Virus record (IMG/VR): IMGVR_UViG_3300033153_007973
Location: 1-64,000 of that record
Reading direction: 5' to 3' (one strand)
Length of the DNA: 64,000 nucleotides
Both the position numbers and the translations under genes were made by a program. The notes beneath the pieces were generated by a model. The model worked only from the letters and a program-made list of their open reading frames with translations. It had not been told where the DNA came from and did no database searches. Position 1 is the stretch's first letter. Each line of letters begins with the position of its first letter. This document shows, one piece after another, positions 1-64,000 of this stretch.

Positions 1-540
1 TAATTGAGGAATAGCATTGAATGCAAGTAGTCGTGCGAGTCCTTTTACAACAGAGGTCTTACCGACACCAGTTTTACCAATAACAAATGGAACTCTGTTC
101 TTTCTAGCTATGCATGCTGCTAGTTGTGTGATTTCATGTAAGCGACCTACTATTGGTTCTTCTAGGGAGTCCAGGCACATGTTCCCTGGCATTTCTACCT
201 TTGATGCTACCCTTGTTCCACTCTCTGATAGAATGTAGCTGTATAAGTGGTTGCTTGTGTATTTAGCTATCTTAGCAGCAGCACATACGATATCAGTGCT
301 CTCTATTTCATTGGATAATCGGGATCTGGATATCGAACTAGCAACTAAGAGCACCTCATTCATGGTGGTCTTCTTGTTGCCGGCCTTAGTGGCGATTTCT
401 TTAAGCATGACATCATTATCTCCGAGTTGTTCGGTTCTTGTCATAGCATTCGAAATGCATCTTGTTAGTGAGTTAATCGTCTTTGGGGACGAGTCAAACT
501 CTCTTAATATTGCTTTTGCAAGCCTACTTACGCTCTCCAT
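1..540 (-). CDS. ClpA/ClpB/ClpC-family AAA+ ATPase, N-terminal part (runs off window start; not in ORF track)
   Basis: Manual translation from ATG at 540 (AGGAG upstream) gives ...EEPIVGRLHEITQLAACIARKNRVPFVIGKTGVGKTSVVKGLARLL..., matching Clp NBD1 'DPVIGR..EI......RR.[22 protein letters not shown]'. Confidence 0.8.
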   Translation of the reverse strand, partial: MESVSRLAKAILREFDSSPKTINSLTRCISNAMTRTEQLGDNDVMLKEIATKAGNKKTTMNEVLLVASSISRSRLSNEIESTDIVCAAAKIAKYTSNHLYSYILSESGTRVASKVEMPGNMCLDSLEEPIVGRLHEITQLAACIARKNRVPFVIGKTGVGKTSVVKGLARLLAFNAIPQL

Positions 541-554
541 GTTTTCTCCTTTGT

Positions 555-597
555 AAAAAGGGGGACACGAATGATACATTGACCATTCGTGTCCTCC
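555..597 (-). terminator. Rho-independent terminator after the RNAP gene
   Basis: Minus strand GGAGGACACGAATG-loop-CATTCGTGTCCCCC followed by TTTTT. Confidence 0.7.
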
Positions 598-607
598 ACT
601 GTGTCAG

Positions 608-3600
608 TTACTTCGACGTATCCGACATCACCATTGTGTTGCTTCTTGAAGCCATTTGAAGGAAGAGACTTACAATGCTCCCGTCATCACCTTGAGCCGC
701 TGCTCGATGGAGACTTATAACTCCTCCGCTCATTATGGAATGAGCAACTGGTGTTGTCCTTGCGCATATTACGCTGACGCCGGACTGCCACTTACCACCT
801 TTAAACATGCTTTCGACCACCTTCTGCGCGGTCTCTGGCAGGCGCACGAGCTTTGAGAGCTCGTCCTGCAGTTCCTGTCTTGGGACTGCTTCCAGTGACC
901 TTAGCATATTTGTTACTATATCTAGAGTAGCCTTTTGCCCTTCACTATTCTTACTGTTTAGAGCAGGCTGTGCGAGTGAATGGTAGAGATCATTTGCATA
1001 TGTAATCCCTACTCTACCATGATCTTGCACCATGATATTTCGCATGATATTACCAATGTTACCGGCATTTGCAGCACCTTCTTTCATAAATCTGAACTCG
1101 GCTGCTGCAGCTGCCTGACCTTTAACTATGTGCTCAATGCTGACTCTTCCCTTCATATACCTGTTGAAGTCAGCATTTTTCTCTTTGCTATATCTGTCGC
1201 GGATATCTCTCCAGTTTTCGCTGGTACCAGTGGACATTGAAAACCGAAAGTCTACTTTCCGCTTCATGAGATTTTCGCGGGGAGAGATTTTGAGCCCCTT
1301 TAAGGCTTTGGAACAAGAAAGCATGTTGAAATACTTGGCGATCCAGATTTTGCTCAAGTCTGCTTTTGCCTTTGCTCCTAATGGAGCATATGCAATCATT
1401 GTATCGCCATCAAAGTCACCATCGAAAACAGTAACTAATGCTGGATTGAAGCGAATTGTGTTTCCCTTCCATACTAGCATTCTCATGCCTGCTACGTTGT
1501 TTACCTGATGTGCCGGATTTCGGCTGATTAGGCATCTTGCCTTTTGGCGTTTCAGGATAGAATTAATGGATCCTGTTGTTAGGTCCATCCAGTCATCTTC
1601 CGGAATCATATAGGATTTTCGGAAATCGGCAGATGCACACCATTTCTTAAATAGCCGAATTGGAATCTCGCATGTTGTCATGTCTAGTTGTGGATTACCC
1701 GATATTACTGCATGGCAGCTTCTGATAACTCTTGGAAATGCCAGCATTCGGATTATACCTGTCTTCCTGAACAGACGCTTTGCGATACCATTCATTACCA
1801 TGTTGAACATTTGATTTGAGCGAGTTATCATACTTCGCTCTATCCATGGATTGTCATATCCTCCAGCTTTGTGCTTTTCGAAGTTCTGGAAGTATACGAG
1901 CAATGTGTTCAATGCGTTCTGAACATCCGAAACTGTGAAACTTCCATTATTGAGCATATGGGCTTTTAGCGTTTTCGGTACTCTGATGTACATTTCGCCA
2001 TCCGAGCACACATATACATCTTCGGTTTTCACTTTATCTCGGCCCATTCGTGCATTTCGCTCAAATTGGGTTGGGTCATATGATGGTACATTTATCGATC
2101 TTGCGAATGCACCTAAAATTAACTTCATGTCTTTTGGAACTCGAACATAGCCATTTGACTTTAGAAGCCGTGGATCTAGAACTGTTCTCTCACGTAGTTC
2201 TGATTCCACGATATCAGTTTCAGCTGTAAGTGCTGTTCGGTCGATTGCTGTATCGATCACAATCCCATCCATTTGCGATTTCGGCACCAAGAAGCCATTT
2301 CTGGATTTCTTAATAAATCCGCCTTCTAGTGTAAATCCGAAACATTGCATATGATCGATTGTCGCCTCTTCCGCTTGCGTTTTGCGTACTTCGAGGACTA
2401 TCTCTTTTATGAGCTCATCCGCATTAACAGAGTATAAGCTAAACATAACATCAGCAAGAGTATACATACCTTTACCGCGGGGAGCGACTCCTCTATAGTC
2501 CATTAGGACATCCCTGCTGGCCTTAGCCTTTGATTCGGCATGTTGTTCAAGTCGAAAGTATCTAACCCAACCATAGCCCACGTTTTCATACCAGCTACCA
2601 TTTGTCCAGTCTACAACTAGTGCTTCTCGAGGTAGTTTAACTTCTTTGAGTTTCTTCGTAGCATCTTTGAATGAAATGTCATTTGCCAAAAGGGGCATTT
2701 TGCCTTGTGTTGTCTTTCGGGCATATATGCTATACATTTCTTCAAGAATTCGACTCGGACAGCACCTTTTTCCGACATATGGTGGAACGATGATATCTAC
2801 TGGTTGATCATTTATCTTTGGCATATCTTTTCTTGGCAGGATTTTTGCCACAATAACCTTGTTGCCATGATGATCTGCCAGTTTGTCACCGATTGATAAT
2901 CTTAAGGGATAACTCGATTCAACTTGTATATACTTTACGTTTTCATCGGAGTCGTCTCCATTCTCGATTCTTATGTCCGTCACGATAGCTGTTCTCTGTA
3001 GAGATGATCGCATAGGTCCGGCTTTGCATTTCCCGAGGTGTCCTCTGTTTACATATGCATCTAGAGTGTTCACCGCGGAGCGGAACTTCTGGATCATCTC
3101 TGCAGGATTGATTCGCAGAGGTTGTACCGCCAATTCTGCATCTCTGGCTTTGAAGATATCATAGTGTTTGACAATTGTTATGAATTCTTCAGATGCTTCT
3201 TTCGAAATGACACAGCCATCTTCATGAGTATATCCATAATACTCCATTCTTGCTGCCAGAAGATTTCGACCATGGGGTCGGAATTCTGGCTCATCATTCA
3301 TGTCTGCTTCTGGATTTAACATGAGAGGAGGCTCATCGTAGAGTAACTCACATGCTTGTGTTGTATATCTGGCCACGACTTGTCTGTTCGGCGAGATATG
3401 TCGATGAAATGGGTTGTGAGCAAAGATCCAGCTTACTGGGTACTTACCATATGCAATGACATCTCCATCGCTAGTGATTTTGGTTCCCAAACTCAGGTGT
3501 ACTATCTCACCTGCTTTTCCGCTCTGTTGGGTATCACTCATGACAAGATATTCGTTATTGTAAATCTTTTCTGGAGCTCCAAATGGAAGCACAACCTTGC

Positions 3601-4234
3601 CTGCTACATCTCTAGCTTTTAGACGGCTAGGAATATACTCCATTCTGAGCGAGTTTTCGTTGGATACTATTCTTTGAAGCATACCCTGACTGATATTCTC
3701 ACATGCAAACTGATACAGCTTGGAGACTACTTTCTCGTATATCAGGGTATTCTTCCTTACGAGGCGCCATCGGGCAGCATTGTAGCACGATGGTAACGTA
3801 GTTGCGATAACTTTCTTGAATTCACTGAAGTTCAGATACCTGCTCTCTGGTATCCATCCGAAGGTTTGTTTAAACCTGGCTAATTCAGCATCACTGAATA
3901 CCGCACGTTGCAGTATTCTCTCGGTAGCTGTTCCATCGAACGTAGAAGCACGATGATGCTCATGTGGAATATGAAGCATCTTCTTTTCCCAGTTGTACTT
4001 AAGAAATTGTGTAATGGATACTTCTTGGTCATGTGTGATGCATACTGGTGATAACATTACATAATACGGTGGGATCATTCGGTCGTAGTCACGTGCCACG
4101 ACTCTCGCCTTCTTCTCTCCGCGCTTGGTGTTCGCAGTGATGTCGATTTTCATTTCGCCATCTTCGAATAATACACTTAGTTGCGCAGAAGCTCCCGTGG
4201 CGAATTCAACGTGCAGGTCGTTGAAACTCGTCAT
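608..4234 (-). CDS. Single-chain DNA-directed RNA polymerase (fused, minimal beta + beta' like)
   Basis: Beta motifs in order: PFHRH..NRQVVA..TQA, GRNL..YYGYTHEDGCVIS, IGDKLADHHGNKVIVAKILPRKDMP..VDII, YFRLEQHAESK. Then beta' motifs: KTGIIR..PRVIRSCHAVIS, LISRNPAH, catalytic FDGDFDGDTM. Confidence 0.93.
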   Translation of the reverse strand: MTSFNDLHVEFATGASAQLSVLFEDGEMKIDITANTKRGEKKARVVARDYDRMIPPYYVMLSPVCITHDQEVSITQFLKYNWEKKMLHIPHEHHRASTFDGTATERILQRAVFSDAELARFKQTFGWIPESRYLNFSEFKKVIATTLPSCYNAARWRLVRKNTLIYEKVVSKLYQFACENISQGMLQRIVSNENSLRMEYIPSRLKARDVAGKVVLPFGAPEKIYNNEYLVMSDTQQSGKAGEIVHLSLGTKITSDGDVIAYGKYPVSWIFAHNPFHRHISPNRQVVARYTTQACELLYDEPPLMLNPEADMNDEPEFRPHGRNLLAARMEYYGYTHEDGCVISKEASEEFITIVKHYDIFKARDAELAVQPLRINPAEMIQKFRSAVNTLDAYVNRGHLGKCKAGPMRSSLQRTAIVTDIRIENGDDSDENVKYIQVESSYPLRLSIGDKLADHHGNKVIVAKILPRKDMPKINDQPVDIIVPPYVGKRCCPSRILEEMYSIYARKTTQGKMPLLANDISFKDATKKLKEVKLPREALVVDWTNGSWYENVGYGWVRYFRLEQHAESKAKASRDVLMDYRGVAPRGKGMYTLADVMFSLYSVNADELIKEIVLEVRKTQAEEATIDHMQCFGFTLEGGFIKKSRNGFLVPKSQMDGIVIDTAIDRTALTAETDIVESELRERTVLDPRLLKSNGYVRVPKDMKLILGAFARSINVPSYDPTQFERNARMGRDKVKTEDVYVCSDGEMYIRVPKTLKAHMLNNGSFTVSDVQNALNTLLVYFQNFEKHKAGGYDNPWIERSMITRSNQMFNMVMNGIAKRLFRKTGIIRMLAFPRVIRSCHAVISGNPQLDMTTCEIPIRLFKKWCASADFRKSYMIPEDDWMDLTTGSINSILKRQKARCLISRNPAHQVNNVAGMRMLVWKGNTIRFNPALVTVFDGDFDGDTMIAYAPLGAKAKADLSKIWIAKYFNMLSCSKALKGLKISPRENLMKRKVDFRFSMSTGTSENWRDIRDRYSKEKNADFNRYMKGRVSIEHIVKGQAAAAAEFRFMKEGAANAGNIGNIMRNIMVQDHGRVGITYANDLYHSLAQPALNSKNSEGQKATLDIVTNMLRSLEAVPRQELQDELSKLVRLPETAQKVVESMFKGGKWQSGVSVICARTTPVAHSIMSGGVISLHRAAAQGDDGSIVSLFLQMASRSNTMVMSDTSK

Positions 4235-4292
4235 TCGTTTCCTCCCAGAGTTTGGTATATTGGCTACAGATGAGCCATTGCTGATATTGTAA

Positions 4293-4688
4293 TTAATCCT
4301 CCTTTTTGAGCTGATCGATTTGTGTTTTTAGTTCGTTGATAATGTCTTCGTCGCCTAATCCGTAGTTTTGTAGCGTTTTTATAAATGCAGTAGATGCTTC
4401 TCTTAGTTTGCGAAGATCATCGAATATTTTCATTAGTCTTCGTCCTGCTATAAGAATATTTGGCCCAACTACTGATCTTGAGTTAAGACTTATTCTAATT
4501 TTCATACTTTCCATGCTACTAAATGATGTATTAATATGTACTTGCATATTTTCACACCATTTTATAACTGCTGCGAGAGTTGTTTGTTTCTCTCGTTTTC
4601 GGTGGGGATGGTTGATATTCAGTTTCTTGTCACTTGTGGGGTCAAATAATTGGCCATTTGGATCATTTTGTGCATGTTTTATTCTCAT
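4293..4688 (-). CDS. Hypothetical protein with N-terminal QLFDP motif
   Basis: 131-aa ORF in gene orientation. Confidence 0.6.
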   Translation of the reverse strand: MRIKHAQNDPNGQLFDPTSDKKLNINHPHRKREKQTTLAAVIKWCENMQVHINTSFSSMESMKIRISLNSRSVVGPNILIAGRRLMKIFDDLRKLREASTAFIKTLQNYGLGDEDIINELKTQIDQLKKED

Positions 4689-4694
4689 AGTTTG

Positions 4695-5096
4695 TTACGA
4701 ATCTCTTTTTGTCCTTTCCCACTCTAGAATACGTGGCATTACTGCTATCTTAAATGCTGTGAGGAGTTTATCAACTCCTTGTGCTGTTACATCATTAGAA
4801 ATCATAGATCTTTCAAGTGTAGCTATAATCTCACACCAAATTTTATTATATGGATCGATTACTTCTCTGATGTTTGACACAGCAATTTTAAGGTTTAAGC
4901 CACTACTACAGAGTTCCATTCCACAAGTGTTAGTTGTTACTCTCACTCCGTTATCTAGGAACTCAATTCTTGCGCGGTTTTCTTTGCACCATTCTTGTGC
5001 GTCTTCTTCCTCTTTCGTCTCTGTCTTCTTCTCTTCTTTAACTTCTTTGATTGGTTCTCCTGGGATGGGGTCGAAGATGTTGTCAATATCGGGCAT
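4695..5096 (-). CDS. Hypothetical protein with N-terminal DNIFDP motif
   Basis: 133-aa ORF with GAGGTG SD. Confidence 0.65.
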   Translation of the reverse strand: MPDIDNIFDPIPGEPIKEVKEEKKTETKEEEDAQEWCKENRARIEFLDNGVRVTTNTCGMELCSSGLNLKIAVSNIREVIDPYNKIWCEIIATLERSMISNDVTAQGVDKLLTAFKIAVMPRILEWERTKRDS

Positions 5097-5260
5097 ATGT
5101 CACCTCTGTATGGATCAAATAAGTCATCGTTACTTTTCAGGACTTTTGATCTCATTTTATTGCCTTCTTTAGTGCTAAGAATAGACAGAACGGCATGATG
5201 ATTATAACCACTACTGCAATAACTAGTATATTAGCTGATGGTGCTTCGCATTTTTCCATT

Positions 5261-5333
5261 TAGCAGGGACTGGATTCGAACCAGTGACCTAGTGGTTATG
5301 AGCCACTCAAGCTAACCTCTGCTCCACCCTGCT
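5261..5333 (-). tRNA. tRNA-Met(CAT), initiator-like D arm; no encoded CCA
   Basis: AGCAGGG/CCCTGCT acceptor, TGGAGCAG..GGTTAGCT D arm, anticodon loop CTCATAA, T loop TTCGAAT. Confidence 0.9.
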
Positions 5334-5381
5334 GTTGTTTCTGTTTTAACTTGTGATATTCCTTGAAAGCATAAAGAAAAA

Positions 5382-5697
5382 GCATCTTCTAATGACAGCC
5401 AGTTGTGTGTGGATGCCGAGAGTAGCTACACATGATCTGGATTTCTCCAGTGTCGGAATTCACCGAACACCATGTCGTAAGTCTTTTGTCCTGACACATG
5501 ATAACCCGAGTTTAGTCACCTGGGTAGGGTGTGAGTCGTGATGTCGTGAGTCATAAGTCGTTATATTTGAGTCGTGGATCGCTAATGCGATACCAATCTG
5601 AATATAGGTTTCAGGCCTATTCCTCAGTGAGTTTGATCACGATATCGTTCGTGTCAAGGACGCTCTCTATTTCCTCTGTTTACATCACAGAAGATGC
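5382..5697 (-). ncRNA. Candidate ~315-nt structured RNA with short internal repeats, downstream of the coiled-coil gene
   Basis: Ends pair (GCATCTTCT/AGAAGATGC) followed by a T run; internal repeats CACGAC/AACGAC/TATGAC/TACGAC; no credible ORF. Confidence 0.5.
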
Positions 5698-5706
5698 AGT
5701 TTTTGT

Positions 5707-6243
5707 CTAGTCGACCATGTTTGTGGTGGCATTTATCACTTCCAAACGCGATTCAATCTCGTCCAGAAGGTCCTGCCACGCACGCTGTTTCTTGCGCTTG
5801 TCGTCCTCGTTGAACATCGCCATGGCAGTGGGTGTTTTCTCGTTCTCCCGAGCACGCATGCTCAGACGACTCATGCGGCTTTCTGCTTCGTGCAGGTTCA
5901 GGGCGTTGTACGCCAGCGATACAAGGTTCTTGGTCTTCCTGCGGATGTACAGCAGATCAGCCAGAGAGTACTCTTTCCCTTGGATCGTGACTTTGACGGA
6001 CATGTTAGTTCGATCAATCTGGAGCTTCAGTCCGCGCATCTCACGTTCCATGCTTTCGACAGATTGGACAAGGGAAGCGACTTTGGCGGTCTGTTTCTCT
6101 TTTGTCTCGAACCGAGGGATCTCGGTAGAAACCACGGATGCATACTCCTGAATGTCAGTAGCTGTATCGTGACAGCGCTTCTCCAGGACCCGGAGTCTTT
6201 TCAGCCCCTCGATGATCTTTTCTGGTTTCTTCTCTTCTGGCAT
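5707..6243 (-). CDS. Coiled-coil protein resembling the DIP1984/DUF6847-like family
   Basis: IIEGLKRLRVLEKR at the N-terminus and DEIESRLEVINATT at the C-terminus; strong AAGGAG SD. Confidence 0.6.
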   Translation of the reverse strand: MPEEKKPEKIIEGLKRLRVLEKRCHDTATDIQEYASVVSTEIPRFETKEKQTAKVASLVQSVESMEREMRGLKLQIDRTNMSVKVTIQGKEYSLADLLYIRRKTKNLVSLAYNALNLHEAESRMSRLSMRARENEKTPTAMAMFNEDDKRKKQRAWQDLLDEIESRLEVINATTNMVD

Positions 6244-6291
6244 TGTGTTCTCCTTTTAATCGTGATGTAATATAGCTGATACTTGACCATG

Positions 6292-6909
6292 TCAAGTCTT
6301 TTTCTTACGTTTTTCGAGTTCTCGCATTGTCTTTACTTTGTCCTCGACGAATTGTAGTTGCTCTTTAAGATCGTTTCTGACCTGTAGTAATAGTTCTGTT
6401 GAAACAACTTTGATCTTGTGTTCTTCTATAAATGCATGCATATCTTTAGCCTTATAGAAGTGCATCAAGAGATGCCATTTGTTATCTACTGTGTCTGGCA
6501 TAACGCTGGCTCTTACCTCAACCTTTCCGTTCTTGCTGTACCATGAAAAGTCGAATGAGTCTCTAACAAGTGGTCTGATTCCATCTATGACATACTTTGG
6601 TAGTGCTCGTCTTGTTCTGATAGTGAAGTTATGAAAATGAGGACTATATTCCCAAGTGAAGTATCTCATGACATCGTTGGAGAAGATGACTACCGATGCA
6701 ATCTTTAGTTTCTGCTGGATTATCTTGTGTTCTCGGGCACGGAGTGCATCCATATGTTTCTTTGCGGCACGGAACATGCCTCTGACAGTAAACCTTATAT
6801 CTTTGGACTGTGTTTTTGGCACTTTTTGCATACGAATATGTAACTCCCTTTCGTGATACAGTGTATCTGGATTATCCAGTGATGTCTGCACCAGAGCTCT
6901 TTCCACCAA
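6292..6909 (-). CDS. Hypothetical protein
   Basis: 205-aa ORF in operon orientation; start uncertain. Confidence 0.5.
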   Translation of the reverse strand: MVERALVQTSLDNPDTLYHERELHIRMQKVPKTQSKDIRFTVRGMFRAAKKHMDALRAREHKIIQQKLKIASVVIFSNDVMRYFTWEYSPHFHNFTIRTRRALPKYVIDGIRPLVRDSFDFSWYSKNGKVEVRASVMPDTVDNKWHLLMHFYKAKDMHAFIEEHKIKVVSTELLLQVRNDLKEQLQFVEDKVKTMRELEKRKKKT

Positions 6910-6984
6910 TCTTTGATGTCATACTTCTTTAAGAACCACTTCATACGGAGTTTGGTCTTTAGGTTCATAAAAGATGCGACAACC

Positions 6985-7647
6985 TCACGGTATTTCTTCA
7001 ATAGGCACATGTAAGTCTTCCGGAGTGGTTTTGTAGATTTCGGAGCATTCTGGGCTCCAGGGTTCTTTGTATTCAATTTTGAGCTCCTTGCAAAGTTCTT
7101 GAATGAACGGTAGCCAACCTTTATACCATATATGAAGTATGTGGCTATCGCAAGTCTTCTGTATCAGGATGAACTCCCAATCATCATACAGGTTCGGTTT
7201 GCCTATGCTATCCGCGAAATCACGAAGTTTATCCATGATCCAATGAGCTACCCAATGTGCACCGCTGGTTTCCGTGGGCATGTTATCCTTGATATAGTCA
7301 TACAAAGCTCGAGCTTGTTTCCTATCGAGTTCATTTTCTCTCCGTAACTCAGTAACCTGCGACAAGAATGCTTTCTCTGTTTCCTCTTGGAGATATTGGG
7401 AGTTGACCAGATCCGGGAACAGCTTCTTCGACCAATAGTCGAAGCCGATCCTCGTGAGGAATTCCTTAATCCCGCAACCGCAGGATCCCCATGTATACAT
7501 ACCCTGTGTGTCAGCACAGGCAACAATGACTACACCACCTTGATAATCATCTCTCTTGAAGGGTTCAATTGATACACGCATTTCATCGAGCCATTTTCTC
7601 TGAATAACATATGTCTCTATTTGTTTTTTGGTGATTATTACGCTCAT
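6985..7647 (-). CDS. Hypothetical phage protein
   Basis: 220-aa ORF with AGGAG SD. Confidence 0.6.
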   Translation of the reverse strand: MSVIITKKQIETYVIQRKWLDEMRVSIEPFKRDDYQGGVVIVACADTQGMYTWGSCGCGIKEFLTRIGFDYWSKKLFPDLVNSQYLQEETEKAFLSQVTELRRENELDRKQARALYDYIKDNMPTETSGAHWVAHWIMDKLRDFADSIGKPNLYDDWEFILIQKTCDSHILHIWYKGWLPFIQELCKELKIEYKEPWSPECSEIYKTTPEDLHVPIEEIP

Positions 7648-7971
7648 TTAAGCACTCCTACTGGATATCAGATATTTTGGTCCGGTCCATGTTACATCCC
7701 ATGGAGGTTGGTATATATTGCCTCTTGCATGTTTGGCTGGTCTTGTCCAGCATGCAGCTCTTAGGATGTCGCCATTTGATTTGTCAACAAAGCCCCAGAC
7801 GTGGCGACCATTTATGCCATCTTGCGTTACAATAAGCTTAATGTATTTGTTGCCTTCAGAGTGTCTAATTGCTTGTTCGCGTCCTATTGCTTCACATAGT
7901 AGTTTATCTATGTGTTCTACAAGGCGAGAGAGTGCTGCATCGAATTCAAGGTTTCTTTGGATTGATCTCAC
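7648..7971 (-). CDS. Conserved small phage protein
   Basis: KYIKL..VWGFVDK.NGDILRAA.W..PAKHARGNI pattern is common in large phages. Confidence 0.65.
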   Translation of the reverse strand: MRSIQRNLEFDAALSRLVEHIDKLLCEAIGREQAIRHSEGNKYIKLIVTQDGINGRHVWGFVDKSNGDILRAACWTRPAKHARGNIYQPPWDVTWTGPKYLISSRSA

Positions 7972-8426
7972 ATACGATCCTTTAACATATAAAGTGCAAA
8001 TCTATATTTGTCCTTAAGTGTGCCTTCTTTGAGATCAGACATGTTGTGTTCGATATCGCAGATTTTAATAATTCTAGCGATATTGTGGCAGTCAACTTTT
8101 TGGATGAAGTCAAAATAGTTCTCTCCTTTGTCTTTCTCTCGAGTTAGACATACAACAGTATCAACAATTTCATCAGAGAATTCATCTTGCAGGTTTTCTT
8201 TAGTGTATTCTGTATCTTCGATAACATCATGGAGCCACGCTGCAGCTACTGCTCGATTAATCTGAATGGTGCCGTATATGCCTCTTTCCTTCATCCTTCT
8301 CTGAACTTCCTTTGCTACAGCTTCAGGATGTGTCCAATATGGACATGGGCAGACTAGTGTCTTGCGCATTTGATTCATATGCGCAAGCTTGGCAAACTTT
8401 TCTGCTCTTTCGGTTAGGTTACTCAT
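7968..8426 (-). CDS. HD-domain hydrolase, RelA/SpoT-HD (small alarmone hydrolase / MESH1-like)
   Basis: AEKFAKLAH..Q.RK, PYWTHPEAVA, AAAWLHDVIEDT, IKICDIEHN. Confidence 0.85.
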   Translation of the reverse strand: MSNLTERAEKFAKLAHMNQMRKTLVCPCPYWTHPEAVAKEVQRRMKERGIYGTIQINRAVAAAWLHDVIEDTEYTKENLQDEFSDEIVDTVVCLTREKDKGENYFDFIQKVDCHNIARIIKICDIEHNMSDLKEGTLKDKYRFALYMLKDRM

Positions 8427-9298
8427 TTCTTCTCCTTTATGAGTTGCTGTGCAAAATACTTAACTTCTTTATCTGTCCATGTGTTTTTGCACATGTTATA
8501 CATTAAACAAACTAGCTGTACATTGTCTTTTGTATATCCTTCACTGGGGTTGATTTGATCTATTGATGCTGACCATGGTGATCTAGCACCAACTTGTCTG
8601 CCAGTATCGTTTAATACAAAGGATATGCCAGTTCTCGCACATGAGCAATTTTGCTTACGCAGGAGACCTACTATGAAGTCGGTCGTTATGTTACATGGCA
8701 TCCCGTGCTTCTTTGCCCTGCAGATCGCACCCTTCGCTGTGTAGCTTAGGTTTAGCTCAATGGGTGTCTTCCACTTCCTTCCTTCAGAGAATTTGCGGTT
8801 CCTTTTGTGGGACTCTGATTCATGCTGCTTCCTGCATTTCTCTGAGCAGGTTAGTGGATGCGTAGGTGCGTTATACTCAAAGTCCTTGCCACAAATCTGA
8901 CAAACTGTCTTCTTTATCTTCCAGCGACCCTTCTTGCATCTATTTTCTTGTTGGAAGCAGCCACAACTTTTGGCTGATCCTTGTCGTAGATAGTCTCCTC
9001 TAACTCTTTTTGTGTTTCCACAGTCACATTTGCAAAGCCAGGCTGGTGATTTGGTTATGAGACCATCTCTCTTGATGACAACAAGTCTTCCAAATCTTGT
9101 GTCTGTTAATATCAGGATTCCACCTGCTCTGCATCCACAAGATTTTGTGTGCCCGTTTCTGAGCTTGCTCGTGACTACTTCAGTTTCTCCGCCACAGTCG
9201 CATTTGCAGATCCACGTTTTGCGTTTCTGCCCGTTCTTGTAGGTCTTTCCTGACCCTTCTTTAACAGTCTTCAGATGTCCAAATGTTTGTCCTATCAT
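8423..9298 (-). CDS. Free-standing HNH-type homing endonuclease
   Basis: Two WxCKCDCG...KSCGC repeats plus C-terminal SIDQINPSEGYTKDNVQLVC..YN..K; start at 9298 follows AGGAGG. Confidence 0.8.
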   Translation of the reverse strand: MIGQTFGHLKTVKEGSGKTYKNGQKRKTWICKCDCGGETEVVTSKLRNGHTKSCGCRAGGILILTDTRFGRLVVIKRDGLITKSPAWLCKCDCGNTKRVRGDYLRQGSAKSCGCFQQENRCKKGRWKIKKTVCQICGKDFEYNAPTHPLTCSEKCRKQHESESHKRNRKFSEGRKWKTPIELNLSYTAKGAICRAKKHGMPCNITTDFIVGLLRKQNCSCARTGISFVLNDTGRQVGARSPWSASIDQINPSEGYTKDNVQLVCLMYNMCKNTWTDKEVKYFAQQLIKEKK

Positions 9299-9318
9299 GG
9301 TGGTGCCTCCTAGATAGG

Positions 9319-9347
9319 AGTGTACCACACATTCTAGTCATTGTCAA
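9319..9347 (-). promoter_or_regulatory. sigma70-type promoter for the HNH gene, overlapping an SD-sequestering hairpin
   Basis: TTGACA-17 nt-TACACT; GTGGT..CTCCT/AGGAG..ACCAC inverted repeat. Confidence 0.7.
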
Positions 9348-9350
9348 CGG

Positions 9351-10493
9351 TTATTCGTAATCACGAATTATGCCGACTGGAAACTGAGGAACTGCCTTGC
9401 CATTTCCATCGGTACTACTAGTAATTGTCTGGTATCGTACCGTTAGTTGTTTACCGAGGTATGTGCCTTCTCCAGCTTTGAGCATTTCTTGACGATAAAG
9501 AAGAGTTCCTTTTGGGCGAACATTGAATTCTGCACCATCTTTAGTCTTACATTTAAACATAATACAGGTATAATGAATTCCATTTATGTCTTGAGTCTCA
9601 GACTCTACGCCTATGATTTTATATTCTTTCTCTTCCATATCTTTTTTCTTGAGTAAATCATTGCTTCTGTGACCATAAAGGTATTCAGATGCAGCATTAC
9701 GGATGATCGTGCCTTCGAAGCCTTCTTTGATGAAGTCTTTATGGAATTTCTCCATATCGGCTTCAGTTTTACATGGTTCAGTAGCCACGGCTCTGAGGGG
9801 ATTCTTCACCGCTCCTTGCCAACTACTTTTGCTACCCCATCTGTGTTCAAACCTACCTGTATCTGGAGTTGCATCATCGAATATCCAGTATTCGAGTGTT
9901 TGGGTATCTTCGCGAGCTTTCTTGGTTGCTGAGGCAATTCTCTGAAGGCTCCATCCATGATAATAGAGCTCACCATCTAGAGTTTGTCCGGGTCTCATGA
10001 TTTCTTTCAGGCGTTCTATGAGCTTCTTATTCTCTTTCATAACGGCATAGTAGTCCTTACCGTTACGACTGGTCATAGTCAAGCTACCATCATCATTCAT
10101 GGTGGTCATGCAGCGAACGCCATCAAGCTTTGGTTGGACATATGCTGGCCATGTTATATGTTTCTTGCGTTCTTTGTACTTATGTGCTAACATTGGGCGT
10201 GTGGAGATATGCTTTTCGGCGTCCTTCATAGATTCTGTATACTCTTTGCGTTCCTTCTTGTGTGTCCAAGATGCTTCTGCTTCAAGATATGCTTGCTCGA
10301 GGGGTGTAGTGGCGTTTGACTTACCAATATTCTTTCCCTCTGTAATGGTTTTGCTACGTTCGATCATCTTACCATCGACTTTGCCATTATTGGTAACAAT
10401 AATTGCATACTTACCGACACTTGCCACGCGGATGGACCATTGCTTGATTCCTCCATCCTTGGACTTTGCATAGAGTATTGGAAACTTAGTCAT
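9351..10493 (-). CDS. ATP-dependent DNA ligase
   Basis: PMLA, QPKLDGVRC, LDGELY, FEGTIIR, RSNDLLKKK, TVRYQ, PQFPV. Confidence 0.93.
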   Translation of the reverse strand: MTKFPILYAKSKDGGIKQWSIRVASVGKYAIIVTNNGKVDGKMIERSKTITEGKNIGKSNATTPLEQAYLEAEASWTHKKERKEYTESMKDAEKHISTRPMLAHKYKERKKHITWPAYVQPKLDGVRCMTTMNDDGSLTMTSRNGKDYYAVMKENKKLIERLKEIMRPGQTLDGELYYHGWSLQRIASATKKAREDTQTLEYWIFDDATPDTGRFEHRWGSKSSWQGAVKNPLRAVATEPCKTEADMEKFHKDFIKEGFEGTIIRNAASEYLYGHRSNDLLKKKDMEEKEYKIIGVESETQDINGIHYTCIMFKCKTKDGAEFNVRPKGTLLYRQEMLKAGEGTYLGKQLTVRYQTITSSTDGNGKAVPQFPVGIIRDYE

Positions 10494-10896
10494 AGTAATT
10501 ATCCTCTTCTTTTGTGGTCTCTTCCACGATAGTTTTCTGTCCTTTTCTTTCGTGAGATCTTAGCGTATTCGTAATATGTGCACCGAGAGTTGCATATCGT
10601 TCATTGGTTGAGCATGCGAGAATCCAGCCATCATCCATGGAGAAGATCTTGCTTTCGATCTCCATTGACTCCTTGTTTACGTAGGAAATCTTGTAAGATA
10701 CCTGATCATCTTCTGTATGGTAGAATCGCTTCTCTTCACCAGGTGATCTTGCTGCGTTGGTAAAGCACCAGTTGGCTTTTCCGACTGGTCCTTTTCCATA
10801 TTCTATCTTGTGGTTATCTCCGCACGTGAGACAGCCAATGAGAAAGATTCCGCATAGGAAACCGATGAGTCCGCCAGCCCAGAATTCTCCGTCCAT
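10486..10896 (-). CDS. Hypothetical membrane-anchored protein
   Basis: N-terminal hydrophobic helix. Confidence 0.55.
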   Translation of the reverse strand: MDGEFWAGGLIGFLCGIFLIGCLTCGDNHKIEYGKGPVGKANWCFTNAARSPGEEKRFYHTEDDQVSYKISYVNKESMEIESKIFSMDDGWILACSTNERYATLGAHITNTLRSHERKGQKTIVEETTKEEDNYYD

Positions 10897-11486
10897 TATT
10901 TCTTCTCCTTCTTTGTTATAACCTCATCGACGAGGCCATACTTGACTGCTTCCTCGGCAGTCATGTAATTATTTCTCTCAGTATCGATGGTGATCTTCTC
11001 GATTTTATGACCTGTATGATATGCCAGAATTTCGTCGAGCTTTCTCCTGGTCTTTTTCATCTCCTCGGCTTCGATCATGACATCTGTTTCCTGTCCGGAT
11101 GCGCCGCCAGCCACCTGGTGAATCATTACTTTTGCATTGGGTAGGATCTTACGTTTACCCTTAGCGCCCGCGGTCAGGAGAAGTGACCCCATAGAAGCAG
11201 CCATACCGATGCAGAGAGTACATACATCTGCCTCGATATATTGCATAGTATCATAAATGGCTAATCCCTCGGAGACAATACCACCCGGTGAATTGATATA
11301 GAAGAAGATATCTTTCTTGGGATCCTCAGCTTCAAGGAACAGAAGCTGCGCTGTGATCAATGCAGAGGAAACAGATTCAACTGCCCCATGAAGCATGACT
11401 ACTCGTTCTTTAAGCAGTCTGGAGAAGATATCATAGGATCGTTCACCTCTGCTGGTCTGTTCGATTACGACTGGTACGAGGTTCAT
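10896..11486 (-). CDS. clpP: ATP-dependent Clp protease proteolytic subunit
   Basis: [54 protein letters not shown]. Confidence 0.97.
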
Positions 11487-12039
11487 GTAGTCTCCTTTAA
11501 GTCTGTACTGCCGATACCAGGGACTTCGCTCATGATTTCCCCGATCTTCTCAGCTTCTTTATTGTTATTATATATGTTGCTTCGTGATAGGGTATAGTTT
11601 TTGTAGGACATACAATCTTTCGAGTATGCCTTGTCAGTTCCTGCACGGTTTTCATGTCCAAGTTTACGGTATCGACCGCATGCTGGGCATCTTATGTGTT
11701 TAATCATCGTTGACTCTCCTATATCCGTTAGTTACATTTGAGTATGACCATGATACTCTACCATTTGGCCATTGTATAAGGCAATGGTGTGGCATTACAA
11801 GAGTAATGTCTTGACCATCACTGTTCCTATAGTAAGTATTTGTTCCTTCTCCAATCCAGATCTTAACTCTAATCGGGTCTTTTGGCGGAATGATAATATA
11901 CTCAATGCTATTGTGCTGATTTTCCTTGAAGAGCTGTTCTGCACTCTTCCAGTATGGTTTGGGTCCTTCTGCTGATTTTTGTTGTGTGATAGGTCCACAG
12001 GATAGAACTAGAACGAGCACCACTATTATATATTTCATT

Positions 12040-12774
12040 TTAGTTATAAGGATGGAATGGCAGCTGTTCTTTAAAGTCATTGTATCTAACTCTGCTGACA
12101 ATCGTTCCTATTTGTTCTTCTGTTACTCGAGTATTACGAGATAATGGTTGACTATCGTATACATATTTGAGAATGGCATCCATCTCAGCATAAGTCATTC
12201 CGATGTCACCTTCATCTGTCTGATCCTTCCATAGTTCAGCAGTTGCTGGTCTATCGATAATCTCTTCAGGTACTTTGAGAATTTTCGCCATCTCATATAC
12301 GTCTGTTTTGTAGACATTCCAGAGAGGAGCAATATCTTCTGCACCATCACCATGAAGAGTATAGTATCCTAGCATTCTCTCGGTCTTATTGCTTGTACCG
12401 AGTACGATTGATTGATGGGCTTTAGCCTGATCATATAGACAAATCATGCGCACTCTGGCCATGATGTTGCCTTTACGTATTAAACTGAGATCTGTATTAA
12501 GGTCTGCACATGCATTTACTGCATGTGAGATAGGTATGGTCATGTGATTTACATGCATCTGTTCTGCGAGGCGACCTGCAATAGTGGTTGATGATGTACG
12601 AGTATACGGTAAGCTGTATGTTCGTACACAGTCATATCCTATGGCCTTCACTGCCAACATAAGACAGACCGCTGAGTCCAAGCCTCCGGAGAGACCCAGA
12701 ACCACTCCTTGCATGTCTCCTACTTTTTCTACGATAAACTTTGTGAGTTCATCTATCTTATATTCTATATTCAT
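12040..12774 (-). CDS. nadE: NH3-dependent NAD+ synthetase
   Basis: VVLGLSGGLDSA, GNIMARVRM, VLGTSNKTE..LGYYTLHGDG, PATAELW..QTDE. The ORF-track start overlaps a tRNA; true start likely 12774. Confidence 0.93.
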   Translation of the reverse strand: MNIEYKIDELTKFIVEKVGDMQGVVLGLSGGLDSAVCLMLAVKAIGYDCVRTYSLPYTRTSSTTIAGRLAEQMHVNHMTIPISHAVNACADLNTDLSLIRKGNIMARVRMICLYDQAKAHQSIVLGTSNKTERMLGYYTLHGDGAEDIAPLWNVYKTDVYEMAKILKVPEEIIDRPATAELWKDQTDEGDIGMTYAEMDAILKYVYDSQPLSRNTRVTEEQIGTIVSRVRYNDFKEQLPFHPYN

Positions 12775-12794
12775 CTCATATCCTCCCAGATATG

Positions 12795-12866
12795 CAGCCG
12801 GTGTTGGAATCGAACCAAACGTTCTCAGGATCAAAACCTGATGTCCTACCATTGAACGAACCGGCT
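12795..12866 (-). tRNA. tRNA-Gln(TTG)
   Basis: AGCCGGT/ACCGGCT acceptor, TCAGG-TTTTGAT-CCTGA anticodon arm, TTCGATT T loop. Confidence 0.9.
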
Positions 12867-12868
12867 AT

Positions 12869-14023
12869 TTATGCTCCTGCCTTGAAATTATAGATAGGCT
12901 TAACAAACTTCTTGACCTCGACGGTGTCCTCCATTGCCTTGATAATCATATCTTTATCTTTGTATGCGCCTGGAGCTTCATCGAGAGTGTTCTTTGTTGC
13001 TGATGTTGTAAATACGCCGGCATCCTTCATGCCTGCCTGCATGTCTTCTAGGGAGAGCTGTTCCTTAGCTCTCTTCCTGGAGAGGACTCGGCCGGCACCA
13101 TGTGGTGCTGAGAAGTTCCAGTCCTTATTACCTTTGCCCTTACCAAGAATTAAGCCATCCTTCATATTAAATGGAATGACTACTTCTAGATCCTTAGATG
13201 CATTAATAGCACCCTTGCGGATGATACCAGCATGTGTATCTATATAGTTATGTACTGAATGAATCTGATGTCGTGGTTCGAGACTACACCCCTTTTGCAG
13301 ATGTTCCAGAATCTTCTTAGTTAGTAGTTCTCGATTGATTTGTGCGAAGGTTGTAGCAACTCGCATGTCTTCTAGATACTCTTTAGATCCAAATTCCTCT
13401 GTGAGGAACTCGAGACGGTGATATGCAGCACCAATGAACATCTTCTTCATTGCTTCTTTGGCTTTGTTCTGGTGGTGCATGCAGATATCATTACCAAACT
13501 TTCTGGATCCTGAGTGTATCGTGAGCCATTTCTGATCTTCCTCATCGATGCCTATCTCAATGAAGTGGTTCCCACCACCTAGGCTACCCATTGCATGGAG
13601 GTTTCTGTTAGTGTCTGTCTTCATGCGAGTACCAACTTCTGTGATTCTCTCCATGAGAGGGCCTAAGATGCCTCTGGGATTTGGTGTCTTAGCGTTTACA
13701 CTGAAACCGCTTGCGATGCTATTATGAATAAAGTTGTCAAGCTTCTCGAGGTTGATATCGTCATCATTTAGTTTCGTGGAGAGCACGCCACATCCGATAT
13801 CTACACCCACAATGCAAGGAATGACATATTCATTCGTGGTCATAGTGAATCCAATACAGCTACCCATACCAGCATGACAATCAGGCATAATTACGATATT
13901 GGACTTTGCAAATGCAGGATGGTTAAGGAAGCCATAAATCTGAGTAGTGACAGATTCTTCCAGATGAGATTCATCTGGAAGCATGATCTTAGCTACGTTG
14001 TGCTTTGCTTTGATTACGAACAT
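12869..14023 (-). CDS. rtcB: RtcB RNA ligase (3'-phosphate/5'-OH)
   Basis: IMPDCHAG, VGVDIGCG, GSLGGGNHFIE, IHSGSR, HNY, RKGA, SAPHGAGR, DEAPGAYK. Confidence 0.96.
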   Translation of the reverse strand: MFVIKAKHNVAKIMLPDESHLEESVTTQIYGFLNHPAFAKSNIVIMPDCHAGMGSCIGFTMTTNEYVIPCIVGVDIGCGVLSTKLNDDDINLEKLDNFIHNSIASGFSVNAKTPNPRGILGPLMERITEVGTRMKTDTNRNLHAMGSLGGGNHFIEIGIDEEDQKWLTIHSGSRKFGNDICMHHQNKAKEAMKKMFIGAAYHRLEFLTEEFGSKEYLEDMRVATTFAQINRELLTKKILEHLQKGCSLEPRHQIHSVHNYIDTHAGIIRKGAINASKDLEVVIPFNMKDGLILGKGKGNKDWNFSAPHGAGRVLSRKRAKEQLSLEDMQAGMKDAGVFTTSATKNTLDEAPGAYKDKDMIIKAMEDTVEVKKFVKPIYNFKAGA

Positions 14024-14580
14024 TGTTCTTCCTCCTTCTCCTTCTTGGCTTTGTCTATTTCCAACATACGATGGTACATTACATATACCATAGGATCGAC
14101 AGCTTCATCAATATTATCAGTCCAGTAACAGTGTGCTTTCTTTTCCAGCTCCGAACCATCACCCTCGCCTTTACCAGTGCGTTTAACTTCGGATAGGTCT
14201 ACAGTGAATAGGTGATATACTGTGTCACATGATTTCGTTCCGCGGCAAGTGCCTAAAGACACGAGTTTATCTACGTGAATAGCATATCCTGCTTCTTCCC
14301 ATAACTCTTTGGTAGCCAAAGCAGAGTGGAGAAGCTGGGGTTCCATTCCTCCTGTTAGAGAACTGATCTCTTGTTTCATCGACCAGCAAGGTGTGACTTC
14401 CTTCCGTAGGAGAAATTGGACACCATCTTCTGCATCCTCAGAATATCGGTATGGTAGAATGGCTATAATCTCACCATTACAGCGTTTCTCATGAGAGAAT
14501 ACGTATCCCTTGATGCCCTTTGCAGGGTCAACAGCTCTCTTCAGGGATACCCATTCGTTTTCGTATAGTGTTTCTATCAT
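14014..14580 (-). CDS. NUDIX hydrolase
   Basis: GGMEP....ALATKELWEEAGY Nudix box. Confidence 0.8.
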   Translation of the reverse strand: MIETLYENEWVSLKRAVDPAKGIKGYVFSHEKRCNGEIIAILPYRYSEDAEDGVQFLLRKEVTPCWSMKQEISSLTGGMEPQLLHSALATKELWEEAGYAIHVDKLVSLGTCRGTKSCDTVYHLFTVDLSEVKRTGKGEGDGSELEKKAHCYWTDNIDEAVDPMVYVMYHRMLEIDKAKKEKEEEQCS

Positions 14581-14594
14581 TTTTATCTCCTTTA

Positions 14595-14668
14595 TTGACC
14601 CGGCGAGATTCGAACTCGCGACATTCAGATTAGGAATCTGATACTCTATCCAGCTGAGCTACGAGTCA
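14595..14668 (-). tRNA. tRNA-Arg(CCT)
   Basis: TAGCTCAGCTGGATAGAG D arm; TCAGA-TTCCTAA-TCTGA; TTCGAAT. Confidence 0.92.
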
Positions 14669-14895
14669 GTATTATCTACGTGCTGAAGGCATAATGCTGA
14701 GATCAGCTGCGACAACTGCAAAGTCTCTGCGATTGATACCATGTTGTTCCCATTTGTAATCGTTATCTAACTCAGTTATGGCACGATTCATCTGACGAAA
14801 CGTAAGTATCTTGTCTTCTTCAGTTGCAGATACCGAGATCTTTTGTCTGTTGCGGCAAATGAATTCACCGCGATCATTCATAAAGACATAGACTC

Positions 14896-15435
14896 TCATT
14901 GCTGGCCATCCCTTCTTCCGTGAATAATATGGCTGATATATGATGTTGTGCATTTGTATTTGCGTGCAATTTCTTGTCCTTCAATGCCTGCTCTCCAGAG
15001 ACGTTTTACTTCTCGTCTCATTTTCTTGCGAGACTTTCTTCTGGCAGCATTGATTTTACGTACACGGGTTTTCTTATCGACAGCTGTCTTGATTCGATCA
15101 GCTACATCATTACTATGATTTCTAGATGCATCAATTACTGCAAGCATTTGTTTAATGTCTCTTTGTCTGTGTATTCCCATATAAGGGTATAGCTTAGCTA
15201 AGAGATTCTCAATTTCGTATCGCTTATGAAGACCCCACATATATGCTGTACCATGTACGCGAGGGCGGTTCTTAATTGGATGTACTGTACCGCCGGCGAT
15301 TCCCTTTATCTTGTACATGATATCTCGTTTGTATGATGTGGTGCGGAGTTGAGTAATATTACTATATTTCTGTATGATAAAGGATCCTCGACTCTCAAAG
15401 AACCCAGCTAACCATTTTAAATCACCTATCTTCAT
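14896..15435 (-). CDS. LAGLIDADG-like homing endonuclease with C-terminal HTH
   Basis: LKWLAGFFESRGSF (degenerate LAGLIDADG), LYPYM, EIARKYKCTTSYISHI. Confidence 0.65.
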   Translation of the reverse strand: MKIGDLKWLAGFFESRGSFIIQKYSNITQLRTTSYKRDIMYKIKGIAGGTVHPIKNRPRVHGTAYMWGLHKRYEIENLLAKLYPYMGIHRQRDIKQMLAVIDASRNHSNDVADRIKTAVDKKTRVRKINAARRKSRKKMRREVKRLWRAGIEGQEIARKYKCTTSYISHIIHGRRDGQQ

Positions 15436-15685
15436 CTTTTCTTCCTCTCTTTTTGGACTAGGAAAAACATAGACCAGCTACCAAATTGTATGCCATTTGA
15501 CATCGATGAGTGAACGTATATGTCTGGTTTGTTCTTATCGCTGCAAGCTTCATACTTACCAATGTTAAAGAGATCTCCTGATTGCTTAATGTCTTTCGGT
15601 CTTGCTGGACGATACTCGGTCATATTTGGCTCTATGATATTATAGCGTGTATTCTTGTGCTTCATTTGTTTCTCCTCCCAGAGAT

Positions 15686-15706
15686 CTGGCGTGACAGGAA
15701 TCGAAC
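15686..15706 (-). pseudogene. tRNA 3'-end remnant
   Basis: GTTCGATTCCTGTCACGCCAG: T loop, 3' T stem and acceptor strand only. Confidence 0.45.
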
Positions 15707-15718
15707 GTGTTAGTAATA

Positions 15719-16351
15719 TTATGCGTTTGCCTCTATTTCTTCCTGGATTTCTTCTTTCCTGATTTCATCTAGAAGATCATCTAGGAGAATAGCTTTCTTA
15801 TATGTCATCTCGTACCCGAGAATCTTCGGTTGCTTGGCTGTCCACTCGTCCAGTAGCTTCTGAAGTTCATTCATATCGAGGCTGTCTCTTGCATCTTCAT
15901 GGAAGTTCTCGAGTATGTGATACATTACATCGTCAGCATCAGGAGTCGGTGTGGGACATGAGTTACATGCCCACACATACTTGGGTCTGTCCTCTGGCTT
16001 TCTGTCGCACAGTTCGTCGTCGATTCCTCCATCGGTATTGACGTATCCGTCATTGGAGAAGTCATCGTGATACACGAATTCTCCTTTGTAGTCTTTGAGC
16101 TTAATCTTCTCAGCCGCTTCGAATGCTTTGGCTTCTTTCTCGGATTCCCTCTTGTCGCTACATGCTTGACAGATCGTATAGTGCTTCCTTTTAATGATAG
16201 CACCACATGTGCAGATATTATTGCAGCACTCTTTGGCTATGTTTTGAGCATCAGGTACCTTCGAGCTCCAATGGGTACCGCACTTTCCACAGGCATACGC
16301 CAATACGCCTTGAGGGTTTGAGTCCTTCGAAACTAATTCGATTACGTTCAT
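15719..16351 (-). CDS. Hypothetical Cys-rich (Zn-binding) protein
   Basis: CGKC, CTC, CQAC; start at 16351 follows AAGGAG. Confidence 0.6.
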   Translation of the reverse strand: MNVIELVSKDSNPQGVLAYACGKCGTHWSSKVPDAQNIAKECCNNICTCGAIIKRKHYTICQACSDKRESEKEAKAFEAAEKIKLKDYKGEFVYHDDFSNDGYVNTDGGIDDELCDRKPEDRPKYVWACNSCPTPTPDADDVMYHILENFHEDARDSLDMNELQKLLDEWTAKQPKILGYEMTYKKAILLDDLLDEIRKEEIQEEIEANA

Positions 16352-16362
16352 CTTCGTCTCCT

Positions 16363-16390
16363 TGCGGGTCTGAGAGGATTCGAATCCCTC
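16363..16390 (-). pseudogene. tRNA 3'-half remnant (Trp-like acceptor strand)
   Basis: GAGGGATTCGAATCCTCTCAGACCCGCA. Confidence 0.5.
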
Positions 16391-16408
16391 ATACTCTTTT
16401 CTGTTTAT

Positions 16409-16482
16409 TATCCCTGGGAGGGGTCGAACCTCCAGTCTCTCGGTTCGTAGCCGAGCGCTCTTATCCATTGAGCCACAGGGAC
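16409..16482 (-). tRNA. tRNA-Arg(ACG)
   Basis: GTCCCTG/CAGGGAT; CTCGG-CTACGAA-CCGAG; TTCGACC. Confidence 0.92.
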
Positions 16483-16861
16483 ATTAAAATGAGTAGCGAC
16501 CTTAGTGGGCGGGAAAGCACCGACAGGGAACAGCCTATCCCAGGTCAGGAGCTACTCTTCAGTAACCTGCAACTTCTAATATAATAACCGTTTAACGTAG
16601 TCACCAGCGGTCGCGCCAGGAATCTAGAGTTCCTGTCTAAATACTCATTTTTACCGGTCTGAGTATCCACACAACTTAAATGCTACAACGGCCTTCAACC
16701 GCGCTTTCCACGCAGTATCAGTTTCTTCTTTAAGTATGTATATTGCTATTTGTTTGTCATCTTATCTCACTATAAAGAACATTGTATACGTTACACCCAT
16801 TACGAATCCAAACATCATAAGGGCTATACGTACGTGATATTCTTGCATCTTTTCTCCTTTG

Positions 16862-16936
16862 AGCCGGAAACCGGACTCGAACCGGTAAATGATGGCTTTG
16901 CGGGCCATTGCCTTCCCATTATTTGGCGATTCCGGC
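16862..16936 (-). tRNA. tRNA-Cys(GCA)
   Basis: GCCGGAA/TTCCGGC, U73; ATGGC-CCGCAAA-GCCAT; TTCGAGT. Confidence 0.9.
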
Positions 16937-16939
16937 ATG

Positions 16940-16968
16940 CGGGCCCAGAGGGATTTGAACCCCCAACA
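16940..16968 (-). pseudogene. 3' half of an interrupted tRNA (probably Trp)
   Basis: TGTT-GGGGG-TTCAAAT-CCCTC-TGGGCCC-G begins right after the HNH stop; can pair with the GGGTCTA 5' half at 17578-17615. Confidence 0.7.
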
Positions 16969-17451
16969 CTACATGATATTATATCTTTTGGCCCATTTTC
17001 GTACTGCATTATCGGTTACTCCGAATTCTCTTCCGATAGTGCACCATGATTTGGTCTGTATTGCTATCTTTAGTTCTTCTCTGGAAGGTCTTTCCACCTT
17101 TCTGGATCCTACTGCGGAACATCTATATGAGCAATACTTCTTGTTCTCTGTGAGTTTTCCGCATTGCTTACATACTTGAGTTGGTACAGATTTTTCGCAG
17201 GAATATGTTCCATCATTTTCTAGCTTTGCGATTCCACCCATGTGGAATCTTGCATGTTCTCCTAGACTCCTGAATAACATGAGATTATCAATTTTGTTGT
17301 TAGTGCGATCGTTATCTCTATGATGAACAGTTTCTGATGACGTTAATGGTCGTCCAAACTTTTGTGAGATAACGTATCTATGCTCTAACATCATTCCGTT
17401 TTTACGCGTACTATTGCCTTTTGATGTTTCTTTATATTGCCATTTGCTCAT
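16969..17451 (-). CDS. HNH homing endonuclease with Zn ribbon and C-terminal HTH
   Basis: EHRYV..GRPL...ETVHHRDNDRTNNKIDNL; CKQC..YCSYRC; IGREFGVTDNAVRKW. Confidence 0.88.
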   Translation of the reverse strand: MSKWQYKETSKGNSTRKNGMMLEHRYVISQKFGRPLTSSETVHHRDNDRTNNKIDNLMLFRSLGEHARFHMGGIAKLENDGTYSCEKSVPTQVCKQCGKLTENKKYCSYRCSAVGSRKVERPSREELKIAIQTKSWCTIGREFGVTDNAVRKWAKRYNIM

Positions 17452-17469
17452 ATTCGAACCTCCATACCT

Positions 17470-17498
17470 ATTATAGTATGCAGGTTCGAATTTGTCAA
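17470..17498 (-). promoter_or_regulatory. Consensus sigma70 promoter inside an inverted repeat that covers the SD
   Basis: TTGACA-17-TATAAT; ATTCGAACCT.CATAC / GTATG.AGGTTCGAAT inverted repeat. Confidence 0.85.
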
Positions 17499-17500
17499 CT

Positions 17501-17571
17501 CGGGGTGACCAGGAATCGGACCCGGGTCAAGCGGGTTGGAACCGCGTATGTTGCCACTACACCATCACCCC
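17501..17571 (-). tRNA. tRNA-Trp(CCA), atypical (T loop TCCGATT)
   Basis: GGGGTGA/TCACCCC, G73; GCGG-TTCCAAC-CCGC. Confidence 0.8.
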
Positions 17572-17577
17572 ATTACA

Positions 17578-17615
17578 TTGGAATCCGATGCTCTGCCAAT
17601 TAGAGCTATAGACCC
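17578..17615 (-). pseudogene. 5' half of tRNA-Trp(CCA), truncated in the anticodon loop
   Basis: GGGTCTA-TA-GCTCTAATTGGCAGAGC-A-TCGGA-TTCCAA, then unrelated sequence. Confidence 0.8.
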
Positions 17616-18300
17616 AGCTGTTACTTATCTTTCTCTGCGTCACGTTTGTGTCGTCCTTCATCATCTTCCATGTTATACCACATGTTATCCAACATGTGGC
17701 CAATCATCTGGTATGTTTCGAAGGACGAGCTTGTGAGCTGTCTTATTTCTTTCTCTGTGAAATCAATTTCAGCGATTGTTCTGCCTTTAGGTCCCGGTTT
17801 TCCCACAGATATATTCTGTGTAAACTGTGAGTTTTTCCCGCGCCATCCCGATAGATAGTAACCATCGAGACCACGAATCATCATGTAGTCGGCCTTTACT
17901 GTAGCCCATGGACGTACAATGAAGGATAGTACTACTACTAATAAGCAAATGAATAGCGTATTCCCGAACCACTTTAGCATTATTCCTCCCTTATGACAGC
18001 TTCGTGGTTGCAGCATGGCATATAGAATATTTCCTCGTCCTGATCGGTGGTGTGTTCACCATTGACGTAGAAACCATCATTCCCCGCTTTGACAGTAATC
18101 TTCTTACCACAGTTGGGACATTTGGTGTCCTCTGGAGGTGTAAAGATTATTAGCTCTTCGCCGTATTCTTCGTCCAGTTTCTTAACTGCCATATTTTCCT
18201 CCTATTCCCAAATCTTATATACTATAAACTGCAGAATACCTAATCCAATTATTACTGGAATCATCCATTTATACTTTATTGTGTCAATCATTATTCTCTC

Positions 18301-18831
18301 CTATATGATTTTCTTGTTGAAGAACTTGTATGCTTCTTGGTGTCGCCATTTGCTGATGGCCTTATAATACTCTTGTCGTCCTTTATGAGTGATAATTGTT
18401 ACCGGATACTTCTTGATCTTGTTCTCGCACCACAGTAAGAGCAAGCGACCGGTTCGGCCATTTCCATCCACAAATGGATGTGTTACTTCGAATGCATAGT
18501 GTACATTCATGCAGTCAATTGGCTTCTTTACTTCGTTGGCTGCCTTCACTACTCTCTCCAGCATACCAAGAATCTTGGTAGGAGGCGGACAGCTAAAGCC
18601 TCCTACTCTAACAGCAACAGGTCTGATAAGTCCTGTATAATGAGGAGGTAAGATCCCTTTCATCATGGTCTTATGCCAGTTAAGGATGTCCTGAATTATC
18701 AGGTTTTTCTTGGTTGTCAATGCTTTTGCTGCAGCTTTTAAGTGTTGGTCGAACTCCGGTGTTCCTGGATCCTCAAAGATGTCCTCGATAGCATTTGACT
18801 CACTAACTAGTTCTTCTATTCTGTTTTCCAC
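18301..18831 (-). CDS. Fic-domain protein
   Basis: HPFVDGNGRTGR canonical motif; ESNAIE. Confidence 0.93.
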   Translation of the reverse strand: MENRIEELVSESNAIEDIFEDPGTPEFDQHLKAAAKALTTKKNLIIQDILNWHKTMMKGILPPHYTGLIRPVAVRVGGFSCPPPTKILGMLERVVKAANEVKKPIDCMNVHYAFEVTHPFVDGNGRTGRLLLLWCENKIKKYPVTIITHKGRQEYYKAISKWRHQEAYKFFNKKII

Positions 18832-19196
18832 TTGTTACTCCTTAGTCTTTTTATATGGGTCAAATAGTTCATCTATACTGAATTTTCTCGACTTATGCTG
18901 CTTTCGTTTTGGCCGCTATTCTTGATATATGCTTTCTTCATCTTCTTTGTTATCTTATCTGACATATGCTACTCCTTCTTGATTATGAAACTAGTTCCTA
19001 CCATTACACTTTGCTCAATTTCTCTTCTTAGCCTTCTCAGCTTTAGGAAACTGAACATATATCGGAATTTAGGTATCTTGATGACGATAGTGTTATTTTC
19101 TCCTGGTTCTATTTTATACCAGTTGAAACCAAGGAATAACATGATTTGTTCATAATCATATATACTAACTAATGTTCTTAACATCTGTTACTCCTT

Positions 19197-19268
19197 TCGG
19201 GGTGAGAGGGATCGAACCTCCGATCTCTGCGTCCCAAACGCAGCGCCCTACCGCTAGGCTACACCCCG
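19197..19268 (-). tRNA. tRNA-Pro(TGG); its 5' end contains the HNH stop codon
   Basis: CGGGGTG/CACCCCG; CTGCG-TTTGGGA-CGCAG; TTCGATC. Confidence 0.92.
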
Positions 19269-19753
19269 TTTTTCATGTAGTGCTCTTCTGCATGACAGTT
19301 TCTGCAGAGCACTTCTAAATTTCTCAATCTGTTATCCTTTCTGTTTCTGTTCTTATGATGTACTTCTAATGCTGATACACACTTCTTATATGAGCATTTG
19401 CTGCATTCCTTCCCATAGTGGTCGAATGCTTTCTGTCGATAACCCCCACTATCTTCACGGTAGTTTGGGTGTTTCTTTCCAAAGTACAATGTATTTCTAT
19501 GAGCATTCGAACAAGATCTACCGCAGAAGCTCTTGCCGCTTTTAGATCTCTTCAGTTGACTTGGTTTGGCATAGAATTCTTTGCTGCACCAAGCACACTT
19601 AACTTCTTTTCCTTTCAGCCTGGATGCTTTAATACATTCTTTGGAGCAATAGTTCTTGTGTCCAAGCCATTGATTTTGTTGATGATACTTAATGTATTTC
19701 TCATAGGTCTTGCCACATTGTGCACATTTGACGGTTACATTTTTATGTCTCAT
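19259..19753 (-). CDS. HNH homing endonuclease with Zn-finger repeats
   Basis: CAQC..YCSKEC, CAWC..FCGRSC, LEVHHKNRNRKDNRLRNLEVLCRNCHAEEH. Confidence 0.9.
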   Translation of the reverse strand: MRHKNVTVKCAQCGKTYEKYIKYHQQNQWLGHKNYCSKECIKASRLKGKEVKCAWCSKEFYAKPSQLKRSKSGKSFCGRSCSNAHRNTLYFGKKHPNYREDSGGYRQKAFDHYGKECSKCSYKKCVSALEVHHKNRNRKDNRLRNLEVLCRNCHAEEHYMKNGV

Positions 19754-19759
19754 GTACCT

Positions 19760-19788
19760 ATTGTATCATGATATCTGCTTTCCGTCAA
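19760..19788 (-). promoter_or_regulatory. sigma70-type promoter giving a probably leaderless HNH mRNA
   Basis: TTGACG-17-TACAAT with TG extension; ATG follows 6 nt after the -10 box and has no SD. Confidence 0.75.
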
Positions 19789-19791
19789 CCA

Positions 19792-19832
19792 TCCCAAAGC
19801 AGGCGTCCTAGACCAGGCTAGACCATCTCCCG
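19792..19832 (-). pseudogene. 5' half of tRNA-Pro(TGG), truncated at the anticodon loop
   Basis: CGGGAGA-TG-GTCTAGCCTGGTCTAGGAC-G-CCTGC-TTTGGGA, then the HNH promoter. Confidence 0.8.
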
Positions 19833-20473
19833 TTGTATTATTTATCCCATACTATGTTCTTGATCCGCTTACATTCCCCTACTTTTAGTTTAGGTCCGAA
19901 CGATTTCGGCCATCCATAAAAGCTTGTTTCCCATTCTGATTTTAGGAACATGAAATGTGGATCATATTCATCATAATAGATATTGCGCCAGCCTTTTGGG
20001 TTCATTGCGATAGTAGTATATGGTAACGGATTATTATCGTCGCCGTTTCTGCCTACCCATAAACCTGCTTTCATTTTTGACAATATGATCTCCTTTTTGT
20101 CTATGGCAAATCCCGTTTTCTGCCACACCACGTACATCTTGTTCTTACCCCTTTTCGGTATCCCAAGAGGAATACAATTATACTATATGTTGATAGTCCA
20201 ATTGCTATCAACATAATGCTCATGTATTCCTCCTGGTGTTCAGTTGTTTTATCGTAACTGGTTTATTATCCTTTTCTAAGAATGCTTTCATGCATTCTGG
20301 GCATAGAGACATGGATCCTTTCTTTTTGTATCCTTCGCTTGCCTTCTTCTCTGTAATGATAACCGATGGTTTATTCTTGCATCTCTTCATAGAAGGAATA
20401 CCTAAAGTTATAAATGAATACTTTCTTGACTCGGCCTGACATCGTGTTTTATCCGGTGGTATAAGTTTCTCCG

Positions 20474-20686
20474 TCATGGTGCAATTCCTTCATCCCACAT
20501 ATATGTATCTGGTCCATCTTCACCATCACTATATTCTTTTACCCATTTCTTATATGCTTCATTACTTCTCATTAAAGCTCTGACAACCTGATCGATGACC
20601 CACATCTTATGGTGTCCTCCATCAAAGCCTCCATTATCATATATCATATCCATAGCTTCCTTAATTCTTTCTTCTGGTGTTTTCAT
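20474..20686 (-). CDS. Conserved small phage protein
   Basis: GGFDGGHHKMWVIDQVVRAL...WDEGIAP pattern. Confidence 0.65.
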   Translation of the reverse strand: MKTPEERIKEAMDMIYDNGGFDGGHHKMWVIDQVVRALMRSNEAYKKWVKEYSDGEDGPDTYMWDEGIAP

Positions 20687-20956
20687 CTTATTCTTCCTTG
20701 ATGGCTTTGATGAGAGCTTTTTCTATTGCTATCTCATCATCACCAAATGGGCATCCGAACTCAATATTTCTTAATGCTATATCCATGAGTTTCAGTATTC
20801 GGTCTTGTTCTTCATTCTTTCCATCCTTCTTTCCATATCTGTATCCGTATGCCTCGTTGAGTTTTCTATCCTTCTTTAGATCACCGAGTGTCATATCCGT
20901 GACCTGAAGATTGTTTAACTCTGCTTCTTTGGGACTATCCATCTTATTCTCCTTTG

Positions 20957-21028
20957 AGCCGGGAACTGGACACGATCCAGCAACCTACTGCTTACAGGGC
21001 AGTCGCTCTACCATTGAGCTATCCCGGC
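20957..21028 (-). tRNA. tRNA-Thr(TGT), atypical T loop
   Basis: GCCGGGA/TCCCGGC; ACTGC-CCTGTAA-GCAGT; T loop ATCGTGT. Confidence 0.85.
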
Positions 21029-21226
21029 GAAATTGTTACTTCTTCGGCTTTACATCTACCCATTCGTTACCATGTTTAATACGGATAGTGGTATTGAGTT
21101 TGTTTGCGCTCCTCTGGGCACGTGCTAACTTGTTCTTGTATGTTCTTTCTCTCTTTTCTTCTTCTGTGTATGTATTGCTTCTGGTCTTTTCGCCTGACAT
21201 TTTATTACTCCTTATTCTTTTGTTTA

Positions 21227-21299
21227 AGCCAACGGCAGGGATCGAACCTGCGTACTCCTCTTTACGGGAGAGGCGCTATTCCATCTTAGCTACGCTGGC
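21227..21299 (-). tRNA. tRNA-Thr(CGT)
   Basis: GCCAGCG/CGTTGGC; CCTCT-CCCGTAA-AGAGG; TTCGATC. Confidence 0.9.
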
Positions 21300-21749
21300 G
21301 AATTGCACTACCTTGTAGTGGGGCTACAGGTAGTGCGTCGCCAGCTCGGTTGTGGTGTGCGGAACTGAGTTGGGGAGGTATTGCAGCTGTTCGTGGATTC
21401 GAACATCTGACCATAGTATAGCATCCCCTCCCAGAATGTCAACTATTTCTTCCTAAATATTTTATGCCGTATTCTGTACTATGTTTTCGGTATCCCCATA
21501 GACCAGAAATGATACCATGATCGATAATTGAGTTTCTGAGTAGATGCGAGAAATCAGATGGTAACATATAATATTCTGTTTCTGTAGCTACATCTTTGAG
21601 GAAGCGACCGCGTGGTCTGGCGAATCGCATCGTTGCTTCAAATGTTCCTGAGCGCCACTCAATATCTGGACTATGTAGATTACTGTGGTACTCGCTCATA
21701 ATCATTCTGTTCTCGTTTGTATTAAATGGAACTCTCTTGTCCCAGGCCA

Positions 21750-22130
21750 TTACTTCTCTCCTTCTGTACCACAGTAGCTGCACTTTCCTCCGTCGGCAGC
21801 ACCTCTACCATTACACATGACACAGTCACCATCTACTGTATTATGTTGTCTTCGGGCAACCCTCATCAGGATAAGATACCCGATGAGATCTTGCTCAGTG
21901 TCTTCATGAATAGCCACTTCTGGCATATTCTTGATGTTCTGGATGCGCTTAAGCTTATCGTCAATCCTTACATCTATCTGCTCTTCAGCGCTAAGGGATG
22001 AGAAGACATTTATGGGCTCCAGCGCACTGTTGCCATATTCTTTGTTCTTCGCGAGTAGGAGGTTCTTCACCATGTCGCATTCCTCGACAATCATCTTTTG
22101 TACTCTTGTCAGTTCTTCTTCTTCTGGCAT
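21750..22130 (-). CDS. DUF1599 / nucleotide-modification-associated helical domain protein
   Basis: LLLAKNKEYGNS, VRIDDKLKRI, EDTEQDLIGYLIL. Confidence 0.7.
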   Translation of the reverse strand: MPEEEELTRVQKMIVEECDMVKNLLLAKNKEYGNSALEPINVFSSLSAEEQIDVRIDDKLKRIQNIKNMPEVAIHEDTEQDLIGYLILMRVARRQHNTVDGDCVMCNGRGAADGGKCSYCGTEGEK

Positions 22131-22997
22131 ATGATATATCTCCTATTAGTTTTGATCCCTCGAGCTTGTATATTTCACCTTTCTCTATCCTGAGGTGACC
22201 ATACTTATACTTGTCATACCTGACCAGGAATTCTGGATGTCTACTGTGATATGTATTCTTCTCCTTCTTGCATGGAATATGTTCTTCGAATCCATATGAT
22301 TTAGACCAGTGTATCCATTTGCCTGTTGTTACGAATGTAGCTTCGATGCCGCGGAGACGTGCACGTCCGATATATACTCCTGGATCTAGATAATCGTATC
22401 TATGGTGCCATAATCCGGGCCAGGGTGGTCTTACCATATCTTCCTCAGCATTTTGTTTACCTTCCTTAGGATTGGATCTACCCACTTACCTTCTACTGCA
22501 AAGCTGATCCATCCCCGGGTAGCTATAATGATTAGGAATAGTAATGTTGTATCTCCTACTCCGATAGCCCATGAGGTAAACATGAATATCATGTATATAA
22601 GTAATATCTTAAGCATCATATTAAGGATCATATTACCCCCTTGGTCTGACGCAGGATCGTTCACAGTTGGGACATTGTATTAGGTGTCCGATATATCGAT
22701 TCTTTCTATCGAGTTTGACCCAGTCGTTACAGTCGGCATGTTTGATCTTGCCAAAGACATTCCATTCCCATTTGCAGGAGTTGCATGTGAAAAGAGTTCC
22801 GCGGCCGAAGAATCGTGCAGTATCTCTAAGGAATTTGTTGATATCTACTTTGTCCCAGGTTCGATTAAATGAGAATCCTTCATTAAGTTTCTTCTTGATG
22901 TATTTGCTTAGCCAGCTCATATTTTCCTCTTTTCTTCTTGACATTCTGAGGATATATCATACATCTATGGTATCTTGTTCTTAAGGGGGTCTTTATC

Positions 22998-23450
22998 ATG
23001 ACTATTAACAACGTAAGTCTTGAGTATGCCGCCGGTTTTTTCGATGCAGATGGTGTAGTAGCTCTTCACCGTTGGAGAGAGGGTTGCTGGCGAGCGCCCG
23101 TGATCCGGTTCTCGAATATCTGTAAAGCTACTCTGCAAAAGATCCAGGCGGCTGCAGGGGAGAAGAGCTATTTGTCTGTCCAATCTGGATGCGATAAGAA
23201 ACGGCATCATAGCAAGCGTTATTACCTGGAGTTTTCGTATCATTCGGCTATTCGCTTTGCTGTTAAGCTTCTGAAGTATTCACATCATCCTCAAAAGCGT
23301 AAGCAACTTGACCTCGTAGCTAATAAGTATCTCGAGGTGACTTCTAGGGGTGGAAGCTATACACCCTCTATGCGCAAGGCCAAAGAACGATTTGAATCAA
23401 AGTTCCAAGCTATCCGCGTCTCTGCCAGCACTAAGCGTTGGTCATCCTGA
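22998..23450 (+). CDS. LAGLIDADG homing endonuclease, inserted antisense to the surrounding genes
   Basis: YAAGFFDADG motif; KRKQL; GGGGG SD. Confidence 0.8.
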   Translation: MTINNVSLEYAAGFFDADGVVALHRWREGCWRAPVIRFSNICKATLQKIQAAAGEKSYLSVQSGCDKKRHHSKRYYLEFSYHSAIRFAVKLLKYSHHPQKRKQLDLVANKYLEVTSRGGSYTPSMRKAKERFESKFQAIRVSASTKRWSS

Positions 23451-23881
23451 CCAGTAACTCCAATAGAGGCGAAGCGCTGGGCTTCTTAGTCGTAATAGTC
23501 TTCTTCTACTGCGTAGTAGTCTTTGTCTGATGCTTCTGTATTAGTAGAAGCTACGACTTCTACTCTGGCAAGAGCTCGTTTATTCTTGTAGTATCTCATA
23601 AGATTATTCTTTATGAGGAGATCTTCTTGAGACAGCTCTTGCTTAGCAATAGGTTTGATCTGACCTAAACTGCGTTCGTTAGCGAGAGGAGTGCTTGTTT
23701 GAGTGGAGTCAATGACTTCAGATACAGCTTTGGTCTTGCGATGATCTTCGATTGTTTTGTTCTTGTCTTTCTTATCGTCATCATTATTAAGAAGGAAGAA
23801 GAACACACCTGGGAGGATTAACAACCATGGGATTCCTGAGCTATCATCGGACATCTTAATCTCCTTATCTTATATGATATG

Positions 23882-23954
23882 CTCCCCAGGAGAGACTCGA
23901 ACTCTCAACCTACTGGTTAACAGCCAGTTGCTCTACCAATTGAGCTACCGGGGA
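23882..23954 (-). tRNA. tRNA-Asn(GTT)
   Basis: TCCCCGG/CTGGGGA, G73; ACTGG-CTGTTAA-CCAGT; TTCGAGT. Confidence 0.93.
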
Positions 23955-23959
23955 ATAAG

Positions 23960-24079
23960 ATGATTAACTGTGCCGAGTGTCGTTGGCAGACAACGCTCAT
24001 CAGGGTTTGTTCGCTGCCGCGACCCTGACCATCATAATACAACCAATCTGTCGTATATACGAGAGACACAGTTAATCAT
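23960..24079 (-). ncRNA. Candidate structured RNA between tmRNA and tRNA-Asn
   Basis: 13-bp terminal stem ATGATTAACTGTG/CACAGTTAATCAT enclosing three hairpins. Confidence 0.5.
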
Positions 24080-24081
24080 TT

Positions 24082-24457
24082 TGGACCCGGCGGCATCGAA
24101 GCCGCGTCCGCGATCTTTTCCCCTCAGAAAGTTTACTACCATTGGGAGCGAGCAAGCTCGCACGTTCCACCATCCCTTATTTAGCGACTAGGGAAGTCGT
24201 AACGAGTCCCTTTCGGGAGTAACTCCCTTCAGTGCGTGCCTCCCCGGGTACAGAAGGGTACTCTTGCCGGTTCAGCCCTGCACTCTTAAGCGCAGGCAAC
24301 GTTCTGGTTCATGGAACCGAAGTTCCCGACCAGAATCGTGTCGTTGGCGTTAGTTTCGTCAACTTTGGTTTGAATCCTCAGTTTTATGACTTAAGCATTC
24401 TTAGGTCAGGTAGCTTTCTTTGTTTACTAGAACCGCGTCGAAACCAATTTCGGGCCC
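24082..24457 (-). ncRNA. ssrA: tmRNA
   Basis: 5' GGGCCCGAAATTGGTTTCGAC and 3' GACGCGGCTTCGATGCCGCCGGGTCCA; G3-U acceptor wobble; tag ORF 24348-24286 reads ANDTILVGNFGSMNQNVACA*. Confidence 0.92.
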
Positions 24458-25613
24458 TGATGTTACTAAACTACTTTATTAATGCCTCCTTTTACATGCA
24501 ACATTTAGAATCATCGAGCTTTAAGACATAGCGTCTTCTTAGTTTTCTAAGGGTACTAATCCTTTTACATGCAGGACAGGTAACAGTAGTTCTATTACCT
24601 GCAGTGCGCCAGATGTTGCCACATTTACACTTTACTGTTAGTAGGTCTCCCATTGCCGAATCCTGTCTTATCACAGATAGTATGTCTTAGTGCTTCGAAG
24701 AGATCTAATGCTTTCTCTTCATCTAAAGTGTCATACTGTAGCAGCATGTCACTTTCATCTGCATCAACAATGCTGCCAGTTTCATACTCTTCCGCATGTT
24801 CTCCCTGTTCTTCGTCAGTTTCATACCGAGTTAGGGTTATTGAGATCCGGATCCGTTCCTTCGTGTTTTCTGCCATCGTCATTCTCCTCATTGAGGTGCT
24901 TCCCCTTCTCTATGGGAGTCTTCTCTTTGGCAGGACACTCAATGCCTGAGGAGGTAAATGTTATTATGAATGCGACCGTTACTACGATAGCTATTAGTAT
25001 GAACGGTATACTCATAACTGCAGTTGCCTCTCGTTGGAGTCTCCTATCTATTCTTTTATGATAAATTGTTTGCGTCATCATTTCTTCTTCTTCTCTTTCC
25101 AGCTTTTTATGTTCCTCTTTGCATGAAGGAAGTCCATTTTTAGTATGCATTCTTGATTCTCCACATCCACGATCTCTATGAGCTCGGGATTATTTATTGT
25201 TATTGTTTCGGCAGGACCTGTTATATTATTGTAGATCCTGATCTCTACTTTAGGGCAGGCATTTGCTTTAGCCATGCCTTCCATCTTACCATTGCCCCAT
25301 TTCTGCCATTCCTTACCAATCTTAAGAGCAGATGCAATCTCTGCTATATGAGAATTGATCCAGTCCCCTGGTCTTCCTTCTCGTATCTCTAGCTCTGTAA
25401 GATGCTTTATGGCTGCAGCTGTGCTGCGTTCTATCTCTGCCATACGTTGCATTCGTGCAAGATGTTCAGCATCGTTAGTCGCAACGCCAATGGACTTGCT
25501 TATGCTAGTCATGGCTTCGCGATCTGTCATCTTGTTATCTTTTGTATTGCGAGCAGCATATATCATGCCTAAGATAGTAAAGATACAGATTCCAGCGATA
25601 AAGAGATTTGATA

Positions 25614-26342
25614 TCAGCCCGTCGCGAGCTTCTTTGCTTTCTTTCTGTCTGTTCGCCATATTTCTCCTCGTGTTTTGGCTACAGTTTGAGCAAGTTTTAC
25701 GTACTCATTTCGTCCATCCTGAAAGCAGCCACTATTGATTACCTTAACTGATCCCATTTGTTTTACAAATGGTTTTTCGTGTGTATGTCCGTAGACTATG
25801 ATGTCTAATCGGTTGCCCTTTGCAAATTTATAAGCTTTATCTCTGAATGGTGTGTAATCTTTGTCGAGTCCACTGGATAGTTCCTTGCCCTTCTTCCAGC
25901 CAATTGCCATTTCGATTGGTTTCCATATCCATCTGACTGCCCATTTACATGCTTTCTTCTTGAGTCCGCGGTACTCGAGAGTAGGATCATGAATGATACC
26001 GACCTTTAGATCACCCCAAATAATGATTAGAAGATCGATTCCGATTGATAGTCCATCATCAGTATCATCATGGTTTCCATTGATGATCATTTGCTCCATG
26101 GCCCAGCTGGTTTCTTCTGGCCATGCTTTATATATATCTTCTATATCGTATTGCCATGCTTCAAACCAATCGCCACAAATGGTCCAGAACCACTTTTTGC
26201 GTGCTCCTGTCATCATCCATTCTAGACCAGCTTTACTGGCAACAGCATTATCTGCTGAGTCTTTTCCGCCTAAATGAGCATCTGATGCTACATATATAGG
26301 CTTCTTTGGGTCGTACTCTACGATCTTTGTTCGAATCTTCAT
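25614..26342 (-). CDS. Calcineurin-like metallophosphoesterase
   Basis: SDAHLG, GDWFE, GNHD, YGHTH, NSGCF. Confidence 0.85.
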   Translation of the reverse strand: MKIRTKIVEYDPKKPIYVASDAHLGGKDSADNAVASKAGLEWMMTGARKKWFWTICGDWFEAWQYDIEDIYKAWPEETSWAMEQMIINGNHDDTDDGLSIGIDLLIIIWGDLKVGIIHDPTLEYRGLKKKACKWAVRWIWKPIEMAIGWKKGKELSSGLDKDYTPFRDKAYKFAKGNRLDIIVYGHTHEKPFVKQMGSVKVINSGCFQDGRNEYVKLAQTVAKTRGEIWRTDRKKAKKLATG

Positions 26343-27093
26343 TGAGTACCTCCTGAGGTATATTATATACCTTTGGGGTACTGTGTCAACCTATCCCGAG
26401 TATTTGTACTGCTTTTGCCAGACCTTCAGGGGTCTTAAGTGTTATTCCATGTCTTTGCAGTCTGGATTGAAGGTCTCGTATTGCTCTTAGTCGCCACTCT
26501 ATATCGTTTCGTACTTGGTCCAGATTATCAATGTCGTTCCTCTGCATGTAAAATCTGATTGTACCTATGTTATTATTGAGATGTTGTGAGATCCTCCTTT
26601 GCAAGGACTTTATCAGGTCACCTTGTGCGATATTGTATAAGTCGATCTTGTAGACAGACTTCGCAAAGTCTGCATATAATCTCCAATCATCAGCGTTGTT
26701 ATCGGTGACAACGTGGAGGTTTTGTATGAATGGAAAGAGGACTTCGTTTATAACTCTGAACTGTTCTTCGTTTGTCATGTCATGGCCTCGAATCCTGGTA
26801 GTCTTTCCTTTTGGTCTGCGACAAATGGTTCTATTTCTTCGATAAGTTGTACATTATCGATGCTACTGTGATCCCATGATTCACGTAGTTCTTTAACGTC
26901 TTTGTCTCCTTGTTCGTTTAGTGCCTTCTCGCCTGCTTCTTTCTCGTTTTGTGCTACTACTTCGAATTCAATAGTTCTTTCGACGTTTATATCTACTTGA
27001 TATATCTTTCTTGGAATTGGTCTGAATGCTCTGCATCCCTCACAATCAGGACCATTACAATCGGTATGTTCACATGTTTCTGGTGTCTGTATA

Positions 27094-27963
27094 TCAGAAT
27101 GGAATGTCATTTTCAGCTACCTTTCTCACTTTCTTAAGTACAGGCTTAATCTTCTCCTCTTTCGCCATATCAGGTGCTAGTCCTTTCACATGTGCTGGAT
27201 CTAGTCGGCTGCCAATAACACCATTTCTAGAATCAAGGATATCAAGTAGATATTTACGTTCTTCTTCGTCTTCCTGTTTCTCTTTACTGAGATCAGTAGG
27301 TGCTCCACTGAGATATCCTCCAGTGTGCATCTTAAGATCTTCCCAATCATTAATAGCTAATGCATTGATTCCAACAGCTATTTTAGTAACATCTGCGCCG
27401 CGGATCTTATATCCGCGCTTGATAAACTTCATCATTCTGTAAAGAGTGCTGAATGGATATGGTAACTTATTGATTCGTAGCATACGTGACGCTACATCCT
27501 GTAGATAGTTCTGACTGCAGTTAATTATTCTAGTAAATGGATACCATGCTGCCATACATATCGTGAAGTCGAAGTTTTCTGTGATGAATGCAGGATCTCC
27601 TACTGGATCCTTGATAAACTGATAGAAATAGTTATCTATCTGTATATTAATAGCTCGCTTGCTTTCCTTCCATTTGTATCCTCGAATTACTAGACCTTTT
27701 CTTGACATACTTCTAGATCGATCGAATGATTTAAGATAGATACGTAGTTTCGTAATGAGTTCTTTGTGAGTACAGAAGATGTCGATATCACGAGGTTTCT
27801 CGCCTACGAAGAGTGACGTAATAGCACCTCCGGCCACGAAGAATGCACAATGCTCATTCTTCTTCCTAAGGACTTGAGAGTCCGCTATTTTGAGGAAGTC
27901 ACTAATAGGTTGTATTATCTGTGTGAGTGTATAAGTTTGATCCGGGGCTTCAATTTGGATCAT
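27094..27963 (-). CDS. Nucleotidyltransferase (tRNA-NTase / poly(A) polymerase head-like) with an SSB-like DIPF tail
   Basis: FVAGGAITSL..EKPRDIDIF, FDFTIC, RMMKFIKRGY; ends ENDIPF. Confidence 0.75.
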   Translation of the reverse strand: MIQIEAPDQTYTLTQIIQPISDFLKIADSQVLRKKNEHCAFFVAGGAITSLFVGEKPRDIDIFCTHKELITKLRIYLKSFDRSRSMSRKGLVIRGYKWKESKRAINIQIDNYFYQFIKDPVGDPAFITENFDFTICMAAWYPFTRIINCSQNYLQDVASRMLRINKLPYPFSTLYRMMKFIKRGYKIRGADVTKIAVGINALAINDWEDLKMHTGGYLSGAPTDLSKEKQEDEEERKYLLDILDSRNGVIGSRLDPAHVKGLAPDMAKEEKIKPVLKKVRKVAENDIPF

Positions 27964-28348
27964 CGGTAGGTTCCCCTCCCAGTGTTCTTGATATACTTTG
28001 ATCTTCCGCCGAGATGGCGGCTTCTACTTGCTTGATGTCTATATCGAGTCTCTTCTGGACTCGGTATTGCCTTCTAACTGTTTTGAGTACTTTCTCTACT
28101 GCTATTAGTTCTCGGATTCCCATCATTTTGAGGTCTTTTGGATCTATCACTAATGGCATTATTCACCTCCTTCGTGGATGTAATGTCCATGAACTTATAC
28201 TTGATCATATCAAGTTTGCTAAGTTCCTCCTTATTGCAATTGCAATGCGGCACCTCACAGATTTCACAGGGACCATTATGCTTGTCCTCTATCTTATTGC
28301 TGATTGGCCATCCCAGCTTTTCTCCGCATTCATTGCAATAATACATAA

Positions 28349-28792
28349 TTACATTCCCCTGATTTTCTTTATTGCTTTCTTGTTCCAAATACAACCACTT
28401 GCACAATCCCAGCCATAATACCAGCTCGTCTTAAGGTCTAGGCGGAGAGACCATTGATAAGGATTGATCTCAATGCCAGAATGTAGTTTTGCAACTTCTG
28501 GCCAGTTGATATGGAAGCCTGTTATTTCGCTATTGAATGATGTTACACCATACTTCTTCGTAAATATAAGAATTTCTTCTGCTGATTTTAGCGTAAGAAT
28601 CATGTTTTTGTTTATGTATATCTGATAATTGTGTGGCTTAATCCAGTCCGGCATCTCTGACTTACACCACTTATGCCATGATTTGCCAATACTGTACCAC
28701 ATGCCTTGAGGCTTTGAGTTAGCCATCTGGTGCATGATTAACCATGGTCTGAATGCTTCTTTCTTCTCCCTAGTATTTCTGATTCGTATCAT
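28349..28792 (-). CDS. Conserved hypothetical phage protein
   Basis: KPQGMWYS..W..WC, INWPEVA..SGIEI, WYYGWDCASGCIWN pattern. Confidence 0.6.
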   Translation of the reverse strand: MIRIRNTREKKEAFRPWLIMHQMANSKPQGMWYSIGKSWHKWCKSEMPDWIKPHNYQIYINKNMILTLKSAEEILIFTKKYGVTSFNSEITGFHINWPEVAKLHSGIEINPYQWSLRLDLKTSWYYGWDCASGCIWNKKAIKKIRGM

Positions 28793-28997
28793 ATAAGTAC
28801 CTCACATAGTGGCATCCCAGTCTGTGATCTCCTCTTCAATCTTGAAAGAGAAGTTAACGCAGTCCTTACACTTTTTATAATTGAAATCCTTTCCGACCCC
28901 CTTTACGGGGCAAGGCTTGTTTGCAATTAGGCAAATGCCTAGGCCTTCGATATACCAGTTCTTGTGCTTAGGTTCTCCATCTTTCCAGCGATCTTGG

Positions 28998-29744
28998 CTA
29001 CCCATCTTTCTTTGCCCTCCCAGTTATACCGATTTGTCTGAGAATCGGTGTTATATTACCATGTGTAGAAGCACAATATGGCCATTTTGGATCAAATAAG
29101 AATGTGTTTGTATCTATTACTGGTGCTCTTATATTTACGATTATATTGTCCTTAAGTCTGTATTCCTGGTACTTTTTCTCATTGATTGCTTTTACTACTG
29201 AACAGTGATCTTCATCATCATCTGAGAAGTCCTCGTTTTCGAATATACACCATCCTCCGACACCACTCGGACTTTTCTCGTCTTCTTCGAGTGGATCAAC
29301 TTCTCCACAGATAAGTCTGTCTTCTTTATTTCGATTGAGTATTTCACAGTGTGGGTATTCTTTTATAACGTCATACTCATTTCTGCCAATCCACATTGCT
29401 CTTGATTCCTCTGATTTGCCGCCAGTTCTGGCACCTTCCCATATTGTGTAGAACTTCTCTATAGCTTCTAGGATACTGTCAGCTTCTATCATTATTTGAC
29501 TAGAACGTCTTCCCGTGAGATATCGTCTGATATTTGATGGTATTAGATCTTTCTTCTTATTGTATCTGAAGTATAATCCGACATTATCTACACATATGAG
29601 TTTCTCTGGTCCCCAATTTGTGGAACCCGAACTGCGGACCATTATTGGTATCTTGTATATAAATCTGGGGCTACTAGAGAATGGTTCTGGCAAGCCTGGC
29701 AATGTTCCTTGCATCGTCTCCACCATTATGAGGTCGTCCTTCAA
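28998..29744 (-). CDS. Hypothetical protein
   Basis: 248-aa ORF; start uncertain. Confidence 0.55.
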   Translation of the reverse strand: MKDDLIMVETMQGTLPGLPEPFSSSPRFIYKIPIMVRSSGSTNWGPEKLICVDNVGLYFRYNKKKDLIPSNIRRYLTGRRSSQIMIEADSILEAIEKFYTIWEGARTGGKSEESRAMWIGRNEYDVIKEYPHCEILNRNKEDRLICGEVDPLEEDEKSPSGVGGWCIFENEDFSDDDEDHCSVVKAINEKKYQEYRLKDNIIVNIRAPVIDTNTFLFDPKWPYCASTHGNITPILRQIGITGRAKKDG

Positions 29745-30243
29745 ATTCCATATTCTTTATTTTAAGGGCACTACTAACGCCTTTGCCCTTCTTAATCTTC
29801 TCTCTGAATGAGAACAGGGTCTTAATGTTAATATGAGAGTCTCTGAATGGATACTTGATTTGTTTACGATTGCATTCTCTATGGAATTGCTTACGATCAT
29901 AATCGCCCCAGGATGCCCAGACTGTATCTTTGAGCTTTGGCACAAGACGAATTAACTCATCTAGTGCTTCTTTCAAGGGTATTCCGCCTTCTGTAAGCTC
30001 TTCTTCAGTGTGTCCTGTGAGCTCTGTGCAGAACTCACTGATATCCATGACACTAGGTTTTACGAGTATGCTGCCGCTGGCAGATGTTCTCCAGTCTGGA
30101 TGTTGAATGATTGCCCATCCGATTTCGATGATCTCCATTTCTTTCTCGATCTTAGTTTGGAGTCCATCTTTAGCATCTGTATTTTTCCAACACGTTGCCT
30201 CTAAATCTATAATAAGTAGCTTGTTAAGTTCCGTCCTGGTCAT
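29674..30243 (-). CDS. DEDDh 3'-5' exonuclease (ERI-1/KapD-like)
   Basis: IIDLEATCW, EIIEIG, FCTELTG, WASWGDYD, HNGGDDARN. Confidence 0.9.
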   Translation of the reverse strand: MTRTELNKLLIIDLEATCWKNTDAKDGLQTKIEKEMEIIEIGWAIIQHPDWRTSASGSILVKPSVMDISEFCTELTGHTEEELTEGGIPLKEALDELIRLVPKLKDTVWASWGDYDRKQFHRECNRKQIKYPFRDSHINIKTLFSFREKIKKGKGVSSALKIKNMEFEGRPHNGGDDARNIARLARTIL

Positions 30244-30983
30244 TTGCTGCTTCCTCTTGTACTGGATTGAATATTTCATCTTGAGTGGGTTGTTTTGGTA
30301 ACTCTGCTTCACCGCGGCAGACTTTGATCATATGTCGCTTCTCAGCTTCGAGTATGTTTTCATCGATTTCAAAGAACTTGGCTAGTATTTTTGGAATGTT
30401 GTGATATCTATCTCCTGTTCTTAGATAGTCTTTCTCGTATGCCCATTCCATGAATTCCCCTATCTTCTGGGAATACTTTGCTACTTTATCTAGTTTGTCG
30501 TGTTCTGGATATCCGCTCATGTTTTTCTCCATGGATCGAATAGTTCACTCATAGTTGGCTTCGCTGGTTCTATAACTTTCTGTTTTCTAAGAGTAATCTC
30601 GAGTGTTGCTCTTGCTTCTTCCTTTTTAATGTAGTTCATAAATGAGTTCATGAATCTATTATCTACTATGAGTGTTTTCTCATCCATAGCTTGTCGAATA
30701 TCTTGTATCTCTGTAACTCTTCGTTCTAGTTCGTCTAATGTATCCATCATTTTATGAGTGCTAGCCATATTTCCTCCTAGACAATAGTACCCTTATCTTC
30801 CTTCGCTTCCTTAACAGCTTTATCGAATTCTTCTCTTCTCAGTGGATCTGGATCGAATAAATCATTCATTGATGGTTTGGGTACTGGTTTGAATACTATA
30901 GTAAACTTTGCGTATCCTGATGGGCTACCACCTCTGTCTATTCTGACGTAGCCAGGAGTATTAGTATTATATTCAGTGTTCAT
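30224..30983 (-). CDS. Three small hypothetical proteins (30224-30532, 30517-30768, 30777-30983), each with the [DE][LI]F[DN]P tag
   Basis: PTQDEIFNP, PTMSELFDP, PSMNDLFDP. Confidence 0.65.
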
Positions 30984-30984
30984 T

Positions 30985-31026
30985 TGCCGGGGTGGGAGTC
31001 GAACCCACCTGGTGATCCAATCCGGC
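30985..31026 (-). ncRNA. tRNA minihelix-like element (acceptor + T arm only)
   Basis: GCCGG-ATTGGATCACCAG-GTGGG-TTCGACT-CCCAC-CCCGGC-A. Confidence 0.55.
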
Positions 31027-31037
31027 GACCTATTACT

Positions 31038-32246
31038 TTATTTCTTTGATGCTTTGCTTTTCACGCCAGCATCTCTCATCATTTTCTTGGAGAGATCATA
31101 CATGGCGTTGTAACCCATGGCAGCCAAGGGATTCTCGGCGCCACCACTTTTACCACTGTTGCCGCTCATTACGACACCAGGGAAGCGAGTCTTCGAAAGG
31201 TTCTTCGAGACTGCATCAGCAATCTTGAGATCAAATTCTGCCCTTTCTCTTGGTGTAAGTCCGGCAGCTACCAAAGCTCGGTTAGCTGCGGCCTTGGCTG
31301 CACCCTCGGCTCTGACCTTCTTGGCTGTTTCCAGAGCTCTTTTAGCTGCATACTGCTCGACTTCGAATGCTTTCTGGGCTTCGGTAACTGCAGCGACTCT
31401 GATAACGTCCTTCTCGGCTTTGGCCTTGGCGATTTTGGCTTTACCCATTTCCAGGGCAGTAATTGTATCCTGCTTTGCGCGGATGGCTGCTTGTTTCGCT
31501 AGCTCTGTAGCCATAGCTTCATCCTTGCGTTTGGCGATCATTTTCTCGACTTGCTCGTCAAACTGTGGTACGTCAATTACACATTGGTTGATGACGCAAC
31601 CAATTTTGGCGAGTTGGTTCGGGAGACGCTTAGGATTTCCGGCTTTGTCTCTTACAATAACAGTAACCTTCTGCATCTCTTTGGCGCCGACTGATTTCTC
31701 AATATATCGGGTGTCGGACTTGGTGACGTAAATGCCGTTCTGAAGCTGATCTTCAACTGCCTGTTGGAACAGTGCCAGTGTGGTGTATGCGTCCTGTGCA
31801 CTTCTTAGGTTCGCGGACAGCTTGACAGCATTCTGGACGATGGGAACCACACCGGATACGATAAAGTGATCGAATCCCGCGGCATAGTCGTTCTTCAGTT
31901 GGAGTGCTCCCTCAACCGTTTTCGGTAACTGGATTCTGACCAGGCCAGAGATCTGGGCTTTAGAGCCGTCATTGAAGATAACTGGAATAGCACTGATGTC
32001 GGCGGTTCCTTCACCCTTTGATTTTCCGAACCCGACCGTAGCCACGTTCTTGTAGGTAAAGATCTCGCCGAACATTTGTGCATACCAGCCTGGCCTAAGC
32101 CTGACTGACATGGAGCCTGTTCCGGCTGCTTGCTTGACCTGAAAGTATCCTGCTCTGTTTACCTCAAAGAGGGATCCTGCACACAGAAGGAGGACGAAGC
32201 CAGCGATACAGACGCCAATGACAATCTTCATCTTTTGGGTCATCAT
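31038..32246 (-). CDS. SPFH / band-7 domain membrane protein
   Basis: N-terminal TM, PGWY, IPVIFNDG, Ala/Lys-rich coiled-coil C-terminus. Confidence 0.8.
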   Translation of the reverse strand: MMTQKMKIVIGVCIAGFVLLLCAGSLFEVNRAGYFQVKQAAGTGSMSVRLRPGWYAQMFGEIFTYKNVATVGFGKSKGEGTADISAIPVIFNDGSKAQISGLVRIQLPKTVEGALQLKNDYAAGFDHFIVSGVVPIVQNAVKLSANLRSAQDAYTTLALFQQAVEDQLQNGIYVTKSDTRYIEKSVGAKEMQKVTVIVRDKAGNPKRLPNQLAKIGCVINQCVIDVPQFDEQVEKMIAKRKDEAMATELAKQAAIRAKQDTITALEMGKAKIAKAKAEKDVIRVAAVTEAQKAFEVEQYAAKRALETAKKVRAEGAAKAAANRALVAAGLTPRERAEFDLKIADAVSKNLSKTRFPGVVMSGNSGKSGGAENPLAAMGYNAMYDLSKKMMRDAGVKSKASKK

Positions 32247-32494
32247 TATCTATTCTCCTCTATTATTTTATGATCTTGTCGACATCGTCGACATCTTTCT
32301 TGGCTTGTTTTACGTCGACTTTACGAGCACGCTTAGCCAGTTTCGCATTCTCATCGACACCCTCGATTTTTTCGTCGAGTTGGTTCCCCCTTTCCTCTTT
32401 GTCGGCTGTTTTCCAGGCTTTCCTGGCACGTTTATAAATGAAGTAACCACCGATGAGTAGTATGATGAGTGTGACTATTATCTGCAAGAACATG

Positions 32495-32887
32495 TCATTC
32501 CCCTTTCATCTTTAATAAGCTGATAAGGTGTATACATTGCACCTTTGTAAGCGATCCTATATGTAGTTCAGCGAGGCCCATAGCTTTACCCACAGTGGAA
32601 TATGCTTCCTTACGAGATATTGCGGCACGGTGTCCTTTCCAGAGCTTGTCAAATTCTGTGTGTGCAGTGATTCTTGCTTGGCGGGTTTCCTTATCGGCGG
32701 GCACGCCCATTGGTTCCCCGGTTCCTTGATGAGCGCTGTGTTTGCAATCGCATTTTGGCCACGTAGAACAGCTGTAGAATAAGCCATACTTGCTGTTCTT
32801 TAGGACCATCTTGCTTTGGCATGATGGACATGTAACGTCATGCTCTTTGACCCCAGTGTCACTGAGCTTTCCAATCTTCTTTGGCAT
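32495..32887 (-). CDS. Zn-ribbon protein (topoisomerase C4 ribbon + DUF3268-like)
   Basis: CPSC..MVLKNSKYGLFYSCSTWPKC, AHTEFDKLW, LHIG. Confidence 0.7.
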   Translation of the reverse strand: MPKKIGKLSDTGVKEHDVTCPSCQSKMVLKNSKYGLFYSCSTWPKCDCKHSAHQGTGEPMGVPADKETRQARITAHTEFDKLWKGHRAAISRKEAYSTVGKAMGLAELHIGSLTKVQCIHLISLLKMKGE

Positions 32888-32901
32888 TTCCCCTCCTAGG
32901 A

Positions 32902-33237
32902 TTAATCGATGATCATGCCTATTACGAGGCCAGTGCACATACCATTGGAATGTCCTTCTGACTCGCCTTCTTCTTGGGAGATCTCCTGAATCTTCTTGAG
33001 TTCTCCACCGTCGAGCCATATTCCCTTACATTTTGGGCATTTATCAATAATGATTGTCTCAATGAGTTTCTTCTTCATTTTGGTGTTGCAGATCATACAT
33101 GTACGAGTTCCTTCGCGTTCTATCTTGATTTTGAGTTCACATTTTTCGCATACGTACAAATCCTCGAATTTATTGTGTGTACGTGTTCCACACCTATAAC
33201 ACTTTTTTCCTAGAAAGAAGTCTGCTACTTTTCCCAT
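32902..33237 (-). CDS. Small Zn-finger protein (zf-TFIIB-like)
   Basis: CMIC..M...IDKCPKCKGIWLDGGEL. Confidence 0.7.
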   Translation of the reverse strand: MGKVADFFLGKKCYRCGTRTHNKFEDLYVCEKCELKIKIEREGTRTCMICNTKMKKKLIETIIIDKCPKCKGIWLDGGELKKIQEISQEEGESEGHSNGMCTGLVIGMIID

Positions 33238-33267
33238 GATAATTCCTCCTTTTTGATCGTATCCATT

Positions 33268-33341
33268 CGTTCCTGGCGGGAGTCGAACCCACAATCTATG
33301 GAGTAGAAATCCATTGCCCTAATCCATTAGGCCACAGGAAC
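33268..33341 (-). tRNA. tRNA-Arg(TCT)
   Basis: GTTCCTG/CAGGAAC; ATGGA-TTTCTAC-TCCAT; TTCGACT. Confidence 0.92.
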
Positions 33342-33355
33342 TAATGTTTTATCCA

Positions 33356-34408
33356 TTATTTTCCATGAACGATATCATTGAACTTTTCGTTTGCGTCATA
33401 TCCCCATTCTCGACCGATTTTACACTCTTCTTCTTCATCAACCTTGAAGATATCAGCTGTGCACGTGGGTCCTTTAGGGATGAAACTTCCGGTACCGATA
33501 CCATCAAACGCATCTTTGACATGCATAAAGGCTTCTGTCTTCACGGCGTCAAATCCTGAGGATACAAAGATCTTAACGCCTTTTCCACCTGCTGCATCGA
33601 GTTCACTGCGTAAACGAGCAACGGCATTCATAGTAACACCTTTCTCTAGGGCATTTGAGGAACTGTCAATCTGAGCATAGTTCTCACCACAAGTGTCGGT
33701 GCGTACTCCATAAAGCTTGTCTCCACAGTGTTTAAGGAGTGATAAAGTATCATCAATCTCCTTATTATTATAATCGATCAGGGCAATAAACTTGTCATCT
33801 GGGAGAGCTTTCATGTATGCATCTGCCATCTTGATATAATCTCCGCGGAAGATAGCAATCAAAGCATGAGGTGTGGTTCCTATTCCTTTACCAGAAGGTA
33901 GGTCAATTTGATTGATAATGTTACGTATATCATCGGCACGGTTACTGAGATAATTCTGTGCTTCTGCTCCTGTATCAGTACTGACTCCTCTGATTCCGCC
34001 AACGTATCCACCATATGATGCTAGTGCAACAGATTCTGCACCATAGAGATGACGTGCAGAGAAATCAAGAACTGGTTTCCCATCTGCTGCGTTCACAATT
34101 GCTTTGGCATGATATGCACAGTAACAAGGTAGAGCGCACCATTGAAGGTAAAGAGTCTCGAGCTCTACGATGTTCTGGAAGAATCCTTTTACAATCATCA
34201 TAGTATCACCAGATTTAAACTCAGTTCCAGTGGGAAGGATATCGATATCTGACATGGGTGCTAGTGTTCTGATCAGTGCCGCTGCAGGTTCGAGTGCAGC
34301 AATACCATTAGAGCGACCAAATATACGATATGATACTCGTGGATTCATCCTGGTTTCCTCAGCAACAATTCGGGATTTGCTGAAGTACTTATCTGTGAAT
34401 GGATTCAT
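33356..34408 (-). CDS. pncB: Nicotinate phosphoribosyltransferase-like (short type II PRTase)
   Basis: TDKYF, ELET, DFSARH, GTTPHALI, LIDY, GVRTDT, IFVSSGF, GIGTGS, TADI. Confidence 0.82.
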   Translation of the reverse strand: MNPFTDKYFSKSRIVAEETRMNPRVSYRIFGRSNGIAALEPAAALIRTLAPMSDIDILPTGTEFKSGDTMMIVKGFFQNIVELETLYLQWCALPCYCAYHAKAIVNAADGKPVLDFSARHLYGAESVALASYGGYVGGIRGVSTDTGAEAQNYLSNRADDIRNIINQIDLPSGKGIGTTPHALIAIFRGDYIKMADAYMKALPDDKFIALIDYNNKEIDDTLSLLKHCGDKLYGVRTDTCGENYAQIDSSSNALEKGVTMNAVARLRSELDAAGGKGVKIFVSSGFDAVKTEAFMHVKDAFDGIGTGSFIPKGPTCTADIFKVDEEEECKIGREWGYDANEKFNDIVHGK

Positions 34409-34962
34409 TTGCTGGACCCATTTTGCACAGTTATACCGTATAGGGTCAACATACGTTGAAGAGCAGCTTCCCCTGCTTCTGGTATCAGATCATCTACGAG
34501 ATCTTTGTGAACAATGATTTTCGGGAGCTTCTTATCTTGGTTCTTCATCTCATTGATGATCGAGGTAACGACATCATGGACACAAATGCTTGTGCATACA
34601 CCAGTTATATGGATTTCGGGATTTTCCTTACCCTCACACCAGTCTATGATGTTATTAACAATGCAAGCAGATGTATATCCCTTCTTGACAAAGCGAATAA
34701 TGGCTTTGTTCTCCGGAATAGCATCTTCAATAGGTTCAACGATCTTCGTACCTTCTGTCTCTTCGATACAGTGTTCTGGGAACAGCTTGAATTCAGGATC
34801 ACCTTTGCTGTGTCTGTCCATGGTGAGCATAATATCACCATCAAATGCTTTGACGAAATTGGCTACACGACCTTGAAGTTCTTTCGTGTCGTGACCAATA
34901 TACAACTTACCATCCTTATTTAGAAAGTCATTCTGCATATCTACTACGATTAGTAATTTCAT
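34405..34962 (-). CDS. pncA: Nicotinamidase / pyrazinamidase
   Basis: VVDMQNDF...G.L, MDRH, FPEHC...TEG, K, GVCTSICV. Confidence 0.88.
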   Translation of the reverse strand: MKLLIVVDMQNDFLNKDGKLYIGHDTKELQGRVANFVKAFDGDIMLTMDRHSKGDPEFKLFPEHCIEETEGTKIVEPIEDAIPENKAIIRFVKKGYTSACIVNNIIDWCEGKENPEIHITGVCTSICVHDVVTSIINEMKNQDKKLPKIIVHKDLVDDLIPEAGEAALQRMLTLYGITVQNGSSK

Positions 34963-35064
34963 CTTGTTCTCCCTTTTAGTTTATTTATTTATTTACTGCA
35001 GTAAGAATAATTAGTATTGCACAAATTAATATAATGCCGCCCATCTTTCCTCCCAAATAAGTCA

Positions 35065-35091
35065 AAAAACACCCCCATTATGGGGGTGTTC
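35065..35091 (-). terminator. Rho-independent terminator
   Basis: AACACCCCCAT/ATGGGGGTGTT hairpin followed by a T run. Confidence 0.75.
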
Positions 35092-35113
35092 TAGTATCCC
35101 TTTGCCTATTTTT

Positions 35114-35281
35114 CTACATGATCTCTGCGATTTTCTCAATCGCTGTTGCTTGATCATGAAGCATGTTCGCGGCAGCCATCAAATGAGACTGGACTGTCAT
35201 GTGTTTAGGTTTTCTGGATTGAACTTGTCTGTTCTTGGCTCCGGGCGGACGACCGCGCTTTCTCTTCTTTTTCTTTGCCAT
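35114..35281 (-). CDS. 55-aa basic AT-hook protein (below the ORF-track cutoff)
   Basis: MAKKKKRKRGRPPGAKNRQ...; AAGGAGG SD; terminator downstream. Confidence 0.75.
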   Translation of the reverse strand: MAKKKKRKRGRPPGAKNRQVQSRKPKHMTVQSHLMAAANMLHDQATAIEKIAEIM

Positions 35282-35402
35282 AATATTCCTCCTTCCCAGT
35301 ATTGTCCATCTTATTGGATAATACTGTTAATAGATTCATATATTGCTGATTATCGTAATCTCTATTCTTTCTGTTCCTTCTCTGCTTGTTCCTTGGCCTT
35401 TT

Positions 35403-37755
35403 TCATCCCAACTCCTCCAGTAATGCCTTGACTTGCGCTCGGTCGCGTTCCACGCACTCTACCGTAAGCACGTTACCTGTTCCAGAGCAATCTATCCACC
35501 GCCCTGCCAGCTTCGCCACGTCCCTCAGTAGGTCACGATACTTCCCGTTGCTAACTCGAAGAGATCCAACTTTGCTCAGCTTTTGGACCCCCCGTAGTCT
35601 CGTAACAAGGTCGGGGTCGCGCAACACCACCTTCATAGCGTTCTTCATCCCCTCCTTGCGGGTCAGATTATTCACTGCGTCTCGCCCCGATGGGTCGCAC
35701 CTCGAACACTCATACGGGTTCGGTGGGTCGCACCTGTCATGCCCGTTGTCTGCTGGTCCTCCACAGGTAGGACATTTACTCAGGTCGGGTTGTTCGTATC
35801 TCATCGTGGCCTCCACAGCCTCAATCGCCTTCCCTATGTTGCTGGCAGCGATAGGCATGTTGTCAGTCTCTTCCAGCTTATCCGCATACCCACGGGCAAC
35901 CCACACCGCCAGATTAAGTAACGCTCTCTCTGTTTCCTGGGTCATTTGTTGTCGCCTCCTGATATGTGGGTCACTGTTATGGTTCCTTGCCTTCTTTAGC
36001 TTGATTGCCAGCATGCTCAATTCTGTTCTGCGTTCTGTGTATTCCGAAACACTTACCTTCGTGTTCATGGCTCGTTCAGTCAAACGCTCCACCAAATCCA
36101 GTAACGCTCTCTCTGTTTCCTTGGTCATTTCCCCTCCCTTACAATCACTTCGACCTTGTATGCCTTGGGGTTGTCCAGCGAGAGTTCCTTTCTTTGTCTC
36201 TTGCTTTGTATCGTGCGTATCCTTATCGCATCCATGAGGTGATCTAGGATGAGCGTTTCCGTACTCTCATCGTCATTCAGATCATATACCGTTACCATGC
36301 GTCTCTTCATCCCTTCCCCTTCCTCATCTTATCGGCTTCGGCCAGCAACGCTCTGTCTGCCTCGCACTCCTCCTTACTCGCACAATCCCGGCACCAATAA
36401 TCACTCTCCCTACACTCTTCGGCCTTGATCCTCTCCCGCATCCTCCCCACCAGATCCAGCGCGGCTTTCAGCTTGTCCTCTACGTCTTCCGTCGCCTTCC
36501 CCTGATGCAAACTAAGCTTGGTCCATAGGCTCTCCTCGTGGCATTCACCGCATACTGCATTAGCCGTTCCGCAGTTTCCGCACGATTTCAGCTCATCCAT
36601 CACCCTCTCCCTTCGTGTACTGGTCGGCCTCCCGATACCAATCGAACTGGTTGAAGTATTCCTGTAGCCCCTTGTCCTTGGCTACGCACTCCAGCACTCC
36701 GGTCACAAACTTCCTCCCCTTCGCCCGTTCCTCTTTTATCGCCTGCTCATATTCGTTCGCCAGTCTGTGCGCGTCGATGTAGGCCACCGTCTGTTCCGTC
36801 CGTTGCGGAAGAATCTTCCTCATCTCCCTCGCTCGTTCTATCGTTTTCATTTCTTGCCTCGCTTCTCTCGTTCGGACATCATGGCATCGGCGTATCTGTA
36901 TGCCGATTTGGAAAACTCCTCACAGGTGCCGCCCAGATTATGGCCTGCCAGTATTCCCGTCAAGGCCGCAGCCGCGAATTGGTCCCTCCGCTGTTGCTCA
37001 ACGTCACTATACAACCTCTTCAACATTCCGTAGTTCGGGTCCAGTTCAGACAGCTCCGCTTCCAACTCTTTGATCCTCTCGTCTTTGGTCATTTGGTATT
37101 ACCTCCCTTTGGGTCGCGCTTCGCACGTTCCAACGTCCTCACCAGTTTTGCCACAAGGTAACCCGTCATAGGTTCAACGGCTTTCCAAACGTAGTTGACA
37201 GCATGGACAATCTTCCACTTCACCCTTCCCCCTCCTGCTTCTGGGTCGAGGGCTTCACCGGAACCCACGAGCCGTGTATTGCATTCATTGCTCTTATAAC
37301 CCTATTGAGCCGCCTGTTCAGCTTGCTTGTTTTGTGGCTGACCGCAAGGGCAAGCACAAGAAACGCAATTATAATAATTGCCATCAGCATCTTCATGTCT
37401 TATCCTCCTGCTCTTTGATGATGGTGTCAATTCTCTTTTTCGCCTCGCACAAACCGTTCCTTGACCCGACATAGTACCTCTTTTTATCCTGGTCTGTCTG
37501 AGACATCGGCTCTCCTCCGTAGATTTCTGCTGTTATATTCTCGTCACTCACCCTATCCCCCAGCTCCTTGCTCAACTCCTTTATGCGGGTTAATAGGTCG
37601 GGTTGGGTCGCCTTCGGCAAAACCTCCACGTGTTCTTTGGGGATGACGAAATCTTCAGCCATACCATACTTGTCTTCTCTGATAACATGATATTCCTTAC
37701 CGCTTTTGACAAACATCGGGTATTCTCGTCTATCCCGTTTATCGAGAATCTTCAT
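35403..37755 (-). other. Block of overlapping small hypothetical genes with a different compositional look
   Basis: ORFs 35403-36128, 36125-36310, 36307-36603, 36593-36850, 36847-37092, 37393-37755; G-rich SDs; RDQFAAAALTGIL motif typical of temperate-phage accessory genes. Confidence 0.55.
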
Positions 37756-38126
37756 GATTTTCCTCGCTTCTTCATTCTATTTCCCCTTTTCTAGTCGCCT
37801 AATATCCGCATTTGAGATCCCGTACTTTCTTCGTATGATTGCATCAGCAATTAGTCCTGCCATGCGATCTATAGTACTATCCATATACTTTTCCGTCTTT
37901 ACTTCTTGTTTAATTGTAGCAAGTGTTTTGATTCTTGGAAGCAGTCTCTTCTTGTTCCAGACCTGATAGCCAAATTCCCATAGGTCATAATTATTCTTTT
38001 TGATGCAGGATTTACATTCGCCTCTTCTTCCGTCCTTCCAAGACTTGCTTATATAGAATTCACATAATAGCTTTAATTTACCACAGTACATGCATTTCTT
38101 TTTATGCTTTTTCTTCATGTGTGATG

Positions 38127-38441
38127 TTACTCTATATACATTCGGTGCATTAGGCCAGAGAACATACCTACTACATATACCATAGTAAGCCAGTGAAGGA
38201 TTCTTTGATATATAGTGAGTCCTTCAATTGGGTCAATTAAGAATACAATTGCGGCGGTTACCCAATGTCCTAGACAATATGGGCAGCTGAATAGATTATA
38301 TATCAAACTGTCATCACCATAAGTATCTGCTAAGAATTGTCTTGGTTCTCTAAAGATTCTGGTTTTAGTGATTGTGATACATACTGTTGTTGCCGCTAAG
38401 GATGCGACAACAAAATTGAGTATACTTGCTAGTGTAAGCAT
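38127..38441 (-). CDS. Small membrane protein (DUF1360-like)
   Basis: IFREPR, LFSCPYCLGHW, several TM segments. Confidence 0.65.
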   Translation of the reverse strand: MLTLASILNFVVASLAATTVCITITKTRIFREPRQFLADTYGDDSLIYNLFSCPYCLGHWVTAAIVFLIDPIEGLTIYQRILHWLTMVYVVGMFSGLMHRMYIE

Positions 38442-38459
38442 TAATGTTTCTCCGTTTTG

Positions 38460-39299
38460 TTATGGATTGTTAAAGTGTCTATAATGTTCGTCATTAAGAT
38501 TATCGAATGGTTCTTTATCTACGTAAACTCTGTCTTTCATTCGTGCGAGATCAGGACTACCGATGCCGCCTCTCTGCATATTCATTAGGGATGCACCAAG
38601 GTCAGTTACCTCAGCAAGTACTATCCTTCTAGTAACTGCTGATAATGACGATATATACATGTCTATAAATAAGTGTTGGTCTGGTGCGTACTTAGTATGT
38701 GCATGTATAAGATATCCATCTCCGAATGCTGATCTGGATTCTGGGAAGTCTAATGTACTGGTATGCCAGTTTGGAGCATTTTGTCCAGATAATAGTGGTG
38801 CATTTAATAAATCTAGGTTTCGTCCATCTATAGCATACATGGTACCTTCTGTTTCTACTAGCACTGCGTTTGTATCTGGAGTGATCCATTGAATATGAAG
38901 CTTACCGTTTCTTTCTGGATCGCTGTATCTATTGTTATGTACGAATCTGTAGCCTACATTGGTGATATTAGCTGGACCAATAATATCTCTCTTGTTATAT
39001 ACGATTTTCTTGGCAAGGGTAAGGCATCGTTCGCTTACTTGTGTACTATGTATTGGATGGATGCTTCCATCGGGTTCTATCCTATAGTATTGTTTTGGAC
39101 CAGGAATATCATCACATATTGGCGATGGGCAAAACTCCTTTGGGATTTCCAGTACTACTTCGTAGTCTGTTAAGAATGCATAACCGTCATCATGAACTTC
39201 TATTATGCCCATTTCCCAGTCCTGCAGGAGTTGCCCTCCTGCTGGGCCAGAATGTCTTTCTGTCTGCATACGCTTTAGAAGCTGTTGAGCCAATGTCAT
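38460..39299 (-). CDS. Hypothetical protein
   Basis: 279-aa ORF. Confidence 0.6.
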   Translation of the reverse strand: MTLAQQLLKRMQTERHSGPAGGQLLQDWEMGIIEVHDDGYAFLTDYEVVLEIPKEFCPSPICDDIPGPKQYYRIEPDGSIHPIHSTQVSERCLTLAKKIVYNKRDIIGPANITNVGYRFVHNNRYSDPERNGKLHIQWITPDTNAVLVETEGTMYAIDGRNLDLLNAPLLSGQNAPNWHTSTLDFPESRSAFGDGYLIHAHTKYAPDQHLFIDMYISSLSAVTRRIVLAEVTDLGASLMNMQRGGIGSPDLARMKDRVYVDKEPFDNLNDEHYRHFNNP

Positions 39300-39305
39300 C
39301 GGTTA

Positions 39306-39923
39306 TTATCCAATAGGTCGTCGCTTCAACATTCGTTGAAGCCTAATGACTGGTATTGTTCGGCTGAGAATGGCGTCTTTGATTCCATCTCGTGCTCGTT
39401 TTATTAGAGCATTCATCTTCTTAGCTCCGTCTTTAGATATTGCTACATTAACAACTTCAATAATAGCTTGTTCGTCATCTTCACCATATCTATCATATGT
39501 CCATTTTAGTCCATTATTGGATGCAATAAATCTCTTTTCCTTATCTGGTGAGTTAATTATTGCGCCTTCATTGAGTGCGTTTTCGAATAGAATAGTCATC
39601 ATCTTGGATATGCCATGAGTTGCTGCTACAGCAGAGAGACATGCAGATTTTACTCTTCCTTGGCAGCATCTGCAAAGAGCTAGTGAGAAATTGTCCATGG
39701 CAAATGTGGTGAACTCAATATTTCGTCGGCTTACGCCACGTCTAAGCATTTCTCGCTCGGCGATTTCTATCCAGGCTTTATCTCGTATCTTTCTTTTATC
39801 GAAGCTGCTGGTAATGAACTTTAGATATCCAGTAGGAATCTCTGATATATACTTTCCTTTGTATTTTCCAAACGAGATTTGTGTAGCTGGTCCATTATCG
39901 CTTGGGGGCTTTTCCTCTGGCAT
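39306..39923 (-). CDS. Protein with a DUF3820-like FGKYKG domain
   Basis: ISFGKYKGKYISEIPTGYLKF. Confidence 0.65.
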   Translation of the reverse strand: MPEEKPPSDNGPATQISFGKYKGKYISEIPTGYLKFITSSFDKRKIRDKAWIEIAEREMLRRGVSRRNIEFTTFAMDNFSLALCRCCQGRVKSACLSAVAATHGISKMMTILFENALNEGAIINSPDKEKRFIASNNGLKWTYDRYGEDDEQAIIEVVNVAISKDGAKKMNALIKRARDGIKDAILSRTIPVIRLQRMLKRRPIG

Positions 39924-40318
39924 GACTGGATCATCTTTTCTTGGCACGTTTCCTCTCCGATCCTGCCCAGGTCTCAAGTGCAGATTTGAGCATTTTGTAT
40001 ATCTCTTGCTCAGACTTGAGGCTGATGTCATCTACTTTGGTAGTCGACTGTTTCTTAGTTCTTCCTTCTCTCGTAATTAATGTTAGCTTAATCATCTGGG
40101 TTTATCCGTATTCTGAAGGTACGATGTGGCAAATGCTACTCCTAGGGAGACCCAGACAACTTTCATACTAAAGAATGGGATCGGACCACCGATGAATCCC
40201 TTCAGTAAGAACCATGCACCTAAATAGATGAATACGATCGTTAATATGATTTTGGCGATCATAGCAACCAGTGCTGCTTTTGTTGATGCTTCCATTGTTT
40301 CCTCCAGTAATAAAGACC

Positions 40319-40737
40319 ACGTCGGCAAGGGACTCCAACAGCATCGGGAGGCAGAGCCCGCGGGAAACGACCATACTTTAATGAGGAAACCACTCCTCAC
40401 CCGATTTCGCCCGGCGTAGTCTAATTATTCAAGTTGTACCAGCAAGGGAACCCAACAGCATCGGGAGCAGGTTCCGCGGAGGCCCGCCAAGGTCTAATAG
40501 GGATGACTCCCTACCCGATTTCGCCTGGTACAACAGCTTACTATTCAAATTGTACTGGCTAGGGAGTCGCAAATCGGCAACGATACTCGCAGTCTCAGAG
40601 GACTATGCTCGATTCCGCCCAGTACAACAGCTTACTAGTTATCTCGGTAAAGAGTCCCAACAGCACTAGGAGCAGGACCCGCGGGCAAGCTTTAACGAGG
40701 ACTGTCAGGAACCCCGCCTAGTTTCGCCCGAGTTAAC
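40319..40737 (-). ncRNA. Tandem array of four homologous structured ncRNAs (40319-40417, 40433-40534, 40550-40627, 40638-40737)
   Basis: Shared GGCGAAA, TTARA, CCGC, TGCTGTTG and CTTG motifs with covarying stems. Confidence 0.75.
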
Positions 40738-41112
40738 TTATTCTTTGACTTTCTTGATCATATCTTCGAGTGCTTCGTTTGCCAGCTTTGCAATATTACT
40801 GGGTATCTTTTTGACATCCTCATTATTCGCGATCTTCGGTAAAACATAGATCATCGACATTGTTTTGGATGTTGGAATCAGCACTGAGATGGGAGTAAAG
40901 ATGAGACAGATAATTATTCCCCATTTCATGATCGGCCAAGCTTTCTCTGCATCGCAATCGCATTGTCTTCCATCTCTGTCGAAATCACTATTAGCGACAT
41001 ATGCAATGCCGGATATTACAGCTGTAATAGATGATAATGCAGCTATTACGATACAGATTGAAGAGATAGCATCCAACCTCGTAATAATGTAAATTGTCCA
41101 GCCTAAACTCAT
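40738..41112 (-). CDS. Membrane protein (conserved phage type)
   Basis: IYIITRLD, two TMs, LIPTSKTM. Confidence 0.65.
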   Translation of the reverse strand: MSLGWTIYIITRLDAISSICIVIAALSSITAVISGIAYVANSDFDRDGRQCDCDAEKAWPIMKWGIIICLIFTPISVLIPTSKTMSMIYVLPKIANNEDVKKIPSNIAKLANEALEDMIKKVKE

Positions 41113-41396
41113 GTTATTCCTCCTATTGGATCGAATAGTTCTTCCTGTGTTATTTTTTGGCTCTTCTCTTTCTTGGCTTTTGACTGATGCTGAACAAGAT
41201 ATCCAACAATTTCTGCATTCTCTGTATGAATAAAGCTTCCTGTTGAGATTTTATTAGACATTGTGATGTTGTACCCGAGGCTGGATCCAAGTTTATCGTT
41301 TGTTTGTATATATAATGAATTGCATCTAAATACCTTCCCGACAAAATCATTATACCATGCTGTTGGCTGCTGTTTCTTAATGACCTTGATTAGCAT
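41109..41396 (-). CDS. Small hypothetical protein with C-terminal EELFDP tag
   Basis: WYNDFVGKVF; ends TQEELFDPIGGIT. Confidence 0.6.
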   Translation of the reverse strand: MLIKVIKKQQPTAWYNDFVGKVFRCNSLYIQTNDKLGSSLGYNITMSNKISTGSFIHTENAEIVGYLVQHQSKAKKEKSQKITQEELFDPIGGIT

Positions 41397-41508
41397 TGTT
41401 TTCTCTAAGTATATATTGTTAGTCTTGAGTTTAGCTATATTCTTGGATCGTAATACTGTATCAGAGACAATTCTTCGTCTCTCTGCTTTTGTTGCTGCGA
41501 ATAGTTCG

Positions 41509-42609
41509 CTACTCATCATGGCGTAAAAGCCAGTTCGGATTGACCACCTTGAACGAAAGTCGGCCTATATGGTCATCTCTGAGACTCTCATTGACTGATC
41601 TGATGACAATACCTTCTCTGATGTGATCGGGATAAATCTTGCTCATTCCTTTGGATATCTCGACCATTTCCTCTACTGAATTAGGTAGAGTAGTACTGTT
41701 CTCGAGTATGGGTACATGTTCAAATCCATATCTTTGGCAGAACTTAAGCATATCTTCAAAATCCAAGTACTTGGATGTTTGAAGGTCTAGAACGTTATAT
41801 ACAAAGACTTTGTGTTCCTTAAGTCTGTACTTGTTCTTCTGGATGCCAGGTCCGCAAAGCTCACCTTGTATGCAGATATCTTGGTTTACGCTACGTAGTT
41901 TCTCTTCGATACTATCTCTAAGTGCTACTACCCAGAATGTGTTTTGCTTCTTGGGTTTAGGTTTTATGAATAAGCTCTTGAACCATGCAGGAAAGCCTTT
42001 CTTCTCAATATCTGGAAGAATCTGCATATTCCTACTAGCAACACCGAATTCATCATCTCGGATCCAATATGATGCCGAGGAACCATCAAGTTTCTCTGTA
42101 ATATAGAATTGTTTATCGCAGTGTCGTCTAATAATTCCAGGTATTGTCTGAATTCTGTCTTCGTCTGTCTTTGGGATAAATCCTGGGCGTGTTTTCGTCC
42201 GGCGTCCGCTGAGCATAGCTGGCATCTGGGGCTCCCACTTGAGAATGCCCAGTACTTTGGTGACATCATCTCCAATCTGTAGTGCCTTGTCGCCTTCGGA
42301 TTGATCGATGATGCTCATAGGAAATGCAATACCCTGTGAGACTTGTTTACGCAGCTTGATGGTCTTAATTCGATATCCGCGGTCTTTGAGGAACTCGAAT
42401 TCAGGTCGTGGCGGTAGGATGCTATCTATTTCACAATAAACGCACTTGCTGCCGATTTTGAAGTCGTCCTTCTTGTTGATGACGACTTTCCACCCGAGGA
42501 TCGTCGCGACTTCGATTTGGTTCGCGTTCGGGATAGCTTTGATCGCTTTGATTTCTTGGATCGAGGCGAGCTTTCTGCTGATTTCGTTGTTACTGTTGTC
42601 TGTGACCAC
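41509..42609 (-). CDS. RNA ligase, Rnl2 / DRB0094 family
   Basis: RKLASIQ.I..I..I.NA..IE, VYCEIDS.LP, SQG, KTDEDRIQ, TEKLDGSS, QGELCGPGIQKN, EGIVIR, SFKVVN. Confidence 0.92.
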   Translation of the reverse strand: MVTDNSNNEISRKLASIQEIKAIKAIPNANQIEVATILGWKVVINKKDDFKIGSKCVYCEIDSILPPRPEFEFLKDRGYRIKTIKLRKQVSQGIAFPMSIIDQSEGDKALQIGDDVTKVLGILKWEPQMPAMLSGRRTKTRPGFIPKTDEDRIQTIPGIIRRHCDKQFYITEKLDGSSASYWIRDDEFGVASRNMQILPDIEKKGFPAWFKSLFIKPKPKKQNTFWVVALRDSIEEKLRSVNQDICIQGELCGPGIQKNKYRLKEHKVFVYNVLDLQTSKYLDFEDMLKFCQRYGFEHVPILENSTTLPNSVEEMVEISKGMSKIYPDHIREGIVIRSVNESLRDDHIGRLSFKVVNPNWLLRHDE

Positions 42610-42892
42610 GATGTAAATCCTCCGTTTGTCTGTTGAAGTGATGGTGATAATTGCTGATTTTCTGGTGTTACGAATATACTAGCGTATATATCAGTGCCAA
42701 TACATTTTGACTTACCATGATATTGTGTTTCCATAATTATAGCGTTGTTTTCTTCAACTCTTCCTGTATTTGCACTGTTTGTCTCTATTTGTCGTGTTAG
42801 TGATATGATGAGATTAAGTGCTTCTTGTCGAGTGATATGTATAAGGAATGAGTCAAGTCTTTTCTTCTTCTTGAGCAGTGTTATTTCCATTC

Positions 42893-43300
42893 TTATCTCC
42901 TATATGGGTCAAATAGGTCATTCATCGTTGCTGTAATTGCAGCGTGTGTTTCTATTACTGTAGGCTCCTTGTGCGCTATTGTCCATACAATGATATCTTC
43001 TATACCTATGGTCCAGTTGCAGTATCGATTAAGCTTTGAGATTACTTCTGTCTTAAATTCCTGGTGTGATATAACTGCGATGTCTCTTGGGCAACAATCC
43101 AGTAATATAGCTAATGCGAGTTGTGCTGGTCCCGATCCATTATATCCCCAACAGAATCCGTCTGGTGAGTGGCGAATCTCTTTTAGTGAGCGGTTTGGAG
43201 TTATCTGCTTTGGTAATTTTCCACTGCGATGTTTATATACAGTATATGTTTCATTGGGTGTTCCTGCATGAAGTATTACTCCTTGGTAATGGTCGCTCAT
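42893..43300 (-). CDS. DUF6166-like protein with C-terminal NDLFDP tag
   Basis: HSPDGFCWGYNGSGPAQLALAIL; ends TMNDLFDPYRR. Confidence 0.75.
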   Translation of the reverse strand: MSDHYQGVILHAGTPNETYTVYKHRSGKLPKQITPNRSLKEIRHSPDGFCWGYNGSGPAQLALAILLDCCPRDIAVISHQEFKTEVISKLNRYCNWTIGIEDIIVWTIAHKEPTVIETHAAITATMNDLFDPYRR

Positions 43301-43821
43301 TATTTCTTCCTTAGTGGGTCGAATAAGTCATTCATTGTAGGAGGCTTTATCTCCTTTGGTTTACGTTGCCACCATGATCTGGTTCTCTTTACTTTGCCTG
43401 GGAATATTACTTTCTCGATGTGTCTTGTATAGCATAGACTTAGTATTCTACCTTGATCATATGGAAAAGGTATCTTTACAGAAACATGGACATCTGCTCT
43501 TTTCGTAATCATTACTAGTCGACCTATGAGTTCTATTGGTACGTTTCCATGTACAGTCATTTCATCGTTGACTTGGATGTAATCTCCTATTCCATATTTT
43601 GGATATAATCTAACTGGTACGAGGCATTTGCCTTCGTACCATTCTATATCTTTATCCATTGATATGGATTTGCTTCTTTCTCGCCAAGTTTTAATCTTAA
43701 GCTTAAGTCTCCAGAACCATCCAGGTTTCTGGCCATTAGAACGAGTGGCAGTGATCATGGTGAATAGTATATGTCCGCAAACAGCACCACCTGCAATGAG
43801 CAAGACAGTATCAGCGCTCAT
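43300..43821 (-). CDS. Hypothetical protein (N-terminal TM) with NDLFDP tag
   Basis: Ends PTMNDLFDPLRKK. Confidence 0.65.
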   Translation of the reverse strand: MSADTVLLIAGGAVCGHILFTMITATRSNGQKPGWFWRLKLKIKTWRERSKSISMDKDIEWYEGKCLVPVRLYPKYGIGDYIQVNDEMTVHGNVPIELIGRLVMITKRADVHVSVKIPFPYDQGRILSLCYTRHIEKVIFPGKVKRTRSWWQRKPKEIKPPTMNDLFDPLRKK

Positions 43822-44257
43822 GCTTTCCTCCTATCGGATCGAATAGGTCATCACTTGTTGGCATATTTCTCTTTCTTGCGGTGTTCTTCTTTGCTGATTT
43901 AGATCGTTTCTTTCTTGTTAGAGCTACTCGAGCTTTTCCTATTTGTATATCGATTTGATGGAATACCTCCGTCATTGGAGTATTTGGAAAACCAGTAAGT
44001 TCGAATTCATATAACGTACGACCACTAAATGCTCGGGTATGAAATCTGATCTTTATTCCCCATAAATATTCAAGTCTGTCTTGATTATAATAAGATGTTC
44101 TCATATTATATGAGACATATAGTTTGTAGTCTTCACATATTTCACGCCAAAATCGCACATACTTCTTTACGGAAGTGATTCTATCTACTGTGGGTGGCTT
44201 AGGTATAATAATATGTATAGCTTCGAGCACTTTACCATTAATCGGTGGAATGGGCAT
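43811..44257 (-). CDS. Hypothetical protein with DDLFDP tag
   Basis: Ends PTSDDLFDPIGGKHER. Confidence 0.65.
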   Translation of the reverse strand: MPIPPINGKVLEAIHIIIPKPPTVDRITSVKKYVRFWREICEDYKLYVSYNMRTSYYNQDRLEYLWGIKIRFHTRAFSGRTLYEFELTGFPNTPMTEVFHQIDIQIGKARVALTRKKRSKSAKKNTARKRNMPTSDDLFDPIGGKHER

Positions 44258-45130
44258 CTTATCTCCTTATCTTATCTATACCGCTGATCATTCTCATAAC
44301 TACTATGCCTTGGAGCACGAATGAACCGATCTTCATAACTACTGATTCCACGGGGAATCCCATTCGTTTCACCAATACTATTGGTAGAGATAGATGAATA
44401 ACTCCTATTATTAAATGTAATAGTGCTACCATAATATCTAGATCACCTCCCTTGTCAAGCATATTTCTCTGAAATATGTCGACCAAGCTAAGCATTATTG
44501 TGAGGATATGTAGGCAGGGCGCTTTTGAACTTTTGTTGTGCGTTTGCGACTGGCTCCGCCACAAAGCCTTACACGCTAAGCTGTCGATAACTGACAGCCG
44601 GAGTTGAGAAACCAGAGGCGCGGTTCATGCCGAGTTTCGCAATTCCGGTGATCTGGGCTGCTGTTGTCGAAAACTGATAATATTCGACCCAACTAGCATT
44701 ACGCACGTAAGCTGTCGCTGACTGACGGGGCGGGACAATCACCTGTAATTTGAGGGTGTTGGAGGGGGATCCCTGGATCCGCATTTAAACAGAATTACAG
44801 GTGATTGTCGCTGTGTTACTGCTATTTGACATAGGCTGTAAATAGCATCGGCAAACAAGAGTATGCACGTTATTATCTATAACTGATGGTATTTGTTGTC
44901 GGTTGATGGGTCGTAAAACTGGAAGGAATTCTACCATTACGGCTATTAGGAGTTGTGAGCACGACTTTCATCTTTGCGCAAAAACAAAAGCTGTTGACTT
45001 TGTGCCTTTCAAATCAACAGCGGTTGTCTTTGCGTTGGCAAAGATGAAAGGTGGCGCGGAACAAATCCGGAGCTGTAAGTAGTATAGTAGTGCAAATCGG
45101 TATATGTGTGTCATCTAACTGCTGATGGAT

Positions 45131-45166
45131 AAAAGAAGGGGGCGAGCAATAATGCTCACCCCCTTT
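45131..45166 (-). terminator. Rho-independent terminator
   Basis: AAGGGGGTGAGCA-TTAT-TGCTCGCCCCCTT-CTTTT. Confidence 0.75.
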
Positions 45167-45589
45167 GTGTTGATTGACCTGGATGGAGTTACAGACTGCT
45201 CCATCGCTCTGACTAGTGATGTGATGACTTTCTAAATCGAGCTTTTGGATCGGGTCGATTGTTAAAGTCGTACCGGTTCGCAGGTCTCCACGGAACGCAG
45301 AGTCCGGGTTCTGTCTGTACACATTATTAGCCAGTTATTCATGGCCTGTCTTATCTGATGGTAACTGTGTTGTATCAAGTACAGCTATTTTATGATCTGC
45401 GATGCCGTGAGTGTCCTCCCTGACGATCAGGACGTTGCCATTTCGTTCAACTCGCAGTTTTCCACCCTTCTTTAATATATTAATAGGTGTGTCTACTGCG
45501 CCTGATCGCTCCATCTCCTCGGCGATACCTTCTTCATCCAAGGATCCCACTTCAGGTACCAGATCTCCCATGTTTCTCTCCCTTCGATC

Positions 45590-46063
45590 TTAAGTTTTGA
45601 GTTCGTATTTTTCACAGAGGATAGATATGTTGGAATCGAGAGCCAGATTATAAATAGCTATTCCTCTGTCTGCTGCTAATCTCATAGCTTGGCCGGTGCC
45701 TCCAGTGGCAACACCATTGGGGGTCCAGCAGGTGATCATCTCACAGGGGGTTTTAAGGTCTTGCCCCAAGAGAATCATCATATTGCGCCCATGAAGTTTC
45801 TGGACATACGGTTTACATCGATCCCACGCAGGATGGAACTTGCTAGCCATCTCCACTGCTTCGATAGTTGCATCATCGGCCACGAAGATCTCACTCTCAC
45901 CACGATATGCATTGCAGCCATGTTCGAATGCACGATCAGCACCAATAGCATGTCCACTCCTCAGTGTCCAATTCTTCTCGGCTAACTGAGTAGCGATGTG
46001 TCTCATGGTATTGAGGATGTTGTCCGGTGTTGAACGAGCACCAATTCCGGCGTAATATTTCAT
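45590..46063 (-). CDS. SLOG / DprA-like nucleotide-binding protein
   Basis: YYAGIGARSTP, LRSGHAIGADRAFE, RN..ILLG, GGTGQA. Confidence 0.8.
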   Translation of the reverse strand: MKYYAGIGARSTPDNILNTMRHIATQLAEKNWTLRSGHAIGADRAFEHGCNAYRGESEIFVADDATIEAVEMASKFHPAWDRCKPYVQKLHGRNMMILLGQDLKTPCEMITCWTPNGVATGGTGQAMRLAADRGIAIYNLALDSNISILCEKYELKT

Positions 46064-46841
46064 TTTCCCGCAGCCCTCCCTTCGAGTTCGAGGTCGACTA
46101 TCTTGCCCACGATGTCTTCAGCCTTGCCTTCCATCTGTTTGGCAAGTGCTTCGATCTCATCGATGTTCAGGGCTATTTCCCCTTTCTCGGGCACGTCTAG
46201 CATTTCCCTGAACTTCTTGGCCACATGTGTGAAGAGCTCGGCTTCGCCCTTCAGCACAGGAATTTGCTTGCTTGCTTCCTTGAGTGATTCATTCATGGTG
46301 TTACCTCCATGTTCTCGAGGTCATCTAGGCTTGGTGCAGTTGCTTCCCAGATTCTCTCAGGTTCTACGGCCTTTTTGTCTATTGTATATTGGAAGGAGAT
46401 ATATAACTTTCCTTCCAAAAGATATGCGATAAACACACCAGAATATGGCCATTCGGGTATTGGTGGTTCGTGATGGAATGACCAGCATACGATGGCTTTC
46501 TTCTCACGTACCATCTTGGCCCACGGACTATTTGTATTGGGATTCTGTTCGTAGATATTGTGCTCTTTGCCCTTGAGGTAGTTGAATCCTCTTGAGCTAA
46601 CATCGTGTCTAGGAGTATGTGGCCCACGACCAAACACACCTAGCATAATGTTTTTCTGCTGCTGCTTGGTGAGGGTCACAAATGACCTCCTAGGCTTTGG
46701 TGAAGAACGCTTTCAGGCGCCCACGGATCGTTTTCTTCCGACGAAGTTTACCAAAGGCAGTGATTCCGGCGCTCACGCCGGCCACGGCCAGTAGTACACT
46801 GACGATAATGATTTTCATGGGTTCACCTCCTTGTTATGAGA

Positions 46842-47624
46842 TTAGTAATCGGTGCGAATAACGTTGAATTCTCCCTCTGTTATAACAAGAGACGTTAATA
46901 CACCATAAGCACCAGTGCTCTCGTTCACTGTAGCCGTGAATGTACCCTTAATTCTCTCTCCAGGTATACCAAATGACGTAACGATGATTTGAATAGCACC
47001 AAGACCAGCGGTTCCGTTTGCTACATATGCTGGATCTGGTTGGTATGTATACTGTAAGCCAGCAGGTGTATACCATACTTGTATTCCAGCAACTGAATAG
47101 TTGTATGTTCCAGTACTGAGCGGAGACCACGATAAATGTATATCATCATTGCTAGTCTCAATAATGATGGTTATATTGGGAGAGATACATGCACTTGATG
47201 TTGCTGTTGCTTCGTATGATGTACCATTTATCTTGTATGTACAGAAAGCATCTGGTTCAACTGGAGGATCTATAGGATCATCCCCAGGATCATCACTGGG
47301 GTCATCACCAGGATTATCCCCATCTGAATTATCGATAAGTCTGAAGTTGGCAGTGATGGTTTTATTCTTGGTCATGTAAATACTGATTGGGTTGGTTGTT
47401 GATGCAGTATCACCAGTCCACTCCCAGAATTCATACCCTGAATTTGCAGTAGCTGTGATCTTGACACTGATACCTTCATCATAGGGACCCGATGAAGGAT
47501 CATGCATCACGAGTCCACCATTTGCGGGTTCAATGGAGGTTTTGAGTGTATATTGATCTGGGGAAAACAAACCGCAACCACTTCCAAGATAGAGTGCTAT
47601 TAATAACAGGCTAAGTTTCTTCAT
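46842..47624 (-). CDS. Lipoprotein with an InlB-B-repeat-like domain and a Asp/Pro linker
   Basis: Lipobox LGSGC; YTL...P..GG.V..PSSGPY..G..V.ITATANSGYEFWEWTGD...NP..I.M..NKTITANF; GDDPSDDPGDDP. Confidence 0.75.
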   Translation of the reverse strand: MKKLSLLLIALYLGSGCGLFSPDQYTLKTSIEPANGGLVMHDPSSGPYDEGISVKITATANSGYEFWEWTGDTASTTNPISIYMTKNKTITANFRLIDNSDGDNPGDDPSDDPGDDPIDPPVEPDAFCTYKINGTSYEATATSSACISPNITIIIETSNDDIHLSWSPLSTGTYNYSVAGIQVWYTPAGLQYTYQPDPAYVANGTAGLGAIQIIVTSFGIPGERIKGTFTATVNESTGAYGVLTSLVITEGEFNVIRTDY

Positions 47625-48585
47625 GATTTTTCTCCTTGTTATGGGTTAGTGTTGAATGTTGTCATGATTCATTCTTGTATGCAATACCGAGTCCCACGAA
47701 CATGATAAGGTCGAGAGCAATACAGGTAAATATATACCATTCAGTAGGACTCATACCTCTATCTTCCTTTCGATCATGTGGTCATAAATCATGCCCGTTA
47801 CGATTTCCATATCATCATCATCGCTCACGGGCAGTTTGATTCCATCGATCATGATATATCCTCTTCGTGCTTCGAAGATAGTGATCTCTTTGAATTTGAC
47901 CATAAGAGATTCCATAGCTTGAAGGGGTCCTGTGCGTTTACGATCTTGTTCCTTTCCTTCCAGTCGAGCCACGAGGGTTCGAAGACTATCTGTCATCGAG
48001 GCACGCAGGAACATAGATATAATAGCTTGGCGAAACTCTTCAACAGATTTAAAGTCCATAAACGTAAGAGAGCGACTCGATTCACATTCGTCTTTACCAG
48101 AGCATTCATCACAGTTCATTTGGAGTTCCTCCTTTTCTTTTGGTTAGTGGGCATCATTCCATCTGTCTCAGATAGAAACTTGCCCATCTCTTCCTTGATT
48201 TCGCGGGCCACTTCTGCACCTTGCTTCATTGACAGTTCAAGCATTTTTATGATGTGCTCCCGTTTCTCCACTGTTGCTATTCGGTCGAGCAGCTGTTCTA
48301 TTATGAATGCGAGCATTACTGGATCTTTATCCTTGATCTTTCTATATATAGACGCTACGACCTTGGTTCTGGGAGCTGGATACTTGATCATGCCTGTTTT
48401 GTGTGCTTCTGACGTAGCTGTAGGGTCTCCTACAAGAGCTTCCTCAGCTTCCTTGGCTCTTTGTTTATAGATCTCAGATGTAGATACAAAGATGCTCTTA
48501 ATGAGCTTTCTCATGTCTTTTTCTGGGATGCCAGTGGCTTTACATACATCAGGTTCTTTGAGATTTATTCTCATAAAGATGTCTC

Positions 48586-49035
48586 CTAGAATAGGTTCTC
48601 CTTGATCTCTTTTCTGACATGCAGCCCCTCACGGATTTCCATCAGGATACGGCCCAGCATATTCTCTCCATGCATGGTTGTCAAGTCCTTTCCCCAGAAT
48701 ACGTCATTCCAGGTATTACCCTCGATGAGTTCTTCTGTGCCGGTTTTCAGCAGCATATTTGCTAACTGGGGCTTGGAGAACTTCTTGCGAACCAGCATCC
48801 GCATGATGGTTACTCTTACTTCCTGCCAGTCACTACGTAAGCTGACCTGCCGGCCGGCACGCTTGGCCTGGCCTGGTGAGGCTAGGTTGGATATTCTTAC
48901 TCTCTCTTTGATATCAGGGGTTTTACACGCCTGAAACGCATGCTCTACAGATGGGTAGTTCACACCATCGTGCACGAGTGTTGTTGGGAAGAAATTACTC
49001 AGAAAGAAGTGGCCTCCCTGGAATATCTTTATCAT
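48586..49035 (-). CDS. NADAR (YbiA-like) protein
   Basis: FLSNF, YPSVEHAFQA.K, AKRAGR, RSDW, LLKTG...LIEGNTWNDVFWG, GENMLGRILM. Confidence 0.92.
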   Translation of the reverse strand: MIKIFQGGHFFLSNFFPTTLVHDGVNYPSVEHAFQACKTPDIKERVRISNLASPGQAKRAGRQVSLRSDWQEVRVTIMRMLVRKKFSKPQLANMLLKTGTEELIEGNTWNDVFWGKDLTTMHGENMLGRILMEIREGLHVRKEIKENLF

Positions 49036-49441
49036 GTTATTTCTCCTTCTTGAGATATGCTTCTTCTGCATCCAGGCACTTATCTATTCTGTGGAAGCCG
49101 TCCTTAGGTCTGGATCCTATGGATGTAAGCCATCGTCTTGCCAGATCGAATTGGGTGCACACGGGACCGCTTCCCTTTTCACAGTTACCACAGTGAGTAC
49201 CATTTAGATCAGGATTGATCTCGATAGTTATCTTCATGTTATTCCTCCGTGAGTTCGATTGTGAGAGGATGTTGATCCGTTAGTAACATGGCTCCAATAA
49301 TGGATGCTCTCACCATTTGGGGTGAGGGTCCGCGCCTAAGGACCACAGCTTTGTGCACGCTTCCGTCTGAAGATCTCCATGTACATGTGGCTTTGTATTC
49401 CTTGCCTTCCCGTCCGAGAAATTCTCTTAGCGTCATGGCTA

Positions 49442-49699
49442 TTACTCCTTATGGGGGTCGAATAAATCCGCTATGGATGCGACATCAGGGTAGGGTAATG
49501 GTGGTGGTCGTTGTGTCATAGTATCTTTGAATGAGCATAGAATAGAATACCGATTGTCATCGTGCATTCTGTCAGAGTCATGAATATAGTGTTTGCACTT
49601 CGTGCATTCATTTGCGCCCACTTTGTTTAAATATATGTATGGGCACTGTGTCATACATGCTCCGCTCACTCTTACGAGATAGTATATCTCTTCTGCCAT
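49442..49699 (-). CDS. Small Cys-rich protein with ADLFDP tag
   Basis: CPY..KVGANECTKC; ends SIADLFDPHKE. Confidence 0.6.
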   Translation of the reverse strand: MAEEIYYLVRVSGACMTQCPYIYLNKVGANECTKCKHYIHDSDRMHDDNRYSILCSFKDTMTQRPPPLPYPDVASIADLFDPHKE

Positions 49700-49935
49700 A
49701 TCATGTCTTCTCCCTTTCTTTTGTCCTAAGATCATGTATGACCTGATCCAGGAGTTTGACCAGTCCTTGTGCGGATTCGAGTGAGAGTATAATCTCTTTC
49801 TTATCGTTGTATTCAGTAGTAGATCCATCACCGATAAATATGTTTGCCTCTCCGGTATTTGGTGTTTGGTCATCGAGATTATATCCCACGGAGATAGTAC
49901 GGTCAGCCTCAAAAGTCTGTGTTATCGTTTCGCGT

Positions 49936-50151
49936 TTAAGCATGGTCATTCTCCTTATATGGATCAAATAATTCATCCACTGATTTGATTCGACTCTTCC
50001 AGTGACATATTATAAACTTTTGATCATAGTTTAGGTATCCTCCAGCATGAGGACATATATTAACACACCATATGGATCCTATGTATACTAGATGGTCTAT
50101 GTCAATTGGATGATGTGAACATGTTCCTTTCGTTTCTACTTTCGTGTCCAT
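49936..50151 (-). CDS. Small Cys-rich protein with DELFDP tag
   Basis: CSHH..IGSIWCVNIC; ends SVDELFDPYKENDHA. Confidence 0.6.
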   Translation of the reverse strand: MDTKVETKGTCSHHPIDIDHLVYIGSIWCVNICPHAGGYLNYDQKFIICHWKSRIKSVDELFDPYKENDHA

Positions 50152-50624
50152 ATAGTTACATTGTTGTGTTTCTCCATGGGTTTCAGGCATGGTCTGACTT
50201 CCTGAGGGGTTAGCCCTCCATATCCAATACCAGGATAGTTTAGATGATACTGTTGTTTGGGATTGTCTTGTGCTATTTTGGTTAAGCACTCAGTAGAGTA
50301 TTTAATAAGTTCTAGTGTTGATGGCTGCTTATAGTGCGTCTTGGTCTGGAAGATGCCAGCATCACCACGTCGTGATGTGCTGTCCCATTCTTTATCATTG
50401 TCTATTGGTTGTAGTATTAATGTTCCATAGATCCCCATGGAACCACACGATTCTCGTATGGTCTTACCAGCTACTTCTGGTAGCCACCAGAATGTGTTAC
50501 GGGCTTGGAGCGCTGCACCTGCGCCCATAACAAGACAACCATTAGCAAGCACGATGGAGTTTGTGGTAACGATAATGATCTCGTTTTCTGGTACATAGAA
50601 CATGTTACCCTTTCTAAAGTTCAT
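50136..50624 (-). CDS. Macro-domain-like (ADP-ribose binding/processing) protein
   Basis: KGNMF, VTTN...G.LVMGAGAA, FQTK.H, PGIGYGGL. Confidence 0.75.
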   Translation of the reverse strand: MNFRKGNMFYVPENEIIIVTTNSIVLANGCLVMGAGAALQARNTFWWLPEVAGKTIRESCGSMGIYGTLILQPIDNDKEWDSTSRRGDAGIFQTKTHYKQPSTLELIKYSTECLTKIAQDNPKQQYHLNYPGIGYGGLTPQEVRPCLKPMEKHNNVTIWTRK

Positions 50625-51580
50625 ATTTATTCTCCTCGTTTTGTATAATGCTAAAATTCGTGATATTTCCATCTTGTCTCTCTAGTGTCCATAAGAAGTG
50701 TCCTCGAGATATCCGAGTTTTGTGATCCCATCTAAGTGCAGCTAGAGGCCTGAGTCTGTGTTTTTTGTTTGTGATGGATCGTGCTTCAATATAGATATCA
50801 ACAATGGTTGCTGGTCTTTTGAAGATGTGGTTGTCATCGATATCACGTGAGCCCACTTTAACATAGAGCTCATTGCACATACACATGACTCGATCACCAG
50901 CTTGCCAACCTGTATCGTTGGTGTGGTAGTCTTTCATGTGATTTCGTATCCTGTGACAGCTTCACCTACGACAACTGAATTTCCAATCCAGAATGTCATT
51001 GGCCGATCGTTTCTGCCAGATCGAATAAGCTCTTTAAAGCACTCGAGCTCTTCAGGGCTGTAACACACGGCACATGCGGTAAATGCGCCGTTGTCCACGA
51101 GTACCATGAGACGTTCTCCTCCGCTGAATTCTGCGGTGATGAAGTCACTCATCTTAATCTGCATGGCATTCTTCTCGAGCCATTCTTCTTTGGTCATGTT
51201 CTTCGGATTGATGTAATCTCCCATGTTATTCCTCCGTTATATTAAAATATCCTGTGAGCCAAGAAGCTGGCTTCGACACTTGCTGAGTAGTACTCCGATA
51301 CGCAAATCTCTTCTCCCATTCCTATCATGGATACTAAGGTGTAGGGGATTATTGCGTGACTCACACTCGGGATGGTTCGGCGAGGACACGATAATCAAGC
51401 TGTGTATCAAATCTCAATAAGCTCCACCTCTTCTCAACTCACAAGATATTGTATACAATAAAATGAGACGCTGAACCATACTCACATATTAGTAGACAAT
51501 GAGTCCTCACAAGCACTCTCGCCATAGAGGTGGATGGGTCAACGCCTCTGATCTTATGTGTATATAGCTTTGCCGGATTC

Positions 51581-51883
51581 CTAATCGGTTACCGGTCGAG
51601 GTGCGCCGATTCCCTTACTTATATTAAGATATTCTGCTATCACGTGACCGTGGCAAGCTTTTGGTGAACAGTAACATACGATATGTTTCCCTCGTAGTTC
51701 TGATACTGCCTTAAAGAATGTAGTATCATTGCGCATTCTTTCATGAAAGTGTTTCTCGAACTTCTCGATAACTTGTGTTCTGTCTCCATCCTTACCTATT
51801 ACGTAGGGATTACCATAGGGAGAACCACGGCCGATATATACGTCTCCAGGTTTCTTGTCCTTAATGTGACCTACAGTTGTCAT
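51581..51883 (-). CDS. DUF4326 protein
   Basis: DVYIGRGSPYGNPY, ELRGK...CYCSPKACHGHVI. Confidence 0.85.
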   Translation of the reverse strand: MTTVGHIKDKKPGDVYIGRGSPYGNPYVIGKDGDRTQVIEKFEKHFHERMRNDTTFFKAVSELRGKHIVCYCSPKACHGHVIAEYLNISKGIGAPRPVTD

Positions 51884-52149
51884 GATTTCTCCCGATGTGG
51901 ATCGAATATCTCATCCATTGTAGGTTGAGGTAGTGCTGGTATGTGTTGTGTTCTCTTGGCTTCAGGATAGTGACAGTAAACTAAACCTGTGATGCTGATG
52001 TCGGTTGCGCGAATTACTTCCTTACCGTCGAAGCACTTACAGGTTTGACATCTTATCGAGCTTACTCTACATGGTTGGTGATGTGGGCATGGTGGATTAG
52101 TTATACTTGATGTACCATATACTTGCACTGTATATCTATGTGTATGCAT
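51880..52149 (-). CDS. Small Cys-rich protein with DEIFDP tag
   Basis: CPHH..RVSSIRCQTC; ends QPTMDEIFDPHREKS. Confidence 0.65.
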   Translation of the reverse strand: MHTHRYTVQVYGTSSITNPPCPHHQPCRVSSIRCQTCKCFDGKEVIRATDISITGLVYCHYPEAKRTQHIPALPQPTMDEIFDPHREKS

Positions 52150-52960
52150 ATTTCTCCCTACGTAGGCAGATCATTCCTTATTCGTTCATTGGTGATCTTA
52201 TTAGTACCTGGCTCACGATCATATTCATACCATATGCCAGGCTCACCGTCTGCTGATTTGCGTACTTCCTGTTCACTGTTGGCGAATGAGAGTATGGTGG
52301 CATCATCTGTAGTTCCGCACTTTGCGCGTTCGTCGTAAAGAATATAGTATTTCTTCATGATTCATCCTCATTTTTGATCTTGGATAGAGACTTGCGTGCT
52401 CTGTCCACGAATCTTTCTTGGACATTGTCAGCACGAATTTCTTCTGCTTCTGCTCGGTTCTTGTCCTCGAGGTGGCGGACTTCGTCGCCACCACCCTTGA
52501 TGTCGGATTCATTACAGTATTCCACGAAGCGATCGAAGCAACGCTTACATCTCTGAAGATGATTACCTATGGATTGAATTCTGCTCTGTGACATAGTAAT
52601 TAATCCACAGAGCTCATCGTCAGTAGGGTGTCCAGATATATCTTTGATGGGTAACATTGTTCCTCCTCTGGTAAGTAAGAGACACGAGCCGACATCCTCC
52701 GGGATATGCTCCCTTCGCCAGATTTGCATCTGGATCAGCTCATGTCTCAATTATTTACATGTGAGCTTATAAAGAAGGCACGATGTTGCTTCACGTCAGC
52801 GGGCATCTCCGGCCCAACAAGTTCTTGAGGCAGCGCGCTCATCTCTGAGTGAAGGACGGACATCGTGCCATGTTGCCATTATTTATGCGAGACATTAAAA
52901 AGAAGACACGAGCGTCATTTACAGACACTCGTGTCTATTGGATTCAGTCAGGAGGAAGTT

Positions 52961-53575
52961 TTACATCGCGATATCGTCACCTTTCGCAGATGCTTTCTTT
53001 CCGTTCTTGGTTTCGACTGTGGGTGCACCTTGTGTACCGATCTCGAAGAGCTCGGACAGTTTCGTCATGTCCTTGGCGCCCTTCTTTGGCTCGAAGATGT
53101 GACCATAGTCGAAGTTCTTTGTCTCGTTTCCGACGAGCTTTCTGCCGTCGAAAGTGTGACCCTTCTCGCCCAGGTCTCGAAGGACATTCTCAGTGGCCTG
53201 CATGAACAGGGCTGACACACTGGCATTCGAAGAGAAAGCTGCATCTTTCGGCAGTTCTTTCGGACGTCGGTTGATGGGGACCAAATCGTTTTGATCCGTC
53301 ATCGAGCCGAGAATTCGAACTTGGGTTTGTCCCTTGTTCTGTCCTTTGGAGAATGTGACCTGCCCGAGTGCCAGCCGATAATAGGCACCCATGACTTTCT
53401 GGCCGGAGATTTCGGCGCTGATCCCGACCGCAATAATGGCCCGGAGGATTCCGCCTCCGACGGGATAAATACGCAGGTCCTTGATCTTTGCCCCGAACTG
53501 CTTGAGAACATCGTAAGGGCTTACATCCTGTGATGTGGTGGTACGCTTCGTGAATTTCATTGTGGTATCAGACAT
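52961..53575 (-). CDS. Putative single-stranded DNA-binding / abundant early protein
   Basis: Strong SD, optimised-looking codons, acidic-hydrophobic tail GDDIAM; SSB identity is inference. Confidence 0.4.
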   Translation of the reverse strand: MSDTTMKFTKRTTTSQDVSPYDVLKQFGAKIKDLRIYPVGGGILRAIIAVGISAEISGQKVMGAYYRLALGQVTFSKGQNKGQTQVRILGSMTDQNDLVPINRRPKELPKDAAFSSNASVSALFMQATENVLRDLGEKGHTFDGRKLVGNETKNFDYGHIFEPKKGAKDMTKLSELFEIGTQGAPTVETKNGKKASAKGDDIAM

Positions 53576-54288
53576 TTAACTAGACCTCCTTAAGGTCGTT
53601 GAGGGATATGAACTGAGTGGCTCCTGACCGAGTCTCATAAAAGATGCGAACTCTCAGTTGAACATGATAATGGTTACTTCTTCTTTCTGATCTCAAGGTC
53701 TTGCTTGATAGGCCAGACCTTGAGAAGCCAGGGCTCGGTAAAGATATACGTAGCGAAGATAGCAGAACCCATAAAGTTGGAGAATCCGGCCACCATACCA
53801 CTACCGATAAACTCGACAATGCCCATGGATAATCCCCAGTTCACACATATAGCGATGAACTTATGCTGCATTATCGCTTTGCGGACCGGGATATACCATC
53901 TGATGAACTTAACCTCGAATGGAAGCGCTCTATATACGCTGATACTTATGAACGCTACACCGAGGGATAAACAAACGGCGAAAGTCATAAACATACTCAT
54001 AGAATGCCTCCTTTCAAATGAGATGCGAAATCATGGTATTAATTATACATACCATTCCTTTTATTGCACTGTATTCTTTTCTGCTCTTCGCGTAGCCATT
54101 TTGTCCATTTCGGGATAACATATATGAATACGACGATAGCTCCCGCCACATGGCACAAACCTATAAAGATACGGATATTGCTGTTCCCGGCAATGAAATA
54201 CCTTAATGCGAAGAACACATTGGCGATTATGACTACGTATCCTGCCATAATCATTCTTTTTACGTTCGTTATGTTTAATTCCATAATA

Positions 54289-54597
54289 TTACTCCTTAAT
54301 CTTCCAGATGGGGGCAGATACATGTCCCGTCGAGACTGTCCGTCCCGTGTCCTCGAATACACCAGTGGCATATGCCACACGTGCAACAGCCTTATTCTCA
54401 CTCCAGTTCTTGATAATGACCTCATTTTCGGCCAACACCGACTCAGGAATATTCACAGTCAGCGTAGCAAAGGGTTCGCCATCATCATTCTTGATAAGGA
54501 TAGTAATGCGATCACCCTGTAAGTAATGAGAGGTCTCGAAGTGTACTTTCTCGCCGAACAATTGGAACGTAATATTCTTAAGAGTAGTTAGGTTCAT
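54289..54597 (-). CDS. DUF4313-like protein
   Basis: GEPFATLTVNI, IKNWSEN, TGRTVSTG. Confidence 0.65.
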   Translation of the reverse strand: MNLTTLKNITFQLFGEKVHFETSHYLQGDRITILIKNDDGEPFATLTVNIPESVLAENEVIIKNWSENKAVARVAYATGVFEDTGRTVSTGHVSAPIWKIKE

Positions 54598-56920
54598 AGT
54601 ATTACCTCCTCCAGAATGTAAGTAGGATAGAATAAAAGGGCCCAGTCAATCTAAGTATGTTGCATACATATCCCGAGACTGAGCCCCAGCTAGCTTTATC
54701 TTTGATACTCCAGAGGGTACACGGAGTAGGGTATGAGTATTGAATGAATCCAATAATAATGCGAAGCTATCATATGAATAGAGGCATTGTATGCTATCTA
54801 TACAGGGTGACAATAAGGTGTATGTTATAGGGTATGAGAGTGTAGTGATTCCAAAACACCCGAGTCATACCGTATTTATACGGGTAAGTATTACGAGGTT
54901 AGACGAGCTATAGCGCTGGTATATGCTTGGTGAGCATATTATGCGTATAGCATGTTAATCTCGAGTCATGAATCGACCTTGACGGCTATTCATACGTGCT
55001 CGATTTTCATTAGAGCACTGTTATTGCGTGCTCGCTCTGCTCGCACTTGGTGCTACTATATAGTTAGAGAGAGCGATAGTGTTCTGTTTTTGTATAAGTA
55101 GAGGGTTGCGCGCGGCGTCCCGCCGCGCGTTTACGACGTAGTTAGGTGTGGGAAAAAGAGAGCGCGAACACCTGTTGTGGTGCCCGCGCGCTTCTTAGGG
55201 TGATTGTGGTTCAGTCAGTGGTTTGAGATCGACTGGCTGTTCCGGTTCTGGTGATGCTTTGTCTTCTTCGGGAGGTGTCAGGTCAACGTTCTTCTCGTTG
55301 GATTGTCTGACTTTGCCGATGATGGCGATGCCGGCGATGGCTGCAACTCCCAGGATACCAAGTCCGATCAGGATCTTCTTCATGACTTGTTCTCCTTAAT
55401 GCCGAGTTTCTTCGAGGCGTCGATTGCCCCGGTGACTCCGGCTTTGATGATGATGGAGCAGTCTTTCACGGCGAGTTTGGTCATTTTAATGGCGGGTTTG
55501 GACGCTTCTTTCACGCCTTTCAGCCCTTCATTAAAACAGCTTTTGAGCTCTTTCAGATACTTGAGAATATTCATATATGTACCTCCTTAGAAGAATATCT
55601 TGATTGCCTCTATTGCATAATAGAGACATCCCAACAGGAATGCGATACTTGGGAGTATGATGAATGACAGCACAACCAAGCCGGCAATTCCGAGGACGAG
55701 CTTGAGCAGGACTTTGTTTATGAACCATTCGAGCATGTCCCATTTGTCAGCGATGACCATACCGCTCCAGATTCTCATTTGTGATACCTCCATTAGCTAA
55801 AGATTCTGCTGAGGAGATCGCCGATTAGTGCGAACCACCCAATGCAGAGTTGGGTTAATATGAACATGCCATCTTTGAGTGCTGGAAATATCATAGAGCA
55901 CAGCTTGAGAACAGGTACTGCAATGATCAGTATTATACCGATTAGTATACCTTTCATATGAGTACCTCCTAGAGTATGATTGCATGGCAGTGTGGCATGA
56001 AGATGGGGCTACTAACCCAGCCACCACTGAGATATCTCCCAGTGCCTGCGCAGGACCGCCATTATAAATGCGAAATCCATCTGATAAAAAGAAGCCACGA
56101 ACTATAGGCTGTAGTCCGTGGCTATGAGCAGGAGGAGGGTGCATATGTGTTACGCGGAGTTAAGGAAGGATGGAGAGTGGGCCAAAGGCGCATACCCTCC
56201 ATTATAAATGCGAAATCACTCATACTCAGCCGATAGCCACAGCGGTTCGATGCTCTGTTTGTCTAAGTTGTTTCGAACCTGCGTGATTGCATCCTGTTTA
56301 TCGGCTCCTGTTACCATCTGGTAATCATGGATATTCTTGCCGTCCTTGTCATGGTACAGGTAACTCACTCGGAATTGGCGCATATTATCCCCTCCTTTAT
56401 AATAGGATACTGGACGTAGAATTAAACGCCCAGCTCCAGCTGATTTGTGTGTGGTTTGAATTTCACACAGGTTATCTCGCCCACTACTATTTCTTTATAG
56501 TGGACTCGGGTCTCAATGGGAGTCACCCAACCCATTTTCCGGATCATCTGCATTGTGATGTTCCGGGTTGCGCTCTGACGCGTGGTTGCCAGAGTCTGGA
56601 ATTTGTATGAGGTCGAGCCCCAACGGGCGGTGGCCTCATACACAAGACGATTGAATTTGGATGTCATGATAAGCCTCCTTGATAGATTTTGGGGTTCGAT
56701 CTCGTTCCATTAATAATGCGAAAGCTATGAAATCGGCATACAGCACTAAAGCCATTATACATACGAAGGTCATATAGAAGACTATTGCTATCATGTTATA
56801 GGGCTGTCGGGTTCCTAGGACAAGCATTTTGGCATGCGTGACGCACCATAGCGCAGTAGTTATGTGACGATCCAATTACCTATGAACGGAGGCGGTGTGA
56901 GCCACCCCCGCTCGACCAGC

Positions 56921-59659
56921 TTAATCTTTCACGTGCTGGTTACGCTTGATCAGATGGTGTGTACCTGCCGCCCGATCAGATATGATACTCAATGTCCCAG
57001 GAGTCAGATTCAAGCGCTTCTCTTCACGCTCGAGGTCTGACTGGATAGCACCCAGGATCTTTTCGTTCTCTTCCTCCTTTCTAACGTCGACCGTAGCCAG
57101 CCAATATAGCCAGCTACGATCAATCACCCGCCTAGCACATGCCAGGACACGCGGGTCGAATCCTGACAGACCACCATACAGCCCCTTGTTATTGCTGCTG
57201 GTGTAACTGATGATACAGATCATGATCATAACCTGCATCTCCTCCAAGGCCACACCGAACTCCTTGGAGAACACGTGAGCTCCAGTATGGAACAACGCAG
57301 CCACTTTCTGCTGACTTGTTTCCATATTGGCATGTGCTCTCTTATCGGACTGCCAAATATCCATAGCCCGACAAATCATGGAGCGATACTTCTCGCGCAT
57401 CACTCCATCGGTGTACATCACTTTCTCCGATAGCTGCTTACCATCCTTGGTGGGTAGAGCAGCCTGTCGACCAGTGATTGGATTGATCCCGATCCGCTCT
57501 GCAACCTTATGCATAATAGGATCAGTCTTCACCATCTCACGTGCCTTGTTATGAATATGGTTCTCAGGTGTTCCGAGTTTCATATCAACTAGAGGCTCGA
57601 AGATCGCCCGCAGGAACGGATCTGAGCGATCGATGCGATGGTGATTACCAGCGATGGACATGAGCTTATCCATATCCACCTCACCAGTGTTAGCGTTAAC
57701 ACAACCAAGCTCATCCAGACCTCCGATGAGTTGCTCCCTGTTTGTATCAACAACCACAATCGTCCGACCGCCTTTCTGCTTGCGATTGAACGACTCGGAA
57801 GCGATCATATGTAACAGTGACCGCGGCCGAAGTGTGAATTTGGGATCGATCTTCTTAGCTGCATCAGTAAACGCGAAGACTGATGCTTTATAATCGATCT
57901 TCCGGACGGAGTGCTTAATTCCATCCAGAAAGCTCTGCAGGAAATGTAGTTTCATCCCCCGCAGGAAATACTGGACATCGTCTCTATAGAAGATGCCCAG
58001 ACGCAGGAATCCCTCTTGGAACCTGCGAAACAGCTGAGTTGCCCGCCCAATCATGAGCGAGTCGAACCCATATCCAGTTGTTGCTACCTGAATCAGCATA
58101 TCAGCAACTGGCTTAGTCACCTTGCATACTTTGCGAAGGTGTCCAACATCATTATTCTCATCCTCATGTACAACCTCAGGAGGACAGATCTCATCCTCGG
58201 GACGCCATGCTAGATTTCTAACGAGCCCGAAGACTTCATCAGGGTACACAACCACGATATCACCATCGAAGTCACCACCCAACTGCCCCATCAGGATAGG
58301 ATTCACCCTGATGCTGTCTCCCTCGAACCCCACCACCTTCACAGTAACGACGGTGTCAGGGAACACAGGATGCCTGGCGATGATGATCTTATCACCAAGC
58401 TCGAAGCCCTTGCCCTTGAAACATGTGGGCAGGATCACATTAAGCGCCCCGATGAGATGTTCAGGTACTGAGTATGAGAAGCGCCCAGCCGTAACTCCGC
58501 GAGTGATCAACCCACGGATTAACGGATAGATCATGCTCCGTGCTTTCTCGAGCATAGATCCAAACTGGGTGCTATCTACTTCACGTAACGCATCCATCAC
58601 TCCCTGTAGAGTGGCAGAGAATTTGCGATGGTCTTCTCCTTCCTCAGGTGCAACACCACGTGACATGACGTACCGTGCCAGGTGGTGATCACCAGTAGAC
58701 ACCGCAGCTGCAAACTCAGTAGCTCTTGTTTTGAGCCAGGTGAGTGGTTTATCCATATCCATCCATCTGGCCTTTGTCAGGAGACTCAAAGATCCGCGAG
58801 CTCCCTTATTCTTCAGATATGCATCCCCAGACTTATGGAGATAGATATCCATGAACAGGGTTCCCAATTCCCCATCCCAGCTGCCTATACCAATAACCTT
58901 CATGGTATCGACAGCTATCTTCATCTCTTTGTCAACATAACGGGAAGTTAACGCACACCCATCCATATTGATAGAGTTGGGTAGTACATAGAACTCTACC
59001 CCCATCAGTACCCCACTCTGCAGAGGTGTGTTACAATACTTGCCTAACTTGAACAGCTTCTGCCCAAGTAGGTTCTTCAGTGTGTCCGGAGTTACGAACA
59101 CAACGCCCCGCTCTGCCATTGCTAGCAGTGGGTCTATCATCTTCACATCTACGTGCTTGGAGACATGTTCTAATATCCAACGCCTCATGTACTTGTGTGA
59201 ACGCCGCTGGATAACACCCTTGAAGATCACAAGTACCTTCAATGATATCCCCAATACCTTCTTAATGGCACTGGAGACCGAACAGTTGATCGTAGCCATG
59301 AGCGGGGCCTGCCCGAACTCAGGTACGACACGCATCTTACCGGGGAACATGTGACGCCTGTTCTCCTTCAGATGTGTCACCATCCCTCCAATGCTCTCCA
59401 GTGCATCATCACACTGAAGACCAAGGAAGCCTTCTCTTGCTTGCACAAAGGCACCACCACATGCCTTCAGTACACGGGCCAGGATACTATCCTGAACCGA
59501 GACGGTGAGCTCCGACCCCTCGATCGGAATGTCCACTACAGGGTAGAGCCGGTCGCCCGACACCTCATCCTGTACTGGGTGTGCCACCATCCATGCCCCG
59601 AAGAACCTCTTCTTCAGGGAGGACAGTGCACCATCCAAGACACTGTTTATCTTGTTCAT
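56921..59659 (-). CDS. Second single-subunit double-barrel RNA polymerase (YonO / cellular RdRP-like)
   Basis: NMDGCALTS; IIIARHPVFP...SIRVNPILMGQLGGDFDGDIVVVY; FLDGIKH; AGGAGG SD. Confidence 0.8.
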   Translation of the reverse strand: MNKINSVLDGALSSLKKRFFGAWMVAHPVQDEVSGDRLYPVVDIPIEGSELTVSVQDSILARVLKACGGAFVQAREGFLGLQCDDALESIGGMVTHLKENRRHMFPGKMRVVPEFGQAPLMATINCSVSSAIKKVLGISLKVLVIFKGVIQRRSHKYMRRWILEHVSKHVDVKMIDPLLAMAERGVVFVTPDTLKNLLGQKLFKLGKYCNTPLQSGVLMGVEFYVLPNSINMDGCALTSRYVDKEMKIAVDTMKVIGIGSWDGELGTLFMDIYLHKSGDAYLKNKGARGSLSLLTKARWMDMDKPLTWLKTRATEFAAAVSTGDHHLARYVMSRGVAPEEGEDHRKFSATLQGVMDALREVDSTQFGSMLEKARSMIYPLIRGLITRGVTAGRFSYSVPEHLIGALNVILPTCFKGKGFELGDKIIIARHPVFPDTVVTVKVVGFEGDSIRVNPILMGQLGGDFDGDIVVVYPDEVFGLVRNLAWRPEDEICPPEVVHEDENNDVGHLRKVCKVTKPVADMLIQVATTGYGFDSLMIGRATQLFRRFQEGFLRLGIFYRDDVQYFLRGMKLHFLQSFLDGIKHSVRKIDYKASVFAFTDAAKKIDPKFTLRPRSLLHMIASESFNRKQKGGRTIVVVDTNREQLIGGLDELGCVNANTGEVDMDKLMSIAGNHHRIDRSDPFLRAIFEPLVDMKLGTPENHIHNKAREMVKTDPIMHKVAERIGINPITGRQAALPTKDGKQLSEKVMYTDGVMREKYRSMICRAMDIWQSDKRAHANMETSQQKVAALFHTGAHVFSKEFGVALEEMQVMIMICIISYTSSNNKGLYGGLSGFDPRVLACARRVIDRSWLYWLATVDVRKEEENEKILGAIQSDLEREEKRLNLTPGTLSIISDRAAGTHHLIKRNQHVKD

Positions 59660-59936
59660 AGCCTACCTCCTGCTTATTCTTTACTCACCTGTCCTCAATG
59701 AACAGGCGTCATATCCTTCTATCTCCCACTATCCCATGTTGTTGTCTACTAGTCGCTAAACCTAAAGGTCTTCATCTCACCCTTCGGCCCAGCGAGGATG
59801 TACATGCGTGCATACTTGAGGTACACGCATATCCATCCTGCGTCGATTAGCCTGTTGATCTCGAGCCATGTTGTGCTAGTCATGACTTGCCTCCTGTTGT
59901 GTTACTCACCCTCCTATACAGGTGGGTGTACTACAT

Positions 59937-59997
59937 TGGCCCATGTGGGGACTCGAACCCCAATGCACATACCACGTGCACCTGCCTAGCATGGGCC
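59937..59997 (-). ncRNA. D-armless tRNA-like RNA
   Basis: GGCCCATG/CATGGGCC-A acceptor; TGCAC-GTGGTAT-GTGCA; TGGGG-TTCGAGT-CCCCA. Confidence 0.6.
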
Positions 59998-60013
59998 ACC
60001 TCCTACTGCCAGG

Positions 60014-60220
60014 CTACTTGATGAACTTGTAGCCTGACATGTTACGGATCTTCTGTTCGGTACATGGCATACATATGTACCGATCATTGATCAGCTTGGC
60101 ATATGACATCTTCATGATGTCCATGCCGGTGGTCATGTCCACCTTTGACACAACCTTCGAACAACAACCACATGTGCGTACCCGTACTATCTTGCCCTTC
60201 TCTTTGATCATGTGTTCCAT
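60014..60220 (-). CDS. Small Zn-binding hypothetical protein
   Basis: CGCC..CMPC; AGGAGG SD. Confidence 0.6.
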   Translation of the reverse strand: MEHMIKEKGKIVRVRTCGCCSKVVSKVDMTTGMDIMKMSYAKLINDRYICMPCTEQKIRNMSGYKFIK

Positions 60221-60494
60221 TGTTATGCCTCCTGCTTATTTATTCCCGAGCCATCTGACCCGGGGGCGTGAATCTTTCTACTTTCAATACCACTAATATC
60301 ATAGGGTAACTCGCGGACAGCACTCGATTCGAGCCTCTTTACTGCTCTCAGATATACTAAAAAAACCAAAACGGTTTCGAGCCCCTTTACAGTCAGAATT
60401 TCGCGCCACGGGCGGGGCACCACAGCCCCAGCCAGCGCATACGCAATATATTTAAAGTCTCGCAACGTAGTTGCTCACTTTCCTAGGAAAGTGC

Positions 60495-60522
60495 TTGACA
60501 GATCCACAGCATATGCTACTAT
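60495..60522 (+). promoter_or_regulatory. sigma70-type promoter at the strand switch, driving the plus-strand operon
   Basis: TTGACA-16-TACTAT with TGn extension. Confidence 0.55.
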
Positions 60523-60698
60523 GTGCTTGACCTTTAGTTGAAGTGGATAGAGGCATGGGAGCATGCTTCTGAGGACTTCATAGTCTGAAGATGGAGGGTA
60601 CCGTAGATTACGGCCGTAATCGCGGGAGAGTAGATCCAGACTGCACAGCCACCCTTGTTGCTCTAATGGTCATGCAATATATTCCGGGAGGGGATATT

Positions 60699-61079
60699 AT
60701 GCCAATAACAGAAGCAAATATATACTTTAATGTGTCGGGTTATCCTATTAACAGTACATCTATACATCCTGGAGATGGACGCCCTATTATAGAATACGTC
60801 AAGGAAAGCTACAATGTGTCCTTTCCTGTGTCAGGTGGACCACATGCTGATTGCGGATATGATATGTGGGAGGTAGACATCTCATGCCCTTACTGTGGTA
60901 ATCATTTCAAGACATGTCGGAGAACTGACATAAATGCACCACGTATAACATGTCATAAGTGTAGGAATAATTTCGATGTATATAATGATATGATCAGAGA
61001 AGAACTGGCCAAGCAGAATGGAGAAAACGCGGACCCTTCTATAGTAGAGGTAATCAAAGATGGAATCATCACAGTGTAA
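60699..61079 (+). CDS. Zn-ribbon protein with C-terminal VIKDGIIT tag
   Basis: CPYC..CHKC; GGAGGGG SD before 60699. Confidence 0.7.
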   Translation: MPITEANIYFNVSGYPINSTSIHPGDGRPIIEYVKESYNVSFPVSGGPHADCGYDMWEVDISCPYCGNHFKTCRRTDINAPRITCHKCRNNFDVYNDMIREELAKQNGENADPSIVEVIKDGIITV

Positions 61080-61356
61080 ACATCCAGGGGATGGTTTTTA
61101 TATTGTCAGGAGAGTATCGAGATACTCTAAGGAGGATGGATATATTATAATACTGGGGTGTCCTCATTGTGGTAAGGAATTGCAGATGACGGGATATAAA
61201 GATCAGCGTATTATACGTACAGTATGTGTTGAGTGCAACGAACCGATCATGATATACAGGAACATGGTACAAGCAACGATACACAGACAACGCGGAGAAA
61301 CACTCTCGCCAGACAGTGTGAATGTAGTCAGGAAGGGACTTATTAGTGATTCTTAG
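61060..61356 (+). CDS. Zn-ribbon protein with VVRKGLIS tag
   Basis: CPHC..CVEC. Confidence 0.7.
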   Translation: MESSQCKHPGDGFYIVRRVSRYSKEDGYIIILGCPHCGKELQMTGYKDQRIIRTVCVECNEPIMIYRNMVQATIHRQRGETLSPDSVNVVRKGLISDS

Positions 61357-61669
61357 AGCAATACCACCTATTATACATGGTAAGAGGGTAGTTACCAATG
61401 ACATGGCTTTGCTTGTTCTCAGGTGTGATAACTGCGGGGCAGAATTCACTGTATATCATGAAACAAAGACACAAGACGAGGTTAAATGTGATGTATGTTC
61501 GGATACAGTAGTAGTTATGCCCAGACTAATGGAAGCAGCATGGGATAAGGAGAGGGGGCTGTGGGGTGAGCCGGAAGATGTACGAGTTCTAAAAACCGGT
61601 TTGATCCCTTTAGGTGAGTTAAAGGTGCAGAAGTGCCGCGAATTTATAGATCTTGTGAGGAGATCATAA
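61346..61669 (+). CDS. Zn-ribbon protein with VLKTGLIP tag
   Basis: CDNC..CDVC. Confidence 0.7.
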   Translation: MILRAIPPIIHGKRVVTNDMALLVLRCDNCGAEFTVYHETKTQDEVKCDVCSDTVVVMPRLMEAAWDKERGLWGEPEDVRVLKTGLIPLGELKVQKCREFIDLVRRS

Positions 61670-61977
61670 TGGCTATAACTATAGAGGAATATCGAGCATG
61701 GTTGGATGCAAATAATCAACATGTGAATATCGGTTCTGATCATTCACATATAGACCGGAGTATCATGAGTAACGATGCGGAGATTACTATTCCCGCTAGG
61801 ACCGTGATTGTTCCCCAGGTAGATATGGTGATGGGTGATGAGAATCAGATCATCTTTGAGTGCACGGACGGAATGGTAGTGATCTTTAATAAAAAAGATC
61901 TGAATGGTGTCTTCCCGGTGGTGGACCCCTCAAAATCCGAAATGGTGCGGTCTGGGTTGATCCCTAGTGGCGAATAA
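61669..61977 (+). CDS. Hypothetical protein with MVRSGLIP tag
   Basis: Start ATG overlaps the previous TAA; GAGGAG SD. Confidence 0.7.
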   Translation: MAITIEEYRAWLDANNQHVNIGSDHSHIDRSIMSNDAEITIPARTVIVPQVDMVMGDENQIIFECTDGMVVIFNKKDLNGVFPVVDPSKSEMVRSGLIPSGE

Positions 61978-62278
61978 TGACTATTTTGATGAGTTGATCC
62001 AGAGGACTAGAGATATGGGCAATGGACCTTCATTTATTGTTAAACATGCTAGAGCCGCCGATGATGCTGTTAATGTCGAGGTCATATGTCCACATTGTAG
62101 TAAGATTCAATATGATATGATCGTCAGAGGGATTGATGTTGGAAGATGCTGTATGCATTGCATGAGTTCAGCTACTATTAGAGCAAAGGATGTGGAACAC
62201 GCCATCAATGATTTGTTAGAACAAGATAAGCCCATGAATATGAGTGTGTTGCGTGATGGGCTTATACCGGAGGAATAA
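61967..62278 (+). CDS. Zn-ribbon protein with VLRDGLIP tag
   Basis: CPHC..CMHC. Confidence 0.7.
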   Translation: MANNDYFDELIQRTRDMGNGPSFIVKHARAADDAVNVEVICPHCSKIQYDMIVRGIDVGRCCMHCMSSATIRAKDVEHAINDLLEQDKPMNMSVLRDGLIPEE

Positions 62279-62733
62279 TGTCACAAGCAGATGCACTAGA
62301 AGCATTAATGAGGAGAAGAAATATGGCATTGACACCAGCACCACGAGCTATATCACGTAGTGAAGCAGCATACGAACGCCCACCAATGATTGCACAAAAT
62401 GCTTGGCTCCGGGTTCCAAATGGAAACGTAAAGCCGCCGGAGCCAAAAATAGATGGCCCTGATATCAGTACGAAAACGATTATCCTAGATATGATCTCTA
62501 TGGGTGTCGCTGTGCTGCGTCGGCTTTGGACCAAGAAGAAGGTATCATATGGTAATGTCGCGGCTGATGTACTGAAGACGCGTAAAAAAGAAGATGAGAA
62601 GCTGGCGATTCTGGTCAGTCCAGTTATCAGACCGGGGATTATTACACTGGATAAACTTCCAAAGAAGAGACCGCGACCGGTTCCAACTATAGATGGCATT
62701 GGCATAATGAGAGGAGATATCGATGGCGACTAA
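62278..62733 (+). CDS. Hypothetical protein with VIRPGIIT tag
   Basis: GGAGG SD; translationally coupled. Confidence 0.7.
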   Translation: MSQADALEALMRRRNMALTPAPRAISRSEAAYERPPMIAQNAWLRVPNGNVKPPEPKIDGPDISTKTIILDMISMGVAVLRRLWTKKKVSYGNVAADVLKTRKKEDEKLAILVSPVIRPGIITLDKLPKKRPRPVPTIDGIGIMRGDIDGD

Positions 62734-63028
62734 CGTAGGAGAGAATGATCCGCGTTTCCTTCAAGATATGCTCGATATACCGACGAATGAGCCAGCATGG
62801 CAGCTGGATAGTCGGGGCAATATCATAGGTATAGTTAATTGTCCGCGGGCTGTGCATTATCAGCTGGATGAGAATGGTGTGATAGATTTTAATCATACGG
62901 TTAATGTGCCGCCAGCGCTAGGAGATATATTCTCTGCTATGAATAAAGAGAATGAAGAAAAACCGGTAGTACCTGATGTTGCGCAGATAGTGCGTTCTGG
63001 ACTTATTCCTGATGATACCATTCGGTAG
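62723..63028 (+). CDS. Hypothetical protein with IVRSGLIP tag
   Basis: GAGGAG SD. Confidence 0.7.
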   Translation: MATNVGENDPRFLQDMLDIPTNEPAWQLDSRGNIIGIVNCPRAVHYQLDENGVIDFNHTVNVPPALGDIFSAMNKENEEKPVVPDVAQIVRSGLIPDDTIR

Positions 63029-63041
63029 TATAGGAGGAGAC

Positions 63042-63407
63042 ATGGGAATAGTAGTTTGCGGGCCAATGTGCATATATCGATCTGGACGTAAGTGTTCACA
63101 TGAGGATGCGCCGGATACTTTCCTCAGTAAATGGTTCCCGAAATGGTTCTCGCCCAGATGCACTGAGTGGGGTAAATTACAGGAAGACTGCGACATGCAT
63201 GAGCTTCCCCCGCGACCACCCATGCGTGGAAGAGCGATGCGAACTGAGAGGCCGGCTAATCTAGATGGTATCTCCATGCAGTTACATACGACAATGGACC
63301 CAGATGTATTCTTTGGTAAGAGGACAATGGGAGGAAAACAGTTGCAGCCAGACTCCACCAAGGTAATCAGGAAGGGACTTATCCCGGAGGATAAAAATGG
63401 CAAGTAA
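63042..63407 (+). CDS. Cys-rich hypothetical protein with VIRKGLIP tag
   Basis: AGGAGG SD before 63042. Confidence 0.7.
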   Translation: MGIVVCGPMCIYRSGRKCSHEDAPDTFLSKWFPKWFSPRCTEWGKLQEDCDMHELPPRPPMRGRAMRTERPANLDGISMQLHTTMDPDVFFGKRTMGGKQLQPDSTKVIRKGLIPEDKNGK

Positions 63408-63684
63408 AATATATTTCATGAGCGATGCACATATCGGAAATGGAGATATGATAGACAATCTGAAACTATATACTAGAGATCCAAGTAAAGAGATCTCGCT
63501 GCTTTGGGACAAGATCGCAGACCAGAAAAAGGTCTCTAGTGATCCAAATGACATGGTACTGACATATTCAGTGGGTAAGTTCGGGAAGGGGCTGAGAATA
63601 GAGGAGAAGAAGGAGAGACCGGTGATCCCTGAAATCTCGAAGACCATCAGAGATGGGATCATCCCGTTCAGCAAACTGACATAA
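63397..63684 (+). CDS. Small protein with a metallophosphoesterase-like N-terminal remnant and TIRDGIIP tag
   Basis: KIYFMSDAHIG only; remaining catalytic motifs absent. Confidence 0.65.
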   Translation: MASKIYFMSDAHIGNGDMIDNLKLYTRDPSKEISLLWDKIADQKKVSSDPNDMVLTYSVGKFGKGLRIEEKKERPVIPEISKTIRDGIIPFSKLT

Positions 63685-64000
63685 TGCCTATATCTAAGTC
63701 ACATTTTCTTGGTATTCTGAGAGAACGCCGGGACCGGCGCGAGCAAGAGAAGAGACTGGCCACACATGATGATGTATCAAAAGAGAAGAAGAGGAAGAAG
63801 CTTGCCAGGATCTCAATGACCGATGAGGTATTTATGAGATTCCTCACTGGAGAATACTACATAGATCTAGATGATGATATTGTCATAGAAAGAATGTGGA
63901 TTGAGAACCAATATGTGGAGGCCAAAATAAATATCGTTATATCAGGGGAGAGTCTGAAAGTAGGTTATACTACGCCAAATGCAAGTATCCCGGAGTTCTC
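63684..64000 (+). CDS. Hypothetical protein, partial (runs off window end)
   Basis: ATG overlaps the previous TAA; open to the end (MPISKSHFLGILRERR...). Confidence 0.55.
   Translation, partial: MPISKSHFLGILRERRDRREQEKRLATHDDVSKEKKRKKLARISMTDEVFMRFLTGEYYIDLDDDIVIERMWIENQYVEAKINIVISGESLKVGYTTPNASIPEF

What the first reader, a model, noticed from the sequence alone, without database searches (positions are those of the whole stretch)
12040..34962. Deamidating NAD salvage route (PncA-PncB-NadE): possible alternative NAD-reconstitution pathway
Seen: an adjacent pncA-pncB pair (33356-34962) plus nadE (12040-12774) and a NUDIX gene (14014-14580); NADAR and macro-like genes lie at 48.6-50.6 kb. Established: NAD-depleting defences (Thoeris, SIR2/DSR) yield nicotinamide + ADP-ribose, and the described phage counter-pathways NARP1 and NARP2 use Adps/Namat or NAMPT/NMNAT. 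Inference: this phage rebuilds NAD via nicotinate (Preiss-Handler type). No NadD/NadM-type adenylyltransferase was seen in the window.
Basis: partly seen in the sequence, partly recalled or inferred. Interest (0 to 1): 0.6.

Follow-up and report, generated by a model that had tools for sequence, protein, structure and literature searches.

The report
Phage deamidating NAD salvage genes
A complete 234-kb uncultured phage encodes its own nicotinamidase, nicotinate-type phosphoribosyltransferase, NAD synthetase and an ADP-ribose-pyrophosphatase-like Nudix enzyme but no adenylyltransferase. This is a host-dependent, cut-down version of a nicotinamide-to-NAD recycling gene set that related large phages carry in full, and it may keep NAD available when bacterial defences destroy it.

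Summary
On the minus strand, a nicotinamidase (PncA, 34405-34962) overlaps by 4 nt (ATGA) a 350-aa type II phosphoribosyltransferase (33356-34408). The predicted fold of that transferase matches solved nicotinate PRTases best. A short NH3-type NadE (12040-12774) and a divergent Nudix with an ADP-ribose-pyrophosphatase fold (14014-14580) lie 20 kb away, around RtcB and tRNA genes. NADAR (48586-49071) is real; the "macro-like" gene has only weak support.

The window is the start of a complete 234,008-bp phage genome. That genome has no NadD/NadM/NadR-type adenylyltransferase, no NAMPT/Namat and no Prs/Adps, so it is not NARP1, 2 or 3.

The transferase belongs to a clade found only on uncultured, phage-like contigs. 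Some members carry a compact PncA, NadM-like, PRTase, NadE, Nudix, Metallophos cluster. Others carry only PncA plus PRTase.

The most likely function is nicotinamide to nicotinate to NaMN, then host NadD to NaAD, then phage NadE to NAD. A counter-defence role is plausible but untested.

Preiss-Handler genes in jumbo phages have already been reported from annotation (Li et al. 2024). I therefore rate this a new variant of a known kind, of moderate interest.

The parts
34405..34962 (-). Nicotinamidase (PncA-like, 185 aa), first gene of the pncA-PRTase pair
   Evidence: Pfam Isochorismatase 2.2e-14. Solved relatives are nicotinamidases/pyrazinamidases (5ZN8, 3S2S, 1ILW, 3PL1). D8, K94 and C127 plus D49/H51/H64 are present. 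It is the only such gene in the genome.
33356..34408 (-). Type II phosphoribosyltransferase (350 aa), archaeal-type nicotinate PRTase-like. Its start overlaps the PncA stop (ATGA).
33268..33341 (-). tRNA-Arg(UCU), directly downstream of the PRTase (context, not part of the pathway)
   Evidence: ARAGORN
12040..12774 (-). NH3-dependent, single-domain NAD synthetase (NadE, 244 aa)
   Evidence: Pfam NAD_synthase 1.6e-63. TIGR00552 scores 212.9 bits against a cut-off of 63.65. Best solved relatives are 2E18, 1XNG, 3P52 and 3FIU. The SGGLDS PP-loop is present. There is no glutaminase domain.
12794..12866 (-). tRNA-Gln between RtcB and NadE; it fixes the NadE start at 12774
   Evidence: ARAGORN
12869..14023 (-). 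RtcB RNA ligase, lying between the Nudix gene and NadE (co-located; probably tRNA repair rather than NAD chemistry)
   Evidence: Pfam RtcB 1.5e-66. RtcB lies within 10 kb of this PRTase class in 11 of 25 viral loci.
14014..14580 (-). Divergent Nudix hydrolase (188 aa) with an ADP-ribose/NDP-sugar pyrophosphatase-like fold; overlaps RtcB by 10 nt
   Evidence: No Pfam hit. Homologous to the PF00293-positive Nudix next to NadE in L023 (6.7e-11). 137 homologues found. AF2 pLDDT 96.3. Best PDB matches are M. tuberculosis ADPRase 1MQW (TM 0.74), NUDT5, E. coli ADPRase 1G9Q and YffH.
48586..49071 (-). NADAR-domain protein (ADP-ribose-related accessory gene)
   Evidence: Pfam NADAR 4.6e-26. In one relative's contig a NADAR gene lies directly beside NadE.
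50136..50672 (-). Possible macro-like protein (weak)
   Evidence: phrog_335 'phosphatase' 4.4e-16. PDB macro domain 5M31 at E 0.018. No Pfam Macro match in the genome.

Best explanation
The phage encodes three of the four enzymes of the deamidating nicotinamide salvage route, plus an ADP-ribose-pyrophosphatase-like Nudix.

Proposed steps:
1. PncA hydrolyses nicotinamide to nicotinate and ammonia.
2. The translationally coupled PRTase joins nicotinate to PRPP to give NaMN.
3. The host's own adenylyltransferase (NadD in bacteria) makes NaAD, because the phage has none.
4. The phage's ammonia-dependent NadE amidates NaAD to NAD.
5. The Nudix enzyme probably splits ADP-ribose into AMP and ribose-5-phosphate, which host Prs can turn back into PRPP.

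The net effect would be faster rebuilding of NAD from the two products of NAD cleavage during infection. The most likely selective reason is NAD-depleting host immunity.

Shown here: gene presence and integrity, family and fold assignments, catalytic residues, gene coupling, recurrence in related phages, and absence of an adenylyltransferase.

Inferred: every substrate, the use of host NadD, and the counter-defence role.
For: Families and folds.

The 4-nt ATGA overlap of PncA and the PRTase is shown.

If the PRTase used nicotinamide, both PncA and NadE would be pointless. Yet this PRTase class keeps company with them:
- PncA lies within 10 kb in 18 of 25 loci, NadE in 10 of 25 and a NadM-like gene in 6 of 25.
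- L023 has a contiguous PncA, NadM-like, PRTase, 130-aa ORF, NadE, Nudix, Metallophos cluster.
- L020-L022 carry the same set of genes, less compactly.
- The adenylyltransferase in these relatives is NadM-type (TIGR01527 2e-14; PDB NMNATs 1EJ2 and 1F9A).

The window's PRTase sits inside a clade of 38 sequences from uncultured, phage-like contigs (SH-aLRT 96).

The whole complete genome lacks the following:
- PF01467;
- any relative of the clade's NadM-like protein (tblastn; six-frame hmmsearch --max, best E 0.44);
- NAMPT/Namat PF04095;
- Prs/Adps;
- a NadR kinase domain and CinA.

The surrounding region holds other counter-defence-type genes: a Gad2-like protein, RtcB and an RNA ligase, NADAR and 11 tRNA genes.
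Against: - No enzyme activity, expression data or infection phenotype is available.
- The PRTase fails the curated cut-offs of the NAPRTase models (157 bits against 378; 141 against 243) and has no Pfam NAPRTase hit. In the fold ranking, the margin over Namat, NAMPT and QPRT is small for the lower NAPRTase rows (13.9 against 13.4).
- NadE is 20 kb from pncA and the PRTase. It is only 29% identical to the NadE of the PRTase's closest relatives, so the three genes were not inherited as one unit.
- The host is unknown, so the supply of NadD is assumed, not checked.
- Some complete relatives carry the PRTase alone (G010 and G016). This shows the enzyme can be useful without the rest of the set.
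Confidence: 0.7

Rival explanations
1. The chemistry is the same, but the role is housekeeping. The genes are auxiliary metabolic genes that raise NAD supply for a large phage's own replication and redox needs, or that complement hosts with poor nicotinamide recycling. They would not be a specific answer to NADase immunity.
For: Li et al. 2024 interpret jumbo-phage NAD genes largely in this way and report that phage and host pathways complement each other. The gene set is variable and often partial. The genome encodes an ATP-dependent DNA ligase and no NAD-dependent one, so no obvious phage NAD consumer was found that would call for defence-independent supply. That absence also means no positive evidence for this reading.
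Against: The starting substrate is nicotinamide, and the companion Nudix looks like an ADP-ribose hydrolase. These two compounds are exactly the products of NADase effectors. The genes lie among counter-defence-type genes (Gad2-like, NADAR, RtcB, tRNAs). NARP1, 2 and 3 show that NAD rebuilding does act as counter-defence.
Confidence: 0.3
2. NadE acts as an NMN synthetase (NaMN to NMN), as in Francisella. The last step is then NMN to NAD, made by a NadM- or NadR-type enzyme. In this phage that enzyme would have to come from the host.
For: The relatives pair a short NadE with a NadM-type, not a NadD-type, adenylyltransferase and an ADPRase-like Nudix. That is the Francisella combination as described in PMC3376133. 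FtNadE (3FIU) is among the four best solved relatives of the window's NadE.
Against: The window's NadE is nearest to ordinary cellular short NadEs (41-46% identity, Chloroflexota-type) and to P. horikoshii, H. pylori and C. jejuni enzymes deposited as NH3-dependent NAD synthetases. With these it aligns through the C-terminal tail to residue 240, whereas the alignment with FtNadE stops at 202. Archaeal NadE tested in vitro had no NMN synthetase activity, and archaeal NadM is reported to accept NaMN.
Confidence: 0.15
3. The PRTase is really a nicotinamide-using enzyme, either NAMPT-like or Namat-like (acting on ADPR-PP). The pathway would then be an amidated NARP1- or NARP2-like route.
Against: The ten best structural matches and all NCBIfam matches are nicotinate PRTases. 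There is no PF04095 match, no Prs/Adps and no NMNAT in the genome. Tight coupling to a nicotinamidase, and recurrent linkage to NadE, make no sense for an amidated route.
Confidence: 0.07
4. The genes are not an NAD pathway at all. On this reading, the isochorismatase-fold hydrolase and the PRTase act on another amide or base, for example in nucleotide or RNA modification linked to the nearby RtcB and tRNA genes. NadE would be an unrelated acquisition.
For: RtcB is near this PRTase class in 11 of 25 loci. tRNA genes flank the PRTase, NadE and the Nudix gene. NadE is of a different lineage from that of the PRTase's closest relatives.
Against: The nicotinamidase-specific metal site and the catalytic triad are conserved. 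Four or five different NAD-pathway families recur together with the PRTase across distant phage contigs.
Confidence: 0.05

Closest known systems
Preiss-Handler gene clusters annotated in gut jumbo phages (pncB-nadD-nadE, e.g. Kuafu_71; Li et al. 2024, PMC11662467)
   Same: Large phages that encode a nicotinate PRTase and NadE, and so a deamidated route to NAD. Phage pncA is mentioned there too. The evidence in both cases is annotation only.
   Different: Here the route starts one step earlier, from nicotinamide, through a PncA coupled to the PRTase. The PRTase is the short archaeal type (no PF04095 hit). The adenylyltransferase is absent from this genome, and in the relatives it is NadM-type rather than NadD. 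An ADPRase-like Nudix accompanies the set. By that paper's criterion (all pathway genes present), this phage would not count as an 'NAD-jumbo phage'.
NARP2 (NAMPT + NMNAT; related to Vibrio phage KVP40 NadV/NatV)
   Same: It rebuilds NAD from nicotinamide and PRPP with phage enzymes. The KVP40/NadM-type systems also include an ADPRase-type Nudix (from my own knowledge).
   Different: NARP2 is amidated (nicotinamide to NMN to NAD) and self-sufficient. This genome has no PF04095 and no PF01467 match. The route here goes through nicotinate and needs NadE.
NARP1 (Adps + Namat)
   Different: There is no Prs-like Adps. ADP-ribose is probably hydrolysed by the Nudix rather than pyrophosphorylated, and the PRTase is closer to NAPRTases.
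NARP3 (PnuC-like transporter + NadR-like enzyme; PMC13464706)
   Same: A phage NAD-restoring module. A 76-aa PnuC-like membrane ORF lies 1.7 kb beyond the window.
   Different: There is no NadR. The PnuC-like match is short and below the cut-off. The substrate here is nicotinamide, not nicotinamide riboside.
Bacterial PncA-PncB-NadD-NadE nicotinamide recycling, and the archaeal-type NAPRTases (T. acidophilum 1YTD, P. furiosus 2I14)
   Same: The same four-step logic. The PRTase is most similar in sequence to the archaeal-type enzymes.
   Different: The phage enzyme is shorter: the 350-aa model aligns up to about residue 356-359 of the 389-aa chains. It shares only 20-25% identity with them and forms its own phage-only clade.
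Francisella NadE (NMN synthetase) + NadM-Nudix route
   Same: The relatives combine a short NadE, a NadM-type adenylyltransferase and an ADPRase-like Nudix.
   Different: In the phages the Nudix and NadM are separate genes, and this phage lacks NadM. The order of amidation and adenylylation is unknown.

Membership tests
Nicotinamidase (PncA) | Isochorismatase-like fold/family | tested here: met
   PF00857 2.2e-14, 54 bits against a cut-off of 27. Solved relatives are nicotinamidases.
Nicotinamidase (PncA) | Asp-Lys-Cys catalytic triad | tested here: met
   D8 and C127 are conserved in at least 90% of the 18 aligned phage homologues. K94 aligns with Lys in most of them (alignment to 5ZN8).
Nicotinamidase (PncA) | Metal-binding Asp/His/His site, which sets nicotinamidases apart from other isochorismatase-fold hydrolases (from my own knowledge) | tested here: met
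   D49, H51 and H64 are conserved in at least 90% of sequences.
Nicotinamidase (PncA) | Hydrolysis of nicotinamide to nicotinate | not testable with these tools
   Needs an enzyme assay.
Nicotinate phosphoribosyltransferase (NAPRTase) | Type II PRTase fold closest to solved NAPRTases | tested here: met
Nicotinate phosphoribosyltransferase (NAPRTase) | Score above the curated family thresholds | tested here: not met
   PRK07188 157.3 bits against a cut-off of 378. PRK08662 140.7 against 243. No PF04095 hit, and only a sub-threshold QRPTase_N hit.
Nicotinate phosphoribosyltransferase (NAPRTase) | Conserved active-site His in the GTxxH motif (the phosphohistidine of ATP-coupled NAPRTases; from my own knowledge) | tested here: inconclusive
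   H181 in GTTPHA is invariant in 50 homologues and aligns with GTMPHA of 2I14. Its equivalence to the phosphorylated His was not verified.
Nicotinate phosphoribosyltransferase (NAPRTase) | Nicotinate preferred to nicotinamide or quinolinate | not testable with these tools
   Only context supports this: coupling to PncA and linkage to NadE.
NAD synthetase (NadE, NH3-dependent) | NAD_synthase family with the PP-loop SGGxDS; no glutaminase domain | tested here: met
   PF02540 1.6e-63. TIGR00552 212.9 bits against 63.65. PRK13980 251.4 against 255, just below cut-off. 244 aa, single domain, SGGLDS present.
NAD synthetase (NadE, NH3-dependent) | Substrate is NaAD rather than NaMN | tested here: inconclusive
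   The C-terminal tail aligns with 2E18, 1XNG and 3P52 but not with FtNadE. The nearest relatives are ordinary cellular NadEs. No specificity residues could be verified, and the key paper is not held.
Nudix hydrolase, ADP-ribose/NDP-sugar pyrophosphatase subgroup | Nudix box GX5EX7REUXEEXGU | tested here: inconclusive
   The box is degenerate: the core KELWEEAGY is kept, position 7 is Leu and Arg is replaced by Lys. No Pfam hit for this protein, although about a quarter of the listed homologues carry PF00293.
Nudix hydrolase, ADP-ribose/NDP-sugar pyrophosphatase subgroup | Fold with the N-terminal beta domain typical of ADPRases | tested here: met
   pLDDT 96.3. Best matches are 1MQW (TM 0.74), NUDT5, 1G9Q, K. 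pneumoniae ADPRase and YffH.
Complete Preiss-Handler / deamidating salvage pathway | NaMN adenylyltransferase (NadD or NadM) | tested here: not met
   No PF01467 match at E <= 1 in the complete genome. No tblastn or six-frame profile hit to the relatives' NadM-like protein.
NARP1 | Adps (Prs-like) and Namat (NAMPT-family) | tested here: not met
   No PF13793 and no PF04095 match in the genome.
NARP2 | NAMPT and NMNAT | tested here: not met
   No PF04095 and no PF01467 match.
NARP3 | PnuC-like transporter and NadR-like bifunctional enzyme | tested here: not met
   Only a 76-aa PnuC-like ORF below the cut-off (24.4 bits against 27.3). No NMNAT. AAA_28 matches are Walker-A only.
NADAR | NADAR domain | tested here: met
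   PF08719 4.6e-26, 92 bits against a cut-off of 35.
Macro domain | Macro family or fold | tested here: inconclusive
   No PF01661 match in the genome. 50136-50672 gives only 5M31 at E 0.018 and phrog_335. It was not folded.

The most novel reading that the evidence does not exclude
A fourth, deamidating NAD-reconstitution pathway exists in a clade of uncultured large phages.

In its full form it is a PncA, NadM-like, archaeal-type NAPRTase, NadE, ADPRase-like Nudix (and Metallophos) cluster. It would recycle both products of NADase immunity: nicotinamide via nicotinate, and ADP-ribose via ribose-5-phosphate and PRPP.

The phage in this window would be a reduced form. It keeps PncA-NAPRTase, NadE and the Nudix and borrows the host's essential NadD. 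It would still overcome Thoeris, DSR or SIR2-type defences.
Probability: 0.35. Interest if true: 0.7.

Novelty: new variant of a known kind. Interest (0 to 1): 0.45.

Why it matters
NAD depletion is one of the commonest outcomes of bacterial anti-phage immunity. Only three phage pathways that rebuild NAD (NARP1, 2 and 3) have been demonstrated, and all three are amidated routes.

If the deamidating set described here restores NAD during infection, three things follow:
- It would add a fourth route, one that uses different enzymes.
- It would show that phages can run a pathway partly on an essential host enzyme.
- It would explain why a distinct, phage-only lineage of short nicotinate PRTases, missed by Pfam NAPRTase and PHROGs, is spread through uncultured large phages.

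The finding also gives a concrete, small set of genes to test.

Tried and rejected
Searches that found nothing or did not help:
- Cultured-phage relatives: megablast of the locus, and tblastn of the PRTase and of the RNAP-like protein against INPHARED, gave nothing useful. PncA gave only distant hits.
- The search for related loci with the single PRTase found nothing. The alignment-based scan worked.
- No sequencing run was listed for the locus, so read laying was not used and nothing is known about expression.
- Promoter and terminator scans were not above their shuffled controls.

Candidates for a hidden adenylyltransferase, rejected:
- 27094-27963 hit a PHROG 'nucleotidyltransferase' family but is Gad2-like.
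- The 241-aa ORF upstream of PncA has no informative relatives and a poor Atlas model.
- AAA_28 hits are P-loop only. No CinA/PncC. No NAD-dependent ligase.

NadE specificity:
- The Francisella NMN-synthetase paper is not held. The specificity residues I recall could not be verified, so I did not use them.

Corrections and choices:
- The longer NadE ORF (12040-12852) is rejected because it runs over tRNA-Gln.
- 49442-49912 gave no support as a macro-like gene.
- The large representative protein search and complex prediction were not used, because no claim here rests on them.
- No alternative genetic code was needed.

Full report
**Setting.** The window is the first 64 kb of a complete virus record of 234,008 bp with direct terminal repeats. 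The genome has about 43% G+C, and nearly all genes in the region of interest lie on the minus strand. A 1208-aa protein with RNA polymerase beta and beta-prime domains, the genome size and many tRNA genes mark it as a jumbo phage. Nothing similar is present among cultured phages, and no sequencing run could be listed. The host is therefore unknown.

**Check of the observation.**
- PncA (34405-34962) is an isochorismatase-family protein. Its best solved relatives are nicotinamidases.
  - In an alignment with 17 other PncA-like phage sequences, the catalytic Asp8 and Cys127 and the metal ligands Asp49, His51 and His64 are conserved, and Lys94 aligns with Lys in most.
- The PncA stop codon overlaps the start of the next gene as ATGA.
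- That next gene (33356-34408, 350 aa) matches only NCBIfam's nicotinate PRTase models, and below their cut-offs. It has no Pfam NAPRTase hit and no PHROG hit.
- NadE is clear-cut: Pfam 1.6e-63, TIGR00552 well above its cut-off, a single domain and the SGGLDS motif.
- The 'NUDIX' gene (14014-14580) is invisible to Pfam, and no PF00293 match exists in the genome. It does have a degenerate Nudix box.
  - It is homologous to a Pfam-positive Nudix that sits next to NadE in a relative, and 137 homologues were found.
  - It folds with pLDDT 96 into an ADP-ribose-pyrophosphatase-like structure. The best match is M. tuberculosis ADPRase at TM 0.74, followed by NUDT5, E. coli ADPRase and YffH.
- NADAR (48586-49071) is confirmed.
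- The macro-like call has only weak support, and only for 50136-50672.

**What the PRTase is.**
- An AlphaFold model built on 50 homologues is confident (pLDDT 94.6).
- Foldseek ranks the archaeal-type NAPRTases 2I14 and 1YTD first.
- His181 in a GTxPH motif is invariant.
- The strongest argument for nicotinate is context. A nicotinamide-using PRTase would make the coupled nicotinamidase and NadE useless.

**Relatives.**
- The word-based protein search found about 38 close homologues (41-62% identity). All are unnamed metagenomic proteins, and many lie on contigs of 140-205 kb. Identity then drops to cellular archaeal-type NAPRTases at about 30%.
- In a quick maximum-likelihood tree, the window's protein lies in a clade of 38 sequences (SH-aLRT 96) made up only of such sequences.
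- Gene neighbourhoods and profile searches of 25 loci show a variable but recurrent module:
  - a PncA-like gene within 10 kb in 18 of 25 loci;
  - NadE in 10 of 25;
  - an adenylyltransferase in 6 of 25;
  - RtcB in 11 of 25.
- These loci are not all independent: L008-L010 are identical, and so are L015-L016.
- The most compact case, L023, reads PncA, adenylyltransferase, PRTase, 130-aa ORF, NadE, Nudix, Metallophos.
- The adenylyltransferase is NadM-type, not NadD. Its best matches are TIGR01527 and the archaeal NMNAT structures 1EJ2 and 1F9A.
- Other arrangements match the window. L032 has the same 4-nt PncA-PRTase overlap with no NadE or NadM within 4 kb. One contig has NADAR directly beside NadE.
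- Whole-record scans show one complete phage with the full set (G003), one with PncA plus PRTase plus RtcB only (G019), and two with the PRTase alone (G010, G016).

**The missing step.**
- The complete genome has no PF01467 match at E <= 1, although all 14 control genomes do.
- It has no tblastn hit to the relatives' NadM-like proteins.
- A six-frame profile search with filters off gave nothing better than E 0.44.
- It also lacks NAMPT/Namat, Prs/Adps, a NadR kinase domain, CinA and an NAD-dependent ligase.
- The phage therefore cannot make NAD from nicotinamide on its own, and it is not NARP1, 2 or 3.
- In the tree, the window sits in an unresolved subclade that also holds the NadM-bearing loci. 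This is compatible with secondary loss but does not prove it.
- The window's NadE is only 29% identical to that of those loci and is nearest to cellular short NadEs. The set in this phage was therefore assembled from different sources.

**Mechanism proposed.**
1. Nicotinamide to nicotinate (PncA).
2. Nicotinate to NaMN (PRTase, with PRPP).
3. NaMN to NaAD (host NadD).
4. NaAD to NAD (phage NadE). This could use the ammonia that PncA releases.
5. The Nudix would convert ADP-ribose to AMP and ribose-5-phosphate, feeding host Prs.

The first two steps are probably co-translated. NadE and the Nudix flank RtcB in what looks like one transcription unit, with tRNA genes at its borders.

An alternative order, as in Francisella (NaMN to NMN by NadE, then NadM), cannot be excluded, especially for the relatives. 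For this NadE it is less likely.

**Role.** The substrates are the products of NADase effectors. The region also carries a Gad2-like protein, NADAR, RtcB and a second RNA ligase and 11 tRNA genes. This fits a counter-defence and takeover region. It is inference; a general supply role is a live rival.

**Comparison with the literature.**
- NARP1 and NARP2 (preprint 10.1101/2024.02.11.579819) and NARP3 (PMC13464706) are the described phage NAD reconstitution pathways. The NARP preprint does not mention nicotinate, PncA or NadE.
- Li et al. 2024 (PMC11662467) had already annotated Preiss-Handler gene sets (pncB-nadD-nadE) in gut jumbo phages and mention phage pncA.
- No paper in the library reports a tested deamidating counter-defence.

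**Verdict.** The finding is a new variant of a known kind. It has a nicotinamidase front end, a phage-specific lineage of short archaeal-type NAPRTases, NadM-type partners in relatives, an ADPRase-like Nudix, and, in this genome, dependence on a host adenylyltransferase.

Noticed in passing
window 27094-27963 (-): 289-aa protein that resembles Gad2 (Gabija anti-defence 2) nucleotidyltransferases. ESM Atlas feature score 0.97, with all 30 hits in Gad2 clusters. It also hits PHROG 'nucleotidyltransferase' families.
   Followed up: partly
window 5261-33341 (-), and genome 65.3-66.9 kb (+): Eleven tRNA genes are scattered on the minus strand among the accessory genes. Three directly flank the NAD genes: tRNA-Gln 12794-12866, tRNA-Arg(CCU) 14595-14668 and tRNA-Arg(UCU) 33268-33341. 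Six more lie just beyond the window.
   Followed up: partly
window 12869-14023 (-) and 41509-42609 (-): The window holds RtcB and a second RNA ligase (PHA02142 OB-fold + RNA_ligase). RtcB recurs within 10 kb of this PRTase class in 11 of 25 viral loci. The reason for that linkage is unexplained; it may be a shared counter-defence island aimed at tRNA-cleaving defences.
   Followed up: partly
genome 65724-65954 (+), L026:1486-1716: 76-aa membrane ORF that matches the first 70 positions of the PnuC/NMN_transporter family (E 3.1e-6, below the cut-off). It could be a half-size, SemiSWEET-like transporter unit or a chance or partial match.
   Followed up: no
window 608-4234 (-): 1208-aa protein that combines RNA polymerase Rpb2 domain 6 and Rpb1 domain 2. 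This is a fused beta/beta-prime-like subunit of a phage multisubunit RNA polymerase.
   Followed up: no
L020:17733-19415, L021:14069-15751, L022:17797-19482, L024:1-1307: Relatives carry a TROVE/Ro60 + vWA protein a few kb from the NAD cluster, followed by a Nudix and a Metallophos phosphoesterase. The window's genome has no TROVE homologue.
   Followed up: no
unnamed ENA contig that encodes P0008, genes at 3768-4241 and 4234-5058: A NADAR gene lies immediately upstream of NadE and overlaps it, in a close relative of the PRTase clade. This links NADAR to the NAD module more directly than in the window.
   Followed up: no
window 9351-10493, 10896-11486, 25614-26342, 29674-30312, 31038-32246, 32495-33019 (all -): Other annotated genes in the region, in coordinate order: ATP-dependent DNA ligase, ClpP protease, Metallophos phosphoesterase, RNase T-like exonuclease, SPFH/Band 7 protein, and a DUF3268/topoisomerase-type zinc-ribbon protein directly downstream of the PRTase.
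   Followed up: no
L034:303-2999: In another member of the PRTase clade, the order is radical SAM enzyme, NadE, PRTase, with no PncA nearby. This is one more variant of the module.
   Followed up: no

What the first reader, a model, noticed from the sequence alone, without database searches (positions are those of the whole stretch)
16940..17615. HNH cassette splits tRNA-Trp at the anticodon and carries a replacement tRNA-Trp
Seen, in transcription order: tRNA-Trp 5' half ending ...TCGGA-TTCCAA (17615-17578); a complete, sequence-unrelated tRNA-Trp(CCA) (17571-17501); a perfect sigma70 promoter; the HNH gene; and, immediately after its stop, a tRNA 3' half (16968-16940) whose acceptor strand TGGGCCC can pair with the 5' half's GGGTCTA. 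The junctions carry a near repeat ATGTAATG/ATGTAGTG. Inference: an intron-less homing strategy in which the endonuclease targets a conserved tRNA gene, destroys it and compensates with a divergent, cleavage-immune isoacceptor.
Basis: partly seen in the sequence, partly recalled or inferred. Interest (0 to 1): 0.75.

Follow-up and report, generated by a model that had tools for sequence, protein, structure and literature searches.

The report
Homing cassette splits phage tRNA-Trp gene
A selfish nuclease gene that travels with its own tRNA-Trp gene has landed inside a jumbo phage's original tRNA-Trp gene, breaking it in the anticodon arm and leaving the travelling copy as the phage's only tRNA-Trp: a clean fossil of how such nucleases reshuffle phage tRNA sets.

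Summary
On the minus strand, a tRNA-Trp 5' part (17615-17578) and a 3' part (16970-16940) flank a ~608-nt insert. The insert holds a complete, unrelated tRNA-Trp(CCA), a 12/12 sigma-70 promoter set in an RBS-sequestering hairpin, and an intact HNH_3 endonuclease gene.

Forty-five intact metagenomic tRNA-Trp genes sharing the 5' part's last 20 nt continue exactly into the 3' part. Only 5 nt (positions 38-42, one strand of the anticodon stem) are missing, so the old gene is dead. It is neither an intron nor a joinable split tRNA.

- The HNH family lives in phage tRNA arrays, and some members sit in group I introns in tRNA anticodon loops.
- The window's HNH belongs to a well-supported five-member clade in which four members adjoin a tRNA-Trp.
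- Its sister locus carries a tRNA-Trp with the same rare T loop.
- One relative (L005) has a second case of a truncated tRNA-Trp 5' piece abutting a complete tRNA-Trp plus HNH.

Not shown: cleavage specificity, immunity of the replacement, or an HNH-free relative, since this phage has no close kin in any collection searched. The junction near-repeat is not above chance. Closest precedents are T4 SegB and T5 F-Tfl. This is a new variant of intronless homing.

The parts
17578..17615 (-). 5' part of the disrupted tRNA-Trp gene ('Trp1'), positions 1-37: acceptor strand, D arm, 5' strand of the anticodon stem, loop TTCCAA.
   Evidence: Read. Best blastn hits are annotated phage tRNA-Trp genes. Its last 20 nt are identical to 45 intact metagenomic tRNA-Trp genes. 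nhmmer with a tRNA-Trp 5'-half profile hits it outside any called tRNA.
17572..17577 (-). 6-nt spacer TGTAAT, the left edge of the inserted segment. Together with flanking bases it forms ATGTAATG (17578-17571).
   Evidence: The near repeat with 16974-16967 is not significant (P about 0.06).
17501..17571 (-). Complete replacement tRNA-Trp(CCA) ('trp2'). Discriminator G, unusual T loop UCCGAUU, one C-U mismatch in the anticodon stem.
   Evidence: ARAGORN. Infernal 52 bits. Only tRNA-Trp in the 234-kb genome. Rare T loop shared with the tRNA-Trp of sister locus L015.
17470..17498 (-). Consensus sigma-70-type promoter: TTGACA, 17-nt spacer, TATAAT.
   Evidence: Only 12/12 site in window 12000-24000. 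The -35-like hexamer and downstream sequence are conserved upstream of the homologous HNH genes in L015 and L007.
17449..17494 (-). Hairpin with 19-nt arms. The -10 hexamer lies in the loop; the GGAGG ribosome-binding site and the bases up to the ATG lie in the 3' arm.
   Evidence: dG -25.2 kcal/mol, z -6.0, 0 of 200 shuffles as stable. Inverted repeat I1, 89% complementary. Outer stem kept in L015 and L007.
16969..17451 (-). Free-standing HNH endonuclease gene, 160 aa: N-terminal HNH_3 domain, four-Cys cluster, C-terminal helix-turn-helix.
   Evidence: Pfam HNH_3 E 7.9e-8. All 17 invariant family columns retained. AF2 model mean pLDDT 90. 1117 relatives at E<=1e-10. Single copy in the genome.
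16940..16970 (-). 3' part of the disrupted tRNA-Trp gene, positions 43/44-73: variable loop GTGTT, T arm, acceptor strand TGGGCCC, discriminator G. Its first base or two are the end of the HNH stop codon.
   Evidence: Aligns without gaps to intact tRNA-Trp genes. nhmmer 3'-half hit. 7/7 pairing with the 5' part.
16861..16936 (-). tRNA-Cys(GCA), 3 nt downstream of the 3' part. Shows the native array spacing Trp1-Cys.
   Evidence: ARAGORN. Infernal 53.5 bits. Trp-Cys adjacency also occurs in arrays L015, L109 and L141.

Best explanation
The locus is the scar of an invasion by a two-gene mobile unit: a free-standing HNH homing-endonuclease gene and the tRNA-Trp gene linked to it.

Inferred sequence of events:
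1. The phage's original tRNA-Trp gene (Trp1, of a common bacterial type) lay between the 131-aa ORF and tRNA-Cys.
2. It was broken in the anticodon arm, most likely by this HNH or a close relative during a mixed infection.
4. About 608 nt went in (spacer, trp2, promoter/hairpin, HNH) and 5 nt of Trp1 (positions 38-42) were lost.

Trp1 is therefore dead, and trp2, which diverges throughout the anticodon and T arms, supplies tRNA-Trp. Linkage of the nuclease to a divergent copy of its likely target is the usual logic of intronless homing. Here the same linkage also made a gene-destroying, non-homologous insertion tolerable.

Expression is probably gated as in T4 homing-endonuclease genes. Read-through transcripts fold the hairpin and hide the ribosome-binding site. 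Transcripts started at the promoter inside the hairpin lack the 5' arm and can be translated.

Shown here: the anatomy, the 5-nt loss, the family's association with tRNA genes, the Trp-linked clade, and a second example in L005. Inferred: who cut, where exactly, the repair route, and the immunity of trp2.
For: 1. One gene in two pieces. Intact tRNA-Trp genes identical over 20 nt to the end of the 5' part continue with A-TCCGA, a 5-nt variable loop and GGGGGTTC.A.TCCCTC, i.e. straight into the 3' part. Only ATCCG is missing. The acceptor strands pair 7/7 (P about 6e-4).
2. The insert is a unit seen elsewhere.
- Same order, tRNA-Trp then HNH: L005/L006 and L021 (directly adjacent); Bacillus phage pW2 and L015/L016, each with one further tRNA between.
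- Opposite order, HNH then tRNA-Trp: L013, L058, PBC2.
- L021 is a lone pair between protein genes.
3. Phylogeny. The window's HNH sits in a starred clade of 5 in which 4 are Trp-adjacent. Its sister, L015, has a tRNA-Trp with the same rare T loop.
4. Independent second scar. L005 carries a 5' piece that matches tRNA-Trp genes best among 157 tRNAs, is cut after U33, and directly abuts a complete but different tRNA-Trp followed by the HNH.
5. The family targets tRNA anticodon loops. Homologues are encoded in Rfam group I introns (56-84 bits) that interrupt tRNA genes in the anticodon loop. Free-standing homologues sit in tRNA arrays (67 of 80 loci), often with the stop codon flush against the next tRNA.
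6. The nuclease looks intact: all invariant residues are kept and the C-terminus is native.
7. Promoter, hairpin and RBS are conserved with the HNH in L015 and L007, so they belong to the unit.
8. trp2 is the only tRNA-Trp in a 20-amino-acid tRNA set.
9. Precedents: T4 SegB, a homing endonuclease in a tRNA cluster that cuts tRNA genes, carries neighbouring tRNA genes along and has an RBS hairpin (PMC2330249); SegB-driven rearrangements through microhomology between a tRNA 5' end and the segB 3' end (PMC13096335).
Against: - No close relative of this phage exists in the collections searched: GenBank phages, IMG/VR, and 5.8 billion clustered proteins. The pre-insertion state is therefore inferred from tRNA homologues in unrelated genomes, not from a sister phage.
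- Nuclease activity, cut site and the immunity of trp2 are untested.
- In the wider family, tRNA-Trp adjacency is not enriched: 3 of about 50 tRNA-adjacent IMG/VR loci. The Trp link holds for the small clade only, whose members are not independent.
- trp2 and the tRNA-Trp genes of L005 and L015 are only weakly alike in sequence.
- In L005 no matching 3' piece was found.
- Both ends of the insert are flush with functional boundaries: 6 nt before trp2, and exactly at the stop codon. Random end-joining does not predict this, and it remains unexplained.
- No reads could be laid on the region to exclude an assembly chimera. The identical HNH with like neighbours is, however, on record on a second contig.
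Confidence: 0.72

Rival explanations
1. Decayed group I intron. Trp1 once carried a self-splicing intron in its anticodon loop that encoded this HNH. The ribozyme was later lost and trp2 was acquired.
For: Homologous HNH ORFs do sit in group I introns in tRNA anticodon loops (L022, L028, L032/33, L042, L051 and others). The break in Trp1 (37/38) is next to the intron site read in L022 (36/37).
Against: No group I signal in window 16000-18500 even at E<=10 or at gathering threshold across the window. There is no room for a ribozyme core: the ORF stop overlaps the 3' part. Five exon nucleotides are missing. A complete tRNA sits where the intron's 5' part would be. The HNH groups with free-standing, promoter-bearing members, not with the intron clade.
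Confidence: 0.08
2. Intragenomic rearrangement rather than invasion. HNH-induced breaks and microhomology (ATGTARTG) reshuffled a pre-existing array that already held Trp1, trp2 and the HNH, as in SegB-driven segmental amplification.
For: SegB produces tRNA + nuclease repeat units joined by microhomology between a tRNA 5' end and the nuclease gene's 3' end (PMC13096335). The near repeat here lies at just those two positions, 604 nt apart. HNH-then-tRNA-Trp arrangements exist (L013, L058, PBC2).
Against: The repeat is not above chance (P about 0.06). Producing complementary halves on either side of a single unit from a tandem array needs several further deletions. There is only one copy of the HNH and no other Trp remnants in the genome.
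Confidence: 0.1
3. Functional split tRNA. The two pieces are transcribed and joined or paired (for example by the phage's RtcB) into a working tRNA-Trp.
For: The phage encodes RtcB (12869-14023) and an RNA ligase (41509-42609). The acceptor strands are complementary.
Against: The 3' strand of the anticodon stem is missing, so a joined product lacks an anticodon arm. No complementary leader or trailer sequences of the kind that bring split halves together were found. An intact tRNA-Trp lies between the pieces. The two G-U pairs in the acceptor stem fit decay as well as function.
Confidence: 0.03
4. Artefact or coincidence. The pieces are unrelated tRNA debris, or the contig is chimeric at the junctions.
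For: tRNA debris is common around these HNH genes. No sequencing run could be listed to check coverage.
Against: The pieces align end to end with single intact genes and pair 7/7. The same HNH with like neighbours is on record on a second contig. The ORF, tRNA and promoter are all intact across the junction-bounded segment.
Confidence: 0.04

Closest known systems
T4 SegB (GIY-YIG homing endonuclease in the T4 tRNA gene cluster; PMC2330249; PMC13096335)
   Same: Free-standing nuclease gene inside a phage tRNA array. Its targets are tRNA genes. Neighbouring tRNA genes are inherited with it. Its stop codon abuts the next tRNA. An RBS-sequestering hairpin is predicted. It drives rearrangements of tRNA + nuclease units.
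   Different: Different nuclease fold: GIY-YIG rather than HNH_3. SegB recognises the T-arm motif and cuts at tRNA 3' ends. It has no promoter of its own. Homing described so far is homologous replacement between related phages, not a disruptive insertion inside a tRNA gene with a linked substitute.
T5 F-TflI, F-TflII, F-TflIV (HNH endonucleases encoded in the T5 tRNA region; Akulenko et al. 2004, as cited in PMC2330249)
   Same: HNH-type site-specific endonucleases whose ORFs lie among phage tRNA genes.
   Different: Relationship to this family was not tested here. No split tRNA with a carried replacement is mentioned for them in the paper read here (PMC2330249); the primary paper on them (Akulenko et al. 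2004) was not read.
Classical intronless homing of free-standing phage endonuclease genes (T4 seg and mob genes; own knowledge, and the discussion in PMC2330249)
   Same: The nuclease gene sits beside a cleavage-resistant version of its target and spreads by break repair with co-conversion of flanks. Late- or middle-promoter-in-hairpin control of translation.
   Different: Here the repair was evidently non-allelic. The target gene was left behind in two pieces, and the resistant version came in as a separate, complete gene.
Homing endonucleases encoded in group I introns of tRNA genes (bacterial tRNA introns, own knowledge; phage examples found here: L022, L028, L032, L042, L051)
   Same: Same HNH family in the phage examples, and the same target region (tRNA anticodon loop).
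   Different: No ribozyme in the window. The interrupted gene cannot be restored by splicing.
Split tRNA genes of Nanoarchaeum equitans (own knowledge)
   Same: A tRNA gene present as separate 5' and 3' pieces divided near the anticodon.
   Different: Those halves are complete and carry complementary sequences for assembly. Here 5 nt are missing and no such sequences exist.

Membership tests
HNH_3 (PF13392) homing endonucleases with a C-terminal helix-turn-helix | HNH (beta-beta-alpha metal) catalytic motif | tested here: met
   Pfam HNH_3 32.3 bits against a cutoff of 24.8. H24, H43, H44, N52, N56, H66 and H70 are invariant in an 18-sequence alignment that includes the window protein.
HNH_3 (PF13392) homing endonucleases with a C-terminal helix-turn-helix | Separate DNA-binding module (zinc-binding Cys cluster and HTH) | tested here: inconclusive
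   C94, C97, C107 and C111 are conserved. HTH_23 matches only at E 0.006, below the cutoff. The AF2 model has three C-terminal helices at 124-156. No significant PDB match by sequence or by Foldseek.
HNH_3 (PF13392) homing endonucleases with a C-terminal helix-turn-helix | Site-specific nicking or cleavage of DNA | not testable with these tools
   Needs enzyme assays. Complex prediction with DNA was not folded.
Free-standing homing endonuclease gene (intronless homing) | ORF lies between genes, not in an intron or intein | tested here: met
   No group I or other intron model in 16000-18500 at E<=10. Own promoter and RBS.
Free-standing homing endonuclease gene (intronless homing) | Presence/absence polymorphism among otherwise similar genomes | not testable with these tools
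   No close relative of this phage in any collection. Seen only for distant family members, e.g. Izhevsk against PBC2.
Free-standing homing endonuclease gene (intronless homing) | Cuts the nuclease-free allele; the linked allele is resistant | not testable with these tools
   Inferred only from the position of the break and from the divergence of trp2.
Free-standing homing endonuclease gene (intronless homing) | Co-conversion or co-transfer of flanking markers | tested here: inconclusive
   tRNA-Trp is linked to the HNH in 4 of 5 clade members, and the sister locus shares the rare T loop. These members are few and related.
Group I intron in a tRNA gene | Ribozyme core | tested here: not met
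   Rfam Intron_gpI finds relatives' introns at 56-84 bits but nothing in the window.
Group I intron in a tRNA gene | Two exons that make a complete tRNA when joined | tested here: not met
   Positions 38-42 are absent.
Split (trans-assembled) tRNA gene | Halves jointly complete, with complementary flanking sequences | tested here: not met
   5 nt missing. No inverted repeat links the two flanks.
SegB-type GIY-YIG endonuclease | GIY-YIG catalytic domain | tested here: not met
   Only HNH_3 and a weak HTH match in Pfam. It works like SegB but is not a member.

The most novel reading that the evidence does not exclude
A self-compensating 'break-and-replace' homing cassette. An HNH endonuclease aimed at the anticodon arm of a widespread, host-like tRNA-Trp gene is permanently linked to an immune tRNA-Trp. 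It can therefore invade even unrelated phage genomes by non-homologous repair, killing the resident gene while supplying its function. Possibly it also cuts the host's own tRNA-Trp gene, which in this case looks like the Planctomycetota type. Recurrence in L005 would make this a mode of spread rather than an accident.
Probability: 0.25. Interest if true: 0.75.

Novelty: new variant of a known kind. Interest (0 to 1): 0.55.

Why it matters
Phage tRNA sets are now seen as counter-defence cargo, and homing endonucleases as the engines that move and amplify them (SegB work, PMC2330249 and PMC13096335). This locus adds four things.

- It is a naturally preserved before-and-after record: the old gene's two pieces still bracket the incoming unit. 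That pins the break to within about 5 nt of the anticodon arm without any experiment.
- It defines a large HNH family (more than 1000 members at E<=1e-10) whose members are either intron-borne in tRNA anticodon loops or free-standing in tRNA arrays.
- It shows a clade in which the nuclease travels with a tRNA-Trp.
- It gives a directly testable enzyme and substrate pair: the HNH, the intact Trp1-type gene, and trp2.

If break-and-replace is a regular route, it would explain how endonuclease-linked tRNA genes cross between unrelated phages, and why tRNA debris surrounds such genes.

Tried and rejected
Searches for relatives of this phage, all empty:
- megablast and blastn of the locus against GenBank phages;
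- the exact 38-mer in IMG/VR;
- the upstream 131-aa ORF and the HNH as single proteins in IMG/VR;
- the 912-aa ORF by tblastn;
- the 131-aa ORF in the 5.8-billion-protein collection, which returned only itself;
- 'relatives' in the genome search, which is not available for virus records.

Other steps that led nowhere:
- Sequencing runs: none was listed, so no reads could be laid.
- Complex prediction of the HNH with an intact Trp1-type gene was not folded. It is not evidence either way.
- PDB by sequence profile and Foldseek on a pLDDT-90 model gave no significant match, so an I-HmuI-like architecture could not be confirmed.

Ideas considered and dropped:
- The two pieces are copies of other tRNAs in the genome: no.
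- The junction near-repeat is a target-site duplication or an att core. Reading it that way gives a gene without an anticodon stem, and P is about 0.06.
- A tRNA-like minihelix formed by GGGCC inside the ORF's 3' end and the 3' part might act as an RNase P signal. It is the minimum-free-energy fold, but z is only -0.9, and the GGGCC follows from conserved Trp-Ala codons.
- Pairing of the 5' part with trp2's T loop: no fold support.
- ARAGORN's intron-bearing tRNA-Thr and tRNA-Gly calls in the own genome are not supported by Rfam.
Full report
**Setting.** The window is the first 64 kb of a 234,008-bp IMG/VR phage record with direct terminal repeats. ARAGORN finds 31 tRNA genes in the genome, covering all 20 amino acids. 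Exactly one of them is a tRNA-Trp. Nearby genes include RtcB, an RNA ligase and a DNA ligase, and a Fic-domain protein. The phage has no close relative in any collection searched: no DNA match in GenBank phages, and no relatives of the flanking ORF or of a 912-aa ORF.

**The observation.** In transcription order on the minus strand:
- The stop of a 131-aa ORF, then 5 nt.
- 38 nt (17615-17578) that read as tRNA positions 1-37: acceptor strand GGGTCTA, D arm, anticodon-stem strand TCGGA, loop TTCCAA.
- A 6-nt spacer.
- A complete tRNA-Trp(CCA) at 17571-17501 (ARAGORN; Infernal 52 bits).
- TTGACA, 17 nt, TATAAT at 17498-17470, the only 12/12 site in 12 kb.
- A 160-aa HNH_3 ORF at 17451-16969.
- Overlapping its stop codon, 30-31 nt (16970-16940) that read as variable loop, T arm, acceptor strand TGGGCCC and discriminator G.
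- 3 nt, then tRNA-Cys.

The two acceptor strands pair 7/7, which has a chance of about 6e-4. Neither piece copies another tRNA of the genome. The best phage hits of the 5' piece are annotated tRNA-Trp genes.

**Proof that the pieces are one gene, and what is missing.** The last 20 nt of the 5' piece occur in 46 metagenome contigs. In 45 of these they are part of a complete tRNA-Trp gene that continues A-TCCGA, a 5-nt variable loop (CGGTT, GGGTT or GTGTT), then GGGGGTTC.A.TCCCTC. Aligned together, the window's 5' piece covers the first 37 positions. The 3' piece covers everything from A43 onward, including a T arm identical to those of L119 and L130. Five columns (ATCCG, positions 38-42) have no counterpart in the window.

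The inserted segment is therefore about 608 nt (17577-16970), and the old gene lacks one strand of its anticodon stem. This excludes a spliceable intron and a joinable split tRNA. No ribozyme is detectable, and no complementary flanks exist.

Most intact holders show the bacterial order Thr-Tyr-Gly-Thr, gap, Trp. A 26-mer that includes the missing stem occurs in 23 GTDB genomes, 19 of them Planctomycetota. The broken gene is thus of a cellular, possibly host-like, type.

**The nuclease and its family.** The ORF keeps every invariant residue of an 18-member alignment and ends where its relatives end. Its AF2 model is confident (pLDDT 90) but has no significant PDB neighbour. An exhaustive search finds 1117 relatives at E<=1e-10, none above 52% identity.

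Their genomic settings are informative:
- In GenBank, the best hits lie inside tRNA arrays: Bacillus phages McCartney, Emiliahah, PBC2, pW2 and Izhevsk, and Pseudomonas phage phiKZ gp296.
- Of 80 IMG/VR loci, 67 have tRNAs within 1.5 kb.
- The stop codon is often flush with the next tRNA.
- In about nine distinct loci the ORF sits inside a 730-790-nt insertion in a tRNA gene. The insertion was tested with Rfam in five of these, and all five score as a group I intron (56-84 bits against a cutoff of 50). In L022 I read the exons directly and place the intron between positions 36 and 37.

The family as a whole is therefore aimed at tRNA genes, and at least part of it at the anticodon loop.

**The link to tRNA-Trp.** In a maximum-likelihood tree of 48 homologues, the window's HNH falls in a supported clade of five (95/84). 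Four of the five adjoin a tRNA-Trp:
- the window itself;
- L015 (Trp-Cys-HNH);
- L005 (Trp-HNH-Arg);
- L013 (HNH-Trp).

The sister, L015 (97/86), has a tRNA-Trp with the T loop TCCGATT. That loop is found in only 3 of 408 distinct tRNAs examined, and trp2 is another of the three. Outside the clade, L021 carries a lone tRNA-Trp + HNH pair between protein-coding genes, and pW2 has Trp, a tRNA-like element, HNH, then Arg.

The promoter-like hexamers, the hairpin's outer stem and the GAGGTTCGA-type ribosome-binding region are conserved upstream of the HNH in L015 and L007. The regulatory region therefore belongs to the mobile unit. Across the wider family, tRNA-Trp is not a preferred neighbour, so the link is a property of this clade only.

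**A second scar.** In L005/L006, two samples carrying an HNH 51% identical to the window's, the complete tRNA-Trp is directly preceded by a 35-nt piece. Among 157 tRNAs, the best matches of that piece are the tRNA-Trp genes of phages Izhevsk and pW2. It stops after U33, 2 nt before the complete tRNA begins. This is the same left-hand architecture as in the window, in a different genome and with a different old gene. No matching 3' piece was found there.

A comparison of PBC2 with Izhevsk shows another rough insertion. Izhevsk has Asn-Asp-Trp-Gly with 3-5-nt spacers. PBC2 has Asn-Asp-HNH followed by an unannotated tRNA-Trp-like sequence with an aberrant D arm, then Gly.

**Mechanism proposed.** The parsimonious reading is invasion by a tRNA-Trp + HNH unit after a break in the anticodon arm of the resident tRNA-Trp gene. 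The break would have been repaired without flanking homology, so both stumps survive and 5 nt were lost. The linked tRNA-Trp is then both the probable immune allele of the target, as in intronless homing, and the functional substitute.

Expression control probably follows the T4 pattern summarised in PMC2330249. The hairpin (dG -25 kcal/mol, z -6) pairs the ribosome-binding site in read-through transcripts. The promoter's -10 hexamer lies in the loop, so its transcripts start within the 3' arm and are open for translation.

The steps that remain inferred are the identity of the cutting enzyme, the cut positions, the repair route and the resistance of trp2. One feature I cannot explain is that both ends of the insert are flush with functional boundaries.

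**What is not supported.** The near repeat at the junctions is within chance (P about 0.06). It is worth remembering only because SegB-driven amplification uses microhomology at the equivalent two positions (PMC13096335). Rejoining by RtcB would not restore a tRNA. Whether destroy-and-compensate is a strategy or an accident made survivable by linkage cannot be decided from two scars.

**Comparison and novelty.** Three things are already known: homing endonucleases in phage tRNA clusters that cut tRNA genes and carry neighbouring tRNAs along (T4 SegB; T5 F-TflI/II/IV), intron-borne endonucleases in tRNA genes, and hairpin-gated expression. Three things are new here:
- a preserved non-homologous insertion inside a tRNA gene with a same-identity replacement on board;
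- a Trp-linked clade of a large, uncharacterised tRNA-associated HNH family;
- phage tRNA group I introns that carry the same family.

I rate this a new variant of a known kind, of moderate interest.

Noticed in passing
L022 1308-2159; also L023, L028, L032-L035, L042/43/48, L050/51/54, L063/66, L078/80, L087: IMG/VR phage contigs carry tRNA genes interrupted in the anticodon loop by 730-790-nt insertions that encode homologues of the window's HNH. In the five loci tested (L022, L028, L032, L033, L051) the insertion scores as an Rfam group I intron at 56-84 bits. Two literature searches here returned no paper whose title or abstract describes phage tRNA introns of this kind.
   Followed up: partly
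L005 1173-1207 (same in L006): A truncated tRNA-Trp-like 5' piece, cut after U33, abuts a complete but different tRNA-Trp that is followed by a 51%-identical HNH. This is a second, independent example of the window's left-hand architecture.
   Followed up: yes
L004 (Bacillus phage PBC2, NC_071040) locus 2976-3060: An unannotated tRNA-Trp(CCA)-like sequence with an over-long, aberrant D region lies right after the HNH gene. PBC2 has no other tRNA-Trp in the stretch, whereas phage Izhevsk has an intact Asn-Asp-Trp-Gly run.
   Followed up: partly
L013 1310-1400 / L014 614-704: The tRNA-Trp 12 nt downstream of a 49%-identical HNH has a 17-nt extra hairpin in the variable region and a mismatched anticodon-stem end. 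This is unusual for tRNA-Trp and may be an altered target site.
   Followed up: no
L012 975-1006 and 290-415: Directly after the HNH stop there is a 'top-half' tRNA minihelix (acceptor strand, T arm, acceptor strand) with no D or anticodon arm. Upstream lies a roughly 125-nt tRNA-like element with a 10-bp acceptor-type stem and a T arm.
   Followed up: no
window 19259-19753 (-), promoter-like site 19788-19760: A second, unrelated HNH ORF (164 aa, HNH motif near the C-terminus, zf-FCS-like). It has its own TTGACG-17-TACAAT site, and its stop codon overlaps the start of tRNA-Pro (19268-19197).
   Followed up: no
window 24079-24457 (-): An Rfam tmRNA match just above the gathering score (49.4 against 47 bits), next to tRNA-Asn. 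This may be a phage-encoded tmRNA-like gene.
   Followed up: no
window 12869-14023 (-), 41509-42609 (-), 9351-10493 (-), 18301-18831 (-): RtcB-type tRNA ligase, an RNA ligase, an ATP-dependent DNA ligase and a Fic-domain protein lie in or near the tRNA region, suggesting a tRNA repair and counter-defence neighbourhood.
   Followed up: no
L147-L169 (GTDB genomes): The 26-mer spanning the broken gene's D stem to the (missing) anticodon stem occurs in 23 species genomes, 19 of them Planctomycetota. This is a hint, no more, about the host or the origin of the old tRNA-Trp.
   Followed up: partly
G000 64289-64572 and 210503-210854 (outside the window): ARAGORN with introns allowed proposes intron-bearing tRNA-Thr(GGT) and tRNA-Gly(CCC). 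Rfam finds no intron there, only a weak tmRNA-like match at about 210502-210606. The ARAGORN calls are probably false.
   Followed up: yes
L010 (Bacillus phage pW2) 1343-1413: Between tRNA-Trp and the HNH lies a 71-nt tRNA-Pro(TGG)-like gene that seems to lack a normal D arm. It is called by ARAGORN but not annotated in the record.
   Followed up: no
G000 70391-70412 (outside the window): An isolated T-arm-like fragment lies just upstream of tRNA-Val in the second tRNA array, showing further tRNA debris in this genome.
   Followed up: no

Follow-up and report, generated by a model that had tools for sequence, protein, structure and literature searches.

Free-standing homing endonuclease genes have been described within phage tRNA gene clusters, and the closest known system to the one we describe here is SegB of phage T4, a GIY-YIG enzyme that recognises a conserved tRNA-gene motif and cuts tRNA genes of phages that lack it, with homing carrying the flanking tRNA genes along (PMC2330249). 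The segB stop codon lies at the processing site of the downstream tRNA-Arg, and this was proposed to limit expression. HNH-family site-specific nucleases are also encoded among phage tRNA genes (2004, as cited in PMC2330249), and mobile elements carrying an integrase can insert into tRNA genes and restore them, as at the Caldiarchaeum tRNA-Thr locus, where a displaced tRNA fragment remains beside an intact gene with the same anticodon (PMC3293823). Our literature searches found SegB and the T5 enzymes, but nothing describing a split tRNA gene with a carried replacement. The locus examined here, in a giant phage, combines a broken tRNA-Pro gene, an HNH endonuclease gene and an intact tRNA-Pro gene, and comparison with other genomes supports, without experimental demonstration, the view that the nuclease gene entered the phage's earlier tRNA-Pro gene and brought a complete tRNA-Pro with it. 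The analysis began from a window of 64,000 nucleotides (positions 1 to 64,000 of IMG/VR record IMGVR_UViG_3300033153_007973), part of a 234-kb genome, and its relevant features, of which those at tRNA-Pro lie where the first-pass annotation had placed them, are as follows.

19832-19792, minus strand: remnant 5' half of an older tRNA-Pro(TGG) gene, positions 1-38, truncated right after the anticodon loop.
19788-19760, minus strand: sigma-70-like promoter site TTGACG-17-TACAAT with a TG extension, starting 3 nt after the old anticodon loop.
19753-19259, minus strand: HNH endonuclease gene of 164 aa, with its last three codons and stop inside the following tRNA.
19268-19197, minus strand: intact, divergent tRNA-Pro(TGG), the only tRNA-Pro in the 234-kb genome.
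17615-17577, minus strand: remnant 5' half of an older tRNA-Trp(CCA), in a companion case.
17572-16969, minus strand: companion cassette, with an intact tRNA-Trp(CCA) at 17572-17500, TTGACA-17-TATAAT at 17498-17470, and an HNH_3 + HTH endonuclease gene at 17451-16969.
16969-16940, minus strand: 3' part of the older tRNA-Trp, T arm plus acceptor strand TGGGCCC.

The old 5' half reads CGGGAGA TG GTCT AGCCTGGTCTA GGAC G CCTGC TTTGGGA, corresponding to the acceptor strand, U8, a 4-bp D stem, the 5' strand of the anticodon stem, and a 7-nt loop with anticodon TGG; the next five nucleotides (TGGTT) do not pair with CCTGC, so the tRNA sequence stops after position 38. A full-length tRNA covariance model does not detect 5' halves, and we therefore built separate 5'-half and 3'-part models. 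The generic 5'-half model gives the Pro half only 11.2 bits (E=1.6 in the window), although a profile built from 11 foreign tRNA-Pro(TGG) genes hits 19831-19790 at E=0.0018, over profile positions 2-41, which is the best hit in the window outside true tRNAs. A pattern-based scan for halves gave as many hits on shuffled as on real sequence, and nhmmer versions of the half models, although specific at 6 bits or more (5 and 10 hits on reversed sequence), miss about half of true tRNAs, including the Pro halves in the window and in contig L009, described below. The promoter-like site scores 10 of 12 matches, and because its -10 box ends 6 nt before the HNH ATG, a leaderless mRNA is predicted. The intact tRNA is called by ARAGORN and by Rfam (67.2 bits), and its own acceptor (7 of 7) and anticodon stem (5 of 5) pair. 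The ORF ends AAC GGG GTG TAG and shares exactly 10 nt with the tRNA, such that the stop codon occupies tRNA positions 8-10; there is no room for a separate tRNA promoter, and co-transcription with the HNH gene is inferred. The GC content of the cassette is not distinctive (15th percentile).

The companion case at tRNA-Trp is also real, with the 5' half scoring 21.4 bits (E=0.002) and the 3' part 29.1 bits (E=2.5e-5), and the acceptor strand of the latter pairs 7 of 7 with the GGGTCTA of the 5' half, 620 nt away. The closest homologue of its nuclease (51% identity, in locus L229; such numbers denote loci and contigs compared here) also has a tRNA-Trp 45 nt upstream. The first-pass annotation had regarded the two cases as repeats of the same architecture, but the layouts differ in that the tRNA precedes the nuclease in the Trp unit and follows it in the Pro unit, and the Pro locus lacks the old 3' part.

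The 164-aa protein matches PHROG 1271 (HNH endonuclease) at E=3e-18, and has matches to Pfam HNH_3 (24.2 bits against a cut-off of 24.8), HNH (19.2 against 21.4), and zf-FCS. Residues C117, C120, H132, H133, N137, N145, C150, C153, H154 and H158, which include the catalytic His...Asn...His and two CxxC zinc pairs, are invariant across 38 homologues. The protein has two N-terminal zinc-ribbon modules plus a C-terminal zinc-bound HNH domain, the latter, in an AlphaFold2 model (mean pLDDT 92.6), matching the CBASS Cap5 HNH domain (prob 0.98-0.99), T4 endonuclease VII (0.89) and the Gme HNH nickase 4h9d (0.80-0.89), although all E-values are above 0.09 because the matches cover one small domain only. 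Sequence searches against solved structures gave only weak hits, to the McrA and IscB HNH domains and a MYM zinc finger. At the DNA level only the tRNA matched known phages, and a protein search of the phage collection gave four weak hits, including a crAss-like 'intron-encoded HNH'.

Contig L009, which is unrelated to the window, encodes the closest HNH homologue (56% identity) in a different genomic context. The unit is collinear from the old half to the tRNA end, with an equivalent TTGACC-17-TATACT at the same place and an HNH-tRNA junction conserved to the base. L009 also retains the old 3' part, and the old 5' half (123-161) and old 3' part (757-786) bracket the HNH gene and the new tRNA, with acceptor strands (CGGGTGC/GCACCCG) that are exact complements. 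Promoter-like sites at the cassette edge also occur in L140, L005 and the Trp unit. The stop codon sits at tRNA positions 8-10 in the window, L009, L097, L152 and cyanophage S-CAM3 (all Pro), L119 (Ala) and L107 (Leu), and the tRNA is retained with the overlapping ORF across the window, L009, L097 and L152. We note that only the CxxCH..EH motif aligns when the S-CAM3 and window HNH proteins are compared by BLASTP, and S-CAM3 is thus a distant or convergent case. The new tRNA-Pro 5' halves are 75-80% identical to each other and 66-71% identical to old halves, whereas the old halves are 63% identical to each other. Several HNH-linked tRNA-Ala genes share an unusual D arm that the old halves lack. 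A GCG/CGC motif next to the anticodon loop of carried tRNA-Pro genes is only suggestive, as it is present in the window, L009 and S-CAM3 but not in L097 and L152.

These observations bear on an alternative in which the mobile unit is only the old fragment, the promoter and the HNH gene, having landed immediately upstream of a resident tRNA-Pro, with the 5' half a hitch-hiking homology arm from a former host genome. From the window alone the intact tRNA could indeed be the resident gene, since no old 3' part lies downstream of it; many family members (L097, L152, and those in Patescibacteria) sit directly upstream of a tRNA with no remnants, and the HNH-linked tRNA-Pro of S-CAM3 resembles tRNA-Pro genes of other cyanophages that have no HNH. 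However, in L009 the intact tRNA lies between the two complementary halves of the broken gene and is thus inside the insertion, and the same holds for L010, L015, L021, L033, L140 and L003-Asp. Together with the conserved HNH-tRNA junction and the greater resemblance of the new tRNAs to each other than to the old halves, this makes the alternative unlikely, although it is the strongest of those we considered.

The HNH family is closely associated with tRNA genes. A tRNA lies within 100 nt in 14 of 17 close IMG/VR and assembly loci and in 56 of 69 metagenome loci, against 1 of 47 for distant HNHs. The HNH tree contains a Ser clade (100/100 support), a His clade (100/99), an Ala-rich clade (98/96) and a pair consisting of the window and L009 (100/98), and the tRNA labels require 28 changes on the tree against a shuffled mean of 57.2 (0 of 200 shuffles as low). 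In cellular genomes the family is found almost only in Patescibacteria, just upstream of tRNA-His or tRNA-Ser. Most HNH-tRNA pairs, above all in Patescibacteria, show no detectable remnant of an older gene, and the cognate anticodon-loop 7-mer occurs upstream in only 5 of 69 units, against 3 on the antisense strand, so remnants are not a general feature of the family. This tight linkage without remnants would be compatible with a toxin-like role, in which the HNH protein attacks tRNA molecules or host tRNA genes and the linked tRNA is a resistant antidote within an addiction or host-takeover module, and some His-Me nucleases may cut RNA. We consider this very unlikely, both because the broken genes record DNA-level insertion at a fixed place in the target gene and because the fold matches are to DNases.

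Further split genes with complementary acceptor strands were identified. Those in L010, L033 (Ala), L140 (His) and L003 (Asp, Phe) pair 7 of 7 when scored computationally, and those in L015 and L021 (Ala) and L008 (His) were paired by reading the sequences. The old 5' parts end at tRNA positions 38-44 in all 12 mapped cases. In 12 of 14 split-tRNA cases the broken half and the adjacent intact tRNA share an anticodon, whereas label shuffles give a mean of 2.9 and none of 200,000 shuffles reached 12; the two split cases with no matching tRNA beside the nuclease are L003 Phe and L231 Val. The split cases were found by searching from the nuclease, and the Ala cases share nuclease ancestry, so they are not fully independent. 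This notwithstanding, the survey called for by the first-pass annotation, which had proposed tRNA-replacing homing elements with the nuclease physically tied to a rescue tRNA, came out in favour of that proposal. Ordinary turnover of a phage tRNA array could also be considered, with illegitimate recombination and decay leaving tRNA fragments everywhere and endonuclease genes merely accumulating in non-essential regions. The genome does hold several orphan tRNA-like 3' elements far from any HNH (30984-31013, 59937-59994, 16365-16394 and 15686-15715 in the window, and 64547-64665 and 70392-70416 outside it), and nuclease genes are known to gather in phage tRNA clusters (PMC2330249). However, the matched anticodons, the complementary halves that bracket the nuclease, the confined breakpoints, the tRNA-type specificity of nuclease clades, and the junction conserved to the base in unrelated contigs make a coincidental Pro arrangement highly improbable.

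The position of the break, exactly at the anticodon loop where tRNA introns and anticodon nucleases act, raises the question of whether the interrupted tRNA is still functional, either through an intron (group I, or protein-spliced) or through deliberate expression of the 5' half as one part of a split tRNA or as a decoy for host anticodon nucleases. The half lies downstream of other genes on the same strand and could be transcribed. However, no intron family was found at E<=1 across 12000-35000, the old half would pair with the 3' half of the downstream tRNA at only 4 of 7 acceptor and 1 of 5 anticodon-stem positions, and no matching old 3' half was found in the window. In the other cases positions ~39-48 are missing. 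An intact tRNA-Pro also makes a split one of the Nanoarchaeum type unnecessary. We regard a functional interrupted tRNA as the least likely of the alternatives, although without expression data.

We favor, with reasonable confidence, a model in which the locus is a free-standing homing-endonuclease cassette, composed of a promoter-like site, an HNH endonuclease gene and a complete tRNA-Pro(TGG) gene, that inserted into the phage's earlier tRNA-Pro gene at the 3' edge of the anticodon loop. Cleavage, immunity and mobility are inferred, and no cassette-free relative was found: an exact 33-nt old-half pattern gave no hits in IMG/VR, a 23-nt pattern gave none in GTDB genomes, and the HNH and the upstream 99-aa protein, as single-sequence queries in IMG/VR, found no relatives. 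In this model the nuclease, using its zinc-ribbon modules, recognises the anticodon-arm and variable-loop region of a cassette-free tRNA-Pro gene in a co-infecting genome and nicks or cuts it, and recombinational repair copies the cassette from the donor, with conserved tRNA sequence, including the retained old halves, serving as homology. The resident gene is destroyed, but decoding would be kept because the cassette brings a divergent tRNA-Pro that the nuclease does not cut. The 10-nt overlap and inferred shared transcript would keep nuclease and tRNA together, and RNase P processing at the tRNA 5' end may remove the nuclease's stop codon and so limit its expression.

A broader possibility, which we put forward only tentatively and as somewhat less likely than not, is that these are members of a widespread and so far undescribed class of 'tRNA-swap' homing elements, with endonuclease lineages each specialised on the anticodon arm of one tRNA type and each carrying a nuclease-resistant replacement tRNA, often of unusual shape. 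Such elements would move between jumbo phages, other phages and Patescibacteria, driving horizontal replacement of tRNA genes, and may also deliver tRNAs that escape host tRNA-cutting defences. If tRNA genes in phages and ultra-small bacteria can be overwritten by selfish cassettes that bring their own copy of the gene they destroy, this would explain the tRNA fragments that litter phage tRNA arrays, why some phage tRNAs look odd, and how tRNA genes move between unrelated genomes. It would also offer a set of natural nucleases, each apparently aimed at a different 10-20 bp tRNA-gene site, with specificity that can be read from context, making target prediction for HNH enzymes directly testable. 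There is also relevance to current work on phage tRNAs as counter-defence, because the carried tRNAs differ from the resident ones in the anticodon stem and D arm.

The relationship to SegB is close in that both are free-standing nuclease genes in phage tRNA clusters, but SegB belongs to another nuclease family, recognises the T-psi-C motif shared by many tRNAs with relaxed specificity, cuts at 3' ends, and lies between tRNA genes rather than inside one. No broken target gene and no same-anticodon replacement gene have been described for SegB, whereas here the clades are specific for one tRNA type, the breakpoints are in the anticodon arm, and the replacement tRNA overlaps the ORF. The integrase-borne elements such as that at the Caldiarchaeum tRNA-Thr locus use a recombinase and an identical att repeat that covers part of the tRNA, whereas in the Pro unit the only ORF is the HNH gene, the fragment and the intact gene are only about 71-73% identical, and a whole tRNA gene is carried. 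Endonuclease-bearing group I introns in bacterial and phage tRNA anticodon loops share the insertion point and may encode a homing endonuclease, but here no intron RNA was detected, the flanks cannot re-form a tRNA, and in our model function is kept by gene replacement and not by splicing. Finally, intron-less homing with co-conversion, and the splitting of genes by endonuclease insertion, in T4-like phages (SegF, SegG, MobE; PMC2988022) appear similar in that a free-standing nuclease gene spreads by double-strand-break repair and replaces neighbouring recipient sequence with a resistant donor allele, or splits a gene, but those targets are probably protein-coding genes, and the resistant allele there seems to be the donor's version of the same locus, not a second complete copy lying inside the broken target.

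The 234,008-bp virus record has direct terminal repeats and is rated complete, and it carries 31 tRNA genes in two clusters, only one of which is a tRNA-Pro. The elements of the tRNA-Pro locus all lie on the minus strand, and are arranged as follows:

19832-19792 (-), tRNA-Pro(TGG) 5' half, positions 1 to 38
19788-19760 (-), promoter-like site TTGACG-17-TACAAT with a TG extension
19753-19259 (-), open reading frame encoding a 164-aa HNH endonuclease
19268-19197 (-), intact tRNA-Pro(TGG)

The 5' half reads CGGGAGA-TG-GTCT-AGCCTGGTCTA-GGAC-G-CCTGC-TTTGGGA, with a 4-bp D stem and anticodon TGG, and because the next bases (TGGTT) do not complement CCTGC, the tRNA sequence ends after the anticodon loop. 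The promoter-like site found by a promoter scan begins three bases later. The open reading frame ends AAC GGG GTG TAG, and the intact tRNA-Pro(TGG) is placed by both ARAGORN and Rfam, such that ten bases are shared between them and the stop codon is tRNA positions 8-10. The fragment is scored at only 11.2 bits (E=1.6) by a generic 5'-half covariance model, although a profile of 11 foreign tRNA-Pro(TGG) genes finds it at E=0.0018, the best non-tRNA hit in the window. The arrangement reported in the first-pass annotation is confirmed. Other features of this region include a Rfam tmRNA match at 24079-24457 (-) with 49.4 bits (gathering score 47), such that the phage appears to encode a tmRNA, although ARAGORN did not call it, and a Fic/DOC-family protein (18301-18831 (-), E=1e-15) and an NAD synthase (12040-12852 (-), E=2e-63) encoded among the tRNA genes.

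The 164-aa protein matches PHROG 1271 'HNH endonuclease' at E=3e-18, whereas Pfam HNH_3 and HNH fall just under their cut-offs; a zf-FCS zinc finger is also hit. Across 38 homologues the residues C117, C120, H132, H133, N137, N145, C150, C153, H154 and H158 are invariant, as are the cysteines of the N-terminal zinc ribbons. An AlphaFold2 model (mean pLDDT 92.6) has a C-terminal domain that matches DNase-type HNH domains (CBASS Cap5, T4 endonuclease VII, and the Gme nickase), and N-terminal modules that match the DotN zinc ribbon. The nuclease of the companion split tRNA-Trp locus in the window has a different build, with HNH_3 at the N-terminus and a helix-turn-helix at the C-terminus, and the two nucleases are therefore independent. 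A third endonuclease-like ORF (14896-15435 (-); a weak Pfam LAGLIDADG_1 match, and PHROG 5046 'HNH endonuclease' at E=4e-10), also with a C-terminal helix-turn-helix, lies just upstream of tRNA-Arg(CCT) (14595-14668 (-)).

No intron family is found in 12000-35000 at E<=1, and the old 5' half could pair with the 3' half of the intact tRNA at only 4 of 7 positions in the acceptor stem and 1 of 5 in the anticodon stem, whereas the intact gene pairs 7 of 7 and 5 of 5 with itself. Intron, split-tRNA and decoy models fail these pairing and Rfam tests, or lack any data.

The decisive comparison is with the closest homologue of the nuclease (56% identity), which lies between tRNA-Ser genes on an unrelated 1.4-kb contig (L009) that reads in order:

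123-161, tRNA-Pro 5' half, CGGGTGC...TTTGGGA
after 4 nt, TTGACC-17-TATACT
212-688, HNH gene ending CAC GGA GGG TAG
679-753, intact tRNA-Pro(TGG) with the same 10-nt overlap
757-786, 3 nt later, variable-loop-plus-T-arm segment with acceptor strand GCACCCG

The acceptor strand GCACCCG is the exact complement of CGGGTGC, so the promoter, nuclease and tRNA sit inside one broken older tRNA-Pro gene. The window and L009 are collinear from the old half to the end of the new tRNA. The same stop-in-tRNA junction occurs at loci L097 and L152 (Pro), L119 (Ala) and L107 (Leu), and in cyanophage S-CAM3 (L001), where a distantly related or convergent HNH overlaps tRNA-Pro by 10 nt. We also note that S-CAM3 has an orphan tRNA 3' part (3648-3677 (-), 27.4 bits) inside an annotated hypothetical CDS near this unit, and a TTTGGGAC octamer just upstream of the HNH that is identical to the tRNA-Pro anticodon loop. 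An alternative model is that the intact tRNA is resident and that only the fragment and nuclease arrived. The window alone cannot exclude this, because the old 3' part is gone, but L009 and seven other bracketed cases argue against it.

Profile-guided scans for the nuclease family gave 80 IMG/VR loci, 80 metagenome loci and 52 loci from GTDB genomes. A tRNA lies within 100 nt of the nuclease gene in 14 of 17 close viral or assembly loci and in 56 of 69 metagenome loci, compared with 1 of 47 for the distant HNHs of small phages. The nuclease tree contains a Ser(TGA) clade (support 100/100; 11 of 12 members), a His(GTG) clade (100/99; 15 of 17), an Ala(TGC)-rich clade (98/96), and the Pro pair of the window and L009 (100/98); the tRNA labels need 28 changes on the tree, against a shuffled mean of 57.2, and none of 200 shuffles was as low. 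In cellular genomes (loci L177-L216, from GTDB) the family is found almost only in Patescibacteria genomes assembled from metagenomes (Saccharibacteria, Paceibacterota and related groups), where it sits directly upstream of tRNA-His(GTG) or tRNA-Ser(TGA) on the same strand, mostly without remnants of an older gene. Most members of the family show no remnants.

Orphan halves next to these nucleases were identified using separate covariance models for tRNA 5' halves and 3' parts, nhmmer versions of these, and direct reading. The split genes are tRNA-Pro (the window and L009), tRNA-His (L008, L140 and L106), tRNA-Ala (L010, L015, L021, L033 and L024) and tRNA-Phe (L003), together with three associated with other HNH families: tRNA-Trp in the window, tRNA-Asp in L003, and tRNA-Val in L231. 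Where both halves survive their acceptor strands pair, and for Ala they include the G3:U70 pair. The pairing is 7 of 7 by script count in the five non-window cases where the scan found both halves (L003-Phe, L010, L033, L140), and L003-Asp is an exact complement by reading. L003 is a 231-kb phage contig with two adjacent split tRNAs (2262-2896 (-) and 2906-3517 (-)), a tRNA-Asp broken by an HNH of another family plus a new tRNA-Asp, and a tRNA-Phe broken by an HNH of the present family with no new tRNA-Phe inside. In the Ala group the nuclease is antisense to the tRNAs, but the order is the same: old 5' half, nuclease, new tRNA, old 3' part. L021 additionally contains (3417-3494 (-)) a tRNA 3' part followed directly by a 5' half (anticodon TAA) whose acceptor strand pairs with it 7 of 7, a permuted order, as if a tRNA gene had been circularly rearranged.

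The half and the adjacent intact tRNA share an anticodon in 12 of 14 split cases (two lack a matching tRNA beside the nuclease), and we note that the cases were found by starting from the nuclease. Label shuffles give a mean of 2.9 and never reached 12 in 200,000 trials, and a deliberately generous binomial bound is 4.5e-4. The old 5' parts end between tRNA positions 38 and 44 in all 12 mapped cases. Plain decay of a tRNA array is made unlikely by the anticodon matches, the paired halves and the fixed breakpoints. The genome does nonetheless contain orphan tRNA-like 3' elements (T arm plus acceptor strand), none of which is beside an HNH gene:

30984-31013 (-), in the window, also with a 5' acceptor strand
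59937-59994 (-), in the window, also with a 5' acceptor strand
16365-16394 (-), in the window
15686-15715 (-), in the window
64547-64571 (+), outside the window
64641-64665 (+), outside the window
70392-70416 (+), outside the window

The 5' acceptor strand in the first two gives a minihelix or a tRNA-like shape without a D arm, and several of the elements are followed within 1-15 nt by an ATG; they could be decayed tRNA genes or tRNA-like RNA-processing signals.

The new tRNA-Pro 5' halves of the window, L009 and S-CAM3 are 75-80% identical to each other and 66-71% identical to the old halves, whereas the two old halves are 63% identical to each other. These three share GCG/CGC next to the anticodon loop, which 11 unlinked tRNA-Pro genes lack, although L097 and L152 do not have it. 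Several HNH-linked tRNA-Ala(TGC) genes (L005, L008, L019, L021, L024, L033 and L091) share an unusual D arm (GGGACTGC...GGGGTGGTC; GG at positions 8-9, GACT...GGTC stem) that none of the five old Ala halves has, the older, broken Ala genes beside them being canonical; the one in L024 also has a non-canonical T loop and is missed by ARAGORN. These patterns fit tRNAs that travel with the nuclease, but do not prove it.

The anatomy, the bracketed arrangement, the type-specific linkage and the fixed breakpoints are clear, and the interpretation in the first-pass annotation, that these are tRNA-replacing homing elements, is supported by independent loci. In the absence of enzyme data, expression data or a cassette-free relative, the mechanism is inferred. 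We infer that the enzyme recognizes the anticodon arm and variable-loop region of a cassette-free tRNA gene of its own type and nicks or cuts there, and that repair copies the cassette from the donor with conserved tRNA sequence (and the retained halves) serving as homology. The carried tRNA is inferred not to be a substrate and to keep decoding intact, with the overlap and the shared promoter keeping the pair together. A toxin-antidote model in which the nuclease attacks tRNA is not excluded, but the broken genes record events at the DNA level. The -10 box ends 6 nt before the ATG (19753-19760 (-)) with no ribosome-binding site, so this copy may be translated from a leaderless mRNA, whereas L009 keeps a 17-nt leader with GGAGG. 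RNase P cleavage at the tRNA 5' end would remove the stop codon, and the same idea was proposed for T4 segB and tRNA-Arg (PMC2330249).

We found no description of this arrangement in the literature searched, which did not include most subscription journals. T4 SegB is the nearest characterized system, in that it is a free-standing nuclease in a tRNA cluster, it recognizes a tRNA-gene motif, its homing carries flanking tRNA genes, and its stop codon lies at a tRNA processing site (PMC2330249). The elements described here appear to be a variant of free-standing endonuclease homing that differs from SegB in the nuclease family, the specificity for one tRNA type, the insertion inside the target at the anticodon arm, and the presence of a complete replacement gene with the same anticodon. 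Integrase-borne elements in tRNA genes leave a similar footprint of fragment plus intact gene (PMC3293823), but they work through a recombinase and identical repeats.

Follow-up and report, generated by a model that had tools for sequence, protein, structure and literature searches.

A phage contig of 234,008 bp carries, in tandem, three canonical copies and one degenerate copy of a pseudoknotted RNA fold of ~100 nt that matches no Rfam family, and a copy of the same fold occurs in an unrelated mobile element. We consider it highly likely that this is a real, new structured RNA family, although its function is not established. The contig (IMGVR_UViG_3300033153_007973, also Ga0366824_1000008) was analysed over its first 64,000 nt, hereafter referred to as the window. 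The array lies on the minus strand, in the sense orientation of the surrounding genes, at positions 40315-40738, and fills the 442-nt gap between two small membrane-protein genes. The upstream gene (40738-41112) encodes a 124-aa membrane protein (phrog_3878), and its stop codon abuts the array; a 35%-identical homologue in another locus, L295, has no array after it. The downstream gene (40092-40295) encodes a 67-aa hydrophobic protein with two predicted membrane spans and no family match. A 36-nt direct repeat (26 of 36 identical) brackets the array, with one copy at the 3′ end of the upstream gene (40746-40781) and the other in codons 5-16 of the downstream gene (40247-40282). The best score in 300 shuffles of the two flanks was 24, and the repeat may be a trace of how the array was inserted or duplicated.

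The first-pass annotation had described, at 40319-40737, a tandem array of four covarying and apparently pseudoknotted RNAs, and this observation was confirmed: every helix that it listed is present on the minus strand. Two corrections are needed. The true limits are 40315-40738, and only three units are canonical; the 'unit 3' that it took for a shortened variant, counting on the plus strand, is the divergent second unit in the gene-sense order. In this order the units are U1 (40738-40637), U2 (40629-40549), U3 (40534-40433) and U4 (40421-40315), separated by the spacers AGUAAGC, UUGAAUAGUAAGCU and UUGAAUAAUUA. U1, U3 and U4 share one architecture. A terminal helix A of 10-11 bp is followed by the junction GCGAA, helix B (A-U/C-N-R-G-G paired with C-C-Y-N-G/A-U), a variable hairpin C with a loop of 4-11 nt, and UUA with a linker of variable length (11-18 nt in total) leading to CCGC. 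The 5′ strand of helix D (GGNNNC with GNNNCC) then lies inside B and its 3′ strand outside it, so that B and D form an H-type pseudoknot with hairpin C and the variable-length linker in loop 1. Loop 2 is UGC(C)U, loop 3 is GCUGUUG, and a 4-nt junction (CUUG or UUUA) leads back to A.

U1 is the most divergent of the canonical units (95.5-98.7 bits against the covariance models), and its first base is the last A of the upstream TAA stop. It consists of A (40738-40728/40647-40637), GCGAA (40727-40723), B (40722-40717/40670-40665), hairpin C (40716-40696), CCGC (40684-40681), D (40680-40675/40657-40652) and loop 3 (40664-40658). U3 (113.3 bits) has A at 40534-40525/40442-40433, with 10 perfect pairs that were also detected as an inverted repeat, B at 40519-40514/40465-40460, C at 40513-40498 and D (GGAACC/GGUUCC) at 40475-40470/40452-40447. 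U4 (114.4 bits), the last in the array, has A at 40421-40411/40325-40315, B at 40405-40400/40348-40343, C at 40399-40382 and D at 40359-40354/40335-40330; an extra C in its loop 2 gives CCUCC, which is complementary to the GGAGG further downstream. U2 scored only 19.5-20.9 bits (E 0.005 for the latter). Its terminal helix is nearly the same as that of U3, but with two compensated pairs (CUGG/CCAG against CCAG/CUGG), and it carries GCGGAA. Possible B (AAUCG/CGAUU) and D (GAGU/ACUC) pairings remain, whereas the conserved CCGCGG, CUGCUCC and UGCUGUUGG junctions are lost. A full-model search of both strands of the whole window found no other copy.

To evaluate the structure quantitatively, we scored the alignment of U1, U3 and U4 with the pseudoknot written out. 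Of the cells, 96.4% were standard pairs, and 16 of 28 pairs changed on both sides. None of 500 shuffles reached this, and structures whose 3′ partners were slid by 1-3 columns paired in only 38-52% of cells. G-U cells outnumbered A-C cells 7 to 1, so the folded strand is the gene-sense transcript. The same array is present, base for base, on a second contig from a sister sample, so it is not an assembly artefact. Minimum-free-energy folding was uninformative because of the pseudoknot (z-scores 0.03 to -2.8 for the canonical units).

A confident match to a known Rfam family had been named in advance as the result that would remove the novelty of these RNAs. We therefore ran cmscan with the 4227 models of Rfam 15, which include hammerhead, twister, twister-sister, pistol, hatchet, HDV-like, Y RNA, STAXI and all riboswitch classes. 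At gathering score, the whole window gave only 11 tRNAs and a tmRNA. At E<=10, region 40200-40850 gave one chance snoRNA hit on the other strand, and the copy of the GC-rich homologue in L288, described below, gave only chance hits of 6-11.5 bits. The tRNA genes are all on the minus strand, scattered among protein genes between 5261 and 33341 rather than in one block, and none is a suppressor. The tmRNA candidate (24079-24457, minus strand; RF00023) scored 49.4 bits against a gathering score of 47 and was not called by ARAGORN. Mimicry of rRNA or tmRNA by the units was also considered; the resemblances were not consistent across units, and a blastn search of E. coli genomes, which include rRNA genes, found nothing.

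To look for homologues, as had been proposed when the array was first described, we searched with patterns built from the conserved blocks and filtered the hits by script or covariance model. A junction-only pattern scan of metagenome contigs yielded at least 120 loci, of which one, L172 (Ga0307380_10017319, 8.7 kb, 62-69% GC), paired in all 11 tested positions of B and D, while chance hits reached 9 at most. The model built only from the window units scored it 67.5 bits (E 3e-16). Its helix B is identical to that of U3 and U4, whereas helices A, C and D have different sequences that still pair (D, GGGAGC/GCUCCC; C, CGGGGC/GCCUCG). About 35 junction nucleotides, in the blocks GGGCGAAA, UUA, CCGCGG, CUGCUCC and UGCUGUUGG, are identical. 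An absence of significant covariation in homologues had been stated beforehand as grounds for giving up the RNA claim; with L172 added, 96.3% of cells were paired and 15 of 27 pairs were compensatory, with B, C and D, including the two crossing helices, each 100% paired and A 90% paired. Only two independent lineages are known, so the number of invariant positions may be overestimated.

L172 is a different kind of element, of 67% GC. It carries a D5/P4-type primase, a Cas4-like nuclease and HTH regulators, and its nearest primase relatives sit in integrase-bearing islands of Armatimonadota MAGs. The unit, downstream of the primase gene, is single-copy there; it sits at the 3′ end of a ~200-nt gap, about 86 nt after the upstream stop and 6 nt before AAGGAG and a start codon. 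Two further contigs, L288 and L296, carry the same unit. L172 (1-160) and L288 (440-600) are identical up to the 3′ end of the unit, about 77% alike through the ribosome-binding site and unrelated afterwards, where they encode different proteins; L296 against L288 has a second break inside the gene for a 107-aa protein. The RNA thus sits at a mosaic junction.

No further member was found elsewhere. Five exact-pattern scans of IMG/VR, each combining different pairs of conserved blocks, returned only the window's own contig as a real hit, although one of the five was not screened exhaustively; the first matched this contig only at the array. A pattern scan of 185,579 species genomes gave 24 hits, none real by covariance model, and blastn of the locus and of the array against cultured phages and E. 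coli genomes gave nothing. The metagenome scan was incomplete and did not return the window's own contig, so more members probably exist. We also followed five neighbouring proteins by synteny, and no additional instance of the motif was reached through 23 loci with RNA-ligase relatives, relatives of the 124-aa upstream protein, relatives of the L172 primase in Armatimonadota-type integrative elements, relatives of the 107-aa protein of L172 and L288 (which gave only a mosaic of the same element), or relatives of the 73-aa protein encoded downstream of the unit in L288 and L296. Homologues of this 73-aa protein in loci L411, L412 and L414 lie in phage replication modules next to 7-deazaguanine genes (PTPS, radical SAM, GTP cyclohydrolase I), without the RNA.

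We then considered what the units might do. In the window, the linker from U4 to the next gene (40296-40314) reads UUUAUUACU, then the Shine-Dalgarno sequence GGAGG, then AAACA before the ATG at 40295, so that the folded unit ends 9 nt before the ribosome-binding site; the same layout, with 6 nt, is seen in L172 and L288. The analysis itself shows the closed pseudoknot, the free compensatory drift of its helices, the identity of about 35 junction nucleotides between a ~50%-GC jumbo phage and a 67%-GC element, the folded strand, and the position of the last or only unit 6-9 nt upstream of a strong Shine-Dalgarno sequence in both lineages. What follows from these features is inference. So many invariant unpaired nucleotides around a pseudoknot, conserved across very different host backgrounds, point to a precise tertiary pocket rather than a mere stable hairpin; such a core could be a ligand pocket or an active site, or less typically a protein site. 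We therefore read each unit, tentatively and with less than even confidence, as a new aptamer-type domain that binds a partner common to very different hosts, most simply a small molecule or ion; ligand binding was not assayed. Its position suggests an action on the translation-initiation region just downstream, with the 67-aa protein as the target if the array acts in cis. In this view the invariant pyrimidine stretch CUGCUCC (CCUCC in U4) can pair either inside the pseudoknot or with the GGAG(G) ribosome-binding site, so a folded or bound state would free the site. The tandem copies would raise binding capacity or sharpen the response, or, if cut apart at the AU-rich spacers, act as free aptamers. 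Tandem aptamers upstream of short ORFs have precedent in glnA and Downstream-peptide RNAs (PMC2864571).

The units share with tandem riboswitch aptamers (glycine, glnA/Downstream-peptide) a fold with conserved junctions, covarying helices, a closing helix and a pseudoknot, as well as tandem copies, a location in the leader of a short ORF and presence in phage genomes, but there is no sequence or model match, and no ligand is known. Other features speak against the aptamer reading. Terminal helices of 10-11 bp are far more stable than usual switching P1 stems, and U1-U3 lie 100-400 nt from the ribosome-binding site. As to an expression platform, no terminator or clear alternative helix was found; there are only short CUCC/GGAG complementarities, which are common, and, in L288 (555-565), a copy of the 5′ strand of helix D (GGGAGC) in the six bases after the AUG, which could compete for the 3′ strand and is paired in the minimum-free-energy fold but may be a chance match, and these observations do not settle whether such a platform exists. 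The three downstream ORFs, namely the 67-aa membrane protein, an ORF cut by the contig end in L172, and the 73-aa soluble protein, are unrelated, so that there is no consistent association with genes of one pathway, and no protein family recurs next to the RNA. The start regions of the window and L172 downstream genes, both beginning M/V-E-A-S, agree in 15 of 19 columns, but 30 of 1000 shuffles did as well.

The several copies in one phage and the unrelated downstream genes fit trans-acting monomers, or a ribozyme, at least as well. In the first alternative, a Y-RNA-like protein decoy or scaffold, which we regard as unlikely but live, the array is transcribed with the operon and cut at the spacers into ~100-nt monomers that are protected by their terminal helices and bind a conserved host or phage protein, with copy number setting the dose. 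Each unit indeed has its own closing helix, the spacers are single-stranded, AU-rich and 7-14 nt long, and the closing helix of the degenerate U2 is still maintained by compensated changes. In L172 versus L288, the unit travels with the upstream module rather than with a particular downstream gene. Against this, about 35 invariant junction bases spread over the whole core is more than protein-binding RNAs usually show, and the element is single-copy in the second lineage. A sponge role, as the first-pass annotation had also proposed, is possible, but nothing in our data tests it.

The resemblance to Y RNAs that the first-pass annotation had raised was examined in more detail. Bacterial and phage Y RNAs (YrlA/YrlB, Yrn1, phiLo Yrl1/2) are 80-130 nt long, have a long helix formed by the 5′ and 3′ ends followed directly by a CGAA-containing motif, and occur in twos to fours (PMC4201824; PMC12135203); RtcB is encoded in the same genome here. 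In U1, U3, U4 and L172 the terminal stem is followed by GGCGAA, close to the bacterial motif GNCGAAN0-1G (PMC4201824), but the next bases are AU or AC rather than G, and U2 has GGCGGAA, an incomplete likeness that leaves membership undecided on this feature. The opposing CUUG is CGGG in L172. The interior is the B × D pseudoknot rather than a large loop or tRNA-like T and D arms, and ARAGORN and the Rfam tRNA model found nothing in 40200-40850. The search for a Ro60/TROVE gene that had been called for found none among the window ORFs of 300 aa or more, in the genes called within ±10 kb, or in the 8.7 kb of L172; the other 170 kb of the phage contig were not examined. The RtcB gene (12869-14023) lies 26 kb away, and an RNA ligase with an OB domain and a nucleotidyltransferase domain (41509-42609) sits two genes upstream of the array. 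Together with a 1208-aa protein that combines RNA polymerase beta-type (Rpb2_6) and beta-prime-type (Rpb1_2) domains (608-4234) and an ATP-dependent DNA ligase (9351-10493), all on the minus strand, these give the phage a full nucleic-acid repair and transcription kit. Eight minus-strand ORFs share the peptide [D/E/N][D/E]LFDP 9-57 residues before their stop codon (motif codon starts at 5128, 18873, 30866, 41144, 42922, 43332, 43852 and 49977); four of them surround the RNA ligase, and the peptide looks like a common docking or targeting tail. NADAR-domain, isochorismatase-family and QRPTase_N-like proteins (minus strand, about 48586-49035, 34405-34962 and 33356-34408) may be NAD or ADP-ribose-related auxiliary genes.

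The antitoxin-like role suggested at first was not supported. Type III antitoxin RNAs (ToxI, CptI) and phage pseudo-ToxI are likewise tandem arrays of pseudoknot-forming units, presumably cut into monomers, but ToxI-type repeats are near-identical and about 34-45 nt long, whereas the present units are three times longer, at 81-107 nt, and differ in sequence, with 63% mean column identity, and the direct-repeat families are 60-89% identical. Ten flanking proteins scanned against PADLOC gave no hit to a toxin model such as ToxN (ToxN/AbiQ/CptN family), and Pfam and PHROGs also gave none. The exclusion of CRISPR by the first-pass annotation held, since the repeats are long, divergent, internally base-paired and separated by only 7-14 nt. 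Taken together, its interpretation was partly supported: a structured, pseudoknotted, covarying RNA that matches no known family was borne out, but its specific functional guesses were not.

A second alternative, also unlikely but live, is a new class of self-cleaving ribozyme, in which each unit would cut the polycistronic transcript at a junction and thereby separate cistrons, leave a structured 5′-OH leader on the downstream mRNA, or release unit-length RNAs with 2′,3′-cyclic phosphate and 5′-OH ends that RtcB could join. The compact pseudoknotted core with strictly conserved junction bases that do not depend on host background is consistent with this, as are the RtcB and RNA ligase genes. 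Tandem or clustered copies are typical of small ribozymes in phage and bacterial DNA (PMC6765202; PMC13725137), and the position just upstream of an ORF resembles ribozyme leaders in RNA viruses (PMC13725137). The GCGAA junction recalls the C-N-R-A of HDV J4/2. However, the helix order, A5′-B5′-C-D5′-B3′-D3′-A3′, does not fit twister, HDV-like/theta or pistol ribozymes. The HDV-like order is P1-P2-P3-P1′-P1.1-P4-J4/2-P2′, and the 7 nt between B3′ and D3′ leave no room for P3/L3. Threading by hand onto HDV-like, twister and kink-turn patterns was rejected on helix order and sequence, hammerhead, twister, twister-sister, pistol, hatchet, HDV-like and hairpin models gave no match at E<=10, and no cleavage-site signature can be named; self-scission was not assayed.

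A third alternative, less likely still but live, is a nuclease-blocking or insulating mRNA element, in which the knotted fold stalls exonucleases or hides 5′ ends and stabilises the neighbouring mRNA, with duplication giving redundancy. The combination of an H-type pseudoknot with a closing helix, and an array that starts at the stop codon of one gene and ends at the ribosome-binding site of the next, would fit, and tandem duplication of such xrRNA elements is known in flaviviruses (PMC12397905; PMC6325252). A simple hairpin would be enough for stabilisation, however, the extensive sequence invariance is not explained, no phage xrRNA is known, and in L172 the element is ~86 nt from the upstream stop. 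Finally, a feature of DNA rather than RNA, such as a single-stranded DNA structure, a replication or packaging site or a MITE-like repeat, is very improbable. The unit lies downstream of a primase gene in L172, and STAXI, another tandem pseudoknot motif near DNA-handling genes, was once considered as ssDNA (PMC2864571). The 7 to 1 excess of G-U over A-C cells nevertheless favours one strand read as RNA, and in MITEs the terminal inverted repeats are the conserved part, whereas here they are the most variable part and the interior junctions are conserved. The STAXI motif (Weinberg et al. 2010) is the nearest precedent in kind, being a pseudoknot unit of unknown function repeated two to three times in tandem in mobile DNA, with nucleic-acid-handling genes among the neighbours in both cases, but it differs in consensus and size, its model gave no match at E<=10, and the present units have long closing helices and no UUCG loops.

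As an RNA family, the element is new, as it matches none of the 4227 Rfam models. Its fold is supported by compensatory changes in all four helices, including both strands of a pseudoknot, and by an independent copy in an unrelated element of very different base composition. As a kind of thing, tandem structured RNA modules in mobile DNA have precedents in Y RNA clusters, STAXI, ToxI and tandem aptamers. A more far-reaching possibility, which the evidence does not rule out but which we consider unlikely, is a new catalytic or ligand-binding RNA class that mobile elements use independently of host. It would be either a self-cleaving ribozyme whose tandem copies release unit-length RNAs that the phage's own RtcB or RNA ligase could join or circularise, or an array of free aptamers that soaks up a host small molecule, such as an immune signalling nucleotide, as an RNA counterpart of the known protein sponges. 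RNAs with this much invariant junction sequence usually turn out to be riboswitches, ribozymes or specific partners of the cell's machinery. A new class of any of these in phages would be valuable, as it could reveal a new sensed ligand, a new catalytic fold, or an RNA-based way for phages to handle host factors.
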